A DNA stretch of 64,000 nt from NCBI RefSeq assembly GCF_030684315.1, contig NC_081366.1, positions 6,510,001 to 6,574,000 of the forward strand, given 5' to 3'. The notes under the pieces are model-generated. The model saw nothing but the letters and a program-made list of their open reading frames with translations, was not told where the DNA came from and did no database searches. The translations under genes and the position numbers were made by a program. Below are positions 1 to 64,000 of this stretch, piece after piece. The stretch's first letter is position 1. Every line of letters starts with the position of its first letter. This stretch comes from Stegostoma tigrinum (taxonomy: Eukaryota).

Positions 1-178
1 TGGCCAATTTACCCAACCTGCACATCTTTGGACTGTGGGAGAAAACTGAAGGACTGAGAGGAAACCCATATAAACATGGGGAAAATGCGCAAATTTCATA
101 GTCGCCCCAGAGTGGCATTGAACCCAGATCCTGATGCCATGCAGCAGCAGTGCTAAACATTGCACCACTGTGTCGCCC
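1..178 (-). mobile_element. tRNA-derived SINE (HE1/V-SINE-like), truncated by the window edge
   Basis: The reverse complement begins GGGCGACACAGTGGTGCAATGTTTAGCACTGC...GGGTTCAATGCC (pol III A/B-box-like). It is followed by the V-SINE-type body (plus strand AACCTGCACATCTTTGGACTGTGGGA). Confidence 0.8.
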
Positions 179-284
179 CAAACCTTCTTCTGTTCTCAAC
201 TGGCAGAGGTGAATAATTAATTATGCATCTGAATTATTTCATAACAAGCAATCTTTCAAACTGCCCCTAATTAATTATATAATA

Positions 285-480
285 AAAATAGAAAGTGGTG
301 GAGAAACTCAATTACTCAAAAACTGAATTGACATTTTGCATCCAATATAACTCTTTTTCAGAAACAAGAAAAGTAATATGGACTTGAAATATTAACTCTT
401 GTTGCTCCTTTTGCAGGTGTTTCCAGACCTGCTAAATTTCTCCACACTTCTATTTTCATTTCAGATTGCTAGCATGTATT
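285..480. repeat. Degenerate fold-back repeat (Penelope-terminus-derived)
   Basis: The left arm GGTGGAGAAACTCA pairs with the right arm CCAGACCTGCTAAATTTCTCCA. It belongs to the same family as copies at ~5140, 26235 and 32285. Confidence 0.45.
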
Positions 481-3400
481 TTTCTTTTATTTTTGTGACT
501 ACTTAATGCTGCCTTCTTAAGTAGTTAAGAACAAAAAATGGACAAAATTTAAACAAAACTTAGTAAGGTCAATGCAATGTTGATGATGAGTTATTATGTT
601 ACATGCAGTTTAAATGGGTTATTGACTATTGGGCTAAAGGAGGCATTTTCATAGTTTATACTCACTATTATCAGAAATATTTAAATTTAAAAATAGCAAA
701 TTAGTTCCATAAAGATGCTTGTTCATCACTAGGGAAAAAAGGACAAGGAATTGTCTTGCAGCATGGTAAACTTAATGGAAAACTGCAAATCTCTGATTAA
801 ACAGTAGCAGTTTGCAATATTAGGTAGTAAAAAGACCAACAACTGATTCATGTTATCACAGCACAATGTACCAGACGTTCCCTTTTTCAACTGTGTGCTT
901 CAAATGTCGCACTACTGAAGGTTATTTTCATACTATAGTCTGAGATCTATAGCTTGTGAGTTAAACCACCAGGTTTACTGTCACAGAAAGCATGCTGTAT
1001 GTCTATATATACAAACTGTACACTGACAGCATTCATGTTTGATGTAAGTGTGAAGCCAAAAACACCTATTCCCCTGTGTTAACATCTGGTCATAAATCAG
1101 GTTTGAAGGTCTGATTTAGCTGAGAATGCTTCCAGGGACTCTCACTTTGGTTCAGTAAAGTGTCAAATGAACCACAGACACATGATTCAAGAAGCTGCCT
1201 CTGCAGCAGCAGTACACAATATGGCTGCAGTTCTAAAATGGGCACTATCTCAGGAAAATGCTGCTAGCAGTGCTACCTCAACACAATTTGGGGAAGTTTG
1301 TAACTGAGTTATTTTATATATTTTACAGTCATGTTAAAAAAAGACACAAATACATGTAATTTATCAACAAGTATGAAGATTCCATTTCCCAAGGATTTAA
1401 CTGTACTTAATATGTCAAACCAAGGAAATAAAACCCAGCATCACTCAATCATTATGAAATAAAAGCATGCACTAAATCTGTTAAAATTATTTCCACATGA
1501 CATAATGTCTAACATTAAGGGGGAAAAGCTCAGTATCCATTGAAACTTTTACATTTTTGATTTACTGCTGTACTTTGGGCTATCCACCATGTTTGTTGCT
1601 TAGGAACAGTTGTTGCAGTATAATACCAGAGGTTTTCTTTAATACAAACCCCAATTCTATGATTTAGCTGTTATATCCTTCTACCACTCAGTGTCATTAA
1701 TTTCTGCATGCTTGGGATTTTGGTATTCCTTTATACACTCTTCAGTTTATGAGAGAACTTGTGTTTAGTTTCATAACAAACTTCAGAATCACAAAAGAAC
1801 AAAAGGATGCAACTTTCTCAGTGCTTTTTTTGAGAAAAAAAACGCTAAAAGATCAACTCAGTGAGATGAACTTGAATAACTGAATCTAGTGCTCAGGTGA
1901 CCTGAACCCTCGCCCTATATTTAGGAATCTCCTCAAATTTTTGGTGAGCAATTTTCTTTTAATTATTTCGGTATGCATTTGGTATAGTTCGGGTTTTGTG
2001 TTGATACAATCTATACAGTACTATTGAGCTGCAAGTAGCAGTTATAAGATATAATCCAGTTAAGAAAATTATAGTTATATTGGAGAACAACACACACTCT
2101 GAACTAAAGAACTTGCATGTTTTCTACAGATACTGAATGATTTTGAGACAGTATTAATGAGAATATCAGTTTTCTCATGTTATAAGAAAAATATAACATT
2201 AAAATTTTTCAACTAATTGCCTGACTTATTAAATTGGCTTTTGGCTAGATGGTTTGTGTAAATTCAAAAGAGTATGAGGCATCTACTCTGAATCAAATAT
2301 GACAAATTATATTGCCTTTCTGCATCGATGGAACACTATCAGTATTGCAGCATCACTTAAGACATGTATTAAGACTCTCCAGAGAGTAGTCTCCCGTATT
2401 TTAGCATCATTTTTTTGCAATATAAGTGTTAAAATGGCCAAAGAGTAATCAAATATAATCTTAACACTTGCCAAGCAGCTTTCTGTGGACATTGAAGATT
2501 TAATCAGTGAGTGAACTTAGTTCATGTTTGAAAGTACCTTATGTCAATTTAACTTTTCCCAGGGCCAAACACGATATGGAACTGAAAATATAACTTCAAT
2601 CTTCTGAATATCTAGCATAAGATATTTCCCCCAACAGCACAGGGGAAAAAGTCATATTTCTCAAACCAGAAGGGCTGATTATCAAGTATACAAATTAAAT
2701 AATGTGTGACTGTCAGGATTACAACATGAATTTCACCATTATATTAACCAATCTCCTGAGTGATTAAAAAATGTACAGGTGATGGTACAGCATAAGTAAA
2801 AACACCCTAGCCTTCACAAAATAACAATCTCCAAATACAGGTTGAACTTTTGCTGTGAAATAAAATTTGTGACTTGAATGTTTGAGATTAGCAGGTAAAT
2901 GAAGAAACTGTATTTTTCTTTACCGTTTCATATTCAGAAAGGGCTCAGTTGAACTAAACTGAATTTGAGTACACTTTTAATCTAAATGTTCAATGTTGAG
3001 CAATTTGGAATAAACATAGGCAATTAAAAAAACACCCACGAGATTTTCTTGAACGCATGAGATAGAATAAGTATGCTCCTTGCGGAATTGAAAAGATGAC
3101 AAGATTTTGGCATCTAAAACCATTATCAATCCATCTATGTGTCAATACCGAACAAAAGAAATGAACCTATGTGAATATATTGCTTCTAGGGGTTGAGATT
3201 CCAATATATTATGCTCCTCACTCAAAAGAAGGAAATGAGTAAATGTTTCCATTATATGAGTTTGTCACAAGACATAAATATGTAAAACTACCTCCAATAA
3301 ATTGATCTACAGCGTAAAGCAACAGAACTCACATTCTACTAGAAACATCATCAAACATACATAAAAGCTGATACCATTTTCCAACATTATAGACAACATA

Positions 3401-4044
3401 GGAAAGGCACTTAAAATATACATTGTTATCATTCACACTTGAAATCTGCAGCAGCCTGACTAAATTAATAGAGCAAACAATGTTCTACAATACATGAATT
3501 CACATACCAGAACCCAGTTGCTGACCAGTACGAAACAATGCAAATTCAATTTGACAAAGAGTGTAATATTGGAATTACTCTTGTTGCATTTGTCAGAATC
3601 TCAGGCAATTGTATTTACAGTTGAGATGGTGCTCAATTATTCACATAGGACACTTCAGGTATATCTGCTCCTGATGCAGCAAGCATCACTATCACAGGGT
3701 GACTTTATCTCTTTGAAAGCTGCGATAACGTTTCACTTACACACACAATGCCTTCTTCAGTTGTGTGCACTTCTCACAGAATTGCAAGGTTAGTCTAGGA
3801 TCAATAAAGTTTATGTTGCTGAAGGGTTTTCCAAACATTAACAGAACTTGACCTTCTAAACACTCCACCAAATATGACATCTTTCTGTCAGGAGTGACTA
3901 GACTATGCTGAGCAGCCTCTTTTCAAACATGTCAAACTATACCATAGAAACTAAACTATACCGAGTCACTCCTGGAATATAAATACATTGGCAAAGAATT
4001 GAATTCCCAAATCAGGACAAATATAGCCCACATATTTCTTCAAA

Positions 4045-4415
4045 CGATAGTCATAGAGTCATATAGCATGGAACCAGACCTTTTGGTCAAACCAGTCCAT
4101 GCTGACCATGTTCCCAAACTAAAGTAGCCCCACTTGGCTGCACTTGGCCCATATCCCTCCAAACCTTTCCTATTCATGCACTTATCCAAATGTCTTTTAA
4201 ACACTGTAACTGTAGCTGCATCCACCACCTTCCCTGGCAGTTCATTCCATACACAAACCACTCTCTGCACCAAAAAGTTACCCGTCTTGTTCTTTTAAAT
4301 CTTTCTCCTTTCACCTTAAAAATATGCCCCCAACCATAGGGAAAAAGACCCTTGTTATTCACCTTATCTATGCCCCTCATGGTCTTATTAACCGCAATAT
4401 GGTCACCCCTTTTAG
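4045..4415 (-). mobile_element. CR1-type LINE 3' fragment
   Basis: Minus-strand translation QRVVCVWNELPGKVVDAATVTVFKRHLDK matches a CR1 ORF2 C-terminus. A short repeat tail (GTCATAGA-like on plus) lies at the left end. Confidence 0.8.
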
Positions 4416-5139
4416 CTAACAAAGTGAGACGACTGACTAACACACCCTTAAGAGGTGTTTAAAATAGGCTATGCTTTAACTTTCTAATATTTCATTTACT
4501 TGGCAAAGAATTCACCCAATATGGTCCAGCAGCATTCTGATAAAACAGCAGTAAATTAACTCTGCCTTTCTCTCCACAAATGCCTCCAAATGTTTTCAGT
4601 GTTTTCTGACTTCCATTCAGGTTTCCAGTGTCCATGGTATCCTGTTTTAGACATTCTTATCACTTTTACACAATCCAATCATTTCCTTTTGTCTTTTATT
4701 GCTCATTGTCCCACTCTTATCCATTTTCATTTCAGGACAGTCTTTTACAAATACATTTAATGTATTGTTATTGATCTGTTCGCATTGATTCGATGAAACC
4801 TGGTTATACTTTAGCACTGCACATGCACCTATGCCCTGTGAATGGCTTCAAAAAGGCAGTGCATCATGGCCTTCTCAAAGGAAATTGTGAATAGGAAACA
4901 ATTGCTGGCCTAGCCATACCCACACCCTGAGAATGACCATCAAAACAAATTATTCAAAGATGTGTTGGTTGCCTTATCCAGTGTTTTGAAAAGGAACACA
5001 ACTTCTAGACTTTCCCCGTTATTTGGATGACCTCATTTGTTCCACCAATTTTAAACTTTAAATAAACATCACAAATTTTTTAAAAATATCGTATTTGACA
5101 ATACTTAATCCCTTGAGTGGTAGAAAGTCACACTACTTT

Positions 5140-5262
5140 GTTCTGAGGAAGGATCACTCCACCAGAAACATTAAATTTGATTTCTCTCCACAGACACTGC
5201 CAGAACTGCTGAGGTTTTCCAGCAATTTCTGTTTTGGTTTCTGATTTACATCATCCGCAGCT
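5140..5262 (+). repeat. Penelope-terminus-derived repeat with degenerate hammerhead-like core
   Basis: CTGAGGAAGG...CCAGAAACATT followed by TTTCTCTCCACAGACACTGCCAGAACTGCTGAG. Confidence 0.5.
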
Positions 5263-5932
5263 CTTTTACACACTTCTTTTTTAAAGTTCTCCCAATGCTT
5301 CTAAAATTTTTCGCCGGCTGAAGCACGCATTAGGCGCCTAGAAACGAACATTGAAATTGTTCTTTTTAAAGCCCTGGTCAGAATTTATGAACTTTGCATT
5401 GTATTTATATTGGTCTCCAGGCTATAAATCTAAATTTGCAACACTAACATTAGATTCATTTCCACCTAACTTTCACACCTCTCAGCAAAATTTATCTACC
5501 TCTGCCGAAAAGTATCTAAAGATTCTGCATTGTCAGGAAGAGCCCACTACTCAAATCCTCGCTGAAATAAAAAAGAATCCTCGGTTGTTAATGGGCGATT
5601 CTTAATTCAATTGTGACCCTTAATTCTAAATTCTTAGGAAACATTCTCTCCATGGTCACCCTTTCAAGCTCCCAGGTTATTCTTGAACCCATCGGTGGAC
5701 GCCTATGCAAAACAGTCTACAAAAAGGGCAGGCAATTTTGTTTGCGTTATTGACAAATGAAAGGTTACAAAATGATTTGCACTTGGGCAACAATCAATAC
5801 AGAAGTGGAGAAAGCTATCCTTTGGGTTTCAGACCTGTGTTACGCGTGGAAGAACAATTAATACCCTGAGGATATGCACAATACCAATGACGGGTCTTCA
5901 AGATCTCCAGCTTACTGCGCGCTGTGCCTTAC

Positions 5933-8394
5933 CTCACTGAAGAAACTGATCCCATCATTTTACAACATTTGAAGCCTGACCATGTCTTGAGGTCACAATA
6001 AGGCGGTAGCCTATATCGATTAAGAATTTGAATTTTGGGAAATACGTTGCCACTTGTCTCTTTATCCGATGTAGAACATACCTCGTAACAAAAGTTTTGA
6101 GACAGTGCGTCACGGCCAAACACTTCAACATAGTTCGGGGGAATCTGAAGGTTCACGCTGGCTTTTTGTATTCCATTGAGAGAATGCGTTGACCCGAAGC
6201 AGCAGCCCGTATCAAGGGAGCAGCTGTGATGGTGAAAAACGTTCCTACTTTGGTGGACTTTGATAGCCAAGATAACCAAAATCATTAGAAAAATGGATGA
6301 GGTCGTCCCTAAAGCTATGACTAAGTATAGGCTTAGGTCCGAAGGCAGTCTGTCATCCTCAGTTAAGCTATTGACTTCAGAAAGGATTTCACTCTCACTG
6401 TCCGTCAATGATAAGATGATATTTATGGTGGCAGTCAATGGGGGAAGCCCATCGTCTTTTACTAGGACAACCAAGCGCTGTTTGGTTGCATCTTGACCCG
6501 TAATGCGGCGTACTGTCCAGATCTCTCCCGTGTCCGGAGCAATGGTAAAAAGACCAGGGTCAGTAGCCTGAGCCAGTTGATAAGAGAGCCTTGCATTGGG
6601 ACCAGAATCCGCATCAGTGGCTGACACCTTGGTCACCAGGTAACCCGGCTCTGCTGATCGAGATACTGTCTCCACTGCTGTCGACCCATACTCCGGTATT
6701 GGGGATATAATGACTGGGGCATTATCATTTTGGTCTAGAATGACCACGAACACATCCACATTACTGCTCAGTGGAGGGATTCCAGCGTCGAGAGCTTGGA
6801 CCCGGATCTGAAACTTCTTCAATTCTTCGTAGTCAAAAGAGCGCTCGGCAGATATTACACCGCTGTCTGAATTAATGGAGACATAATTAGAAACGGGGTC
6901 GTGGCCGACTTGTGTCTGTAAAATAGAATAGGACAGTCTGGAGTTCTGATTTAGATCCGAATCAAAAGCTGGCGCTGAGTAGATTGAACTGCCAATGACG
7001 TTGTTCTCAGTGATATAGGTAGTGTATGAACTCTGCGAGAAACGTGGCGGGCTGTCGTTTATATCAGAGATCTTTAGCTGAATGGTTTTGTTGGAGGTGA
7101 GTACGGGCGAACCTTCATCCCAGCAGGTAACGGTGATATCATATTGAGAAACCATTTCTCGATCTAGTAAATCTTTGGTGACCAGTCGGTAATAGTTCTT
7201 AAATGTTGAATCCAATTCGAAAGGAAGGTTCTTTGGGATCTGGCAGTGTGTGTTTCCATTCTCCCCCACATCCGAATCAGTCACACTGATTAAAGCTAGC
7301 ACAGTCCCCAGTAGGGCATCTTCAGGCACTGAACTGGACAAAGAAGTCACCGTTACTTCAGGCGCATTATCATTCACATCATCCACGTCCACTATCACAT
7401 CGCAATGCACGGGTACGGATCCTGAGCCTTTATCCACAGCTTGCACACTAATCTCCAATTGCTTTGCTGATTCAAAATCGAGATGTCCTTTCACACGAAT
7501 CTCTCCAGTTGTGGGATCCACACTGAACAGCTCCCGCACTGTAACAGAAATGTGGCTACTAAAGGAATAGACAATTTCTCCATTGGAACCTTCATCTGGG
7601 TCAGTGGCGTTCACTTTGACCACCAACGTTCCTACGGGCACATTTTCCATCAAACTGACACGATAAAGGGACTGGCTAAAGGTAGGTACATTGTCGTTGA
7701 CATCCAGAGTTTGTATGAGAATCTGTGCAGTGCCAGATCTCTGCGGAATGCCCCCATCTGTGGCCGTCAACACTAGCTGCAGTGTGGGCTGCTGTTCTCT
7801 ATCAAGAGGTCGCTCCATCACCAGAACCGGGAGTTTAACGTCCTCACTGCGAGATTGTACATCCAACTTAAAATACTGATTAGGAGCCAACTGATAGCTT
7901 TGCAAGGAGTTGGTGCCTACATCGGGATCGTACGCAGGCTCCAATGGGAAGCGAATTCCAGGCACCGCTAACTCGGATATTTCCAAACGGAGCAGTTCCT
8001 TCGGGAAATGGGGACCGTTGTCGTTTATATCCAAAATCTCCACCTCGACGTGATACACATTCAGTGGCTCGTCGATCACAGCCTCCAGCGTCAAAGTACA
8101 ACCGAGGCTCGAGCCACAGAGTTGCTCTCGGTCAATATTCTCCTGCACCACTAAAATCCCATTGTCTACATTCAAACCGAAGTACTCTATCCTGGGACCG
8201 GATACGATCCGAAGATTCCTAGTCGATAACTGCTTTACATTTAAACCCAAATCAGCCGCGATGTCCCCAACAAACGCGCCCAGCTGTAATTCCTCAGGAA
8301 TGGAATACCGAATCTGTCCAGAAACCAGGTTCCAGCGGAACAATAAACACAATAGTTGCCATCTTAACAACCAATATATTTTATAAAATCCCAT
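5933..8394 (-). CDS. Clustered protocadherin variable exon V1 (3'-most in window)
   Basis: ATG at 8394 (MGFYKIYW...), QIRYSIPEE, six cadherin repeats (DxNDN, DRE/DYE, AxDxG), TM LYLVIALG..., QIPPNYVEVFG motif. The donor AGTGAG|GTAAGG at 5933/5932 is in phase 2, unlike the other exons. An in-phase alternative donor GAG|GTATGT is at 6082/6081. Confidence 0.92.
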
Positions 8395-8620
8395 TTCTAG
8401 CACAAAGCATTTCAATCCTTTCAGCACGTCACAGCGCTGTCCACTTTACTCCTTGGAATAAAATGATTACGTATAATTTTTCAAAATCCAAAATAAAGAG
8501 ACATAATACCTGCAATTGAGATACATTCTCAGAAGCAATTTCTGATACATCTTATCAATTCTTCTAAAATCACTATAGATTGGGAATATAAAATATCCCG
8601 CTACTCGCTACCCAATATCA

Positions 8621-8795
8621 CACTGTATCAGATCCTATGTGATGGCGGATGGGACGAGAAGGGGGTAGTCTGGATCTCCAGTCACCATTCAGTCACTGAT
8701 TGGTGGATGGAGACCCATTTGTCCTCAACCAATCACAACTCGCAGCATTTCTTAAAGCTATCAGGTCAGCAAGTTTAACATTTATTGTTGTACAA
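8621..8795 (-). promoter_or_regulatory. Pcdh V1 promoter
   Basis: Plus-strand motif order shared by all paralogs: GATGGCGG/G-rich tract, GGATCTCC, ATTGG 8699, CCAAT 8729, TTCTTAAAGCT 8749, TTTATTGTTGTACAA 8781. Confidence 0.8.
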
Positions 8796-9649
8796 TGAAA
8801 ATCCTTGATCTATTACTTAAGTGATCTAACTTGCTCCGTCAAAGTACCTAAGAAGAAGCTGAAGAAAGATGAACATTTGGAAATGCATCTATATGCACTC
8901 TGTGCAAAACATATGTTGCCATGCACGCCAAGTAACTAGTTGAAGTGATTTGTTTTTATGAGAAGCTCGAATGGAACTGTTCGAACCATATACTTAATAC
9001 ACAAGATTCACGTGTCATATTGTGAATGCGTAATGGCTATCTTAACTGTAAACTACACATAAGTGAGAGGAAAACAAAAAGAAATGCTGAAAACATATCA
9101 TCTGATCCCCTTAAAATGCTCTCAAACGGACATCCCCCTTTCACATTGAGTTAAGTGATTTCAGATCCCTCTGCCGGCATTCTGTTCTATCCGTGACACT
9201 CTGGGGGAAGTATGCAGATTTCAGTAACCCCCAATAACACTTGCCATTCAAGTGCGTCTTTCATGCTATCACAGGTTTGGCACCTAGACGTTCTCTGCCC
9301 TAAACACCCGAGACCCCAATTACTCCTTTCAGCTGAAGCAGCAATTTACACGCACTTCTCTCAATCTAATTTAGGATACATTATGCTCAAAATATTTTTT
9401 CCTCTTTCCCAAGGGAATGGATGGTGTGTTAAACAAATGCAGACTGCCTTGCTGCTATGTGGATCACATTTGTTCAGTTCGCAGGCATGACTTTCAGCTT
9501 TCAAGGGCTTATTATTTTAGTCCTGCACTTTGTTCTTACACTGACATCTCTGTCCTCAGTCTGCATCACTGTTCCATGAAGCGCAATGTGCATGTAAGGA
9601 ACAGTATTTTATCTTTTGATAGACACTTTACACCTCTCAAATTTTAACT

Positions 9650-10025
9650 CTGGCTTCAGTTGGGGGAGGCAATATCTTCGTGTGGCCATCAACCCAGAGA
9701 GTTAAATGATGTTCTGAGGACCTATGCTCGAATCATGCTACGGCAGATGGTAAAATTTCAATTCAATAAAATTCTGGAATTAAGGCACTAACGTTGACCA
9801 CAAGTCCATTGGATTGTTGGAAAAATCCATCAGATTCACTAATATCTTTTAGGGAAGGGAACTAACATCCTTACCAACAACAAGAACACCACCATCGTTA
9901 CCTAGTCTGAACTGCATATGACTTCAGACCCACAGCATTGTGGTTGACCCTTAACTGCCCTACGTACAATTAGGTATGGACACTAAATGGTGGTCCAGCC
10001 AGCAAAACCGACATGCTGTGCATGA
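9650..10025 (-). mobile_element. Degenerate LINE-derived interspersed repeat
   Basis: Resembles by eye a common shark repeat (AAAAATCCATCAGATTCACTAATATCTTTAGGGAAGG...GACTTCAGACCCACAGCA). Family and strand are uncertain. Confidence 0.35.
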
Positions 10026-10599
10026 ACAAGAGAGCTAATTTCTCACAATAACCTCTGCCCCATTTTGTTTCTTCTCTTTCCCTGTGTTGGGTTTTCTCTT
10101 CATGTTTTTGTCACAACTTACAATACCTCTACTCAAAACATATATTTTGCTTCTTGCCTCATTCCGTTTTGTCCTGGAAGACTAGCTTATAGGCTGTTAT
10201 ATCTCTCCTGGCATTCATTTTATTGCAAACCTTTGTTTGTCCTTGTCTTACCTACTTCTTACTCAAATCCCAATATATTTCTAACTATTCCCAGTCTGAT
10301 GAACAGACACAAATCTGAAACATGTTAACTCACTTTCTTTCACCACAGACGTTGTCAGACTTGCTGAGTTTGCACAGCATTTTCGATTCTAAACACATCA
10401 GACGTTCAGTATCTGCAACTTTTCACTTTTCCATGCCAAATTAAAATGCATTCTTTCCCAATAAATATAGTGCAAAATATATTTGGATTCACAGTTTTCC
10501 CCAAAGTAAATATGTATTCAACATTTGGAATTGTTCTGTTAAATGATAGTATTTTGTAGATTTTTGTTTTAACTTGTTCTCTTTTAGATGTAAGATAAA

Positions 10600-10780
10600 A
10601 AAGTGTGGAGCTGGATGAACACAGCAGGCCAAGCAGCATCTCAGGAGCACAAAAGCTGACGTTTCTGGCCTAGACCCTTCATCAGAGACCCTCTCTGATG
10701 AAGGGTCTAGGCCCAAAACGTCAGCTTTTGTGCTCCTGAGATGCTGCTTGGCCTGCTGTGTTCATCCAGCTCCACACTTT
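10600..10780. repeat. Near-perfect 89-bp inverted repeat of two Penelope-type termini, each with a minimal hammerhead motif
   Basis: Arms 10600-10688 and 10692-10780 show 2 mismatches by eye and a 3-nt loop. Each arm carries CTGATGAAGGGTCTAGGCC(A/C)(G/A)AAACGTC. Confidence 0.85.
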
Positions 10781-11075
10781 GTCTCTCAGCTATCCCCACC
10801 TCTTCCACCACCTCTGGGGACCTTTTTTAAAATATACCATAAATATATATGTTCTTGTTCCAAAAATGCAAGGAAAGCTACTGGGTTGTATTTTTTATCT
10901 TCACCTTCAACTGCATAGAACCACACAGAAATAGTTAGCTATGCGTTGGAAATCTCCATTGTATGTAAGACCACAAAACGAAGGAGTAGAAGCAGACCAC
11001 TCAGCCGATCGACTTATGTGCAACGAAATCAAACTTGTGGTGTATCTTTTTTCCCCTTTTGAAGCAATATCTCAC

Positions 11076-13550
11076 CTCACTATTTACAATGTTTGTACAT
11101 TTTTCTGGAGGTGAGATGTGTGGGTTTTTTCCCTTCTCAATGTATTCACTCCTGACGTTACATTTCAAATGAGATGAAGTGCACACCTTTGAAAAGGCAG
11201 AGTCATGCTTAGTTGAACCTAAGGTTGAACATGTCTCGTAGCGGAAACTCTGAGACAGAGGGTCACCACCAAATACTTCCACATAATTTGGAGGTATCTG
11301 AATGTTTCTGCTGGCCCTTTGAATGCCATTCAATGAATGTCTTGATTCACAACAGCAGCAGGTGTCCAGGGCACAGCTGTAAACTCCGAGCCGAGTTCTG
11401 TTCCTGTGCACTTTCACAGCAAGGACGATTAAAATTATCAGAAAAGTGGACGAAATTAATGCTAAGGATATCACCAAGTAAAAACTCAAATCAGAAGGGA
11501 ACCCGGGATCTTCATTTAAACTTCCAGCATCAGAAAGCAGCTCTGATTCCTCATCGACCACCGATATACTGATCGTCATAGACGCTGAAAGTGGTGGAGT
11601 TCCGTTGTCTTTTACAATAATTGTTAAACTCTGCTTTATTGAATCTCTGCCCTCAATTCTACGGACTGTCCAGATTTCGCCAGTATCTGGTGAAATCGTG
11701 AAAAGTCCTGGGTCAGTAGCCTGAATAATCTGATAAGATAGGCGAGAGTTCTGACCAGAGTCTGCATCAGTGGCAGATACCTTGGTAACCAGGTATCCTG
11801 GTTCCGCCCAACGGGACATTGCCTCTGTTGCTGTTGGCCCATACTCAGGTAGTGGGTGCAGAATCACTGGAGCATTGTCGTTCTGGTCAAGGATAACAAC
11901 ATCTACTGACACATTGCTGCTGAGTGCTGGAACTCCAGAATCCTGTGCCTGAACATGGAACTGAAAGTTTTTAAGTTTCTCATAATCAAATGTTAACTGA
12001 GAAAGGATGACTCCATTATTTGAATCAATACGCACGTAGTTGGTCACTGGTTCGTCCTGAATCTGTTTTCTCGGAATAGAGTAAGATATCTGACCGTTCG
12101 CATTGACGTCCGGGTCGGACGCTTCCACAGAGAGGATTGACCCTCCGATAACATTGTTCTCCATCACATAGGCTGTGTACACGGGCTGTTTAAAACGTGG
12201 AGCATTGTCATTTACGTCAGTGACCTCCACCCGCAAAGTTTTCTTGGAAGACAGTGGGGTCGAGCTTGCATCACTACAGAGGACAGTGATGTCGTACTTG
12301 GAGGCGGTTTCCCTGTCCAGTTCCTCCCGCGTTAACAATTTGTAATAGTTCTTTAAAGGAGAATTCAATTTAAACGGAATGTTATCTGGGATTTGACAGC
12401 GGACATGTCCATTTTCTCCTGAGTCTTTGTCGGTGGTGCTGATCAGAGCCACCACAGTCCCGGGCACATCGCCTTCACTAACTGGACTGAACAAAGAAGT
12501 TACTAATACCTCTGGTGAGTTATCATTCACATCGGTAACATCGACATGTATGTGACAGTACACTGGAACCGCATAAGGACCCTTATCCATTGCCTGAACA
12601 TTGATCTCAAAAGCATTATTTTCTTCATAGTCCAAATTGCCTTTCACTTTGATCTCCCCTGTTTTGGAGTCCAGATCAAACAGCTCACGCACTGTCCCTG
12701 AGGTATGACTGGTAAAAGAATATTCTATATCGCTATTAGAACCATCATCCAAATCAGTTGCTTTCAGTATGATCACCATTGTTCCTTTGGGCACATTTTC
12801 ATTCAGGCTGACCCTGTAAACCGACTGGGAGAACACGGGAGAATTATCATTGGCGTCCAGCACCGTGATTATTATTTGAGCAGTGCTGGACCGCGGAGGG
12901 ATCCCTCCATCCTTGGCAATAAGCTCTAACCTGTGGGTTGATTCTTTCTCTCGATCCAGTGCCTTTTCAAGCACCAGCACCGGCAGCTTCTCGTCCCCAC
13001 TGCGGGTTTCAACGTCCAGACCGAAGTACTGACTCCCAAGCAATCGGTAGCTTTGTAGGGAATTGGTTCCAACGTCAGGGTCGTGCGCGCACTCAAGAGG
13101 GAAGCGCGCTCCCGGTACAGCCAGTTCAGACATTTCAAGGCGGATTTCGTTTTTTGGAAAATGGGGAACGTTATCGTTAATATCCAAAATCTCCACCTCA
13201 ATTCGATAGACATTCAGAGGATTTTCGATCACAGCCTCTATAGACAATACACATATGAGACTCGACCCACAGAGTTGCTCTCTGTCAACTGTCTCCTTCA
13301 CAAGTAAAATCCCATTGTCTAAATTTACGTCGAAAAACCTTTTGTTGGGGCCGGGCACAATTCGAAAATTTCGAGGCGACAGCTCTTTCACGTGTAAACC
13401 CAAATCCTCGGCAATGTTTCCAACAAAGGCACCCAGCTGTAACTCTTCAGGAATCGAGTAACGAATTTGCCCCGAAACCAGAATCCAAGAGGGGAATACA
13501 CAGTACAACAGTTGCAGTTTTACTAACCAGTGTATTCTATAATATCCCAT
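11076..13550 (-). CDS. Clustered protocadherin variable exon V2
   Basis: ATG at 13550 (MGYYRIHW...), six EC repeats, TM, CCCC, GIQRASRNIQIPPNYVEVFGGDPLSQSFRYETC. Phase-0 donor AGTGAG|GTGAGA at 11076. Confidence 0.95.
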
Positions 13551-13780
13551 TTCCAGCGACAAAACATTTCAGATGCTTCAGTGCAGCGCAGCTCCGTTCG
13601 CCAACTGGTCTCAATAAACTTCCCTATATATAATTTTGCGAGAGCTGTAATTTGCAAAGTACCAGTATTACTTATAGATCCTAGTCTCATTTGTGACGGC
13701 CGTTCCTATTCATTCGAAAATCATCCGTAGGTATACGTGCAAATCGCAAGACAGAAACCGACAGCTTGCTGTCCATTTTA

Positions 13781-13962
13781 CACTGTCGCCGATCTTAGGT
13801 TGATGGTGGATGGGGAGGGAAAAGGGATCTCCAGGCATGTTCTAGCTTCTGATTGGTGAACGTAGGTATGTCCATATCAACCAATCATTGTCTTAGGCGT
13901 CGCTTAAAGCTCGAATGTCTTTGCAAACCTTTTGCGTAAGAACAATATTTATGGTTGTACAA
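13781..13962 (-). promoter_or_regulatory. Pcdh V2 promoter
   Basis: GATGGTGGATGGGGAGGG, GGATCTCC, ATTGG 13852, CCAAT 13881, GCTTAAAGCT, TTTATGGTTGTACAA. Confidence 0.8.
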
Positions 13963-14729
13963 CCAAAAATATTCCCACTTCTTTCCTTCAATCTGTTAGC
14001 TCTAGACTTTTAACTATCAAAGAGTTTTTCAGCAATACAAACACATTTTCTAACAAAATTACAGCAAGGCTAATGATCCTAGTTATTATTTGCAGATAAA
14101 TGGTACAGCAGTTTCTTTTTATTAACTGTATGTCACGTATAGACGACACTGCGCAAAGCACAGATGTGGAGACTGTCTATTAGGCAGGTAAAAACAAAGC
14201 TGAGAAAACGACTTTTGACTTTCACCATCATAAGGCATTGATACACAAGAACATAAGAAAAAGAGGCATAAATAAGCTACATGGGCCATCCAACTTCTTC
14301 CTCCCACCCCCCGCTTCAGTAAGAACATGACCCAACATTTCATTAATTCGACTTTTCCATCATCTCCCCATAAACTATTGTTCATTTCAAGTGCTTAAAT
14401 CCACCTCATTTTTAAAATACATTTGATTGAACATCCACTGTTTTTATTTACTCTTTCATCGATGTGGGCGTCGCTGACAAGGCCGACGTTTGTTGCCCAT
14501 CTCGAATTGCCATTGAACTAAATGGACTCTTAGGCTATTTCAGAGGTCACTGAAGAGTCAATCACATTGCTCTGAGTTTGAAGTCACACATAGACCAGAC
14601 TTAAAAAGGTTGGGAAGTTTCCTTATCCAAAGTACATTAGCGAACCAGATAAGATATGTACACTAATTGATGATATTTTCAGTCACCTTTACTTTTATTC
14701 CAGATTTATGGATTGGATTTAAATTCCGA

Positions 14730-14889
14730 GTCTATAGGTGTGAGGCTTGAAAAGCACAGAGGGCCAGACAGCATCACAGGAGCAGGAAAGTCAACATTCC
14801 CCGCCGAAAACCTTCGTCAGAAGTTCTGATTTCCTGCTCCTGTGATGCTTCTGACCTGTTATGCTTTTTCAACCTTACACATATAGACC
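14730..14889. repeat. Imperfect fold-back element (Penelope-terminus-derived)
   Basis: GTCTATAGGTGTGAGG...GCATCACAGGAGCAGGAAA pairs with TTTCCTGCTCCTGTGATGC...CCTTACACATATAGAC. A degenerate CTGACGAAGG core is on the minus strand. Confidence 0.6.
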
Positions 14890-15378
14890 CTGAATTCAAA
14901 TTCAATCGGCTTCTGGAATACCAGGGGTATACCACAATACGGCCATCTCCTCTATTTCTCTACATTTCTCTCCACGTCAGCACTAAATAAGGATTCATCA
15001 CCTTGAGAATATGACCAGTCGTCTTGCCTGTTTAGGGAGGGAAAGAAGAATCTCAGCGTTTCAAAACTGCAGTTCTTTTTATGTTGAGAACAATGAATTC
15101 CTTTACTATTCATACGATGCGTCAAAGACTTACTAACAGTTTAATACAGCAGAGCAATTACAGCGATACATATAACAGAATAATTATGAGGGAAAATATT
15201 TGGCTTCGATTTAGGCGCAGATGTTGGGATGGCGAGGAATTTGAAAAGCTAAGAAGATTGAAAGCCCAGGGAAAATGTCTACCATCGCTTCATATCCACA
15301 TTAATATAGCTTTAGTTTAACGTGCGCAACTGCCAATAACGCATTACCTCCCACTCACCCAATAGCCGGGTGTCTCAC

Positions 15379-17823
15379 CTCACAATTAACAGTATTTCTA
15401 GAATTTGCAGAGTTCAACATTGGTGGGGGATCTTTGCCAGCAGGGCCGGTCTTTCCAGCATGTGAACTCCGCATACTGCGAAACATGAAGTCTCTCTTCA
15501 GCGTATCTGAAGACGAGCACGTCTCGTAGCGGAAGCTCTGAGAAAGTGGGTCGCCCCCAAACACTTCCACGTAGTTCGGAGGAATCTGAAGGCTCCGACT
15601 GGCTTTGTGAGTTCTTGTCTCAAAGCAACAACAGGTGCCCCGAGAAGAGCTTCGGTGGTCAACACCAGGTCTGTTTTTATAAACCATAACGGCGAGGATA
15701 ATTAAAATCACTAGAAAAATGACCGAAAGTAACCCCAAACCTATGACCAAGTAAAAGTTTGCATCCGAAGCAAAAACAGCTCCTTCTGGTAAAGTGTCCA
15801 TCTCGGATAAGATTCCTGTTCTACTTTGTTCCACAGATACAATGATGGTCATGGTCGCTGTAAGTGGCGGGACTCCACTGTCTTTTGCAACAATGACCAA
15901 CTTTTGCTTCCTGAGATCCTTGTCCAGGATGCTACGAACTGTCCATATTTCCCCCGAGTCCGCTGATATAGTAAAAAGTCCCGGGTCAGTAGACTGAAAA
16001 ATCTGGTAGTCAAGGCGAGCATTCTGGCCAGAGTCCGCATCGGTTGCGGCCACTTTTGCAACCAGGTATCCTGGTTCGGTCGATCTCGAAACTGTCTCTA
16101 TCGCCGTAGAGTCATACTCTGGTGATGGCTGTGTGAACACTGGCGCATTGTCATTTTGATCAAGGATAATAAATTGAACTGAGGCATTGCTGGCCAGTGG
16201 CGTAGCTCCAGAGTCCTGTGCCCGCACGTGAATCTGAAAGTTTTTAAGTTGTTCGTAGTCAAATGTTGTGTGAGAATATAACACACCAGTTTCTGAATGA
16301 ATCTGAACATAGTCGGATATTGGTAAATCCTGATCCTCAGTTTCCAGGATGGAGTAGGAGAGTCGAGAATTCTGGTTTAAGTCTGCATCGAAGGCTGTCA
16401 CAGTGAAAACAGAGGAGCCGACAACGTTGTTCTCCATCACATAGGCAGTGTATAAAGGTTGTGTAAAACGTGGAACGTTATCATTAACATCGGAAACTTC
16501 CACGCGGATAGATTTCTTGGCTGCGAGAGGAGGGAATCCTCTGTCGCTACACAAGATTGTAAGGTCATACTCTGACGTTTTTTCGCGATCGAGTGGCTTC
16601 TGAGTGACCAAGCTGTAGTAATTCTTCACAGACGAATCCAGTCTGAAAGGAGAGTCATTTGCAATTTGGCATTGAACCTGTCCATTATCTCCCGAGTCTT
16701 TGTCCTCCACACTAAACAAGGCTACCACCGTTCGAGGCAGGGAGTTCTCAATAACAGGACTGAACATAGAGGTCAAAGTTATCTCAGGTGAGTTATCATT
16801 GACATCAATAATGTTAACCAGGACATCACAGTACACAGGCGTCGCATAAGGCCCCTTGTCCATTGCTTGTACATTAATCTCAAAAACACGATTTTCCTCA
16901 TAGTTCAAGTTGCCTTTGACTCTAATCTCCCCACTTCTGGAATCCACGGTGAACAGTTCGCCAACTTTGGAAGAGGCGTGACTACTGAACGAGTATACAA
17001 TTTCTCCGTTAGGGCCATCGTCCAAGTCAGTTGCGTTTAGTTTGATGACGAGTGTGCCTTTAGATGCATTTTCCAGCATTCTCACCCTCTGTACTGATCG
17101 CGAAAACACAGGCGCGTTGTCGTTCGCATCTTGTACGATAATAATTACCTGGGCAGTTCCAGATTTTTCAGGGATTCCCCCGTCCTTGGCAATTAGTACG
17201 AGTTTGTGTGTCTTTTGTTTTTCCCTGTCCAGCGGCTTTTGCAATACTAACACTGGCAATTTGCCATCTCCACTGCGCGACTGGATGTCTATTGTGAAAT
17301 ACTCGTTACTGACTAACAAGTAGGTCTGTAAAGCGTTAGTTCCAACATCTGGGTCCTGCGCCGATTCTAGGACAAAACGCGCTCCTTCTACGGCCACCTC
17401 TGAGATTTCCAATCGGAATTGACTTTTTGGGAAACTGGGAGCGTTGTCATTTACATCCAGAATATCCACTTGGAAATGATACACGTTTAAAGGATTTTCA
17501 ATCACGGCTTCTAAGGACAAGGTGCATATCAGATTCGGTCCACAGAGCTGTTCTCTGTCAATTTTTTCTTTCACAAGTAATATCCCATTGTCCACATTTA
17601 CGTCCAGATACTGCTTCCTGGGCCCAGACACGGTCCGAAAATTGCGAGCTCTGAGCTCGTTCACATCCAAACCCAAATCATCTGCGATATTCCCAACAAA
17701 GGCGCCCAGTTGCAGCTCTTCGGGAATTGAATAGCGAATCTGTCCCGAAACAAGCACCCAGTAGGGTAAGATAAAGAACAAAAGTGACCATTTCAACAGC
17801 CAGTGTATTTCAGAAAATCCCAT
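15379..17823 (-). CDS. Clustered protocadherin variable exon V3
   Basis: ATG at 17823 (MGFSEIHW...), six EC repeats, TM and the conserved cytoplasmic motif. Phase-0 donor TGTGAG|GTGAGA at 15379. Confidence 0.95.
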
Positions 17824-18060
17824 TTCCTGCACAATGCATTACAAATGCTTCAGCGCGTCTCGCCATTCAGTGAATCCTTGGAATAAGATTCCGTGCAAGC
17901 GATTTTCACCGATAAAGAGGGATAATATTACATTAAAATACCTGTATTTTTCACATATCACTGAAAAGTCGATCTGATCTTCGTATTTCTTTATAAAATT
18001 GCCAACATAAACGAATATTACACCCGGTGTAGCGCTACTCAGCTCTCTATACGGGTTTTA

Positions 18061-18238
18061 CACTGTATCTGATCTACGTAATGGTGGATGGGGAGGGAAC
18101 GGGGCAGTCAAGATCTCCAGACACATTACAGCTTTTTATTGGTGAATGGGAATTCAACCAATGACCATGCAGAACATTTCTTAAAGCTGGAATGTCCCTG
18201 TAAATATCTCAGTGGTATTGACATTTAGCATTGTGCAA
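18061..18238 (-). promoter_or_regulatory. Pcdh V3 promoter
   Basis: AATGGTGGATGGGGAGGG, AGATCTCC, ATTGG 18138, CCAAT 18158, TTCTTAAAGCT, TTGTGCAA. Confidence 0.8.
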
Positions 18239-19112
18239 TCTAAATTTCTCCTTTATTTCCTATACCATTTTGGTGGCTCCTCTCCCATCTTTTCCAAACT
18301 TTGGTGAATGATCAAAAAATGGCTTCTTTGAAACTATTTTAAAACCTGAAATTATTTTATCTCTTCCCTAATAAGGTGTTATGCCACTTGAGTGATAACT
18401 CAGATTCCCCTGCCTTTCGATACACATTCCTCACTTTTTTCACATGTGACATTTAATTTCCTACGATCCCATCCAGTTACTTCATTTAGAAAGGCACGAA
18501 GTGCTGCAGAAACTCAGCAGGCCTGGCAACGTCTGTGGACAGAACGTTTAGTGTCTAATGACCCTTCAGAACACTTCGTCAATTATTTCATTTGACCGTC
18601 TGCTGATCAGAATATCTCCCCCAGTGAAGTATGAGATGTTTTAATTCTGCTCAAAAATGTAAACCCTGGGCTATAACACATTGCAACAATACGTATAACT
18701 ACCATCAGAGCGCTGATACTTAATTTATTTTGTCCTTATGGACGAGTTTGGAATTCCAGAGCAAGCTACCATTTCCTTCCATTCTAAACTATAGATTATG
18801 TAGGTTGCAGGTGGCGCTTCTGGCATGTCAATTTTGGTTTATACACACATGCTTAATGGTAATTTTCTCTAACCAACACACTTAGCGCTATGGTAAGCCA
18901 TGTGAACGCACCTAAGGGCAACTTATTGAATAGCACAGGAGCTGGTCCACAATTAGCGACTGGGCCTTCAGATAACAAAGCCGAATGAAAGGATTTTCTC
19001 TTGGGCATTTCCTAACCCAGATCTTCATGATCAGCATTGTTCCCGAGGACAATTGTAACTCCAAATCAAACCCATGAGGTGTTTTCTTTTCGTTTTTGAA
19101 TAAGAACCTCAC

Positions 19113-21557
19113 CTCAGAATTCACAGTGCTTCTGCACTGTGCATGGGTTGGTGTTCTTGGGGTGTCTCCATTTCCCCAATCACCATTCTGGGTGTTGTTC
19201 TTCCTGGCAGACATAGTGCCTCTGTGGGAAGACAAGAAACCTCCCTTTGTGGAATATGAAGATGAGCAAGTATCATAACGGAAACTCTGAGAAAGTGGAT
19301 CACCCCCAAACACTTCAACATAGCTCGCTGGTATCTGGAGACATTTTCTGTCTTTTCGAAGCCCATTTCGGGAGTCCCTTGCAGTCAAACAGCCACAGGT
19401 GTCTACCGAAGAGCTGTTGTACACCTTAATCGCGAGGGTAATCAAAATCACTAGGAAAATGGAGGAGGTGAGGCCGAAAGTTATCACCAGGTAAAAACTC
19501 GAATCGGAAACGAACTCAGCGTTGTCGCTGGTCACATCAGAGAGCATTTGTACATCCGTTCCCGTCACAGACAGCACGAACGTTACTGTAGCTGTCAGCG
19601 GAGGTATTCCGTTGTCGTTAACACCGATTATCAACCTCTGCTTTGAAGCGTCCTTATTCACGATGCTGCGTATTGTCCAGATCTCTCCCGTATCTGGTGA
19701 AATGGTAAAAAGGCTAGCGTCAGAAGAATGGAGAATCTGATAAGTGAGGCGTGCGTTCTGACCGGTGTCAGAGTCTGTAGCAGAAACTTTGACGACCAGG
19801 TAGCCTGGCTCTGCGAACCGGGACACCGTCTCCAACACCGTGGAACCGAACTCGGGCAAGGGATGTACGATAACCGGGGCGTTGTCATTCTGGTCCAGGA
19901 TAATTATGTGGACGGAAGTGTTGCCAGAAAGAGGCAGTTCTCCAGAGTCATGTGCCAGAACCTGGATTTGAAAACTTTTCAGACGCTCGTAGTCAAAAGT
20001 TCGCTGAGCGTATATGACGCCACTGTCCGAGTTAATAGAGACATAAGTAGATGCTGGCATGCTGTGAATTAGTGTTTCCGAGATATGGTAGGTTAGGCGG
20101 GCATTCTGATTTAAATCGGGATCAAAAGCAGTGACCGAGAATATGGACTCACCAATAGCGCTGTTCTCCATCACGTGAGCAGTATATAAAGGCTGCCTGA
20201 ACTGCGGTGGGTTGTCATTTACATCTGAAACCTCCAGCAGGATGGTTTTGTTGACTGTGAGTGGAGGGTTTCCGGCATCACTGCACACAATAGTTACATT
20301 GTATTTCGAGAAATACTCCCGATCCAGTGTCTCTCCAGTAACCAATCTATAATAACCACTCAAGGAGGAGTCAAGCTTAAATGGAAGCTTATTTGAGATT
20401 TGACATTGCACGTGCCCGTTTTCACCCGAGTCTTTGTCTGTTGAACTGATCAGAGCCACCACAGTTCCCGGAAGGGAGTCTTCACTGACAGGACTGAACA
20501 GAGAGGTTAGGGTCACTTCAGGAGCGTTGTCGTTGACATCAACGATGTTAACTACAACGTGACAGTAAACAGGAGTCGCATTAGGTCCTTTGTCCTTTGC
20601 TTGTACATTAATCTCAAAAACGCTGTTGTCTTTGTGGTTCAAACGTTTCTTAATTTTGATTTCACCAGTTTTTGGATCCAAAGCAAAATGCTCCCGAACT
20701 CTATTGGAAGTGTGACTGCTAAATGAATACACGATCTGCCCGTTGAGACCAACATCCAAATCAGAGGCATCTAGTTTGATCACCAAAGTTCCTATAGGCA
20801 CATTCTCCAGCAAACTGACCCTATAAACCGACTGTGAGAAAACAGGTGCATTGTCATTGGCATCTTCCACTGCGATTATTATTTCAGCTGTGCCAGATCT
20901 CTCAGGGATGCCTCCGTCTTTAGCAGTTAACACTAACCTGTGCGTATTCTCCTGTTCTCTGTCCAAGGCTCTTTCCAAGACTAAAACGGGTAGCTTGCCG
21001 TCCCGACCTCGCGTTTCCAGCTCCAGGTTGAAATAGTGGTTGGCTGACAACTGGTAACTTTGTACAGAGTTGGCACCAACGTCCGGGTCCAACGCGCACT
21101 CCAGAGCAAATCGCGTTCCCAGGGCAGCCATCTCTGAGATTTCCAGGCGGAACTGACTCTCTGGGAAACGCGGAGCGTTGTCGTTTGCATCCAGAATTTC
21201 CACTTGAAAGTGATACACGTTCAGGGGCTTTTCAATCACAGCTTCCAAGGACAGCGTGCAAGTGAGGGCTGGTCCACACAGCTGCTCTCTGTCTATTTTT
21301 TCTTTGATAAGCAAATTTCCATTGTCTAAATTCACGTCCAGATACTGCTTACTGGGACTGTCCACAATGTGAAAGCCGCGAGCTGATAACTCATTTTTAT
21401 CCAAAACCAAATCGTCGGCGATATTTCCAACAAAAGCACCCAAATTCTGTTCCTCAGGAATCGAATAACGCATCTGTCCGGAAGCCAGTTCCCAAGAAAA
21501 GACGATACAATATAAAAATAGCCATTTCAATAGCCGATATGTTTTCCAATACTCCAT
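19113..21557 (-). CDS. Clustered protocadherin variable exon V4
   Basis: ATG at 21557 (MEYWKTY...), QMRYSIPEE, six EC repeats, TM, YVEVFGGDPLSQSFRYDTC. Phase-0 donor TCTGAG|GTGAGG at 19113. Confidence 0.95.
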
Positions 21558-21816
21558 TTCCAGCACAAAACATTTCAAGTGATACAAGCGCAGAGTGAAA
21601 ACAAAACAAAAAATAATCCTGGCAAAAGAATCAATTATATTTCCATTCTGGCGAAACAGCTAGCTTGCCTGAATAACACAGTTTTAAAATTAAAAGAAAT
21701 CTATGATATTATTGCGAACAAACCTTCTCATTTTGTCTAAAATCACCAGTGGCTGAAAAGTAGAAGACCTAATGTAACGAGACGCAGCTCGACCCAAGCT
21801 CTATCTGGTTGGACAC

Positions 21817-21981
21817 AATGGCGGAGGGGAGGGTAAGGCAGTAAGGATCTCCGGTAACATTGTAGCCATTCATTGGAGGAAAGGGCTGCCTTACATTCAA
21901 CCAATCACGACACTGAACGTTTCTTAAAGTTGGAATGCATTTCTAAGACATTGCTCAATAGTTAGATTTATTGTTGTGCAA
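21817..21981 (-). promoter_or_regulatory. Pcdh V4 promoter
   Basis: AATGGCGGAGGGGAGGG, GGATCTCC, ATTGG 21872, CCAAT 21901, TTCTTAAAGTT, TTTATTGTTGTGCAA. Confidence 0.8.
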
Positions 21982-22589
21982 TATAAAATCATCTAACCAT
22001 TTCCTTCACTATTTTTGTGCAGTTTTCACTCATTTGAATTATTAATTATATTCTAAATAGATCTGAAATATAATTGTCTTCATAAGATAACCTGAAAGTT
22101 TCTGCCACCATAAAGTTCACTTGGCCAGATTATTTTCTCCATTAAATATGCCCAATTGAATTGGACTTAAGATTGCTAAAATATGATTGGCAGGAAATCA
22201 TTTCTCCCATCTTCTCATTGAATGGGACAGCAGACTCAGTGGGCTGAATGGCCTGCTTCTGCTCCTCTGTTTTACGTTCTTAGATAGGACATGTGAAGTT
22301 CAATCAACTTTCTTGAAAAGAATGTCACAAAATTCCATAACTTGCTGCAATATTGTTTTTGAAATATGTTTGCAACAGTCATGACTTAATGGCCCAGATA
22401 TGGTAAGGAGCTGGTTTCCCCCTCATCGACAGCATCTGAAACTGCCATCGCTATTGTACTGTACACTCCTGACCCACATTACAACATTCATGGGCTAAAA
22501 CAAGATTGGGTGCTTCACTGACAGCCTTTGTGTCTTAACTGAGGAATTAATAATCAATGATATGTTGCTAAACCTTTGTGCTGAAGGAA

Positions 22590-22980
22590 TTAGTGGGGGA
22601 CCTATACACATTGATCTTAAAAGAATGAGCAGTGATCTTATTGAAATGGAATGAAATATTCTGAGGAGGCTTGACAAAGTGGATGCTCAGGGGTGCACTT
22701 TAAAGATAAGGCGCCTCCTGCTTTAGATCAAGATGATGGAGAATGTTTTCTTGAGGATCAATAAATAGTCTCTGAAGTTCTCTTCAACAGAGAGTAGTGG
22801 AGGTGATTACACATATTGAAGATTGTGTAAGACAGACGTTTAATGACAGGAGAGGTCAGAATGATGAGGTGCTGACAGGAAGCTTGAGTTAAGGTTGCAT
22901 GCTTTTTGTTGTAATCATATTAAATGATAGGACAGGTTCTGTGTATCAAATAACTTACATTTGCTCCTTTCTGTTTCATG
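22590..22980 (+). mobile_element. Degenerate CR1 LINE 3' fragment
   Basis: AAGAATGAGCAGTGATCTTATTGAAA...GAGGCTTGACAAAGTGGATGCT...AGAGTAGTGGAGG resembles the end of CR1 ORF2 and its 3'UTR. Confidence 0.55.
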
Positions 22981-23269
22981 ATCTTTGGAACAGCTTTAAT
23001 AATGAAGAGCCCAACCCGTCTTCTGGCCCATTGTGTGTCATTTTGAGGTGGAAGATGGTGTTTGGAGGGGGCAAATTACAATAATAGTGACAGCTACAGT
23101 GGGAATTTACAGATCAACAAGTAAAAAAAGAACATTGTACCATGGCATCTGGATCGGCCTGTAAATAGATACAAGAAATTGTGTGAAATAGTAAAACATG
23201 TGTTGTAAATTCCCGAACCCAATCTGGTTGGCATAGTCGATTAATATCCTTTCCATCCAGGCGCCTCAC

Positions 23270-25681
23270 CTCACTAAGTATAGCTTTCTCCCCGTTTACA
23301 ACGATTTCCCTCCAAGCTTTGTTATTTTCTGTGGACGTGCTGGGGAAATGGACGTCCCTCTTTAGCGAACATGTGTCATAACGAAAACTTTGGGAAAGTG
23401 GATCGCCCCCAAATACTTCAACATAGTTGGGGGTAATCTGTAGGTTCCGGCTGGCTTTCTGAATTCCATTTCTCGATTCAAAGCAGCAACATGTGCCCAA
23501 AAAACATATGCGTCCATCAAAAGCAGCTCTGCTTCCATTAAGCTTAATAGCCAGTATGATTAAAACCACCAAAAAAACCGACGAGATAATTCCCAAAGAA
23601 ATAACTAAGTACAGGTTGGTATCAAAAGTGAAGCCAGGGCTTTCAGCTAAACTGCCTGGGTCATTGAGCATTTCCGCACTGCCTTCTACAATTGTCAGGA
23701 TGATAGTAATTGTCGCTGTAAGTGCTGGTACTCCATTGTCATTTACAAGGATATCTAACTTCTGCTTGTTTGCATCTGTCTTTGTAATCCTTCGGGTTGT
23801 CCATATTTCACCCGTTTCCAATGAAATCGTAAAAAGTCCCCAATTGTTATCATGGAAAATCCGATAGGATAGGTGAGCATTTTGCCCTGAGTCTGCATCA
23901 GTGGCCGTTACCTTGGTCACGAGATACCCTGGATCCGCCAATTGGGGTAGGGTCTCTGTCACTGTTGACCCATACTCAGTTATCGGATGCACAATCACTG
24001 GAGCGTTGTCATTCTGATCAAGGATAATGATGTCTATGGAGACGTTGCTAGCGAGTTGTGGGACTCCACGATCACGCGCTTGAACTCGGACCTGCAAGTT
24101 TTTTAATTGCTCGTGGTCAAAAGATCGAAAGGAATATATCACGCCACTCTCTGAATTTATGTGGATGTACCTGCTTACCGATTCGCCCTGAACCTGGCTC
24201 TCCAGGATATAATAGGACAGCTGGCCGTTTTGCCCTAGGTCGGGATCCGAAGCTGACACCGAGAAAATGGACGCATCGATTTCGTTATTCTCCATCACGT
24301 AGGCTGTGAGGGACGGTTGCGCAAACTGTGGCGCGTTGTCATTCCTGTCTGAAACTTCAACCACAATGGTTTTGTTGGTGGAGAGAGGCGGGGTTCCGCC
24401 ATCGTTACAAGTGATAGTCACATCATAGGTAGAGAAGGATTCGCGGTCCAGCCGTTCCTGCGTGATCAACCGTAAATACTTCTTGGAGGACGAATCCAGT
24501 GCGAAGGGAAGATGATTGCCGATTTTACACTGCAGCTGCCCAAATTTTCCGGAATCCCTGTCTGACGCACTGATCAGGGCTACTACAGTTCCAGGCAGAG
24601 AGTCTTCTGGAACAGGGCTGGATAAGGATGTCAGCGTCACTTCAGGGGCATTATCATTGACATCAATAATGTTCAACACAACATGACAGTATGTTGGGTT
24701 GGCATTAAGTCCCTGGTCCTTTGCTTGTACAATAAATTCGAAAACGTTAACATCCTCATAGTCCAAATTCGCTTTGGTTCTGATCTCGCCCGTTTTCGAA
24801 TCCAAACCAAACAGTTCACGGACTTCAGCAGATGCAACACTACTGAAAGAGTACACAATCTCTCCATTAGAACCATCATCTAAATCCGTGGCGTTTACCC
24901 GCAGAGCCAAGGACCCTTTAGTTATATTCTCTGCCAGGCTGACTCTGTAAACCGATTGCAGGAAAAATGGCTCATTGTCGTTGGCATCTTCAACTATGAT
25001 ATTGATCTGGGTAGTACCAGACCTCTCGGGTACCCCGCCGTCTTTGGCCAACAGCAGTAGCCTGTGGATCGATTGCTTCTCTCTGTCCAGGGGCTTTTCT
25101 AGCACTAGTACGGGTAACTTCCCATCTCCAATGCCCGCCTCAACATTTAACAAGAAGTATTCATTTGCAACCAGCTGGTAGGTCTGTACGGAGTTAATTC
25201 CAACATCAGGATCGTGCGCGCACTCGAGGGGAAAACGCTTACCCGGCGCAGCAACTTCGGAGATTTCAAGGCGGACCTGGCCCTTCGGGAAACTGGGAGC
25301 GTTGTCATTTATATCGCGAATCTCCACCTCGATCTGATGCAAATTCAAAGGATTTTCAAGCACAGCTTCCAAAGACAAAACGCAAGTGAGACGAGGGCCG
25401 CAGATTTGTTCCCTGTCAACCTTTTCATTTACGAACAGAATCCCATTGTGTAAATTGACTTCCAAATATCGCTGATTTGGACCCGATACAAGTCGAAAAT
25501 TCCGAGCAGATAGCTGCTGGACATCAAATCCCAAATCGTCAGCAACGTTTCCAACGAATGCACCCAGATGCAATTCTTCAGGAATCGAGTAACGAATTTC
25601 TCCTAAAATTAGATCCCAGGAGATAAACATGCAAAATAGCAGTTTCGATTTTAAAAAGTAAAATATATTGTAACATCTCAT
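23270..25681 (-). CDS. Clustered protocadherin variable exon V5
   Basis: ATG at 25681 (MRCYNIFY...), EIRYSIPEE, six EC repeats, TM and the conserved cytoplasmic motif. Phase-0 donor AGTGAG|GTGAGG at 23270. Confidence 0.95.
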
Positions 25682-25920
25682 TGCCAGTATTAAGCATTCC
25701 AATTGTTTCACCGCAGCTCCGTAGCATTCGGCGTTTCCTTAAGATTAGAATTGTTTGTGCCGAGTTTCATTACTGAAAAGGCTGCAATGCAGGGAAAATG
25801 TCTTCACCTTTTAAGTGATGCTCGAAATAGTTTCAAAAAGGCCTCTATTTTGTGGTTAAAATCCCAATGAATGCATCGGCGAAAACGATCGCAAACCCTC
25901 TATAGCTCGCTGACCAATTT

Positions 25921-26096
25921 CACATTGTCTCGGGCTGAGTGCGATGCTAGTTGGGAAGGGAAGCGACAGGCCGGATCACCACCAAGTTTCTAGCTTCTGA
26001 TTGGCAGACTCACGTTCAACCAATCAGAATAAAACTCATTTCTTAAAGGTAGAATGTTCCCCTAAATCATTGTTATTCCAAATTTTTGTTGCACAA
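25921..26096 (-). promoter_or_regulatory. Pcdh V5 promoter
   Basis: G-rich tract, GGATCACC, ATTGG 26000, CCAAT 26020, TTCTTAAAGGT, TTGTTGCACAA. Confidence 0.8.
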
Positions 26097-26839
26097 CCAA
26101 AAAACGCAAATTCTTTCTTAAAGCTGTGGAAGTTTCCGTCTTTCTGCAAAATTGATCTTTTAAACAGTTATGGATACACTGAACATTTGAAAACCTACAC
26201 TGCTTGGAGAGCAAGGTAAGAAATACATTTTTATTCTGATGAGTTACTGGACTTGAAACATTAACTTTCCATAGTTGCTGTCAGACACACTGAGTTCCAC
26301 CTGCAATTTCTGTTTTTTTTCCAGATCTGCAGCGTCTCTATTTCTTTGTTGGACTGTTATGTGTATCTCATTTCATTGAATTCTGATCGTTCTCAGCCAA
26401 ATCACAGGCTTTAGTGTATATTATCATTTGGATACATTTAAATAGTTTTATCTTTTTTCTGTCGTTAGCAGAACAAAGTCAGTAATGCTAATCATATTTC
26501 AGATAGTGTAGAGGAACAATAGTTCATTGTAACAGGGGTTGGCATTTTGTGAAGGTTGAGTCAAGGATCAGTATTCTTCCTACAAAGATGACAAGTCTGC
26601 TAGATGTTTAGAAACAATGTGCACAAAATCTAATTAGAGAAAGTACAGGTCTTAATAGGTGGACAAGTGGGCCTAGTGTCCAAGCAGTGGGCAGAGAAGA
26701 TCATAAAACTGTACAGTACATATGCCTGTGCCATCTGTTTGAAAGAGCAGCCTTCTTACTCTTGACTCTCACCCTCATTTTTCCAATCAGTCATTTTCAA
26801 TAGTCAAATGACCATTTCAACTGCATTCGTTCTAGACCA

Positions 26840-28050
26840 AGCTGATCATCCACGTCAATGTCACATTCACAATTTCTCAAATAGCGATTGACCACATTAG
26901 TGTGTAGAAATCTACCAATCCTTGCTTTTAACTTGTAATACCATCTGGGATGGAGAATTCCAAATATCATCATCACTGAATGATGATTTCCTCCTCATCT
27001 CATTCCTAAATAGCTGCCGTTTGCTTTGAAGTTGCATATTGTGGCTCTAGACACACTGGCCAAAGGAAACACTGTTTTTCATCCAAACTTTCCTATGCCT
27101 TTAAGGCTTTCCTACATTGTTACGAGCTCTCCTGTCATTTTTTAAAACTCCAATTAATAAAGGCCTACAATTCTTTGTATCTACTTATAGCTTAATCCCA
27201 TCATCCCAGGAATCAGCCTACTGAATGTCCATGACAACCTGTCTCTGGGTGAGTATAAGCTTCCTCACGCAAGGTGACCAGAAATGCACACAATGCACCA
27301 GGTCCAATTTGACAACTGTTCCACACAATTGAAACTAGACGTGATTTCTCTTGTAGTCAAATTAAGTAGCAGCCCCTATCAATATCCTGGGGTTTACCAT
27401 CGACCAGAAGCTGAACTGGAGAAACTAAATAAATACTGTGGCTACAAGGACAGGTCATATATTAGAAATCCTGTAATAACAAATTTACCTTCTGCTATCC
27501 CCAAAAAACTGTCCATTATCGACAAGGGACAGGTCAGTAGTGTAATGGAATATTCTCCATTTGCCTAGATGAGTGCATCTCCAACACCAATCGAAAAGCC
27601 TGACACCACCCCACAACAATCCAGTCCACTAGATTAATGCCACATTTACAAAAAAATCATTCCCTCCATCACTGATACTTAGTAGCAGCAGTGTGCACCA
27701 TCAACAACATACATTGCAGAAATTCGCCATGTCCTCTTAGGCAACACCTTATTAACTCACAACCACTACTATTTGGAGGGACAAATGTATCACATACATG
27801 GGAGTGCCATCACTTGCATATTCCGTCTAAGGTGGTCACAATTCTGACTTCAAAACATATTACTGCACCTTTACAGTCATTAGGTCAAAACCTGACAACT
27901 CCCTCCCAGGTGGTAGTACGGGTGTTGTTGCAACAAATTAACTACAATGGTTTAGAAGACAACTCCTATCAGCGTTTCATGTGCAACTAGAGAAGGGCAG
28001 TAAATGCTGACACAGTCAGTTAAATCCTCATTTCATGAGTGAATTTGACA
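26840..28050. mobile_element. Adjacent degenerate LINE fragments (minus-strand CR1-like piece, then a plus-strand LINE 3' part)
   Basis: CR1-like antisense phrases (TTTCCTCCTCATCTC...CCCAGGAATCAGCCTACTGAA). From ~27370, CTGGGGTTTACCATCGACCAGAAGCTGAACTGG...GGAATATTCTCCATTTGCCTAGATG, related to 34290-34850. Confidence 0.5.
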
Positions 28051-29079
28051 AAGGCATCCTAATGTGGGAAAGACAAACATATTGCTTGTCTTCCACAATC
28101 CTTGTTGCATCTGCAGACGAGTTTTCAGTGAAGTGTATTATGATTGCACGTTCCTCTATTACCTATTGTGTTGCCTAACAATATGTATCCTTACATAAAG
28201 TTATCCTAAATTGATTAGCAGTTTCATATGAAACAGTTGATGTCCAAAAAAATCGCTTTTGATGAACTGTGCTCTGCTCCAATGTTTCCCATAAGGAATT
28301 ACACACAACTGCGTTGGATAGATCAGAAAGGATCACTGCAATCTTCTCAAAGCTAATTAGGGATAAGTAATAAATGCTGACCTTGCCAACAATGCTCTTA
28401 CTCCAGTGACAATGTCTTAGCAAAATAATCCACCCAACACCCTCGAAAATTAATTAAATTTCTGTTATATTTTTCTGAATATAAAATGTGATACATTTTA
28501 CCGTGGGGACATCAGATTCCATGGAGACATATAGATTTGATTAGTAGGTAGTTCCGAAGTTTTATTTCGGACATTACCCTTTTTTTGCACCAAGAAAAGA
28601 TACTTTCCACTTAAGGGCACTGAACTGGACTTCATAACTGTAGATGCGGCTACCAAAAATATATGTATCCTTCTGATCTGGGCTGCAGTACAGTTCATTA
28701 GTTGCTTTGTCACCGAGCTCAACATACGTCTTTCTAATGACAGATCTTTGATGACAGCACACCTGTACTGTGTGCATACAATGACTTGGTATGGTGCACC
28801 CTGACAATTAATGGCAGCTAAGGAAATGGGCAAAACACATTAAGTGTTACAAATGATTACACCTTTCCGCATTTGGAAGCACTCTCCTAAGCACCATTCA
28901 GAGTTTGGAGCTTGCTTTGCACATAATGTGCAGAAACTAAAAAGAAAAAAAAAGGCAAAAATTGCAAGTTCAGACATCTCTGCAACTCAGACGTACCAAA
29001 CAAAACAGTTCAGTGCGTTTAACAGTAGAAATTCGTGGGTTCAGATATAACCAGTAAAGTTGCATTACCACTGGCTCAC

Positions 29080-31545
29080 CTCACTAATGTTCCTACAATT
29101 AGAAATTGATGCTTGTGGTTTTTCTTGATCCCAAATTGTTTCATTGCCGATACTATTCTTGCCGGTGGATGAGCTACACTGGTTGAAGTACAAGAACTTT
29201 CCTTTGGTCAAATCTGAAGTCGTGCATGTTCCATACCGGAAACTCTGAGATAGTGGATCTCCCCCAAACACTTCAATGTAGTTCGGAGGTATTTGAATAT
29301 TTCTGCTGGCTTTTTGAATCCCATTCAACGAGTTCCTTGCTCGGAAGCAGCAACACAAATCCAGGGCACAGTGAGGGCCACCGCGCCCATTTCTGGTTTT
29401 ATGGACTGCAATTGCAAGAGCAATTAAAACAAGTAGGAAAATGGCCGAAATACTCCCTAAAAATATAACTATGTAAAAACTAGTGTGTTTAGACAAACCA
29501 GAATCGGCAGATAAATTACTCATATCAGAGAGCATTTCTGCATCGCCCTCCACCAGTGACAAGATAAGAGTCATTGTGGCAGAGAGCATTGGTGTTCCGT
29601 TGTCGCTGACGGTCACGACTATCGTTTGTTTCTTTGCATCTCTGCCCGTGAAGCCACGGACTACCCAAATTTCTCCTGTATCAGGTGAGATAGTGAAAAG
29701 TCCAGAATCAGTAGACTGAAGAATCTGATAATTCAGTCGAGCATTCTGGCCTGAGTCAGCATCCGTTGCTGTTACCTTAGTGATCAGGTAGCCTGGCTCT
29801 GCGAACTTTGACACTGTCTCCAATGCTGTTGAACCGTACTCCATGGAAGGGTGAATGATCACTGGGGCGTGGTCATTCTGGTCCAGAATAATTATATCCA
29901 CGGAAGTGTTGCTTGTGAGTGGTGGCTCTCCGGAGTCCCGTGCCTGGATTTGGACCTGAAAGTTTCTCAGTTGCTCGTAATCAAAAGTTCTCTGAGAATA
30001 AATCACCCCATTTTTGGAATTGATACTCAAATAAGTGTACACCGGCTCGTTCTGAACCTGGCTGTCGAGGATAGAGTAGATTAATCGGGCATTTTGGTTC
30101 AAATCTGGATCAAGAGCTGTTACTGCGAAGATTGAAGACCCAATAGCGTTGTTCTCCATCACCTGGGCTGTATACAAAGTCTGCGTAAAGCGTGGCGCAT
30201 TGTCGTTTGTATCCGAGATTTCCACGCGAATTGTTTTCCTGGATGTCAGAGGAGGAGATCCTGAATCACTGCAACGAATACTAATGTCATACGTCGAAAC
30301 ATTTTCTCGATCTAGCAGCTGATGACTCAGCAACCTGTAATAGTTGTTTAATGATGAATCTAATCTGAATGAAAGGCTATTTGCTATTTCACAGTTTACC
30401 CGTCCATTCTCTCCTGAATCTTTGTCGGATACACTGATCAGAGCAACCGCAGTCCCGGGTTTGGAGTCTTCCCTAATGGGACTGAACAACGAGGTTAGAG
30501 TCACGTCAGGTGCGTTATCATTCACGTCAATAATGTTAACTAAAATGTGGCAGTACCCGGGATTTGGATTAATTCCCTGGTCCAGCGCTTGCATGTTAAT
30601 CTCAAAGGCGTTGTCTTTTTCATAGTCCAAAGTCCCTTTAACTCTGATTTCCCCAGTTTTAGAATCCACACTGAATAGCTCACGGACTCTGACAGAGGTA
30701 TGACTGCTGAACGAGTACAATATCTCTCCATTGGATCCATCATCTATATCAGTAGCATTCAGTTTAATAACCAACTTTCCTTTGGGTGAGTTTTCTAACA
30801 GACTAACTGTGTAGACTGAGTTTGGGAAGATGGGTGCATTGTCATTCTCATCCTGCACGACAATTATAATTTCAGCAGTACCTGATTTGGGAGGAACCCC
30901 GCCGTCCTTGGCAATTAGTTCTAACCGATGGGTCGATTGTATTTCTCTATCTAAGGCCCGTTCCAGCACTAACACTGGCAACTTTCCGTCCCCGCCTCGC
31001 GAATCAACATGCAGTATGAAATATTCGTTAGGAACCAGTTGGTACGTTTGCAGGGAATTAGTTCCAACGTCCGGATCGCGCGCGTACTCCATGGCAAAGC
31101 GCGCTCCCGGTGCGGTAAGCTCGGAGATTTTAAGGCGAAACTGGCTGTTCGGAAAACTGGGAGCATTGTCGTTTACATCAAGAATCTCCACTTCAAGGTG
31201 ATACACAGTCAAGGGATTCTCGATCACCGCCTCCAAAGACAACGTGCAAGTGAGGCCTGATCCACAGAGCTGTTCCCTGTCAATTTTTTCTTTCACAAAC
31301 AAATTCCCATTGTTTAAGTTTACCTCCAAATACTGCTTCCGGGGACCAGACACAACACGAAAATTGCGAGCCGTGAGCTGCTTTGCACGTATTCCCAGAT
31401 CATCTGCAATATTTCCAACAAAGGCGCCTGGTTGTAGCTCCTCGGGAATCGAATAACGAATTTGTCCAGAAACCACAGACCAGAATAGGGATAGACAATG
31501 CACCAGTTGCCAAGTTAACCACCAATATATTTGATAACATCCCAT
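29080..31545 (-). CDS. Clustered protocadherin variable exon V6
   Basis: ATG at 31545 (MGCYQIYW...), six EC repeats, TM, GIQKASRNIQIPPNYIEVFGGDPLSQSFRY. Phase-0 donor AGTGAG|GTGAGC at 29080. Confidence 0.95.
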
Positions 31546-31777
31546 CGCCAGTACAAAACATTCCAATTGCTTCAGCGTTGTGCGCCGCTGGTAATTCAGT
31601 GTTTAAAATCGAGGTCTTCATGTATCATTTTCTTGGAGAAGTGAAGCTACAGTGCATAACATACGTTCAATTTTTCCAATTCACTGATATTCTTCCAGAC
31701 AAACATTCCCTTTTTTCTGAAAAATCTCAACAACGCACAAACCTCACAAATGCTCCGTAGCTCGCCATTCCATTCTC

Positions 31778-31951
31778 CACTGTATCCGATTGTGTATGAG
31801 CAGACAAGGGGGCAGTCAAGATCTCCACTTACATTGCAGTTTCTGATTGGGCAGGAGGGAGCTCTCACGTTCAACCAATCACCGTACAGACGACTTCTTA
31901 AAGCTGGAATGACTTGGCAGATCTTTTTAGTTAACATTTATGGTTGTGCAA
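31778..31951 (-). promoter_or_regulatory. Pcdh V6 promoter
   Basis: CACTGTATCCGAT, AAGGGGGCAGTC, AGATCTCC, ATTGG 31846, CCAAT 31875, TTCTTAAAGCT, TTTATGGTTGTGCAA. Confidence 0.8.
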
Positions 31952-33089
31952 CTAAAATTAAGATCCTTTTATTTCGGGCATAACTTCCGTTCCCTTTCCT
32001 AAAATTTTACTTGTGAGATGTTTCATAGTGAATAACCAGATCAGTATTACCTCCTCCATCTACTAAGCACATTTCTTTAGACCCTACTTATCATGGTAGC
32101 CAGTAATTTTCTTGTGTTTCAACATATACATATGCCGAACTGAAATTAACCATCAACTTGTGAACATATAATACTTATTGCATTCTCGTCTACAGTGGCA
32201 ACATTCCATGACACACTAACAGGATCACTTGAAGTTAAGAAAAGCCTGATAAATATTATTACCATAAAATAAAAAGTAAAATATTGTGGTTGCTGGAGAT
32301 CTGAATTAAAAGCAAAATATATTGGAAAACTTCAGAAAATCTTCAGAGACATAAACAGAATTAATGTTTTAAGTTTTTGTGGAACATTCACAGAGAGGCA
32401 CATTGGACTCAAAGCATGAACTCTGCTTTTCTCTCTTCTCAGCCGCAACGACATCTCCTAAGTTGCTCTCACACATTTCGATTTTATTTAAATATAATTT
32501 CACTGTCATCTGCAAGGTGAATTATGACTAGTTTTGAATTCTTGACGGATTGGGGATTAGATGGCAGTCGGGAAAATGTAGGGGTTGTGTACGGGGTGAG
32601 AAAACAGGCCTGGTCAAGTTTGTATTCTAATCAATATGAAAATACATGATGTAGCCTCTCAATTCATACTAATGCTCACCAGGCATGCAATAGTGGGATT
32701 TACTGTTTACAGCATTCTATAATTGACGACCATGTTTTGGAGAATGACTTAAAGTAATGCATGAACCATTAATTTTTTCAATGTAAGCTTGCAATTGCAT
32801 TTATACAGACACAAGATAATGTATTTGTATGAATAGGAGAGTTCCAAAACTATCAAGATGATGTATTAATTTTGTTTGACTTTTTTTTCTGGAAAATATG
32901 GCAAGGATATGAATTTCTGCCAGAGCCCTCAGCAAGTTCAAATCTTATTTGTTTGGATCTATTTCAAATCCAGTCTTTCCATTACTACTTTACAGACTCT
33001 GTTTGGGACGGCAATCCTGCTGTCAATGGCCACATTCTGTACTTGTGTGGGTGCCTCTAAGCCGAGATGTCTTTGCTGCAGTTAAAATA

Positions 33090-33440
33090 CAAACGATTAG
33101 ACAGTGTAAGTAATGGTTGAGGCCGGGAGAGAATGGATAGTCATAGTTTGTTCTCCACAGGAGAAATGTCAACTACTAGGGAACGTAGGCTTAAGGTAGA
33201 GGAGTAAGTTCAAAGGAGATGTGAGAAACAGGCTTTCTACACAATGGATGGTAAGTGTCTGGGCTGTGCTATCAGTTAAGGTGGTACAGGTGGATACAAC
33301 AGCAAAGTTTAAGAAACATCTTGACCTAGTTATGAGTAGGCAGAGTACAGCAGATGCAAACCACGTAGAGCCAAAAGTTTTTTTTTAGCTCAGCAAGGCC
33401 TTATGTGTTGATACAGTCTTGGTGGATCAAATGGCTTGCT
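33090..33440 (+). mobile_element. Degenerate CR1 LINE 3' fragment (paralog at ~52560-52930)
   Basis: GAAATGTCAACTACTAGGGAACGTAGGCTTAAGGT...AAGTTCAAAGGAGATGTGAGA is typical of the CR1 ORF2 end. Confidence 0.6.
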
Positions 33441-33451
33441 GTTGTTCTTTG

Positions 33452-33607
33452 AGTGATAATGGGAACTGCAGATGCTGGAGAATCCGAGATAATAAAATGT
33501 GAGGCTGGATGAACACAACAGGCCAAGCAGCATCTCAGGAGCACAAAAGCTGACGTTTCGGGCCTAGACTGTTCATCAGAGAGGGGGATGGGGTGAGGGT
33601 TCTGGAA
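33452..33607 (-). mobile_element. Short Penelope-derived insertion with hammerhead-like motif and 11-bp target-site duplication
   Basis: TSD GTTGTTCTTTG at 33441-33451 and 33608-33618. Minus strand reads CTGATGAACAGTCTAGGCCCGAAACGTC. The insertion is absent from the paralogous site near 52920. Confidence 0.75.
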
Positions 33608-33759
33608 GTTGTTCTTTGTAGTGTCCACACTTTCAATGCTTATAGATAGAACATAGAAAGAAATGTCTATGAATTTAAAAAGAATCCTAATATGATATGG
33701 ACGATAGAGAAATTGCTAAACACGACTTCACAACGTACTGGAATTACTTTTACTCACAG

Positions 33760-34255
33760 TAGAGTCATAGAGTCATATAGCACTGAAACAGACCACTCCC
33801 TCTAACCATTCCAATGCCGACCATAATACCAAGCTAAACGAGCTCCATCTGCCTACGTATGACCCATATACCCCCAAACATGCCTTATTCATGTACTTAT
33901 TTAAATGCCTTTTAAACATTGTAATTATACCCGCATTCACCAATTCCTCTGGAAGTTCTTCTTACACATCTACCATTCTCGGTGTTAAAAAAGGCCCTGA
34001 ATAAACTTTTAAAATCTTTTCCCACACACCTTAAAAAATGCCCCCATCATTTAAATACATCTTCTATTCACCTTATCTAGATACTTCATGAATTTATAAG
34101 ACTCTGAAATGTCACTCTCAACCTCCTCGGGTCCTGTGGAAAAGGGACCTGCTGATCCAGCTTCTCCTGATCAACCATGCTGTTCATTCCTGGCAACATC
34201 CTTTCAAATATCAGTTGAATCATCTCTAACTTCATAATATCCTTTTTATAACAAG
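33760..34255 (-). mobile_element. CR1 LINE 3' fragment (paralog at ~53060-53660)
   Basis: AGAGTCATAGAGTCATATAG tail, with a body similar to 4045-4415. Confidence 0.65.
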
Positions 34256-34289
34256 ATAATTTTAAATTGGAAATTGTAAAAAAGAGTAG

Positions 34290-34850
34290 GTGAGGCACTA
34301 GAAAATAATTCACTCCATGATTCCCCAAAGCCTGCCCACCGTCTACAAGGCACGATTCAGGAGTGTCACAGATATTCCACACTTGCCTGGATGGTTGCTA
34401 TCGTAACAATATTCAAAAATCTTGACACTGTACAGGACAAAGCAGTCCACTTTATTGACACCATATCCACAAGTATCTACTCCTTCCATCACCAATACTC
34501 TTCACTCTGCAATGCGTGCACTCTCGATAATATGTTCTGCAGAAATTCTCTAAAGATCCCAGATAAGATATTCGAATTCCATTATCTATTCCATGTAGAA
34601 GTATAAGGACAGCAGTTACTTAGGAACAACACCACCGAAAAATTCCTCTCCAAGCCACTTATGTTCCTGGTTTGGAAAAAGATATTGCCATCGCTGTATC
34701 AAGATCCTGGAATACCTCCATAATGGCATTGTGGGTCAACCTACATCAAATGAGCAGCAAGGGGGCAGCTTGCTAGCAGCGTCGGAAGGGCAACATGGAG
34801 GGGCAATAAATGCTGCCCAGCGAGTGACACTCATGTCCCAGGAGTGAATA
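34290..34850 (+). mobile_element. Degenerate LINE 3' fragment (partial paralog at 39345-39670)
   Basis: CCCCAAAGCCTGCCCACCGTCTACAAGGCAC...CAGGACAAAGCAGTCCAC...GGGCAATAAATGCTG. Confidence 0.5.
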
Positions 34851-35646
34851 AAAATAAACAACTCCTGGAGACACCTCCACATTGCAGTAAGTCAGGAATT
34901 TCGAGAAGAAATGTTTATTATGAAGTAAACTAAATAAGTATGTTTGGGTATTAAATAACAGTCTTATTCTTAGATTAGTAATGAAACATTTATCCAAAGT
35001 TTTACACATCCAAGCAGCAACCTCTTGTTCTTTACCAATTGGCCAGAAATTGAAATGGCGAAGAATAAAGTTGCCACAGTGCTACTGACCCTCAGAACTG
35101 CTCTCTCAAATGGTATGGATGAATGGCCACCGTTTAACCCAAGGATCACCACACCTTAGGTGGCTGAGAGATTAGCCATGAGATTCCTTCCATGGTAACC
35201 TCACAAATGCAGGTGTGGAATGCCTGTGGGCGTTACCTTGCATTAAAATCCTGCTATCATGTCAACTGAGTGAAGTGACAACGACAATTAGACAAGCATG
35301 GTGACTACAAGTGAAAATCAGAACCAATGATTCTGGGTAAGTATTTCATGACCTGACTCCTCAGACCAGTTCGGAGTTTATAACTTACAGATTAGGACTG
35401 TAATGGAATGCGTACAATTTACCTGGATGTATGCAGAGCCAACAACAATCAAGATATTTAATGCCATACAGAAGCAAGCAGACTGTTTAACTGGAACACC
35501 ACGCAATTTCTTCAATATCTACTTCCCCTACTGTTAATGCACAGTGGCAGTAGTGTGTATCATCTGCAAAACGCACTGCAGCAACACACCAAGGCTTTTG
35601 TGGTATTCATGCAAACACATGAATAGCACCTAGAAGGGCAAGAATA

Positions 35647-35649
<3 letters not shown>

Positions 35650-35729
<80 letters not shown>
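35650..35729. repeat. (CA)n microsatellite
   Basis: About 40 CA units with one interruption. Confidence 0.98.
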
Positions 35730-35731
<2 letters not shown>

Positions 35732-36007
35732 GCTGTGTAAGGAATTCTGTCCTGACACAGCTGTATAACATGGTTTCAAAGCTGTCGTGGAGTCAAATCA
35801 TAGCATTCCCTTCCTAAATGCAGTCTGAATATACCAACGCCAACGCCACATGGAAGATATCAGTTCGGGAAGGCACTGACAAACCACCTTCTTCAGGACA
35901 ACTGGGGCCATACAAAAGTGTTGGCCAAACAGTGATGCTCACATTGCTTCAAAGAATAAAAAAAATAAAGCTGAAAGGACCTTATTCCAATTTTCGAATG
36001 GTCTCAC

Positions 36008-38476
36008 CTCATTGTACAAAGTGTTGCTGAACTTCTCCGTATGCAGCAACTCTGAATCTTGTTTTCCAAAATAATCATTCTGGGCATTCATTTTGTCCGT
36101 GGGTGACTTGCATCTGTTGGGGGTTATGAAGTCTCTCCTTGTTGACTGCAATGTTGAACATGACTCATAACGGAAACTCTGAGAAAGTGGGTCACCACCG
36201 AATACCTCAACGTAATTTGAGGGTATCTGAAGGTTTCTACTGGCTTTTTGAATTCCATTCAAAGAATGCCCAGTTTCAATGCAACAACAAACTCCCAGGG
36301 AACAGTGCTGACCACACTGTGGATTCCTGCTTTTATGAACCTTCACAGCGAGAATAATTAAAATCACGAGAAAAATGGTAGAAATACTTCCTAATGCGAT
36401 GACCAAGGAAAGGCTCAGATCAGGCCGAAACCCGGGGTCTTCAGACGAACCACTGGCTTTGGAAAATTTGTCAGCGTCATCACCAATTACAGTTAAGATA
36501 ATAGTTACTGAGGCAGAAAGAGATGGTGATCCATTATCTTTTACCAGAATCACCAACCTTTGCTTCGAGGCATCTTTGGAAACGACACGACGGATTGTCC
36601 AAATTTCCCCAGTTTCTGGCGAAATGGTGAAAAGGTTATGCTGGGTAGCTTTAAAAATGGAATAAGAAAGACGAGCGTTCTGACCGGCATCAGCGTCAGT
36701 GGCGGATACCTTGGCAACCAAATAGCCTGGTTCCGCAAACCTGGATATTGTATCAACTGCTGTTGTCCCAAATTCGGCCACTGGCTGCACGATGACTGGA
36801 ACGTTGTCATTTTGATCCAGGATAATCACATCCACTGAAACATTACTTGCCAATGATGGCGTCCCAAAGTCCGTCGCCTGAACTTGAATCTGAAAGTTTT
36901 TCAGTTGCTCGTAGTCAAAAGATCTTTGAGCGAATATGACACCGGTGTGCGGGCTAATAGAGACGTAATCGAATACCGAGGCGTTCAGAATTTGAGTCTC
37001 TAGAATAAAGTACTTCAGTTTGGCGTTCAATCCAACATCGGAATCAAAGGCAGTAACAGAAAATATAGAAGCGCCAACGTCGTTATTTTCCATTATGTTT
37101 GCTGTAAATACAGATTGACTGAATTGTGGCGCGTTGTCATTTACATCGGATACCTCAACCCGAATGCTTTTCTCAGACGTAAGTGGAGGATTTCCGGCAT
37201 CCGAACATGTTATTGTAACGTCATACTTGGAGGTATTTTCACGATCCAGTGCACGATGAACAAGTATTCCATAATAATTCTTTAAAGAAGAATCTAGTTT
37301 AAATGGCAATTTATTTGACATATGACATTGTACCTGCCCGTTTGCGCCCGAATCTTTATCTGCCGCAGCGAACAGAGCGACTACAGTCCCAACTGCTACA
37401 TTTTCCGAAATTGTGGTCGATAATGACGTTAATGTCAACTCAGGTGGGTTATCATTCACATCAATAATATTTACTAAAACATCACAGTGCCCCGACATCG
37501 CGTCATAACCTCCGTCTGTAGCCTGAATGTTTAACTCAAAGACACTGTTTTCTTCATAATCTAACTTACGTTTCACTCTGATTTCACCGGTCTTAGAATC
37601 TACGCCAAATAGTTCGCGAACTCTAGCTGAAGTATGGCTACCAAACGAGTAGCTTATATCTCCATTGGGGCCATCGTCCAAGTCCGTGGCATTTAGTCTG
37701 ATTACCTGCGATCCTGTGGCTACATTCTCTAACAGACTGACTCTGTAAACTGACTGGGAGAAGACGGGAGCATTGTCGTTCACATCATTTACAATTATTG
37801 AGATCTGAACCGTGCCCGATCTCCCGGGCACTCCGCCGTCCTTGGCTATCAACGTTAATTTGTGGCTGCTTTCCGCTTCTCTATCCACAGAGCTCTGTAG
37901 CACTAATACCGGGGATTTTACATTACCACTACGCATCTGTACATCGAGAACAAAATAATCGTTCGGAAGGAGCTCGTAGGTTTGTACGGAGTTGGTTCCA
38001 ACGTCCAGATCGTGCGCGGGCTCGAGTGGAAAGCGCGTTCCAGGAACAGAAAGCTCTGACACTTCTAGGCGGAATTGTGTATTTGGGAAACTAGGAGCAT
38101 TGTCATTCACATCGAGAATCTCCACTGCAACCTGGTACAGCTTTAAAGGGTTTTCAAGGAAAACATTGAAGCTCAGCACACAACTGAGGCTCGGTCCGCA
38201 AATCTCTTCTCTGTCAATTATTTTCGACACCAGTAAAATGCCAATGTCCAAATTTATATCCACATATTGTTTGTTCGTCCCGGCTACTATTCGTAAATTG
38301 CGAGCCGAGAGCTGCTTTATATTTAAGCTGAGATCCTCAGCGATATTCCCAACAAAGGCGCCGAGTTGCAGTTCTTCAGGAATTGAGTAACGAATCTGTC
38401 CAAACACTAGGTTCCAAGAAGAGAATATGCAGCACAAGAAATGGCATTTCAGACGCCAAAATATTTTATATCTCAT
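36008..38476 (-). CDS. Clustered protocadherin variable exon V7
   Basis: ATG at 38476 (MRYKIFW...), six EC repeats, TM and the cytoplasmic motif. Phase-0 donor AATGAG|GTGAGA at 36008; 823 codons. Confidence 0.95.
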
Positions 38477-38700
38477 TTCCAGAGTCAAACATTCCCTTTA
38501 TTTCAGCATGTATCCGCAGCATTAATTATTCTCTTTATAGTTATATCAATGCTTTTATTTCGAAAGCAACTGCGACGTAGTAAATACCTGAACATTTCAC
38601 GAATCGCTTGGATTCTACCATTTAAGTTTCCTATTTTTTCTAAATGTCGAATGGATTCGTGAACAATTGCTTACGAGCCGCTGGCAATCCAATTTTATCT

Positions 38701-38880
38701 CTGTGTGATCGGACGTGATGGTGTCTGGGTAGTGAAGGGGCTGTCCGGATCCCCGTCCACATCTTACGTTCTGATTGGTGAAGAGCAGCACGCTTAAATT
38801 TGACCAATCAAATTACCATTTACTTCTTAAAGCTGTGAGTTCTGCAGTAAGTGCAATTGTCGAGATTTATTGTTGCGCAC
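38701..38880 (-). promoter_or_regulatory. Pcdh V7 promoter
   Basis: GTGATGGTGTCTGGG, GGATCCCC, ATTGG 38774, CCAAT 38804, TTCTTAAAGCT, TTTATTGTTGCGCA. Confidence 0.8.
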
Positions 38881-40665
38881 TAAAAAATATTTTAAGATGT
38901 AATGAAGTGTATTGTTTCTCCCCGTTAGCACAGTTACGTCTAGAAAGAAATGACAACATACTACACATGACAGGTGTGATAAGAATAATAGAACGTTTTC
39001 CATATGCCTCGTTTGTGTGTAAGTATTGTTTAAATTATGATTCAGCTATGGTTCTTTGTCATTGAATTCTGTTGCCAAATTAGACATTTCACATTACAGG
39101 AGCACAAAATTATTTCATCGTTCAATTTTTGATGTGAAATCTGAAAATAATCATTACTATACTCAACTGAACTTTCAGATTCCTTATAACTGTCCAGTTT
39201 CAATTGTACGAATTTCCGTTCTCTGTGTTATGGATATATTAATCTGTGGGGAAAAAAATCGTTCCAATCTGGCGCAATGCACAATTGTGGAGAATTATAC
39301 GCAGAGTAAGTTATTCCTCCCTCCTCCACAGTGTGTACTATCGACAAGAGGAACTGCAGAAATTCACCAAAGATCTTTAGATGACATCTTCCAAAACCAG
39401 GTCCACTTCCACGCAGAAGGATAAGGGCATTAGATGCACAGGAACACCACTATGTTTATGTTCCTCTCTAAGCCACTCACTATCCTGATATGGAAACATA
39501 TTGCCTCATGCTGGGTCAAAATCCTGAAATTCCATCCCAATGTGGGTCAGCTTACACCAAATGCACTGCAGAGGTTCAAGGAGGCAACTTGCTACCACCT
39601 TTTCAAGGGCAATGAGGGACATTCAATAAATGCTATCCAGTCAATGGCGCCCATGTCCCATAGGTGAATCAAAGAAACACATCATCGGAGTTACCAGCAT
39701 GAAATCAGGAAATGTGAGAAGAAATTATTATTACCCTTGAAATTAAATATATTTAAATCTACATTAAATAAACAAGCGTATCATTTACAACTGATGTATT
39801 TCCTAAAAGAAATTTTGCACAGCAATGGATGAACCATTTGTTGTTGACCAATAGGCCAGAAATGGTAAAAGGTAAATTGACCAAAGCCCTACTGATCCCT
39901 TAAAGTTGCTCTGTCATTGCAGGGGTTGTTGTTCTCCCTAAGAATCACGACACCTTAGGTGAGGGAGATGCCAAGAAGGGGGATATTTCCGGTGGAACAT
40001 CAACCAGTGTAGAAATGGAACATTGGTTGTACTGTTTTTCATTAGAAACCGGACATCCAGCAAGCTGAGATACCTGACAACCAAGAGTACGTCAGAACCG
40101 AATAATTCTGGGCAAGAATCTCAACTTGTGAGTCCGCAGAGCGGTCAAGATGAAAATTCGGAGCATGATGGAATGTACTCCATTTTCCTGGAGGTATACT
40201 TTTTCAACAACACTCGAGATATTTAACACTGATGAAGACCCAAAGTGCATTTGACTGGCACAACACATAACAAGTTAGATAACGACCCTCCTCATCATCA
40301 ATGGACAATGCCAGCAGTATGCACTGACTATAAGATGCACTGCAGCAACTCACCATTACCTCTGTGAAATTACTTGTAAATGCATGAATAGAAGGGCAAG
40401 AAGAGCATATGCAAAAAAAAATTGACACGACATAGATTATCATGGCCCGAATGAAGAACACAGATCCAAAACTATCATGGAGTCAAATCTGGGAATCCCT
40501 GTCTAAATACAGGGTGAAAACACTAATGCCACAGTTCAAGAAGGCAACGAGCAACCAACTTCTTCAGGACCAGTAGGACAGGCCAAAAGCGTTGGCCAAA
40601 TGGTGATGCTCACATTGCTTGAATGAATTAAAAAAAAACCTATTCCCATTTTCGAAATGGCTCAC

Positions 40666-43134
40666 CTCGTTGTACAAAGTGTTGCTGACCTTCTCGGTGG
40701 GCAGCAACTCAGGATCCCGTTTCCCAACATAATCATTCTGGGCATACGTTTTGTCCGTGGGTGACTTGCATCTGTTGGGGGTTATGAAGTCTCGCCTTGT
40801 TGACTGCAATGTTGAACATGACTCATAACGGAAACTCTGAGAAAGTGGGTCACCACCGAATACCTCAACGTAATTTGAGGGTATCTGAAGGTTTCTACTG
40901 GCTTTTTGAATTCCATTCAGAGAATGCCCAGTTTCAATGCAACAACAAACTCCCAGGGAACAGTGCTGACCACTCTGTGGATTCCTGCTTTTATGAACCT
41001 TCACAGCGAGAATAATTAAAATCACGAGAAAAATGGTAGAAATAATTCCTAATACGATGACCAAGGAAAGGCTCAGATCAGGCCGAAACCGGGGGTCTTC
41101 AGACGAACCACTGACTTTGGAAAATATGTCAGCGTCATCACCAATTACAGTTAAGATAATAGTCACTGAGGCAGAAAGAGATGGTGATCCATTATCTTTT
41201 ACCAGAATCACCAACCTTTGCTTCGAGGCATCTTTGGAAACGACACGACGGATTGTCCAAATTTCTCCAGTGTCTGGTGAAATAGTAAAAAGGTTATGCT
41301 GGGTAGCCTGAAAAATGGAATAAGAAAGACGAGCGTTCTGACCGGCATCAGCGTCAGTGGCGGATACCTTGGCAACCAAATAGCCTGGTTCCGCAAACCT
41401 GGATATTGTATCAACTGCTGTTGACCCAAATTCGGCCACTGGCTGCACGATGACTGGAACGTTGTCATTTTGATCCAGGATAATCACATCCACTGAAACA
41501 TTACTTGTCAATGATGGCGTCCCAAAGTCCAATACCTGAGCTTGAATCTGAAAGTTTTTCAGTTGCTCGTAGTCAAAAGATCTTTGAGCGAATATAACAC
41601 CGGTGTGCGGGTTAATAGAGATGTAATCGAATACCGAGGCGTTCAGAATTTGAGTCTCCAGAATGAAGTATTTCAGTTGAGCGTTCACTCCAACATCGCG
41701 ATCAAAGGCTGTAATGGAAAGTATAGAAGCGCCAATATCATTATTCTCCATTATGCTTGCTGTAAATACAGATTGACTGAATTGTGGCGCGTTGTCATTT
41801 ACATCGGTTATCTCGACCCGAATAGTTTTCTTGGATGTTAGTGGAGGATTTCCGGCATCAGAACATGTTATTGTAACGTCATACTTGGAGTTATTTTCAC
41901 GATCCAGTGCACGATGAACAAGTATTCCGTAATAATTCTTTAAAGAAGAATCCAGTTTAAATGGCAATTTATTTGAAATATGACATTGTAACTGTCCGTT
42001 TGCGCCCGAATCTTTATCTGCCGCAGCGAATAGAGCGACTACAGTCCCAACTGCGACATTTTCGGAAATTGTACTCGATAAAGACGTCAAAATCACCTCA
42101 GGTGGGTTATCATTCACATCAATAATATTTACCAAAATATCACAGTGCCCCAACATAGCATCAGAACCTCCGTCTGTAGCCTGAATGTTTAACTCAAAAA
42201 CACTGGTTTGTTCATAGTCCAATGTCCGTTTTACTATAATTTCACCAGTTTTGGAATTCACGCCAAACAGTTCACGAACTTCAGCTGAAGTGTGGCTACC
42301 AAACGAATAGCTTATCTCTCCATTGGACCCTTCGTCCAAGTCAGTGGCATTTAGTTTGATTACCTGCGATCCTGTGGCTACATTCTCTAACAGATTGACT
42401 CTGTAAGTTGACTGGGAGAAGACGGGAGCATTGTCGTTTGCATCATTTACAATTATCATAACCTGACTCGTGCCCGATCTCACAGGTACTCCGCCGTCCT
42501 TGGCTATCAACGTTAATTTGTGGCTGCTTTCCGCTTCTCTGTCCAAGGTACTCTGTAGCACTAATACCGGGGATTTTACATTACCACTACGCATCTGTAC
42601 ATCGAGAACAAAATAATCGTTCGGAAGGAGCTCGTAGTTTTGTACGGAATTGGTTCCAACGTCCAGATCGTGCGCGGGCTCGAGTGGAAAGCGCGTTCCA
42701 GGAATAGAACGCTCTGACACTTCTAGGCGGAATTGTGTATTTGGGAAGCTAGGAGCATTGTCATTCACATCGAGAATCTCCACTGCAACCTGGTACAGCT
42801 TTAAAGGGTTTTCAAGGAAAACGTTGAAGCTTAGCACACAACTGAGGCTCGGTCCGCAGATCGCTTCTCTGTCAATTATTTTCGACACCAATAAAATGCC
42901 AATGTCCAAATTTATATCCACGTATTGTGTGTTGGGTCCGGCTACTATTCGCAAATTGCGAGCCGAGAGCTGCTTTACATCTAAACTGAGATCCTCAGCG
43001 ATATTCCCAACAAAGGCGCCGAGTTGCAGTTCTTCAGGAATTGAGTAACGAATCTGTCCAAACACTAGGTTCCAAGAAGAGAATATGCAGCACAAGAAAT
43101 GGCATTTCAGACGCCAAAATATTTTATATCTCAT
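40666..43134 (-). CDS. Clustered protocadherin variable exon V8 (close paralog of V7/V9)
   Basis: ATG at 43134, six EC repeats, TM. Phase-0 donor AACGAG|GTGAGC at 40666; 823 codons. Confidence 0.95.
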
Positions 43135-43359
43135 TTCCAGAGTCAAACATTCCCTTTATTTCAACATGTATCCGCAGCATTACTTATTCTCCTTTGAGTT
43201 ATACCAATGTTTTTGTTTCGGAAGCAATTGCACCGGAGTAAATACCTGAACATTTCACAAATCGCTCGGATTATACCATTTAAGCCTTGTATTTTCTCGA
43301 AACGTCCAGTCGATTCGTGAACAATTCCTAACGAGCCGCTTGCAGTCCAATTTTACCCT

Positions 43360-43540
43360 GCGTCTGATTAGACGTGATGGTGTCTGGGTAGCGAAGGGGC
43401 TGTGCGGATTCCCATCCACATCTTAAGTTCTGATTGGTGAAGAGCAGCGCGCTTAAATTCCACCAATGAAATTACTGATGACTTCTTAAAGCTGGGCGTC
43501 CTGCAGTGAGTGCAAATGCCTCGATTTATTGTTGCACAAT
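43360..43540 (-). promoter_or_regulatory. Pcdh V8 promoter
   Basis: GTGATGGTGTCTGGG, GGATTCCC, ATTGG 43433, CCAAT 43463, TTCTTAAAGCT, TTTATTGTTGCACAA. Confidence 0.8.
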
Positions 43541-44279
43541 AGAAAAATAAACCTGTTGAACTGCATTGTTTCTCCCTGTTCCCAAAGTTACATCTGGAAA
43601 GAAATGACAACATACTACAAATGACTGGAAAAATAGGAATAAAAGTACAACTGCCATAAGCCTCTTTTGAATGTTAGTATTATTTAATTTATAATTCAGC
43701 TGCGGTTTTTGTGTCGTTGCATTCCGTTGCCAAATTTGCCATTTCTCACTACAAGAACTCAAAACTATTTCATCGTTCATCTTTTGATGAGAAATGCGAA
43801 AATAGGCATTACTATACTCCGTTTCATTGTCAGACTCCATATAGCTATCCAGTGTCACTTGTAATAGTTTCCATTCTCTATGTTCTGGTTAGATCAGTCC
43901 GTGGAAAAAAATACTCCATTCTTTGCCATGCCCAATAGTGGAGAATTATGCGCAGTGCGATTTATTCCTCACTTACGTCTTATGCTCTCGTCCAAGGTAG
44001 ATATTGTATTATTTTCAAGATTATCGGTAGCAGTCAAGATATTAAAGGAGCACACATGTGAAGCCCTGTTTTCTCAGCTGGATCACGCAAGTAGTTCTAT
44101 TAACTGTTCAAAAACATGAAGTTACCAGAGTCCTCTGAAGAACATGGACAGTGTTCAACTTCTCAGGCATGAAATGTGTTTTTGACGAGTCCAATACTCA
44201 ACATTCCAGAATTTCTCCAGGAAAAAAATAAAGAATGCTGGCACAATGATTTGTCAGGGTTGACATGATTTACTTCCAA

Positions 44280-44698
44280 ATGCATCCAAATACACGTCTT
44301 TAGTTTCCAAAAATGATATCTTCTGAGGTGTTCCACGATCAACCAGATAATGTCCGAGAAAGGAGTTTAGTAAGCAAAATTAAATTACGCATGATACATG
44401 TTAATAAATTGTCATGGATTGAAATTTGGTTGACAGAGATGAAACAGAGAGACTGATGAAAAGGACGTTTGTTTTCTCAGTGTAATATATCGAATACTGG
44501 GGTACCGCAAGGTTTCAGTCACAGCATTTCATAGATATGTATGTCTAGGATGAAGGAATAAATTATAATGTAACATTTGTACATTGTGAGATTTTGAGTC
44601 ATGAGAAAGTTGGAAGGAGACTTGCAGGTGTGGACATATTCAAGGACCCTGCGTCCGTGCACGTCTGCCAATGAAAGTAATCAGGCACGGGGTATATT
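44280..44698 (+). mobile_element. Old CR1 LINE fragment, left part (interrupted by the Penelope element; continues at 47626-48220)
   Basis: GATTGAAATTTGGTTGACAGAGATGAAACAGAG...GGGGTACCGCAAGG is a degenerate CR1 RT. The uninterrupted paralogous site is at ~61115-61200. Confidence 0.55.
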
Positions 44699-44737
44699 CT
44701 GTTGAGTTTGGTCGGCTCGGCGAGCTGGTTTGTTGTG

Positions 44738-44780
44738 CCGCAGACTTTCATTCCCGTGCTTGGTAACATCCTCAGTGCAG
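44738..44780 (-). ncRNA. Minimal type-I hammerhead ribozyme-like motif (left Penelope terminus)
   Basis: CTGCA-CTGAGGA-T-GTTACC-AAGCAC-GGGAAT-GAAA-GTC-TGCGG. Stem I is CTGCA/TGCGG, stem II is imperfect, and one base is missing from the GAAACGTC consensus. Confidence 0.55.
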
Positions 44781-47507
44781 CCTCTGAGGAAGTGTCAGTG
44801 TGTTTTCCCGCCTGGCTTTTAAACTTTTGGGTCCGTTGTGATGGATTGCCTCACTTCCGCATTTTCTCCGTAGTGTAATGTATATGGGGTCGAGTTCAAT
44901 GTGTTTATTAATAGCCTGCTTCGTGGAGTGCCTTGCTTCCAGGAATTCACGTGCTTGACTCTGCCTACCCTGTCCCAGGATCTTGGTGTTGTCCCAGTCG
45001 AAGTCGTGGTTCTCCTTGTCCATGTGGATTGAGATGAGTGAGTATTGGTCGCGTATTTTTGTAGTCAGTTGGTGTTCATGTTCTCTTGCTGTTAGTTTCC
45101 TTCCTTTTTGCCCGATGTCGTGCTTCTCGCAGTCTCTGCAGGGGATCTTGTGGATGACATTGGTCCTGTCAATGGAGGGGAGTGGGTCTTTATTTCGGAT
45201 GAACACGTGTCATTGGGTTGATGTGGGTTTGTGTGCCACTCTGATGCCCAGCGGTCGTAGAAGTCTTGTTGTGAGTTCCGCTGTGTTTCTGATATAGGAT
45301 AGAGCGGTGAGTGTATCGCGGCGTGTAGAATCTTTCTGATGCTGTTCCTGACCCAGTTGTTTGCATATCTATTATCCTTGAACATTTGGAAGAAATTACG
45401 CGCCAATAAACGTTATTCCAGGAGGCTATCAATCACGAATGGACAACCGAAATGTCACGACCCATTAACATCAGCCGACAGACCATCAGAGCCAAGAAAG
45501 TACAGACCCTGCAAGACAAACTAACCACACTTACCCACAAAAGCGACAACAACAGAACTGACACATGGATATGGAACGTGTCCGATAGGAAACTGACAGA
45601 CGCGGAAAAAAGCTGTTCTCACCCGGGGACTGAACTACAACTACAGGGACGCCAACAAAACAGAATGGCTAGCTACACTGGAAGCCACACTCAAGGCCAA
45701 CAATGTCAACGAAGAAACACAACAAACTATAAGACTGACGGTAGTCCCGACACTAACCAGAAAGAGGGAACTCAACACCCTCAACACACGGGAAAGACGA
45801 GCCTTGGACAGATTAAAGGACAAAACATCACTTTCCTACCTGCAGGCAAAGGGCGCATGTGAGTGATAATGAATACAAAGGACGACATCTCCAAAGCACA
45901 AGCAGGTCGCCGACGAGATCACATACCGGCCAGTACAAACCGACCCGATACCACAGCTAGGCAACAAAATTCTATACATGCTACGAAGACTTAAACAAAC
46001 AGGACAGATCAACAAAGCAGACTTCTGAAGAATGAAACCCGAAGGAAACAACACACCCCGATTCTACGGCTTCCCTAAAGTGCACAAACCGGAAGTCCCC
46101 TCAGACCCATAGCCTCCACACCCGGCACTCCAGCGCACAGATTAGCCGGAGAACTACAAGGAAGACTCAAGCACATAGTCAACAAATCACCCCACTCCGT
46201 CCACTCAGCCCAAGAATTCCTCAACTCGATCAAAAACTTAAGGATAGAGGACGGAGAGACCATGACATCGTTTGATGTCACTGCCCTATTCACGTCAATA
46301 GACATACCAATAGCAAGGGAAACAATGACAACACTGACTGAACAAGTACACGACCCCAGTGCAGCCATCTCCAAGGACAACGTGCTTAAACTAATGGACT
46401 TATGCCTGACCGCCTGCTTCACCTTCAACGGCCAAATATACGAACAAATCAACGGGAGACCCGTGGGATCGCCTATCTCCGGACTCATAGGAGAAGCAGT
46501 GATGCAAAGATTGGAAAGGACTGCCTTTCCGCAAATCCCAACCTCAACTGTGGATACACTACGTAGACGACACCTTCGTCATCATTAAACGGACAAAATT
46601 AGAAGAGACACACAAACTCATAAACAACACCCTCACTGGAATAAAATTTACCAGAGAGGAGGAGAAGAACAAACAACTCCCATTCCTGGACGTCATGGTA
46701 GGACGCAAGACAAATGGGGAGCTGCAAACGAAAATACTCCGAAAGGCCGCACACACAGGTCAGGTATTGAACTTAGATAGTAACCATCCCAGCACACATA
46801 AACAGAGCTGCGTGCGAACACTAATTAAAAGGGCAACAACACACTGCGGCAACATGGAACTTCACCAAGAGGAGGAGTGTCTCTTCCGAGTGTTTAAGGA
46901 TAATGGATATCCAAAGAACTGGGTCAGGAGATGCCCATAGGAACAGTATCAGAAAAAATCTACTCGCCCCAACACACTCATCACGCTATCCTACATCAGG
47001 AACACGTCAGAACTCGCCACAAAACCTCTAAGACCGCTGGGCATCAGGGTGGCGCACAAACCCACATCAACCCTTAGACAAGTGCTCACCCGAAATAAAG
47101 ACTCACTCCCGGCCATGGACAGGACCAATGTCATCTACAAGATCCCCTGCAGTGACTGCGAGAAACACTACATCGGACAAACAGGAAGGAAACGAACAGC
47201 AAGAGCACATGAACATCAACTGCCTACCACGAGACACGACCAATACTCACTCATCTCAGTCCACATGGACAAGGAGAACCACGACTTCGACTGGGACAAC
47301 ACCAAGATCCTGGGACAGGGTAGGCAGAGTCAAGCACGTGAATTCCTGGAAGCATGGCACTCCACGAAGCAGGCTATTAATAAACACATTGAACTCGACT
47401 CCATATACATTCCACTGCAAAGGAAAACTGGAAGTGAGGCAATCCATCGCAACGGATCCCAGAGTTCAAAAACCAGGCGGGAAAACACACTGACACTTCC
47501 TCAGAGG

Positions 47508-47551
47508 CTGCACTGAGGATGTTACCAAGCTCGGTTACGACACATCTGCGG
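47508..47551 (+). ncRNA. Degenerate minimal hammerhead motif (right Penelope terminus)
   Basis: CTGCA-CTGAGGA-T-GTTACC-AAGCTC-GGTTAC-GACAC-ATC-TGCGG. The core GAAA is mutated to GACA. Confidence 0.5.
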
Positions 47552-47625
47552 AACAACAAACTAGCTCGGCCAGCCAACCAACGTCAACAGCCACAACCCG
47601 AGCTACAGATCTACTCCAAAACGTT

Positions 47626-48220
47626 AGGGCATATTGTCTTTGATTGCAAGAAGACATGCATTCTGAAGTAGACGTGTTTACTACTGCAGGGCTTGGGAAA
47701 CTTACGTCTTGAGTATAGCATGCAGGTTTATCTCTCTCCCTCAGAAAGGATATACTTTTCAAAGAGGGAGTGTGGAAAAGGTTTCAAAGGGCTTCATTGC
47801 CCTATGAGAAATTTCGACTCGTTGCAGAGTCGTGATAAGGTTGAGACGAGATTTGATAAAAGCATATAAAATTCCAAAAGGATGAAAAGTTCAGGTATAA
47901 GGAAGATGACGTCCCTGGTTGGGATGTGTAGCCGCAGGGGTCACAGTCTCAGGATACATGGGAGACCATTTAAGGCTGTGATATGGAAACATTTCTTCAA
48001 ATAGTAGTAAGCTTATGGAATTATCCACCATCAAAGGCTGGAAAGGACACCTCGCTGAATGTATTCAAGAAGGTCGTAGACAAATACTTAGATTTTTAAA
48101 TGATCAAGGAGACTGAAGAGAACGGAGGAAAATCTCATGAGATCGAGGATTAGCCAAAATCATATTGGATGTTGAAGCAGATTTAAAGTTCCATATAGCA
48201 TCGTTCTGACCCTACTTTCA
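47626..48220 (+). mobile_element. Old CR1 LINE fragment, right part
   Basis: AGGGGTCACAGTCTCAGGATA...CCATTTAAGGCTG...TTTCTTCA matches a CR1 3' region; paralog at 61150-61790. Confidence 0.6.
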
Positions 48221-49443
48221 ATATTTCTACTTTTCTGCCGTAGTGTTTCATTGACGATCATTTCCAGCTCACTCATTTCTTGTATCATATGATGCATGCA
48301 TTTACATATTTATTTTGGAAAGTAGATTCTTTTCCGTCTGTACAGGTGCGTGTTCAGGAATGAATTAGAGGGATTTCTGACAAAAGCAATTCATTTTCGG
48401 AAACTTGGTCCCGTTAACTGTATAGGACTGAAGGGCCTGTTCCTGTGTTGTATAACTTGATGCCTTCGAACACATTTTTCAATTGTAAAATGTCACCCTG
48501 AAAACAGGGATTTCAGCTTCACGCTGCTTGACCTGCTGTGTTCATCCAGCTTCACACTTTGTTATCTATTTATCTTTCCCCTTCATGACCGTCAACGTTA
48601 TTTTGGCTCAATAACAAATGTACTTATCCATCTACAGTAGGCACTTTTAATTCAGAAACATTTTAACAGCCGGTGGTGAGGGGAGGCGGAGTGGGGGCAC
48701 GGGGAATTCAAAGCAGGCTCCATAATCGGTTGCATTCTGGAAAATGACGAGGAAATGTTCTCTTTGCTCTTCAAATTCTGTTGCGAAATGTAAGTGTCTT
48801 ATGAGGTCCAAGGATATAAATAACCTATTTAAACGGGGTTCCTTTCCCTGACAAAGAGTAGGAGGTTCAGGTGTGTACTGTAAACTTGCTTGCCATTTCC
48901 TGGTTGAAATTATGTCAATCCCACAGCTGTTTACATTTAATATCAGCACTTCTTTGAATAGCAGTTCCTAAATCGATCAAATTGTCTTGACTATTCGCAA
49001 AATCATCACAGACTTCTGCAAGGAATCCAATTCTCATATGTTGTTGACGAAGTGGCATCAATTCTTTCACTGTCAAAATGCAAACCAAGTCTCATTTGTC
49101 GTGCATTGAAATGTCTACTGAATAGTTTCGATAACAATACCAAAGCACCAAATAATTATTAAAATGTAGGAGTAAATTCAGTCCATTGTGTCTGCACTGT
49201 CTTTGTTAGTTCATCTCGTTCTGTCATCTCACGTCAATATCATGAATTTTCCCCATACACCTACTCGTCATATTATAATAAAATAAACTAATGCTCTCCT
49301 GAAAACTTAGACTGGAACTGACTCCGCCACTCTTTCATGGAATTGGTTCCACACCCTAACACCTTGATCTGTGAGAATGTTTCTAATTCATTCAGACTTT
49401 TCCTGACCATCATTCCTCTTTTTTCTGAAAAACCTCAACAACC

Positions 49444-51221
49444 TGATGTGCTGAAAATTTTGTCAAACATTAAGATTGACAAGTCGCCAGGCCCGGACCA
49501 GATTTGTCCTCGGCTGCTTTGGGAAGTGAGAAATGCAATTGCTTCGCCACTTGCGAAGATCTTTGCATCCTCGCTCTCCACTGGAGTCGTACCTGAGGAC
49601 TGGAGAGAGGTAAATGTAACTCCTCTCTTCACGAAAGGAAATAGGGAAATCCCCGGCAATTACAGACCAGTAAGTCTCACATCTGTCGTCTGCAAGGTGT
49701 TAGAAAGTATTCTGAGGGATAGGATTTATGACCATCTGGAAGAGCATGGCTTGATCAAATGCAGTCAACACAGCTTTGTGAGGGGCACGTCATGCCTCAC
49801 AAACCTTATCGAGTTCTTTGAGGATGTGACTAGAAAAGTTGATGAGGGTCGAGCTGTGGATGTAGTGTATATGGACTTCAGTAAGGCATTTGATAAGGTT
49901 CCCGATGGTAAGCTCATTCAGAAGGTCAGGAGGAATGGGATACAGGGGAACTTAACTGCCTGGATACAGAATTGGCTGGCCAACAGAGGACGGCGAGTGG
50001 TAGTAGAGGGAAAATATTCTGCCTGGAAGTCAGTGGTGAGTGAGGTTCCACAGGGCGCTGTCCTTGGACCTCTACTGTTTGTAATTTTTATTAATGACTT
50101 GGATGAGGGGATTGAAGGATGGGTCAGCAAGTTTGCAGACAACACAAAGGTTTGAGGTGTCATTGACAGTATAGAGGGCTGTTGTAGGCTGCAGCAGGAC
50201 ATTGACAGGATGCAGCGATGGGCTGAGAGGTGGCAGATGGAGTTCAACCTGGATAAATGCGAGGTGATGCATTTTGGAAGGTCGAATTTAAAAGCTGAGT
50301 GCAGGATTAAGGATATGATTCTTGGCAGTGTGGAGGAACAGAGGGATCTTGGTGTGCAGATACATAGATCCCTTAAAATGGCCACCCAAGTGGACAGGGT
50401 TGTTAAGAAAGCATATGGTGTTTTGGCTTTCATTAACAGGGGTATTGAGTTTAAGAGTCGTGAGATCTTGTTGCAGCTCTATAAAACTTTGGTTAGACGG
50501 CACGTGGAATATTGCATCCAGTTCTGGTCGCCCTATTATAGGAAAGATGTGGATGCTTTGGAGAGGGTTCAGAGGAGGTTTACCAGGATGCTTCCTGGAC
50601 TGAAGGGCTTATCTTATGAAGAGAGGTTGACTGAGCTCGGTCTCTTTTCATTGGAGAAAAGGAGGAGGAGAGGGGACCTAACTGAGGTATACAAGATAAT
50701 GAGAAGCACAGATAGAGTTGATAGCCAGTTGATAACCAGTCAGCTTTTAAATTCGACCTTCCAAAATGCATCACCTCGCATTTATCCAGGTTGAACTCCA
50801 TCTGCCACCTCTCAGCCCATCGCTGCATCCTGTCAATGTCCTGCTGCAGCCTACAACAGCCCTCTATACTGTCAATGACACCTCAAACCTTTGTGTTGTC
50901 TGCAAACTTGCTGACCCATCCTATTATTTCCCAGGGCAGAAATGGCTAGCACGAGGGGTCATAGTTTTAAGCTGGGTGGAGGAAAGTATAGAGGGGATGT
51001 CAGAGGCGGGTCCTTTAAACAGAGAGTTGTGAGAGCATGGAATGCGTTGCCAGCAGCAGTTGTGGAAGCAAGGTCATTGGGGTCATTTAAGAGACTGCTG
51101 GACATGTATATGGTCACAGAAATTTGAGGGTGCATACATGAGGATCAATGGTCGGCACAACATTGTGGGCTGAAGGGCCTGTTCTGTGCTGTACTGTTCT
51201 ATGTTCTATGTTCTATGTTCT
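49444..51221 (+). mobile_element. Relatively young 5'-truncated CR1 LINE with an internal 183-bp inverted duplication
   Basis: RT motifs KSPGPD, PGNYRPVSLTS, YMDFSKAFDKV, PQGAVLGPLLF, FADN then a stop. It has a (GTTCTAT)n tail and is flanked by AACC (49440, 51222). Confidence 0.93.
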
Positions 51222-51450
51222 AACCGCATAAACCGCTCAAATGTGCCACAATTCGCTGTTCCATTCTACACTATATTTAGTTTTGTGGGAGCAATGAAGT
51301 AGGGCTATGAAGATCGCCCCCCACATTTCAGCTTCTGATTGGACAGTAGGGAGCTCTCACGTTCACGTTCATCAAGATACAGATGATTTCTTAACGGTGG
51401 ACCGATTTGGAAGATTTTTTATTTGCATTTCACATTTATGATTGCCCATT
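51222..51450 (-). promoter_or_regulatory. Orphan, partly decayed copy of the V6 promoter with no exon attached
   Basis: Aligns to 31733-31960 (GCTTCTGATTGGACAGTAGGGAGCTCTCACGTTCA). The second CCAAT is lost and TTCTTAAAGCT has become TTCTTAACGGT. Confidence 0.75.
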
Positions 51451-53487
51451 TAAAAATACAATCTTTTTATTTCATTCATAATTTTAGTTCTATTTGTTGA
51501 AACATTATTTGTGAGATCTTTTACAATGAATAACTAGATCAGGATTACCTTTGCTTCTACTAAGCACATTTCTGTAGACCCTACTTATTACATGAAACAT
51601 GGATTGCCTGGTGCTTCACTATTTAAATATACTTAACGGATTTTAACCATCCGATTTGTCAACATTTACTATTTATTATTTATTCATTCACAGTAGCAAC
51701 ATTTTAATACTCGATATCAGGATCACTTGAAGTTAAAAAAAGTTGTCAAATGTGTTTACAGCGAAATATTGTGGATGCTGGAGATCTGAATTAAAAGCCA
51801 AATGTGCGGGGTAACCTCAGCAGGTGTGGCAGAAGCTTCATAGAGAGGAACAGGGATAATGTTGTCAGTTTATATGGGTAGTTTGATGGAGAGTCATATT
51901 GGACTCAAAACACGAACGTTGTTTCTCTCTCGTCAGATGCAACCAGATCTGTTTCGTTTCTCTCACACATTTTGATTTTATTTAAATATAATTATAGTGG
52001 ATGATGCAAGATGGATTTTGGCTGACTTTGTATTCTTTATGGGGTTGGGGTAAAATATGGGAATTAACAGAGAGTGAGTTGTGTAGTGTTTGGGAAAACA
52101 GGCTTGGTGGATTTTGCATTCTAAATAGTGTGTAAATACAAGTTGTATCCCCTCAATTCATACTTTTACTCACTATGTATGCAATAGTGTGATTTACTGT
52201 TTACTGCATTATCTCTTACACAATGATATAATGAAGAAAGGACTTAAAATAATGTATAAACCATTAATTACTTCGATGTAATCTTGCAAATTATATTTTT
52301 ACAGCCATGAAGTGAATTATTTGCATGTACAACAGAGTTCCAGAGCCATCAAGATGATTCATTGATTTTACTCGAATTTCTGTCAGAGCCCTCAGCAACT
52401 TCTAATCTTCTTTGCTTGGATCTATTTCAAATCCAGACGCTATGTAATTACTTTGCACCCTTGGCTTGGGACTGCAATCCTGCTGTCAGTGAGCATGCTC
52501 CGTACTTGTGTTGTTACATCAAAGCTTAGAATCTTTACTGCACAGTTAAAACACAAATGAGTAGAGAGTTTAGGTAACGGATGAAGCACGGATAGAATAG
52601 TTATACTGAGTATTTTCCACAGGGAAGAACTGTCAAGGCTCGGGAACACAGGTTTAAGTCAAAAGGGGGTAAGTTTAAAGGAGGTGTGAGAATCAGGTTT
52701 TCAAGCAGAGGGTGGGATGTGCCTGGAATAAGCTATCAGAGAATCTGGTGGAGGCAGGCACGTTAATAACATTTCAGAGGCATCTTGACAGAGATGTGAA
52801 TAGTTAGGGAACAGAGGGATAGAGGCCATGTCGAGACAAAAGATTTTTCGTTTCAAACGGCACCATGTGTGGGCGCAGTCTTGGTGGGAGTCAAATGGCT
52901 TGGTAGTATGCTGTACTGTTCTTTGCTCTTTGTAGTGTCTACATGTTCAATACTTTAAAATGAGCAACTATACACCTAAATATAATATGAAAATGATATG
53001 AGCCACAGAACAATAGGTAAAAAATGGCTAAAGAACTTCTTGGAATTACACTTAATTACAGTAGAATCATATAGTTATACATCACTAGTACAGGCATTTC
53101 GATCCAACAATTCTACACTGATCAATATCACAAACTAAACTACTCCCATCTTCTTCTGGTTAGGACATCTGTCTGCTGACATTTCTTTTTCACTTCCGCA
53201 TCTCCTTTTCGAAGCATCTTTCAAACATTGCAACTGTACCAGCATCCAAAATTTCTTCTCAAAGTTCATTACAAATACAAACCACGCTCTGTGGTAAAAA
53301 GTCACCCATCATGTTTTTTAAAAAATCTTTCTCCTCTCACTCAAAGCTTTTCCCCATAGTTTAGAAATCCCCCACCCGAGGGAAAAGACACCTTCCATTT
53401 ACTCAATCCATATCCTCAAAATTTGTATAAGGTCACCCCTCTAACTCCAATGGTCCAGTGGAAAACAACATCGTCCAGCCTGTCCAG

Positions 53488-53587
53488 GATAACAAAGTGT
53501 GGAGCTGGGTGAACACAGCAGGCCAAGCAGCATCTTAGGAGCACAAAAGCTGACGTTTCACGCCTCGACCCTTCATCAGAAAAGCTA
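53488..53587 (-). mobile_element. 100-bp Penelope-derived insertion with hammerhead-like motif and 14-bp TSD
   Basis: TSD TCCAGCCT(G/A)TCCAG at 53474-53487 and 53588-53601. Minus strand reads CTGATGAAGGGTCGAGGCGTGAAACGTC. Confidence 0.75.
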
Positions 53588-54562
53588 TCCAGCCTATCCA
53601 GCTTCTCTTTATAATTCAAACTCTCCATTCCCAGCAACATCCTGGTGACTCACTTTTGAAACTTTTCCTGCTAAATAATACCCTTCTTATTGTAGAATAT
53701 AAACAAGAGCAGGTCAGAGGGCAAGAATACAATGGCGAGCAGCACAGCGCATGACCACCCTAAGCTGACCCACCATCTACAATACACAAGGCAGCAGTAC
53801 GAAAGAGGATTTCCCACTTGCCTGGATGGTGCAACCCTAACAGCACTGAAAAACAAAAATCTGGACATGATCCAGAAGAACAGCTATTGGTGTTATTTTC
53901 ACGAGAAACTGGACATCCAGCCAGCTGAGCGACCTGACAAACAAGAGAAGGTCAGAACCTATTAATTCTGGGTAGGAATCTCACCTTCTGACTTCACAGA
54001 CAAGTTCAAAATTTTTAAGGCGAAAGTTAGGACTGTGATGGACTGAGCGCCACTTGCCTGGGGGTGGGGGGGGGCATGTATTTCAAACAAAACTCAAGAT
54101 ATTTAATGCCAACGAAGACTAAACAACATATTTGACTGGAACACCACATAAAATCTTCAACATCCACTCCCTTCATTAGCAAAGCACAATACCAGCACTG
54201 TGCATGATCTATAAGATGCACTACAGCATCTCACCAACGCCTCTGAGACATCACTTGTAATAGCACTGCAAGTAGCAACTAGAAGGGCAAGAATAGGAGA
54301 TGCAAATTAAAAAAAATAACTTGACATGGCAGAGACTGACCTGGACTTAAAGGAAAACATGGTTCCAAAACTGTCATGGAGTTAAATCACTGGAGACCCC
54401 CCCTAAACCCAGGGTAAAAAAAAAAACACCATCACAGTTCAGGAAGGCAACTAGACACCATATTCTTGAGGAAGACTAGGTCCATGCAAAAGTGCTGGCC
54501 AAATGGTGATGCTGACATTGCTTGAAAGAATAAAAAAAATTCCCATTTTCGAAATTGCTCAC

Positions 54563-57007
54563 CTCATTGCGCAAAGTGTTGCTGACCTTCTCTGTGTGCA
54601 ACAACTCAGGGTCCTGTTTCTCCAAATAAACATGTGACTTACATCTGTTGGGGGTTATGAAGTCTCTCCTTGTTGACTGCAATGTTGAACATGACTCATA
54701 ACGGAAACTCTGAGAAAGTGGGTCACCACCGAATACCTCAACGTAACTTGAGGGGATCTGAAGGTTTCTACTGGCTTTTTGAATTCCATTCAGAGAATGC
54801 CCAGTTTCAATGCAACAACAAACTCCCAGGGAACAGTGCTGACCACACTGTGGATTCCTGCTTTTATGAACCTTCACAGCGAGAATAATTAAAATCACGA
54901 GAAAAATGGTAGAAATGCTTCCTAATACGATGACCAAGGAAAGGCTCAGATCAGGCCGAAACCCGGGTACTTCAGATGAACTATTGACTTTGGAAGACGT
55001 TAGAGCGTCATCACCAATTACAGTTAAGATAATAGTCACTGAGGCAGAAAGAGATGGTGATCCATTATCTTTTACCAGAATCACCAACCTTTGCTTCGAG
55101 GCATCTTTAGAAACGACACGACGGATTGTCCAAATTTCCCCAGTGTCTGGTGAAATAGTAAAAAGGTTATGCTGGGTAGCCTGAAAAATGGAATAAGAAA
55201 GACGAGCGTTCTGACCGGCATCAGCGTCAGTGGCGGATACCTTGGCAACCAAATAGCCTGGTTCCGCAAACCTGGATATTGTATCAACTGCTGTTGTCCC
55301 AAATTCGGCTAATGGCTGCACGATGACTGGAACGTTGTCATTTTGATCCAGGATAATCACATCCACTGAAACATTACTTGTCAATGATGGCGTCCCAAAG
55401 TCCAATACCTGAGCGTGAATCTGAAAGTTTTTCAGTTGCTCGTAGTCAAAAGATCTTTGAGCGAATATGACACCAGTGTGCGGGTTAATAGAGATGTAAT
55501 CGAATACCGAGGCGTTCAGAATTTGAGTCTCCAGAATGAAGTATTTCAGCTGAGCGTTCACTCCAACATCGCGATCAAAGGCGGTAATGGAAAGTATAGA
55601 AGCGCCAATATCATTATTTTCCATTATGTTTGCTGTAAATACAGGTTGACTGAATTGTGGCGCGTTGTCATTTACATCGGATACCTCCACCCGAATGCTT
55701 TTCTCAGACATAAGTGGAGGATTTCCGGCATCCGAACATGTTATTATAACGTCATACTTGGAGGTATTTTCACGATCCAGTGCACGATGAACAAGTATTC
55801 CGTAATAATTCTTTAAAGAAGTTTCCAGTTTAAATGGCAATTTATTTGAAATCTGACATTGTACTTGCCCGTTTGCGCCCGAATCTTTATCTGCCGCAGC
55901 GAACAGAGCGACTACAGTCCCAACTGCTACATTTTCCGAAATTGTACTTGATAAGGACGTCAACTTCACTTCTGGTGGGTTATCATTCACATCAATAATA
56001 TTTATCAAAATATCACAGTGCCCCGACATCGCGTCAGAACCCCCGTCTGTAGCCTGAATGTTTAGCTCAAAGACACTGGTTTGCTCATAGTCCAATGTCC
56101 GTTTTACTATAATTTCACCAGTTTTGGAATCCACGCCAAACATTTCCCGAACTCGAGCTGAAGTGTGGCTACCAAATGAGTAGATTATCTCTCCATTGGA
56201 CCCATCGTCCAAGTCAGTGGCATTTAGTCTGATTACCTGCGATCCTGTGGCTACATTCTCTAACAGACTGACTCTGTAAGGTGACTGGGAGAAGACGGGA
56301 GCATTGTCGTTTGCATCGTTTACAATTATTATAACTTGAACCTTGCCCGATCTCACGGGCACTCCGCCGTCCTTGGCTATCAACGTTAATTTGTGGCTGC
56401 TTTCCGCTTCTCTGTCCAAGGTACTCTGTAGCACTAGTACCGGGGATTTTACATTACCACTACGCAACTGTACATCGAGAATAAAATAATCGTTCGGAAG
56501 GAGCTCGTAGTTTTGTACGGAATTGGTTCCAACGTCCAGATCGTGCGCCGGTTCGAGTGGAAAGCGCGTTCCAGGAATAGAACGCTCTGACACTTCTAGG
56601 CGGAATTGTGTATTTGGGAAACTAGGAGCATTGTCATTTACATCGAGAATCTCCACTGCAACCTGGTACAGCTTTAAAGGGTTTTCAAGGAAAACATCGA
56701 AGCTTAGCACACAACTGAGGCTCGGTCCGCAAATCTCTTCTCTGTCAATTATTTTCGACACCAGTAAAATGCCAATGTCCAAATTTATATCCACGTATTG
56801 TGTGTTGGGTCCGGATACTATTCGCAAATTGCGAGCCGAGAGCTGCTTTACATTTAAGCTGAGATCCTCAGCGATATTCCCAACAAAGGCGCCGAGTTGC
56901 AGTTCTTCAGGAATTGAGTAACGAATCTCTCCAAACACTCGGTTCCAAGAAGAGTATATGCAGTACAAGAATTGGAATTTTAAAAACCAAAATATTTTAT
57001 ACCTCAT
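54563..57007 (-). CDS. Clustered protocadherin variable exon V9 (close paralog of V7/V8)
   Basis: ATG at 57007, six EC repeats, TM. Phase-0 donor AATGAG|GTGAGC at 54563; 815 codons, with an 8-aa cytoplasmic deletion relative to V7/V8. Confidence 0.95.
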
Positions 57008-57227
57008 TTCCAGAGTCAAACATTCCCTTTATTTCAGCATGTCCCCGCAGCATTAATTATTCTCTTTATAGTTCTGTCTTTTTTTGTATCGAAAGCAACT
57101 GCGACATAGCAAATACCTTGACGTCTCATGAATCGCTCCGCTTATAACATTTAATTGCTCTATTTTCTCTAAAATGTCCATTCGATTCGTGAACAAATCC
57201 TGCCGAGCTGCTTGCCATCCAATGTAA

Positions 57228-57402
57228 CTCAGTGTCTGATCAGACGTGATGGTGTCTGGGTAGTGAAGGGGCCGTCCGGATCCCGAACCACATTTCAAGT
57301 TCTGATTGGTGAAGAGCAGTCCGTTTAAATTCGTCCAATCAAATTATCGTTGATTTCTTAAAGCTGGGAGTTCTGGGGTGAGCGCAAATACTGTTGCACA
57401 AT
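57228..57402 (-). promoter_or_regulatory. Pcdh V9 promoter
   Basis: GTGATGGTGTCTGGG, GGATCCCG, ATTGG 57305, CCAAT 57335, TTCTTAAAGCT, TGTTGCACAA. Confidence 0.8.
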
Positions 57403-59044
57403 TAAAAATATTTTGAGCTGTATCATTCCTTCCCGCTCCCAAAGTTACAATATGCTACAAATGATGGAACAGGAAAAAAAAATCGGATGAGCCAACTGCC
57501 TCGTTTGTATTTCAGTTTTATTTGACTTCTTACTTCGTAGCGGTTCTTCTGTAAATGCATTCTCTAGCCAATTTAGGCGCTTCTCACACCAGGAGCACAA
57601 AACTATCTGATCGTTCTCTTCTATAATGAGACAATAGATATTACTATACCCTGATGTCCACTTTCATGCTCCGTAGAATTATCCAGTTTCACTTGTCATA
57701 ATTTCAATTCTCCCCATGATACACATAAAAAATCGTGAAAAAGTCTTCAAGCAGTTATTGTAGAAAATTGTGTGCAGAACCATTTATTCCCGCTCCAGGT
57801 CTTACACTCTGATCCAAGTTAAGTAGTGTGTTATTTTCAAGGTCACCTGTAGCTTTCAAGCGGAAGCATATTTCATTATATAGATGATTAGTCAGGATCG
57901 TATTGGATTGTGGTGCGAGTTTGAAAGTGCAACTGGCTGAGTTCTGGGCCTACTTTCTATATTTCAATATTTCTGCTTCAGTGTTTGATTTATATCATTT
58001 CCAGTTTGCTTACGTCTTGATACTGATCATGCATGGATTTTCTCATTTACTTTTCAAATTAAATAGTTTTCAGGCTGCACAAATACATGGAGAGGAAAGA
58101 TTCAGAGGGATATTGGTCAAGCACAGTTCAGTTGAGGAAACCTGGTCAGTATGGATGCATGTATTTTCACACAACTTTTCTCATTGTAAAGTGTCACCTG
58201 GAATACAAGGGTATTTCTTTCATTTCATGCACTGCCCACGTAATTCAGGCTCACTGATAAGTGTACTTACACGATTGCAGTATGCTCATATAATTCAGAA
58301 ATATTTTAAAAGCTAGGGATCCAAGAAATATTTCATAATTTCCATCTGTTGTGTTCTGGGAAAAGAGTATGCAGCGTTCTCTTTGCTCTTCCAACTCTGT
58401 TGTGGAATGTAAGCGTCTTACGAGGTCAAACATGCAAATATGATGTGGATGTTCAGGACTCTCTCTACGGCAACAGCGTAGGAGGTTCAGGTATGTGCTG
58501 TAAATTAAGATGCCATTTCCCATGATGTTAAATTCAGTTCAGCATATTCAAATAGTGAAGCAACAAAAAAGGCTAATGTAATTTAAGAGATCCCAGAGCT
58601 GTAAATATTTATTACCACTTCTTCTTTGGGTAACAGTTCCTAAATCAATCAAATTCTCCCGTGTCTTGGTTAAATGATCTGTCTTCTGCAACAAATCAAA
58701 TTCTCATACGATATGATGAACTGCTATCAACTATTTGAGGTCAACTTTAAAACCAAGTCTCATCTGTCATGTACTGAAATTTCTATTAAATGGTTTCGTT
58801 AATGATGTCAAAGGATCACACAATTTTTGCAATGCAGAAAGAGAAAATTCAGCTTATTGCATCTGCACTGTCTTTTTTATTTAGGGCAGCTCCATTACCT
58901 GATGATGATCTTCTGCATTTCCCTTACACTGCGCAAAATATTATTTAAAAAAGTTAATGCCTTCTTGAATGCCTCAACTGGAACTGCTTCTGCCACAATT
59001 TTTTGATTGGATTTCATTCGCTAACAATTAGCTGTATGATAATG

Positions 59045-59320
59045 TGCATAAGGTGCATTCAGATTTCCATTTCACTGAGATTTTTGCTTACAAATATACC
59101 TGCTCCCCGCGAAAACCTCACTAATTGCAGTAGCCTCAGAAATGCGCTGCAGTTCTCCATTCCATTCTCCTAAACTCAAACTTTAGCTTCTGATTGCTTC
59201 GTACTGAGCTCTCATATTCAACCGATCACCGAATAAAGGGCTTGTTTCAGATGGAATGACTTGGCAGATTATTTTTAGTTTCGATTAACATTTGTGATTG
59301 TGCAATTAAAAATGAGATCT
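59045..59320 (-). promoter_or_regulatory. Second orphan, heavily decayed copy of the V6 5'UTR and promoter
   Basis: Aligns to 31655-31965. ATTGG has become ATTGC (59193) and CCAAT has become CCGAT (59222); the G-rich tract is deleted; GGAATGACTTGGCAGAT is retained. Confidence 0.7.
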
Positions 59321-60149
59321 GTTTCCTTGTTTGTAGCTTTGGTTCCCTTTGCTGAAATATAGCTTGTGAGATGTTTATACAGTGAATGACTGGAGCAGGA
59401 TTACCTTCTCCTTCTCGCCAGTCCATTTCTTTAGACTCTATTTAACACACTTAACATGAACGTTTTGCTGCTTCACTATTTAAATATTCTTAACTAAATT
59501 TAACCATTGACTTGTCAACATTTGATATTCATTCGATGCTCACTCAGATTCTACGTTTTATGACTCAACAGGATCACTTGAAGTAAAGAAATGGTTGAAA
59601 ATTATGGTTACTGTAAAATAAAAGATAGAATATTGTGGATGCTGGAGATCCGAATTTAAAGCAAAGCGTACTTGAGAAACTCAGTAGGTATGGCAGAATT
59701 TCCGGCAAGAGAGACGAAATTATCGCTTTAAGTTTGTGTACAACGTATAATGGAGAGTCACAGTGGAATCAAAGCATGAAGTCTGATGCTCTCTCCTCGG
59801 TTGCAAACAGATCTGTTGAGTTTGTGTCATATATTTTTGATTTTATTTCAATGTACTTTAAGCACCTGGTGCAAGATGGATTCTGATTGACTTTGTGTTC
59901 TCGATAGTTTTGGGAAAAATGGGAGTGCAGAGAGAGTGGGGTGCACATAATGTGTGAGAAAACAGATCTGGTTAAATTTGTCTGTGGTTAGTGGAAATAC
60001 ACGATGAAGCCGTCAATTTATATTACTTCTCACCATGCATCCAACGGTGGGATTTACTGCTTACTGCATGAGACAGTACAGGACCATGTTGCGAATAATT
60101 GGAATAAGGCAATGCATGCACAATTAATTGCTTCAATGCAATTGGATAA

Positions 60150-60982
60150 CGAGCGCGCTGATTTTGAATCTCCAGGACAGCGCATTTCAGTCGAGCGTTC
60201 ACACAATATCTGGATCAAAGCCTGTAATGGAATTTATAGAAGCGCCAGGATCATTATTCTCTCTTCGCTTGGTGTAAATAAAGATTGCCTCAACTGTGGC
60301 GTACAGTCATTTATATCGGAAACCTTGAACCGAACAGCTTTCTCCGACTCAGTGCAGGATTTCCAGCATCCGTGCATGTTACTGTAATGTCATACTTGGG
60401 GGTATGTTCACGATCCAGTGGATGATGAATAAGTATTCCATAAAAAAGTATGAAAGAGGAATCCAGTCCAAGTAGTAGTTTAGTTGAAACGTGACAATGT
60501 ACTTGTCCATTTCTGCTGGAATCTTTATTTGCTGCAGCGAACAACCCGATTATAGACGCAATTGGAGCATCTTTAGAAATTTTACTCTATAAAGACATTA
60601 AAGTTACTTCAGGGGGTGAAAATTCACATCAATAATATTTACCAAATCCTCACAGTGCCTTGACATAACCTCAGACCTCGCGTCTGTAGCATGTATATTA
60701 ATTTCAAAGGCGGCGATTCCTTCACAGTCCAGCTTGCCTTTCACTCCGATTTCACCAGTTTTAGAATCCATGCCACAGTGTTCCCGAACTCCAGCTGAAG
60801 CGTGGCTACCAAAAGAATGGAGTATCTCTCCATTGGGGCCATCGTCCAAGCCAGTGGCTTTTCATATTATTAATAACCTGCGTTCCTGTGGATGCATTCT
60901 CGAATATACTGACTCTGGAAACTGACTGGGAGGGACGGGGGCATTGTCGTTTGCATTGTTGACAATTATCGAGACTTGAGCC
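60150..60982 (-). pseudogene. Protocadherin variable-exon remnant (end of EC2 to EC5, V7-V9 type)
   Basis: Frameshifted pieces DDGPNGEILHSFGSHASAGVRE...DSKTGEIGVKGKLD and FAAANKDS...YGILIHHPLDREHTPKYDITVTCTDAGNP. No signal peptide, TM or donor. Confidence 0.88.
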
Positions 60983-61109
60983 ATTCCCAAGAAAGGTCCC
61001 GAGCCGAAACTTCAACTTTCCTGCTCCTCTGATGCTGCATGGCCTGCTGTGTTCCTTCAGCCCCATGTTTGTTATCTCTGACTGCAGTATCTTCAGTTCT
61101 TGCTGTCTC

Positions 61110-61790
61110 CCTAGTGTCCGTGCACGTTTGCCAATGAAAGTGGTCAAGCAGGGAATATATTGTCCTTCAATGCAAGAAGATATGCAATCAGAAGCGGGGT
61201 GTTTTACTACGACAAGTCTTGGTGAAATTGCATCTTGAGTATTGTGTGCAGGTTTGGGCTCTCTCCTTAAGAAACCATATACTTTTCATTGAGGGAGTGT
61301 GGAAGAGGATTCACTCAGCTAGTACTGTGGATGCGAAGTATTGCCTGTGAGAGTGGATTTGCTTCACTGGTTCTGTAATCATGACGGCTTGTAAGGATGA
61401 GTGCAGATTTGATTGCAACGTAGAAAATTCTAATGGGCTAGACAGACAAGATACAGTGAAGATTTTTTTTTCTTGTTGGGCTGTCTAGAGCCAGCAGTCA
61501 CAGTCGTGCATATGGAGTAGGCCATTTCAGGCTGAAATGAGGGAGCATTTCTTCATTCCAATTGCCGTGAACCAATTGAATTATCACCTAATAAAGAATG
61601 TGGAGACCATCTCACTGAATATATTTCAGATGGAGATGGATCAATATTCATATTTTAAGTCACCAAAGAAATTGGGGACAATGGAGGAATATGTCCCGAG
61701 ACAGAGGATTAGCCATGATCACATTGGATGGTGGAGCAGGTGTGAAAGTTCAAAAGGCCTGGTTCTGACCCGAGTTTCTATCGTTTCAGT
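61110..61790 (+). mobile_element. Old CR1 LINE fragment (empty-site paralog of 44640-48220)
   Basis: GTCCGTGCACGTTTGCCAATGAAAG...GGGAATATATTGTCCTTCAATGCAAGAAGA is contiguous here. Confidence 0.6.
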
Positions 61791-64000
61791 GTTTCTGTCT
61801 CCATGTTGGCGTAATCATCATTGCCAGTTTACTTCACTCTTGTAACCAATAATGGATACATTTCCTCATTTACCTTCCAGGTTAGATAGTTTTCAGTCTG
61901 TGCAGGTACATAGATAGGAAAGAGCTAGACGGATATTGGCCGTACAGTTCAGTTTAGGAACCCTGGTCAGGATAGACGAGTTGGAGAGAAGTGCCTGTTT
62001 CTGTGTGGTGTGACTCTATACCTTCATCAACTATGCCATTGTCACCCTGAAAATAGGGATATTTCTTTCGTCTCACTGACCGTCCACCCAATTCTATCTC
62101 ACTTGAGAAGTGTATGTACATACAAGTGTATACAGCATGATCATATAATTCAGGAGCATTTTAAAGCTTATAGGTTCAAGTCAGGCTCCGTGACCTCCAC
62201 CTGTTGCAAATCTCGGAAATGGCTGTGAGATGCTCTCTTTGCTCTCCAAATCGTGTCGTGAAATACAAGTAGCTTATGAGGTCTGAACATATAAATAATG
62301 AGCGGAAGTTCAAGCTCTTATCTCTGACAACAGAGTAGGAGTTTCAGGTATGTATTGTAAACTAGGTTGCAATTTCCTGAATGAAGTTATATCAAAACCA
62401 GAGCTGTAAGTATTTTCTATCAGCAATTCTTGGATTAAAAGTTCGTAAATCGAACAAAGTGTCTTGTACATTGGAAAAATCATCCATGTTTTATGCAACA
62501 ATTCCAAATTTGTACGGGATAGATGAACTGCCGTCAATACTCTGAGTCTTAGCATCCATATCCAGCCAAATACAGTAGTATATTGAAATGTCTCGTGTGC
62601 AGTTTGTATAATTATATCAAAGTATCACAGAATTATGACAATGCAGAAAGACTAAATTCAACCCATCATGCCTACACTATCTCTATGTATCTAGTTCGGT
62701 CCTATAATGTAGTGTCAATCTACTGCCTTTTCCGCATATGCCTGCACACTATCCTTTCAAAAAATAATCCAAAGCCCTCTGCAGGGCCTTCACCATATTT
62801 TTAAGTGCAATCAATACCGTCAAAACTCGTTATGTGAGAATGTTCATCTCTGACATTACACTTACCCTGTTTGCACGCTACTCGAAATGTATGCTGTCTG
62901 ATTCTTATTGCAATTGCAAATTAAACTGCTTCACCTTATCTACTTTGCCCATTTTACAAATCTCAATCAGGTTTCCTGTAAACCTTCTTCTGTCCAGGGA
63001 TAACGGACTTAACCATTCCATTCTACCCTCATAACTGGATTTTCTCGCATTGTAACGATTCAAGTATATTGCTTTTACACTCTTTTCAATTCATTTGCAA
63101 CTTTCCTTTAATGTGGTACCCAAAATCGTACACAGAGTCTCGGTGAGGTCTAATGATTTACCTTGTACAAGTTCAACATCAAATCTATTGATTTGGTCTC
63201 ACTTGGGCAACAGCCTAAACAATGTTGTTATATATTTTGGATAAACATGTCTTTAAAATTACCATATAACTAATTTTATACTTCCAGTTGTTGCTTTGAT
63301 AATCTAGGCAATGATTTAGAAATGTTTGTTCAATTTAGATGGTAGTTGGGCTGGAGTAAAATCACTTTTCATTGCTCATGGAAACTGTCAAATTTGATTT
63401 TAGGTTCTATACTTACAGAAGTCTGAAAAATGCTAGCAAGCTTTAAATACTATTTCATTATCTTCTGGTGATTTCCCAAATGTACAATATGCTGTTCTAA
63501 TTGATACACAGCTTTTAATTATGAAACTTTCCAGTGCAGTATTAACACAGGCTGATCAAATTTCCAACACATCAGAGGGAGTTGTTGTGAAACATGCCTT
63601 TTCTGCTCAAAGGTTGGTTTTCAATTTTACTCAGAATAATTTGATATAATTCTCCCAACCATCACTACTTTTAACATCCTGATATCAAGAATCAAATTTA
63701 CCACTTCAGTGCACAATGGGTTCAAAGAAGTTGATTGGAGGTACACTGCAGTGACAGCAGCTAATCTCGTTGGAAGTATCTCCAAATCTCCAGAACAGGG
63801 TGATGGCTTTTACCATTTGAAGCAAGTGAATAGTTCATTGATTCTATGGCATTTAAAAACCAGTTTAAATAAATGTGAGTTCATTAATCTATGCTCACCA
63901 GAAAATGTCAAAATAAGTATTTAAAAATATTTTGAATTGACCGAAAACACATTATGAACACTTAAAGTGAAGCTATAGAATACAAGATTGCCTCATCAAC

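Follow-up and report, generated by a model that had tools for sequence, protein, structure and literature searches.

Control by overlapping upstream open reading frames (uORFs) is an already known and ordinary class of mechanism, to which the case described here would be a putative addition. In the ATF4-type switch, a conserved short uORF1 lies upstream, and room is left between the inhibitory upstream ATG (uATG) and the main ATG. Overlapping out-of-frame uORF variants are described for HBB (-29), IRF6 (-48), and PRKAR1A (-97) in the accessible text of PMC3738444; as in the arrangement reported below, the uATG is out of frame, the stop lies inside the main ORF, and lower translation of the main ORF is expected, but those variants arose as new disease mutations, each in one gene, whereas the present uATG is ancient, spread across paralogs, and placed 16 nt from the main ATG. 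According to the available portion of PMC9743702, out-of-frame uATGs within 30 nt lower output in yeast reporters, less so when close, and close-AUG competition, measured for downstream ATGs in synthetic yeast libraries, has a range of roughly 17 nt; natural vertebrate families are not treated in that portion. The 16-17 nt spacing found here stands at the edge of that range. The literature consulted on the control of clustered protocadherins concerns promoter choice and splicing, and no report of uORFs in these clusters was found in the literature searched, outside which papers on the elephant shark cluster and on Pcdh-gamma promoters may treat leaders. Promoters without a CSE are known from mammalian alpha-c2, beta1, gamma-c4, and gamma-c5 (PMC7811963) and from Xenopus pcdh-gamma2 15-36 (PMC4978886), and the accessible parts of these two papers contained no mention of uATGs.

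The 64,000-nt window (the whole stretch of Stegostoma tigrinum DNA that was analysed) holds nine variable exons, V1 to V9 (Table 1). Their identity as clustered, nu-like protocadherin exons was indicated by the tandem array of 2.4-kb exons, the 3′ donor, a constant exon common to all downstream, and nu homologs, with elephant shark Pcdh-nu matches that include nu8, nu9, nu13, nu15, and nu17. The constant exon is gamma-like, and V1 is the last variable exon before constant exon 1. A quick tree placed the nine as paralogs within one 15-exon Pcdh-nu clade (SH-aLRT, 100) at the cluster's 3′ end, so that the uATG has one origin, not nine. Exon counts leave out a pseudo-exon with no start (L035) and an exon on another contig (L025).

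Table 1. Features of the nine variable exons and their leaders; coordinates are window positions, and negative numbers are relative to the main ATG.
Exon	Feature	Coordinates	Strand	Remarks
V1	Variable exon ORF, Pcdh-nu-like	5929..8394	minus	
V1	Overlapping out-of-frame uORF	8381..8410	minus	9 codons; uATG 8410, main ATG 8394
V1	Constrained -30..-1 block	8395..8424	minus	TGAA at -29, G-N-N-ATG at -19, T at -11, CTGG at -6
V1	Leader	8395..8633	minus	~239 nt; gap-free in one contig of probable-RNA run X1, ending there in adapter
V1	Donor-like motif CAG|GTATT	8504..8512	minus	Putative; between about -110 and -118; conservation within clade partial
V1	Promoter module	8699..8757	minus	CTTTAAG and two inverted CCAAT boxes, without CGCT core
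V2	Variable exon ORF, Pcdh-nu-like	11001-13550	minus	
V2	Overlapping uORF	13523..13567	minus	14 codons; uATG at -17 via 1-nt insertion
V3	Variable exon ORF, Pcdh-nu-like	15355-17823	minus	
V3	Overlapping uORF	17810..17839	minus	9 codons; extra same-frame ATG at -43
V4	Variable exon ORF, Pcdh-nu-like	18912-21557	minus	
V4	Overlapping uORF	21454..21573	minus	39 codons
V5	Variable exon ORF, Pcdh-nu-like	23114-25681	minus	
V5	Overlapping uORF	25578..25697	minus	39 codons; extra same-frame ATG at -46
V6	Variable exon ORF, Pcdh-nu-like	29065-31545	minus	
V6	Overlapping uORF	31400..31561	minus	53 codons; extra same-frame ATG at -76
V7	Variable exon ORF, Pcdh-nu-like	35939-38476	minus	
V7	Overlapping uORF	38466..38492	minus	8 codons; extra same-frame ATG at -46
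V8	Variable exon ORF, Pcdh-nu-like	40564-43134	minus	
V8	Overlapping uORF	43124..43150	minus	8 codons; extra same-frame ATG at -46
V9	Variable exon ORF, Pcdh-nu-like	54476-57007	minus	
V9	Overlapping uORF	56997..57023	minus	8 codons; extra same-frame ATG at -46
V2-V5	Promoter module copies	13852-13909, 18138-18186, 21872-21929, 26000-26048	minus	
V6-V9	Promoter module copies	31846-31903, 38774-38832, 43433-43491, 57305-57363	minus	

Each window exon carries, on the minus strand, an out-of-frame uATG with G at -3, set 16 nt before the main ATG in eight exons and 17 nt in V2, and its uORF of 8-53 codons ends 11-146 nt beyond the main A; the coordinate pairs, the G at -3, and the overlap listed in the preliminary description were thus reproduced for all nine. 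Its statement that every variable exon has the feature held for the window (9/9) but not for the whole cluster, where an ATG at -15 to -17 was present in 15 of 42 scorable exons, namely 14/15 exons of the nu clade versus 1/27 others. Similarly, the 16-nt distance, described as fixed, was seen in 8/9 window exons, whereas 15, 16, and 17 nt all occur within the clade. An out-of-frame uATG at -16 or -17 with a stop past the main ATG was found in 13/15 clade exons. In L002, the spacing of 15 brings the ATG in frame with the main ATG, yet it is stopped two codons on, and the shifts to 15 (L002) and 17 (V2) left the upstream ATG unproductive. The sole clade member without the ATG, L003, retains an intact ORF as well as an overlapping uORF that begins at -46. 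All 14 retained uATGs in the clade have G at -3, the purine of a usable start context, and T, C, or A at +4, and the +4 base of the main ATG is G in 5/15 and A in 10/15 exons. Leaders contain 2-8 uATGs, mostly unconserved, and 27 overlapping uATGs share one common frame by descent. Given this variation in uORF length, uATG number, and main +4 base, the equalising of output among isoforms, initially proposed as one possibility, is unsupported. As in the ATF4-type switch, short uORFs precede the overlapping one in most leaders; unlike it, they are unconserved in position and differ in every leader, and the last uATG lies 16 nt from the main ATG, so a delayed-reinitiation switch of that type was rejected.

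The upstream ATG is under purifying selection as one inherited feature of the nu clade. The neutral tree length, measured on 54 four-fold sites and positions -107..-31, was ~6.7 versus 2.4 in the block from -30 to -1, which occupies the same place ahead of every main ATG and in which 16 of 30 positions show at most one change. For neutral retention of the ATG in 14 or more of the 15 tips, P was 2e-5 at a tree length of 5, and at a tree length of 7.5 the count was 0 of 200,000. The uATG triplet took two steps, both on the L003 branch, and shared fourth place among 232 leader triplets; TTT at -168, TGA at -29, and AAT at -17 ranked ahead of it. The preliminary description had made conservation of the ATG relative to its neighbours a test of its claim, and the outcome was divided: the ATG surpassed the neutral rate but, within this genome, did not rise above TGA at -29, G-19, A-17, T-11, or G-3.

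Across cartilaginous fishes, 12 informative proteins from nine other species (chimaera, sharks, and rays) were compared, with the DNA deduced from the residues over the site; the other 192 of the 204 proteins examined were without a usable clade extension, including P0121 and P0129, whose model junction falls at the block or within it, and P0003, P0054, P0091, and P0093, with no more than three residues. Ten of the 12 have Cys over the uATG site and two have Trp, so TG is forced in every homolog; the first base of the triplet and the purine at -3 are compatible with the protein data but never forced. Seven of the 12 came from an extension-containing query, which is biased to Cys, whereas an extension-free query gave seven proteins (two shared with the other query), five with Cys and two with Trp. 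The homologs were compatible with ATG in 12/12, TGA in 8/12, TGAA in 6/12, and GGAATG in 5/12, such that the ATG fits better than TGA, CTG, or GGAATG across species, though not better than T-11, which is forced in 12/12 and invariant in this genome. Across genes, each of the four bases is found after the ATG, and the two positions that precede it vary in 4/12 and 3/12 homologs, indicating that the stable pattern is purine-N-N-ATG. In two homologs the +4 base would be G; such a context is strong and speaks against a tuned leak.

Conservation of the uATG far beyond neutral expectation points to a likely decoy start that would lower Pcdh protein, and we assign a probability of roughly 0.55 to a leaky-scanning decoy intercepting some of the scanning ribosomes. 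Ribosomes initiating at the uATG would make a throw-away peptide and terminate past the main AUG, and those leaking past it would make Pcdh. The two AUGs would still compete at 16 nt, so the damping would be partial, and the early stop of the uORF could feed nonsense-mediated decay, since constant exons are spliced on downstream. Selection acts on the bases of the uATG site, not on any peptide. No purifying selection on a peptide was detected in any of the three frames of the block (pN/pS, 1.2-1.7, with pS about half of coding-region pS; V2, L001, and L002 left out because of indels), and pN/pS was 1.15 in the codons after the uATG; together with the unstable uORF length, this led us to reject a conserved-peptide uORF, a class from which the nu clade differs in having no selected uORF peptide. 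The invariant T-11 is left unexplained by a decoy start.

The whole block may instead be recognised by a protein that binds DNA or RNA, for example as a downstream promoter element or a splicing or translation enhancer, with the ATG incidental and its translational effect tolerated. We consider this possible but unlikely. It agrees with the breadth of the constraint over the 16 slowly changing positions, with TGAA at -29, T-11, and CTGG at -6 matching the conservation of the ATG within this genome, and with the recurrence of TGAAA/GAAATG-like words at -29, -21, -6, and about +27; across species, however, the flanks erode and the TG stays, and no consensus RNA structure was found around the start. 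GGAATG, the TEAD/MCAT core motif, is present in only 9/15 clade exons, and a TEAD/MCAT site, with its compatibility limited to 5/12 homologs, was rejected. On inspection by eye, a REST/NRSE half-site (motif taken from PMC2926608) was rejected because C at -30 occurs in just 9/15.

It is improbable that the block is or was an in-frame signal-peptide extension (LKxLECFVLE) starting from CTG, GTG, or TTG near -30, with the out-of-frame ATG a side effect of a Cys codon preceded by a codon that ends in A. Main-frame second codon positions change least (1.2 steps versus 2.7 and 2.4; P = 0.03 for the second position and 0.10 if any position is allowed), 7/15 clade exons keep the frame open as far as -30, and a like peptide can be read in chimaera, sharks, and rays. 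Nevertheless, main-frame pN/pS was 1.3, compared with 0.42 in EC1 and 0.69 in the signal peptide, and the frame is broken in 8/15 exons by three stops and three indels, which largely refutes a non-AUG N-terminal extension as a present function. Breakage of the LKCFVLE-type extension with persistence of the uATG, already pointed out in the window, was confirmed (V3 and V7-V9 carry a stop, and V2 has an insertion). Cys changed to Trp twice and to a stop once, with TG kept every time, and a dead relic would not remain at a third of neutral divergence.

Placement of the uATG in the mRNA leader is weakly indicated by X1, a run of a related shark that has no strand information and whose RNA nature is a guess. 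Among the pieces listed, with five exons (V1-V5) compared, X1 contigs span the uATG in V1 and V3, and the V1 contig continues from the coding region as far as -239 without a break or a joint, to a point 70 nt below the proximal CCAAT box. With 14 changes in 239 nt, any one triplet would be spared ~83% of the time, and the intact uATG of X1 was therefore discarded as a sign of selection. That the ATG is absent from the mature mRNA, because transcription begins below it or because the donor-like motif near -113 opens a leader intron that removes it, is highly improbable: such a motif lies at -84 to -126 in 15/15 exons as a loose match (5-7 of 9 letters), but the X1 contig is continuous through the V1 leader, no conserved AG acceptor lies below the uATG, and introns ending at the AGs near -55 would be 49-70 nt long and would not remove the uATG. 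A leader mini-intron was likewise rejected, there being no conserved acceptor and the fused gene models joining at scattered places. Neutral inheritance or gene conversion, by which a chance ancestral ATG was copied by duplication, has hardly any likelihood, for the single clade and origin and the 27 uATGs in one frame by descent accord with it, but neither the shortened tree of the block nor the retention P of at most 2e-5 does, the adjoining signal-peptide third positions (3.4 steps) were not homogenised, and a neutral reading of the whole block is refuted unless the neutral rate was overestimated about threefold.

The CTCF/CGCT promoter element, tested 200-350 nt upstream of the ATG, is present in 24/27 other exons and missing from the same 15 nu-clade exons, none of which scored above 9.6, compared with 13.7-39.9 in the 22 training exons (leave-one-out). 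The view that a uORF layer acts on top of promoter choice is therefore doubtful, as exactly this clade is without the CTCF element that underlies mammalian promoter choice. Like the mammalian and Xenopus CSE-less protocadherins, the nu clade forms a contiguous block at the far end with its own promoter motif and without CGCT/CTCF. Solved-structure matches ranked alike for the clade and a CSE-bearing control, so C-type orthology (alpha-c2/gamma-c4/c5) was not discriminated. It is conceivable, albeit quite doubtful, that in cartilaginous fishes the 3′ Pcdh-nu block traded CTCF promoter choice for broadly firing CCAAT promoters, and that ~400 million years of decoy-AUG damping of each isoform, at the edge of the AUG-competition window, keeps co-expressed isoforms from swamping a stochastic identity code. 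The natural variants of the clade and its homologs (spacings of 15, 16, and 17 nt, the L003 loss, and four +4 bases) suit the study of close-AUG competition in vertebrates. If the decoy reading is true, a decoy start maintained in chimaera, sharks, and rays alike would bring translational dose control to the protocadherins.

The nine minus-strand ORFs of the window (G000:C15:6510001-6574000), each of 821-881 codons, are clustered protocadherin variable exons, here V1 to V9. Their closest homologs are from carpet sharks, and elephant shark Pcdh nu8, 9, 13, 15, and 17 are among the named ones. An EC1 search returned at least 43 matches on contig C15, spanning 1.46 Mb, and at least one on C1; 35 matches beyond V1-V9 were retrieved (L-numbered exons), with a start assignable in 33, all on C15. 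V1 is the last variable exon, given that constant exon 1 is located ~1.75 kb below the window. In a quick tree, V1-V9 and six exons outside the window (L001-L005 and L008) formed a single 15-exon clade (SH-aLRT, 100). Other elements of the locus are included in the table.

Coordinates of promoter, leader, and other features of the protocadherin cluster
Feature	Position	Strand	Remark
Promoter modules	window 8699-8757 and eight more; also L001-L005, L008		CGCT/CTCF element absent
Donor-like motif, V1 copy	window 8504-8512		
Pseudo-exon	window 60205-60987	minus	frameshifted variable-exon fragment (EC2-EC5 region)
Three ORFs between V8 and V9	window 49337-50794	both	171-272 codons
Intergenic high-copy repeat pieces	window ~9900-10780, 14790, 18500, 22230		basis: very high contig depth
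Cluster exon L035	G000:C15:6724800-6728770		signal-peptide stop and short frame, yet CGCT promoter module intact

All nine pairs of an upstream ATG (uATG) and a main ATG in the preliminary description were found in place, out of frame and with G at -3 (9/9); the 16-nt spacing held in eight exons and was 17 nt in V2. The nine uORFs end 11-146 nt beyond the main A. The proposed presence in every variable exon was true of the window (9/9) but not of the cluster: the uATG is retained in 14 of 15 clade exons (overlapping, at -16/-17, in 13; at -15, in frame and terminated two codons on, in L002; absent from L003), whereas an ATG at -15 to -17 occurs in only 1 of 27 non-clade exons, L012 (sister clade), where it is likewise in frame and followed by a stop. 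Because carriers form one clade and are rare outside it, the uATG represents a single evolutionary origin. An in-frame TGA at -9 occurs in L002, L012, L009, and L006 (4/4), with ATG at -15 in the first two; this two-codon uORF was possibly the ancestral state, a later 1-nt insertion producing the overlap. Three non-clade exons (L013, L014, and L018) carry an overlapping out-of-frame ATG at -25, which may be a former start codon moved out of frame, as their signal peptides are ~8 residues shorter. Within the main ORF, 12 of 15 clade exons also carry, at +29 to +32, an extra out-of-frame ATG in the frame of the uATG, built mostly from signal-peptide Lys/Arg-Trp or Lys-Cys codons.

On the coding-sequence tree, the block holding the uATG (-30 to -1) had a total length of 2.4 substitutions per site, against 6.7 both at 54 four-fold sites and in the leader at -107 to -31, showing that the block is constrained. 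In neutral simulations, the probability that 14 or more of the 15 tips would retain an ATG present in the ancestor was 0.023 at tree length 2, 2e-5 at 5, and 0/200,000 at 7.5. Gene conversion is disfavored because the adjoining signal-peptide third positions (3.4 steps per site) show no homogenization. The expectation that the uATG would exceed its flanking bases in conservation was not borne out inside this genome, where it changed in two steps, both on L003, and tied at rank 4 of 232 leader triplets. As TGA at -29, G-19, A-17, T-11, and G-3 are equally kept, selection on the uATG is indistinguishable, within this genome, from selection on a longer motif. The top-conserved leader triplet of the clade is an invariant TTT at -168.

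The bases of the block in other cartilaginous fishes were inferred from database gene models running through it in frame, a reading that sees open frames only; 12 of 204 proteins were usable, from nine species (chimaera, five shark genera, and two rays). Ten of these proteins have Cys above the uATG site and two have Trp, which forces TG in 12/12; the first query contained the extension and was biased toward Cys, and of seven usable proteins from an extension-free query, five had Cys and two had Trp. The protein sequences are compatible with ATG and purine-N-N-ATG in 12/12, CTG at -6 in 10/12, TGA at -29 in 8/12, and GGAATG in 5/12, and exclude G-18 in 4/12 and A-17 in 3/12; A-16 and G-19 are third codon positions and hence never forced. 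All four letters follow the ATG, counting the L005 stop. This pattern would be expected if the start codon were the selected unit, which leaves unexplained T-11, likewise forced in 12/12. The main rival to a decoy start, that the uATG is part of a protein-binding motif, is considered less likely.

Selection on a peptide was not detected in any of the three frames of the block among the 12 indel-free clade members (pN/pS: main frame, 1.3; uORF frame, 1.7; third frame, 1.2; controls: EC1, 0.42; signal peptide, 0.69), with pS of 0.21-0.25 versus 0.46-0.52 in coding sequence, and RNAalifold found no shared structure. The in-frame extension, described as broken, is so in 8 of 15 clade exons; one point that remains for a coding past is that main-frame second positions change least (P = 0.03; 0.10 if any position is allowed).

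Exact matches to a CTTTAAG-ATTGG-CCAAT module are found ahead of every one of the 15 clade exons and of eight other cluster exons (72 matches genome-wide, 23 at cluster exons; reversed control, 35). The CTCF-type CGCT element (CSE) precedes CCAAT in 24 of 27 non-clade exons (23 CGCT and one variant) and is decayed in the clade, where the best profile score is ≤9.6 in 15/15 (22 training exons; leave-one-out scores, 13.7-39.9). The uATG clade is thus the CSE-less block of the cluster. Mammalian alpha-c2, beta1, gamma-c4, and gamma-c5 are without the CSE (PMC7811963), and Xenopus has a contiguous distal Pcdh block without it (PMC4978886); these mammalian exons resemble the clade in promoter, and C-type orthology found no support in solved-structure hits, which ranked alike for the clade and a CSE-bearing control. 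The association of uATG and CSE loss is one coincidence on one branch, and near-start uATGs are also present in four CSE-bearing exons.

A sequencing run from a related shark, guessed to be RNA (~95% identity, one study, strand unknown), covers exons and repeats and leaves two intergenic bins empty. One of its contigs runs gapless from the V1 coding region, with the uATG unaltered, to window 8633 (-239) and then into adapter, whereas two DNA runs extend past this point; a V3 contig extends to -41. The proximal CCAAT box, at -309, is 70 nt above the -239 end, a usual distance to a start site. These data give a weak hint that the uATG is located within the mRNA leader. Leaders delimited by this end contain two to eight uATGs, totaling 68 in the clade versus 84 expected from shuffles and 54 versus 90 in other exons; an overlapping uATG occurs in 14 of 15 clade leaders versus 7.5 expected, the counts being non-independent. 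A splice-donor-like motif lies ~110 nt above each clade ATG, which places it ~125 nt downstream of the probable start site (CAG/GTATTT in most; different donor-like words in V4, V5, and V6). It could serve U1 binding, splicing to the constant exon, or as a DNA site; the single V1 contig passes straight through it.

In the proposed mechanism, scanning ribosomes, some re-initiating after short upstream uORFs, would reach the uAUG, where part of them would initiate (G at -3, mostly pyrimidine at +4), make 8-53 residues, and terminate past the main AUG, to which the remainder would leak through. The claim that reinitiation is precluded was somewhat too strong for nine uORFs stopping at +11 or +14; short backward re-starts by ribosomes can occur. 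Equalized output per isoform, also suggested earlier, is unsupported because contexts, uORF lengths, and uATG numbers vary among leaders. In yeast libraries, out-of-frame uATGs within 30 nt reduced output, with the effect weakening at shorter distances, and set off decay (PMC9743702), and human overlapping uORFs and their link to decay have been compiled (PMC3738444); no report of uORFs in clustered protocadherins was found among the matches listed, judged at listing level. Collectively, the sequence comparisons indicate that the uATG is real, old, and constrained, and its best-ranked reading, with a probability of roughly 0.55, is a putative decoy start of a known kind.

What the first reader, a model, noticed from the sequence alone, without database searches (positions are those of the whole stretch)
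8621..57402. Shared promoter cassette built on an inverted CCAAT pair rather than an obvious CGCT/CTCF element
Seen in all nine promoters, about 230-420 bp upstream of the ATG, in fixed order on the plus strand: G-rich tract (usually after ATGG(T/C)G), RGATC(T/C)CC-like motif, ATTGG, CCAAT, CTTAAAG, TTG(T/C)(A/G)CA(A). No invariant CGCT box is evident. Known: mammalian Pcdh promoter choice uses a CGCT-containing CTCF site; CCAAT binds NF-Y; TTGCACAA resembles a C/EBP site and ATGGCGG a YY1 site. Inference: this lineage may run promoter choice through a different factor set. The near-invariant TTCTTAAAGCT has no binder I can assign. CCAAT-type motifs may already have been noted in elephant shark.
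Basis: partly seen in the sequence, partly recalled or inferred. Interest (0 to 1): 0.7.

Follow-up and report, generated by a model that had tools for sequence, protein, structure and literature searches.

The report
Shark protocadherin promoters without CTCF sites
Nine neighbouring shark genes for nerve-cell identity proteins share a conserved, rigidly spaced promoter built on two CCAAT boxes and show no recognisable site for CTCF, the protein that anchors the choice among such genes in mammals, so the shark genes may be switched on by a different route.

Summary
The window is zebra shark (Stegostoma tigrinum) Pcdh-nu: nine variable exons on the minus strand. ATTGG, CCAAT, CTTAAAG and TTGYRCA occur in order in 9 of 9 promoters. 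Spacing is rigid: GATC-ATTGG 26 bp and CCAAT-CTTAAAG 22 bp in 9 of 9, ATTGG-CCAAT 20 or 29-30 bp. Two exon-less copies of one promoter have decayed at the neutral rate while working promoters have not, so the motifs are under selection. With recalled matrices, NF-Y (0 of 200 shuffled matrices) and C/EBP (1 of 200) are supported; CTCF (81), YY1 (45), Sp1 (55) and TBP (128) are not, and there is no exonic CTCF site. The interpretation overreaches. A cassette shared by all promoters shows competence, not choice. CGCT-less and CSE-less Pcdh promoters are published, a CGCT element is cited for elephant shark (paper not held), and no real CSE served as positive control. Verdict: real, a new variant, moderate interest.

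The parts
8603..8795 (-). g1 promoter cassette: proximal block 8603-8626, G-rich tract from 8642, GATC 8673, ATTGG 8699, CCAAT 8729, CTTAAAG 8751, TTGTACAA 8788 (plus-strand letters)
13764..13962 (-). g2 promoter cassette (GATC 13826, ATTGG 13852, CCAAT 13881, CTTAAAG 13903, TTGYRCA 13955)
18042..18238 (-). g3 promoter cassette (GATC 18112, ATTGG 18138, CCAAT 18158, CTTAAAG 18180, TTGYRCA 18231); 20-bp box spacing
21787..21981 (-). g4 promoter cassette (GATC 21846, ATTGG 21872, CCAAT 21901, CTTAAAG 21923, TTGYRCA 21974); proximal block shortened by a deletion
25905..26096 (-). g5 promoter cassette (GATC 25974, ATTGG 26000, CCAAT 26020, CTTAAAG 26042, TTGYRCA 26089); 20-bp box spacing
31760..31951 (-). 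g6 promoter cassette (GATC 31820, ATTGG 31846, CCAAT 31875, CTTAAAG 31897, TTGYRCA 31944)
38680..38880 (-). g7 promoter cassette (GATC 38748, ATTGG 38774, CCAAT 38804, CTTAAAG 38826, TTGYRCA 38873)
43338..43539 (-). g8 promoter cassette (GATT 43407, ATTGG 43433, CCAAT 43463, CTTAAAG 43485, TTGYRCA 43532)
57210..57401 (-). g9 promoter cassette (GATC 57279, ATTGG 57305, CCAAT 57335, CTTAAAG 57357, TTGYRCA 57394)
51226..51475 (-). Orphan copy oA of the g6 promoter, no exon downstream, cut by a retroelement; keeps one CCAAT box, has lost the other box, CTTAAAG and TTGYRCA
   Evidence: nhmmer E 1.9e-27; blastn 70% to g6 over 1.7 kb
59044..59323 (-). Orphan copy oB of the g6 promoter, no exon downstream; keeps TTGCACAA, has lost both CCAAT boxes and CTTAAAG, GATC/G-rich part deleted
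   Evidence: nhmmer E 8.7e-14; blastn 70%
6082..8394 (-). Pcdh-nu variable exon g1 (ATG to splice donor)
   Evidence: 100% to RefSeq protein P0001 over 772 aa; donor
11076..13550 (-). Pcdh-nu variable exon g2
15379..17823 (-). Pcdh-nu variable exon g3
   Evidence: 99.8% to P0106
19113..21557 (-). Pcdh-nu variable exon g4
23270..25681 (-). Pcdh-nu variable exon g5
29080..31545 (-). Pcdh-nu variable exon g6
36008..38476 (-). Pcdh-nu variable exon g7
40666..43134 (-). Pcdh-nu variable exon g8
54563..57007 (-). Pcdh-nu variable exon g9

Best explanation
The cassette is the proximal promoter of each Pcdh-nu variable exon, copied with the exon and kept by purifying selection (shown). Two back-to-back CCAAT boxes most likely bind NF-Y (inferred from matrix match). 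Each box is locked to a partner site at a fixed distance (CTTAAAG at 22 bp, GATC at 26 bp), the spacer between the two halves changes by about one helical turn, and a C/EBP-type palindrome sits distally (spacings shown; cooperative, face-of-helix assembly inferred). This makes every promoter similarly competent and probably sets a start site near -200 to -240 (inferred from the recalled usual CCAAT position). The promoters carry no canonical CTCF anchor (shown by motif scan only). Which exon a cell uses is therefore most likely set outside the cassette, by distal enhancers and chromatin state, without CTCF loop anchors at the promoters (inferred).
For: Order and presence 9 of 9, spacings 26 and 22 bp in 9 of 9, box spacing 20 (2 of 9) or 29-30 (7 of 9). 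Fourfold-degenerate sites are only 30-45% identical between the seven lineages, yet g6 keeps 48 of 52 ungapped columns that are invariant in the other eight promoters (48 of 55 with gaps) against 68% expected, P 3e-5 and 9e-4; orphans keep 40 of 49 and 33 of 42, matching the neutral 84% and 82%. NF-Y matrix: both boxes beat 200 of 200 shuffled matrices; C/EBP 199 of 200; CTCF best register reached by 81 of 200 in promoters and 163 of 200 in exons. CTCF motif is nearly identical in lamprey, chicken and mammals (PMC5504073 passages). NF-Y shows positional bias and direct contact with C/EBPb and low overlap with CTCF/cohesin peaks in the cell lines studied (PMC4889920 passages). Promoters are CpG-rich, o/e 0.85 pooled against 0.43 outside genes and promoters.
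Against: No binding, expression or start-site data. All six matrices were recalled. No real Pcdh CSE was available as positive control; the 98% sensitivity figure is for sites sampled from the matrix itself. PMC5504073 warns that motif scanning alone did not predict CTCF sites in human Hox clusters. The G-rich tract of g1 reaches about p 1e-4 for CTCF (1.3e-4, -log10 p 4.1) and g6 comes close, in reverse orientation. PMC2926608 cites a CGCT element in elephant shark. Direct contrasts were only borderline: g6 against orphans Fisher p 0.058, orphan invariant against other columns p 0.056. Box spacings of 29-30 fall between the common double-CCAAT spacings of 24-28 and 35-37 bp (PMC4889920 section 14). 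Binders of CTTAAAG and GATC remain unassigned.
Confidence: 0.6

Rival explanations
1. CTCF does bind these promoters through an atypical site: the proximal block (gene strand ACAGTG...TGG...GCRAGC, -200 to -240) is the homologue of the CSE, and the mammalian mechanism is conserved.
For: The block is conserved (information about 1.1 bits per column at its two peaks) and lies where the CSE lies, about 200 bp upstream (PMC4978886). Zebrafish and Xenopus alpha CSEs lack the CGCT box. It holds CGCT on the antisense strand in several promoters and a CpG in 3 of 9 with CpA in 3 more. Its CAG-to-AG distance resembles the recalled spacing of CTCF's upstream and core motifs (post hoc). A CGCT element is cited for elephant shark.
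Against: In the forward register the CTCF core scores below zero bits in all 8 promoters where the anchor was found (best -0.2; g4 has the block shortened and gave no row); the reverse register is matched or beaten by 200 of 200 shuffled matrices. The G-rich tract lacks the core CC, is reversed and is partly deleted in g2. No exonic site.
Confidence: 0.2
2. Nu promoters are not chosen stochastically: they resemble C-type promoters, are co-expressed or cell-type regulated, and need no choice machinery. This is compatible with the NF-Y cassette.
For: Among solved clustered ectodomains of like length, g1 scores highest with gamma-C4 (454 bits; alpha-4 442, gamma-A1 419, gamma-B3 408, beta-8 381) and with alpha-C2 and gamma-C3 (340). 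Mammalian alpha-c2, gamma-c4 and gamma-c5 have no CTCF site (PMC7688460, PMC7811963 passages). Xenopus gamma2 15-36 lack the CSE and group with gamma-c4/c5 (PMC4978886).
Against: Similarity is not phylogeny: alpha-4 ranks second and non-clustered protocadherin-10 first overall; no tree with C-type genes was built. Nu is reported to have no orthologue in bony vertebrates (PMC2764143). A large array spliced to one constant region resembles the alternate exons.
Confidence: 0.3
3. The shared motifs are only residual similarity of duplicated DNA, without function.
For: All nine promoters are paralogous; g7-g9 are recent copies; orphans still keep 80% of the invariant columns.
Against: Fourfold sites are near saturation between lineages, flanks beyond about -420 show few conserved columns, motif spacings are fixed, and the orphans lose the motifs at the neutral rate while g6 does not.
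Confidence: 0.03

Closest known systems
Mammalian clustered Pcdh promoter with CSE/pCBS (and exonic eCBS in Pcdh-alpha)
   Same: One promoter per variable exon, shared motif a few hundred bp upstream of the ATG, CpG-rich, exons spliced to a common constant region.
   Different: No invariant CGCT box, no forward CTCF motif at the promoter or in the exon; the best-conserved elements are two CCAAT boxes, CTTAAAG, GATC and TTGYRCAA, with no CpG in their invariant cores except g7's TTGCGCA.
Xenopus pcdh-gamma2 15-36 and mammalian alpha-c2, gamma-c4, gamma-c5 promoters (no CSE)
   Same: Pcdh promoters without a CSE; in Xenopus a tandem run of them shares another motif about 200 bp upstream.
   Different: The Xenopus motif is a single 13-bp element whose sequence is in a figure I could not see, so no comparison was possible; the shark cassette is a 190-bp multi-element module.
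Elephant shark Pcdh-nu subcluster (Yu et al. 2008, PMC2268768, not held)
   Same: Same subcluster by constant region and tree.
   Different: Cited by PMC2926608 as having a CGCT element; what motif was reported, for which subcluster, and whether CCAAT boxes were described stayed unchecked.
Vertebrate double-CCAAT NF-Y promoter modules (PMC4889920)
   Same: Two strong NF-Y matrix matches within 30 bp, fixed distances to neighbouring sites, C/EBP-type and purine-rich neighbours.
   Different: Spacing 20 or 29-30 against 19, 24-28, 35-37 and 43 bp in human cells; here repeated in a tandem array of alternative promoters with two unassigned partner sites.

Membership tests
Pcdh-nu subcluster of cartilaginous fish | Variable exons group with elephant shark nu exons | tested here: met
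   All nine fall in one clade with five named nu proteins, SH-aLRT 98, quick tree; mu and epsilon exons were not in the tree.
Pcdh-nu subcluster of cartilaginous fish | Spliced to the nu constant region | tested here: met
   RefSeq isoforms of g1 and g3 carry a constant region matching elephant shark nu; constant exons are outside the window.
CSE/CTCF-type Pcdh promoter | CGCT box at a fixed place about 200 bp upstream | tested here: not met
   5 of 9 on the antisense strand in differing registers, 4 of 9 scattered on the gene strand.
CSE/CTCF-type Pcdh promoter | Forward-oriented CTCF motif at each promoter | tested here: not met
   0 of 9 gene-forward hits at p<1e-4 within 600 bp; best forward register reached by 174 of 200 shuffled matrices. 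Recalled matrix, no true CSE as control.
CSE/CTCF-type Pcdh promoter | Exonic CTCF site (alpha type only) | tested here: not met
   Best forward register in codon-aligned exons reached by 193 of 200 shuffled matrices.
CSE/CTCF-type Pcdh promoter | Conserved element at the CSE position | tested here: inconclusive
   A conserved block lies at -200 to -240, but homology to the CSE could not be tested without CSE sequences.
CSE/CTCF-type Pcdh promoter | CTCF/cohesin occupancy, looping to reverse-oriented enhancer sites, methylation-dependent stochastic choice | not testable with these tools
   Needs ChIP, 4C and single-cell data; enhancers would lie outside the window.
NF-Y CCAAT promoter | Intact CCAAT pentamer with favoured flanks | tested here: met
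   18 of 18 pentamers intact; 14 of 18 at p<1e-4; 0 of 200 shuffled matrices.
NF-Y CCAAT promoter | NF-Y occupancy and need for activity | not testable with these tools
   Needs ChIP, EMSA and reporter mutants.
YY1, Sp1 or TATA element | Matrix match at an aligned position above shuffled matrices | tested here: not met
   45, 55 and 128 of 200 shuffled matrices score as well.
REST/NRSE-controlled Pcdh promoter | Canonical NRSE near the promoter | tested here: not met
   No match with fewer than 3 mismatches to the consensus of PMC2926608 anywhere in the window, none in a cassette; non-canonical and half sites were not scanned.

The most novel reading that the evidence does not exclude
Sharks choose among nu protocadherin promoters stochastically but with no CTCF anchors at promoters or exons: an old, rigidly spaced NF-Y module with two unidentified partner factors makes each promoter competent. 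CTCF-anchored choice would then be a bony-vertebrate addition or a cartilaginous-fish loss, and neuronal barcoding would have a second regulatory solution in vertebrates.
Probability: 0.25. Interest if true: 0.78.

Novelty: new variant of a known kind. Interest (0 to 1): 0.47.

Why it matters
CTCF sites at each promoter are central to the current model of how neurons pick protocadherin isoforms. An array of at least nine alternative promoters with a selected, rigid, CTCF-free architecture in an early-branching jawed vertebrate gives a direct test of whether that anchor is ancestral and required. It also points to two fixed-distance motifs without a known binder, and the exon-less copies are ready-made negative controls.

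Tried and rejected
CTCF at the G-rich tract: reverse orientation, no core CC, 81 of 200 shuffled matrices as good. CTCF at the proximal block: negative scores. CTCF in -2500..+800: 4 of 18 strand-wise best hits plus no shared position passed p<1e-4 by chance-level scatter; whole window 17 hits against 12.8 expected, 14 with the second pseudocount, strongest inside a retroelement at 49977. Exonic site: none. YY1, Sp1, TBP: not supported. NRSE: none canonical. RFX X-box, CHR, STAT, TEAD, GATA and MTE readings of GATC, CTTAAAG and the proximal block were compared by eye with recalled consensus words and not tested; none fits all nine. Rfam: 0 matches. Orthologous promoter DNA from other sharks could not be fetched: the open DNA collections hold no vertebrate genomes, so none was searched. 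CSE sequences for a positive control were not found: PMC3333863's supplement is an unreadable rtf, PMC7087399's supplement lists only flanking guides and primers, Yin 2017 and Hara 2018 are not held. The careful tree did not finish; the quick tree is cited. Ten literature searches listed no paper describing CCAAT/NF-Y elements in Pcdh promoters of sharks; most subscription papers, including Yu 2008, are outside the library, so this is no proof that it is unpublished.
Full report
Identity of the locus. Nine open frames of 827-915 codons lie on the minus strand and encode cadherin-repeat proteins (Pfam checked for g1 and g9). I number them g1-g9 by ATG: 8394, 13550, 17823, 21557, 25681, 31545, 38476, 43134, 57007. 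g1 is 100% identical over 772 aa to a Stegostoma tigrinum RefSeq protein and g3 99.8% to another. Both isoforms end in a constant region matching elephant shark Pcdh-nu, and all nine group with five named nu proteins (SH-aLRT 98, quick tree of 23 rows; no mu or epsilon rows). The constant exons are outside the window. g1 groups with proteins of two other sharks, a sawfish and a skate (SH-aLRT 100), so the paralogues, and by inference the cassette, predate the shark-ray split.

The observation. On the plus strand, 180-450 bp from each ATG, ATTGG, CCAAT, CTTAAAG and TTGYRCA are present in 9 of 9, TTGYRCAA in 8, ATGG(T/C)G in 7, strict RGATCYCC in 6. TTCTTAAAGCT is exact in place in 6 of 9. The ordered pattern hits these nine places only and 0 times in 100 simulated windows, though it was drawn from the data. 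Leave-one-out profiles find each promoter at E below 1e-31. CGCT is not invariant. g7-g9 are 91-93% identical as proteins, so the nine represent about seven lineages.

First, rigid spacing: GATC to ATTGG is 26 bp in 9 of 9 and CCAAT to CTTAAAG 22 bp in 9 of 9; ATTGG to CCAAT is 20 bp in two and 29-30 bp in seven; CTTAAAG to TTGYRCA is 37, 47 or 51-52 bp. The first three fit two fixed half-modules whose spacer changes by one helical turn; the 51-52 class does not fit whole turns. Second, a further conserved block at about -200 to -240. Third, two copies of the g6 promoter with no exon behind them, at 51226-51475 and 59044-59323, about 70% identical to g6 over 0.9-1.7 kb.

Selection. Fourfold-degenerate sites are 30-45% identical between lineages. 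Of 55 columns invariant in the eight promoters other than g6, g6 keeps 48 (3 gapped), against 68% expected from its divergence elsewhere (P 3e-5 without gaps, 9e-4 with). The orphans keep 40 of 49 and 33 of 42 ungapped columns, as expected for neutral decay on one branch (84% and 82%; P 0.41 and 0.31). Each orphan keeps only one of the four core motifs intact. The direct Fisher contrasts are weaker (p 0.056 and 0.058), and the expectation uses neighbouring columns that are themselves partly constrained.

Which factors. I used six count matrices recalled from JASPAR, from no call. An alignment-anchored scan over 620 bp, with 200 column-shuffled matrices as null, gave NF-Y 0 of 200 for both boxes, C/EBP 1 of 200, YY1 45, Sp1 55, CTCF 81, TBP 128. 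Of the 19 NF-Y hits at p<1e-4 in the window, 14 are cassette boxes and one is in an orphan. CTCF gave 17 hits against 12.8 expected and none within 600 bp of an ATG. With another pseudocount the G-rich tract of g1 just passes (-log10 p 4.1) and g6 reaches 3.7, both reversed relative to mammalian promoter sites, the other seven 0.6-2.5. The proximal block scores below zero bits in the forward register in the 8 promoters that gave rows. Codon-aligned exons show no shared site (193 and 163 of 200); that the FPLE codons correspond to the mammalian exonic site is recalled. The matrix should apply to sharks because the lamprey motif is nearly identical to the mammalian one, but the same paper warns that motif scans alone were unreliable in Hox clusters (PMC5504073 passages). 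Sites sampled from the matrix pass p<1e-4 in 98% of cases; I had no real CSE to test. CTTAAAG (an interrupted palindrome, CTT-A-AAG) and GATC remain unassigned.

Mechanism. The most likely reading is a proximal promoter module: NF-Y on two back-to-back boxes, each cooperating with a neighbour at fixed distance, plus a C/EBP-type bZIP site, giving every exon similar competence. Being common to all promoters it cannot itself say which is used. In mammals the common CTCF site becomes a switch because methylation of its CpG blocks binding (PMC7811963 passages; bioRxiv 10.1101/360206 passages). Here the invariant cores lack CpG except in g7; the most shared CpGs are at -219 and -212 (3 of 9 each) and -32 (4 of 9), although the promoters are CpG-rich overall (0.85 against 0.43). 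So choice, if it occurs, probably acts through enhancers or regional chromatin without promoter CTCF anchors. None of this is shown by binding or expression data.

Comparison with what is known. Zebrafish and Xenopus alpha CSEs lack the CGCT box, and Xenopus gamma2 15-36 lack the CSE and carry another motif (PMC4978886 passages). [quoted passage not shown] Almost half of NF-Y-bound regions in K562 cells have two boxes (PMC4889920 section 14). PMC2926608 (passages) refers to a CGCT element in the elephant shark cluster, citing Yu 2008, which is not held; it may be the proximal block read on the other strand (my inference) or belong to another subcluster. A guide flanking the alpha-12 CTCF site contains a CCAAT pentamer (PMC7087399 supplement rows), and YY1 binds beside the human alpha CSE (PMC3333863 passages and section 17), so parts of this vocabulary may be shared with mammals. 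Also read as passages with nothing bearing on the cassette: PMC1852091, PMC8096226, PMC11343191; PMC2764143 for subcluster history. Ten searches listed no description of CCAAT boxes in shark Pcdh promoters; figures, an unreadable supplement and the missing primary paper could change that.

Verdict. The feature is real and selected. It works like an NF-Y double-CCAAT promoter, and it fails the sequence tests for a CSE/CTCF-type Pcdh promoter. The step from there to a different choice mechanism is plausible but untested and has partial precedent. New variant of a known kind; interest 0.47; novel case probability 0.25, interest 0.78 if true.

Noticed in passing
16-17 bp upstream of each ATG (e.g. 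window 8408-8410): An out-of-frame upstream ATG at -16 (8 of 9) or -17 (g2) in all nine genes, opening an 8-53 codon frame that overlaps the main start. It could damp translation or be part of a DNA motif.
   Followed up: partly
window 5933-6082 (g1 exon end): g1 uses an early splice donor at 6082; the donor at the position used by its paralogues (5933) is out of frame. Orthologues in two other sharks and a skate end at the same early point, so this isoform lacks about 50 residues of the variable cytoplasmic part.
   Followed up: partly
window 60136-61005: Broken fragment of a g7-9-like exon (76% DNA identity), joined directly to g6-like upstream DNA that ends in orphan promoter oB; a remnant of unequal crossing-over.
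   Followed up: partly
window 49322-51225: Retroelement with a reverse transcriptase frame (RVT_1) interrupts orphan oA; g6-like sequence resumes at 49376-49442. It holds the strongest CTCF match of the window (49977, p 3e-7) and a 186-bp inverted repeat 50116-50301/50737-50922 at 99.5%.
   Followed up: no
window 44699-45393 and 46882-47590: A 700-bp inverted repeat (86%) around degenerate retroelement-like frames.
   Followed up: no
window 26115-26125: A second exact TTCTTAAAGCT upstream of the g5 cassette, whose in-place copy has one mismatch.
   Followed up: no
about -30 from each ATG (e.g. window 8420-8440): Conserved GCTGAA on the gene strand (TTCAGC on the other), resembling the left half of an NRSE; no canonical NRSE was found.
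   Followed up: partly
window 39815-39924: Weak profile hit (E 0.72) with TTGYRCA, CCAAT and CTTAAAG in another order between g8 and the g7 promoter; possibly chance.
   Followed up: no
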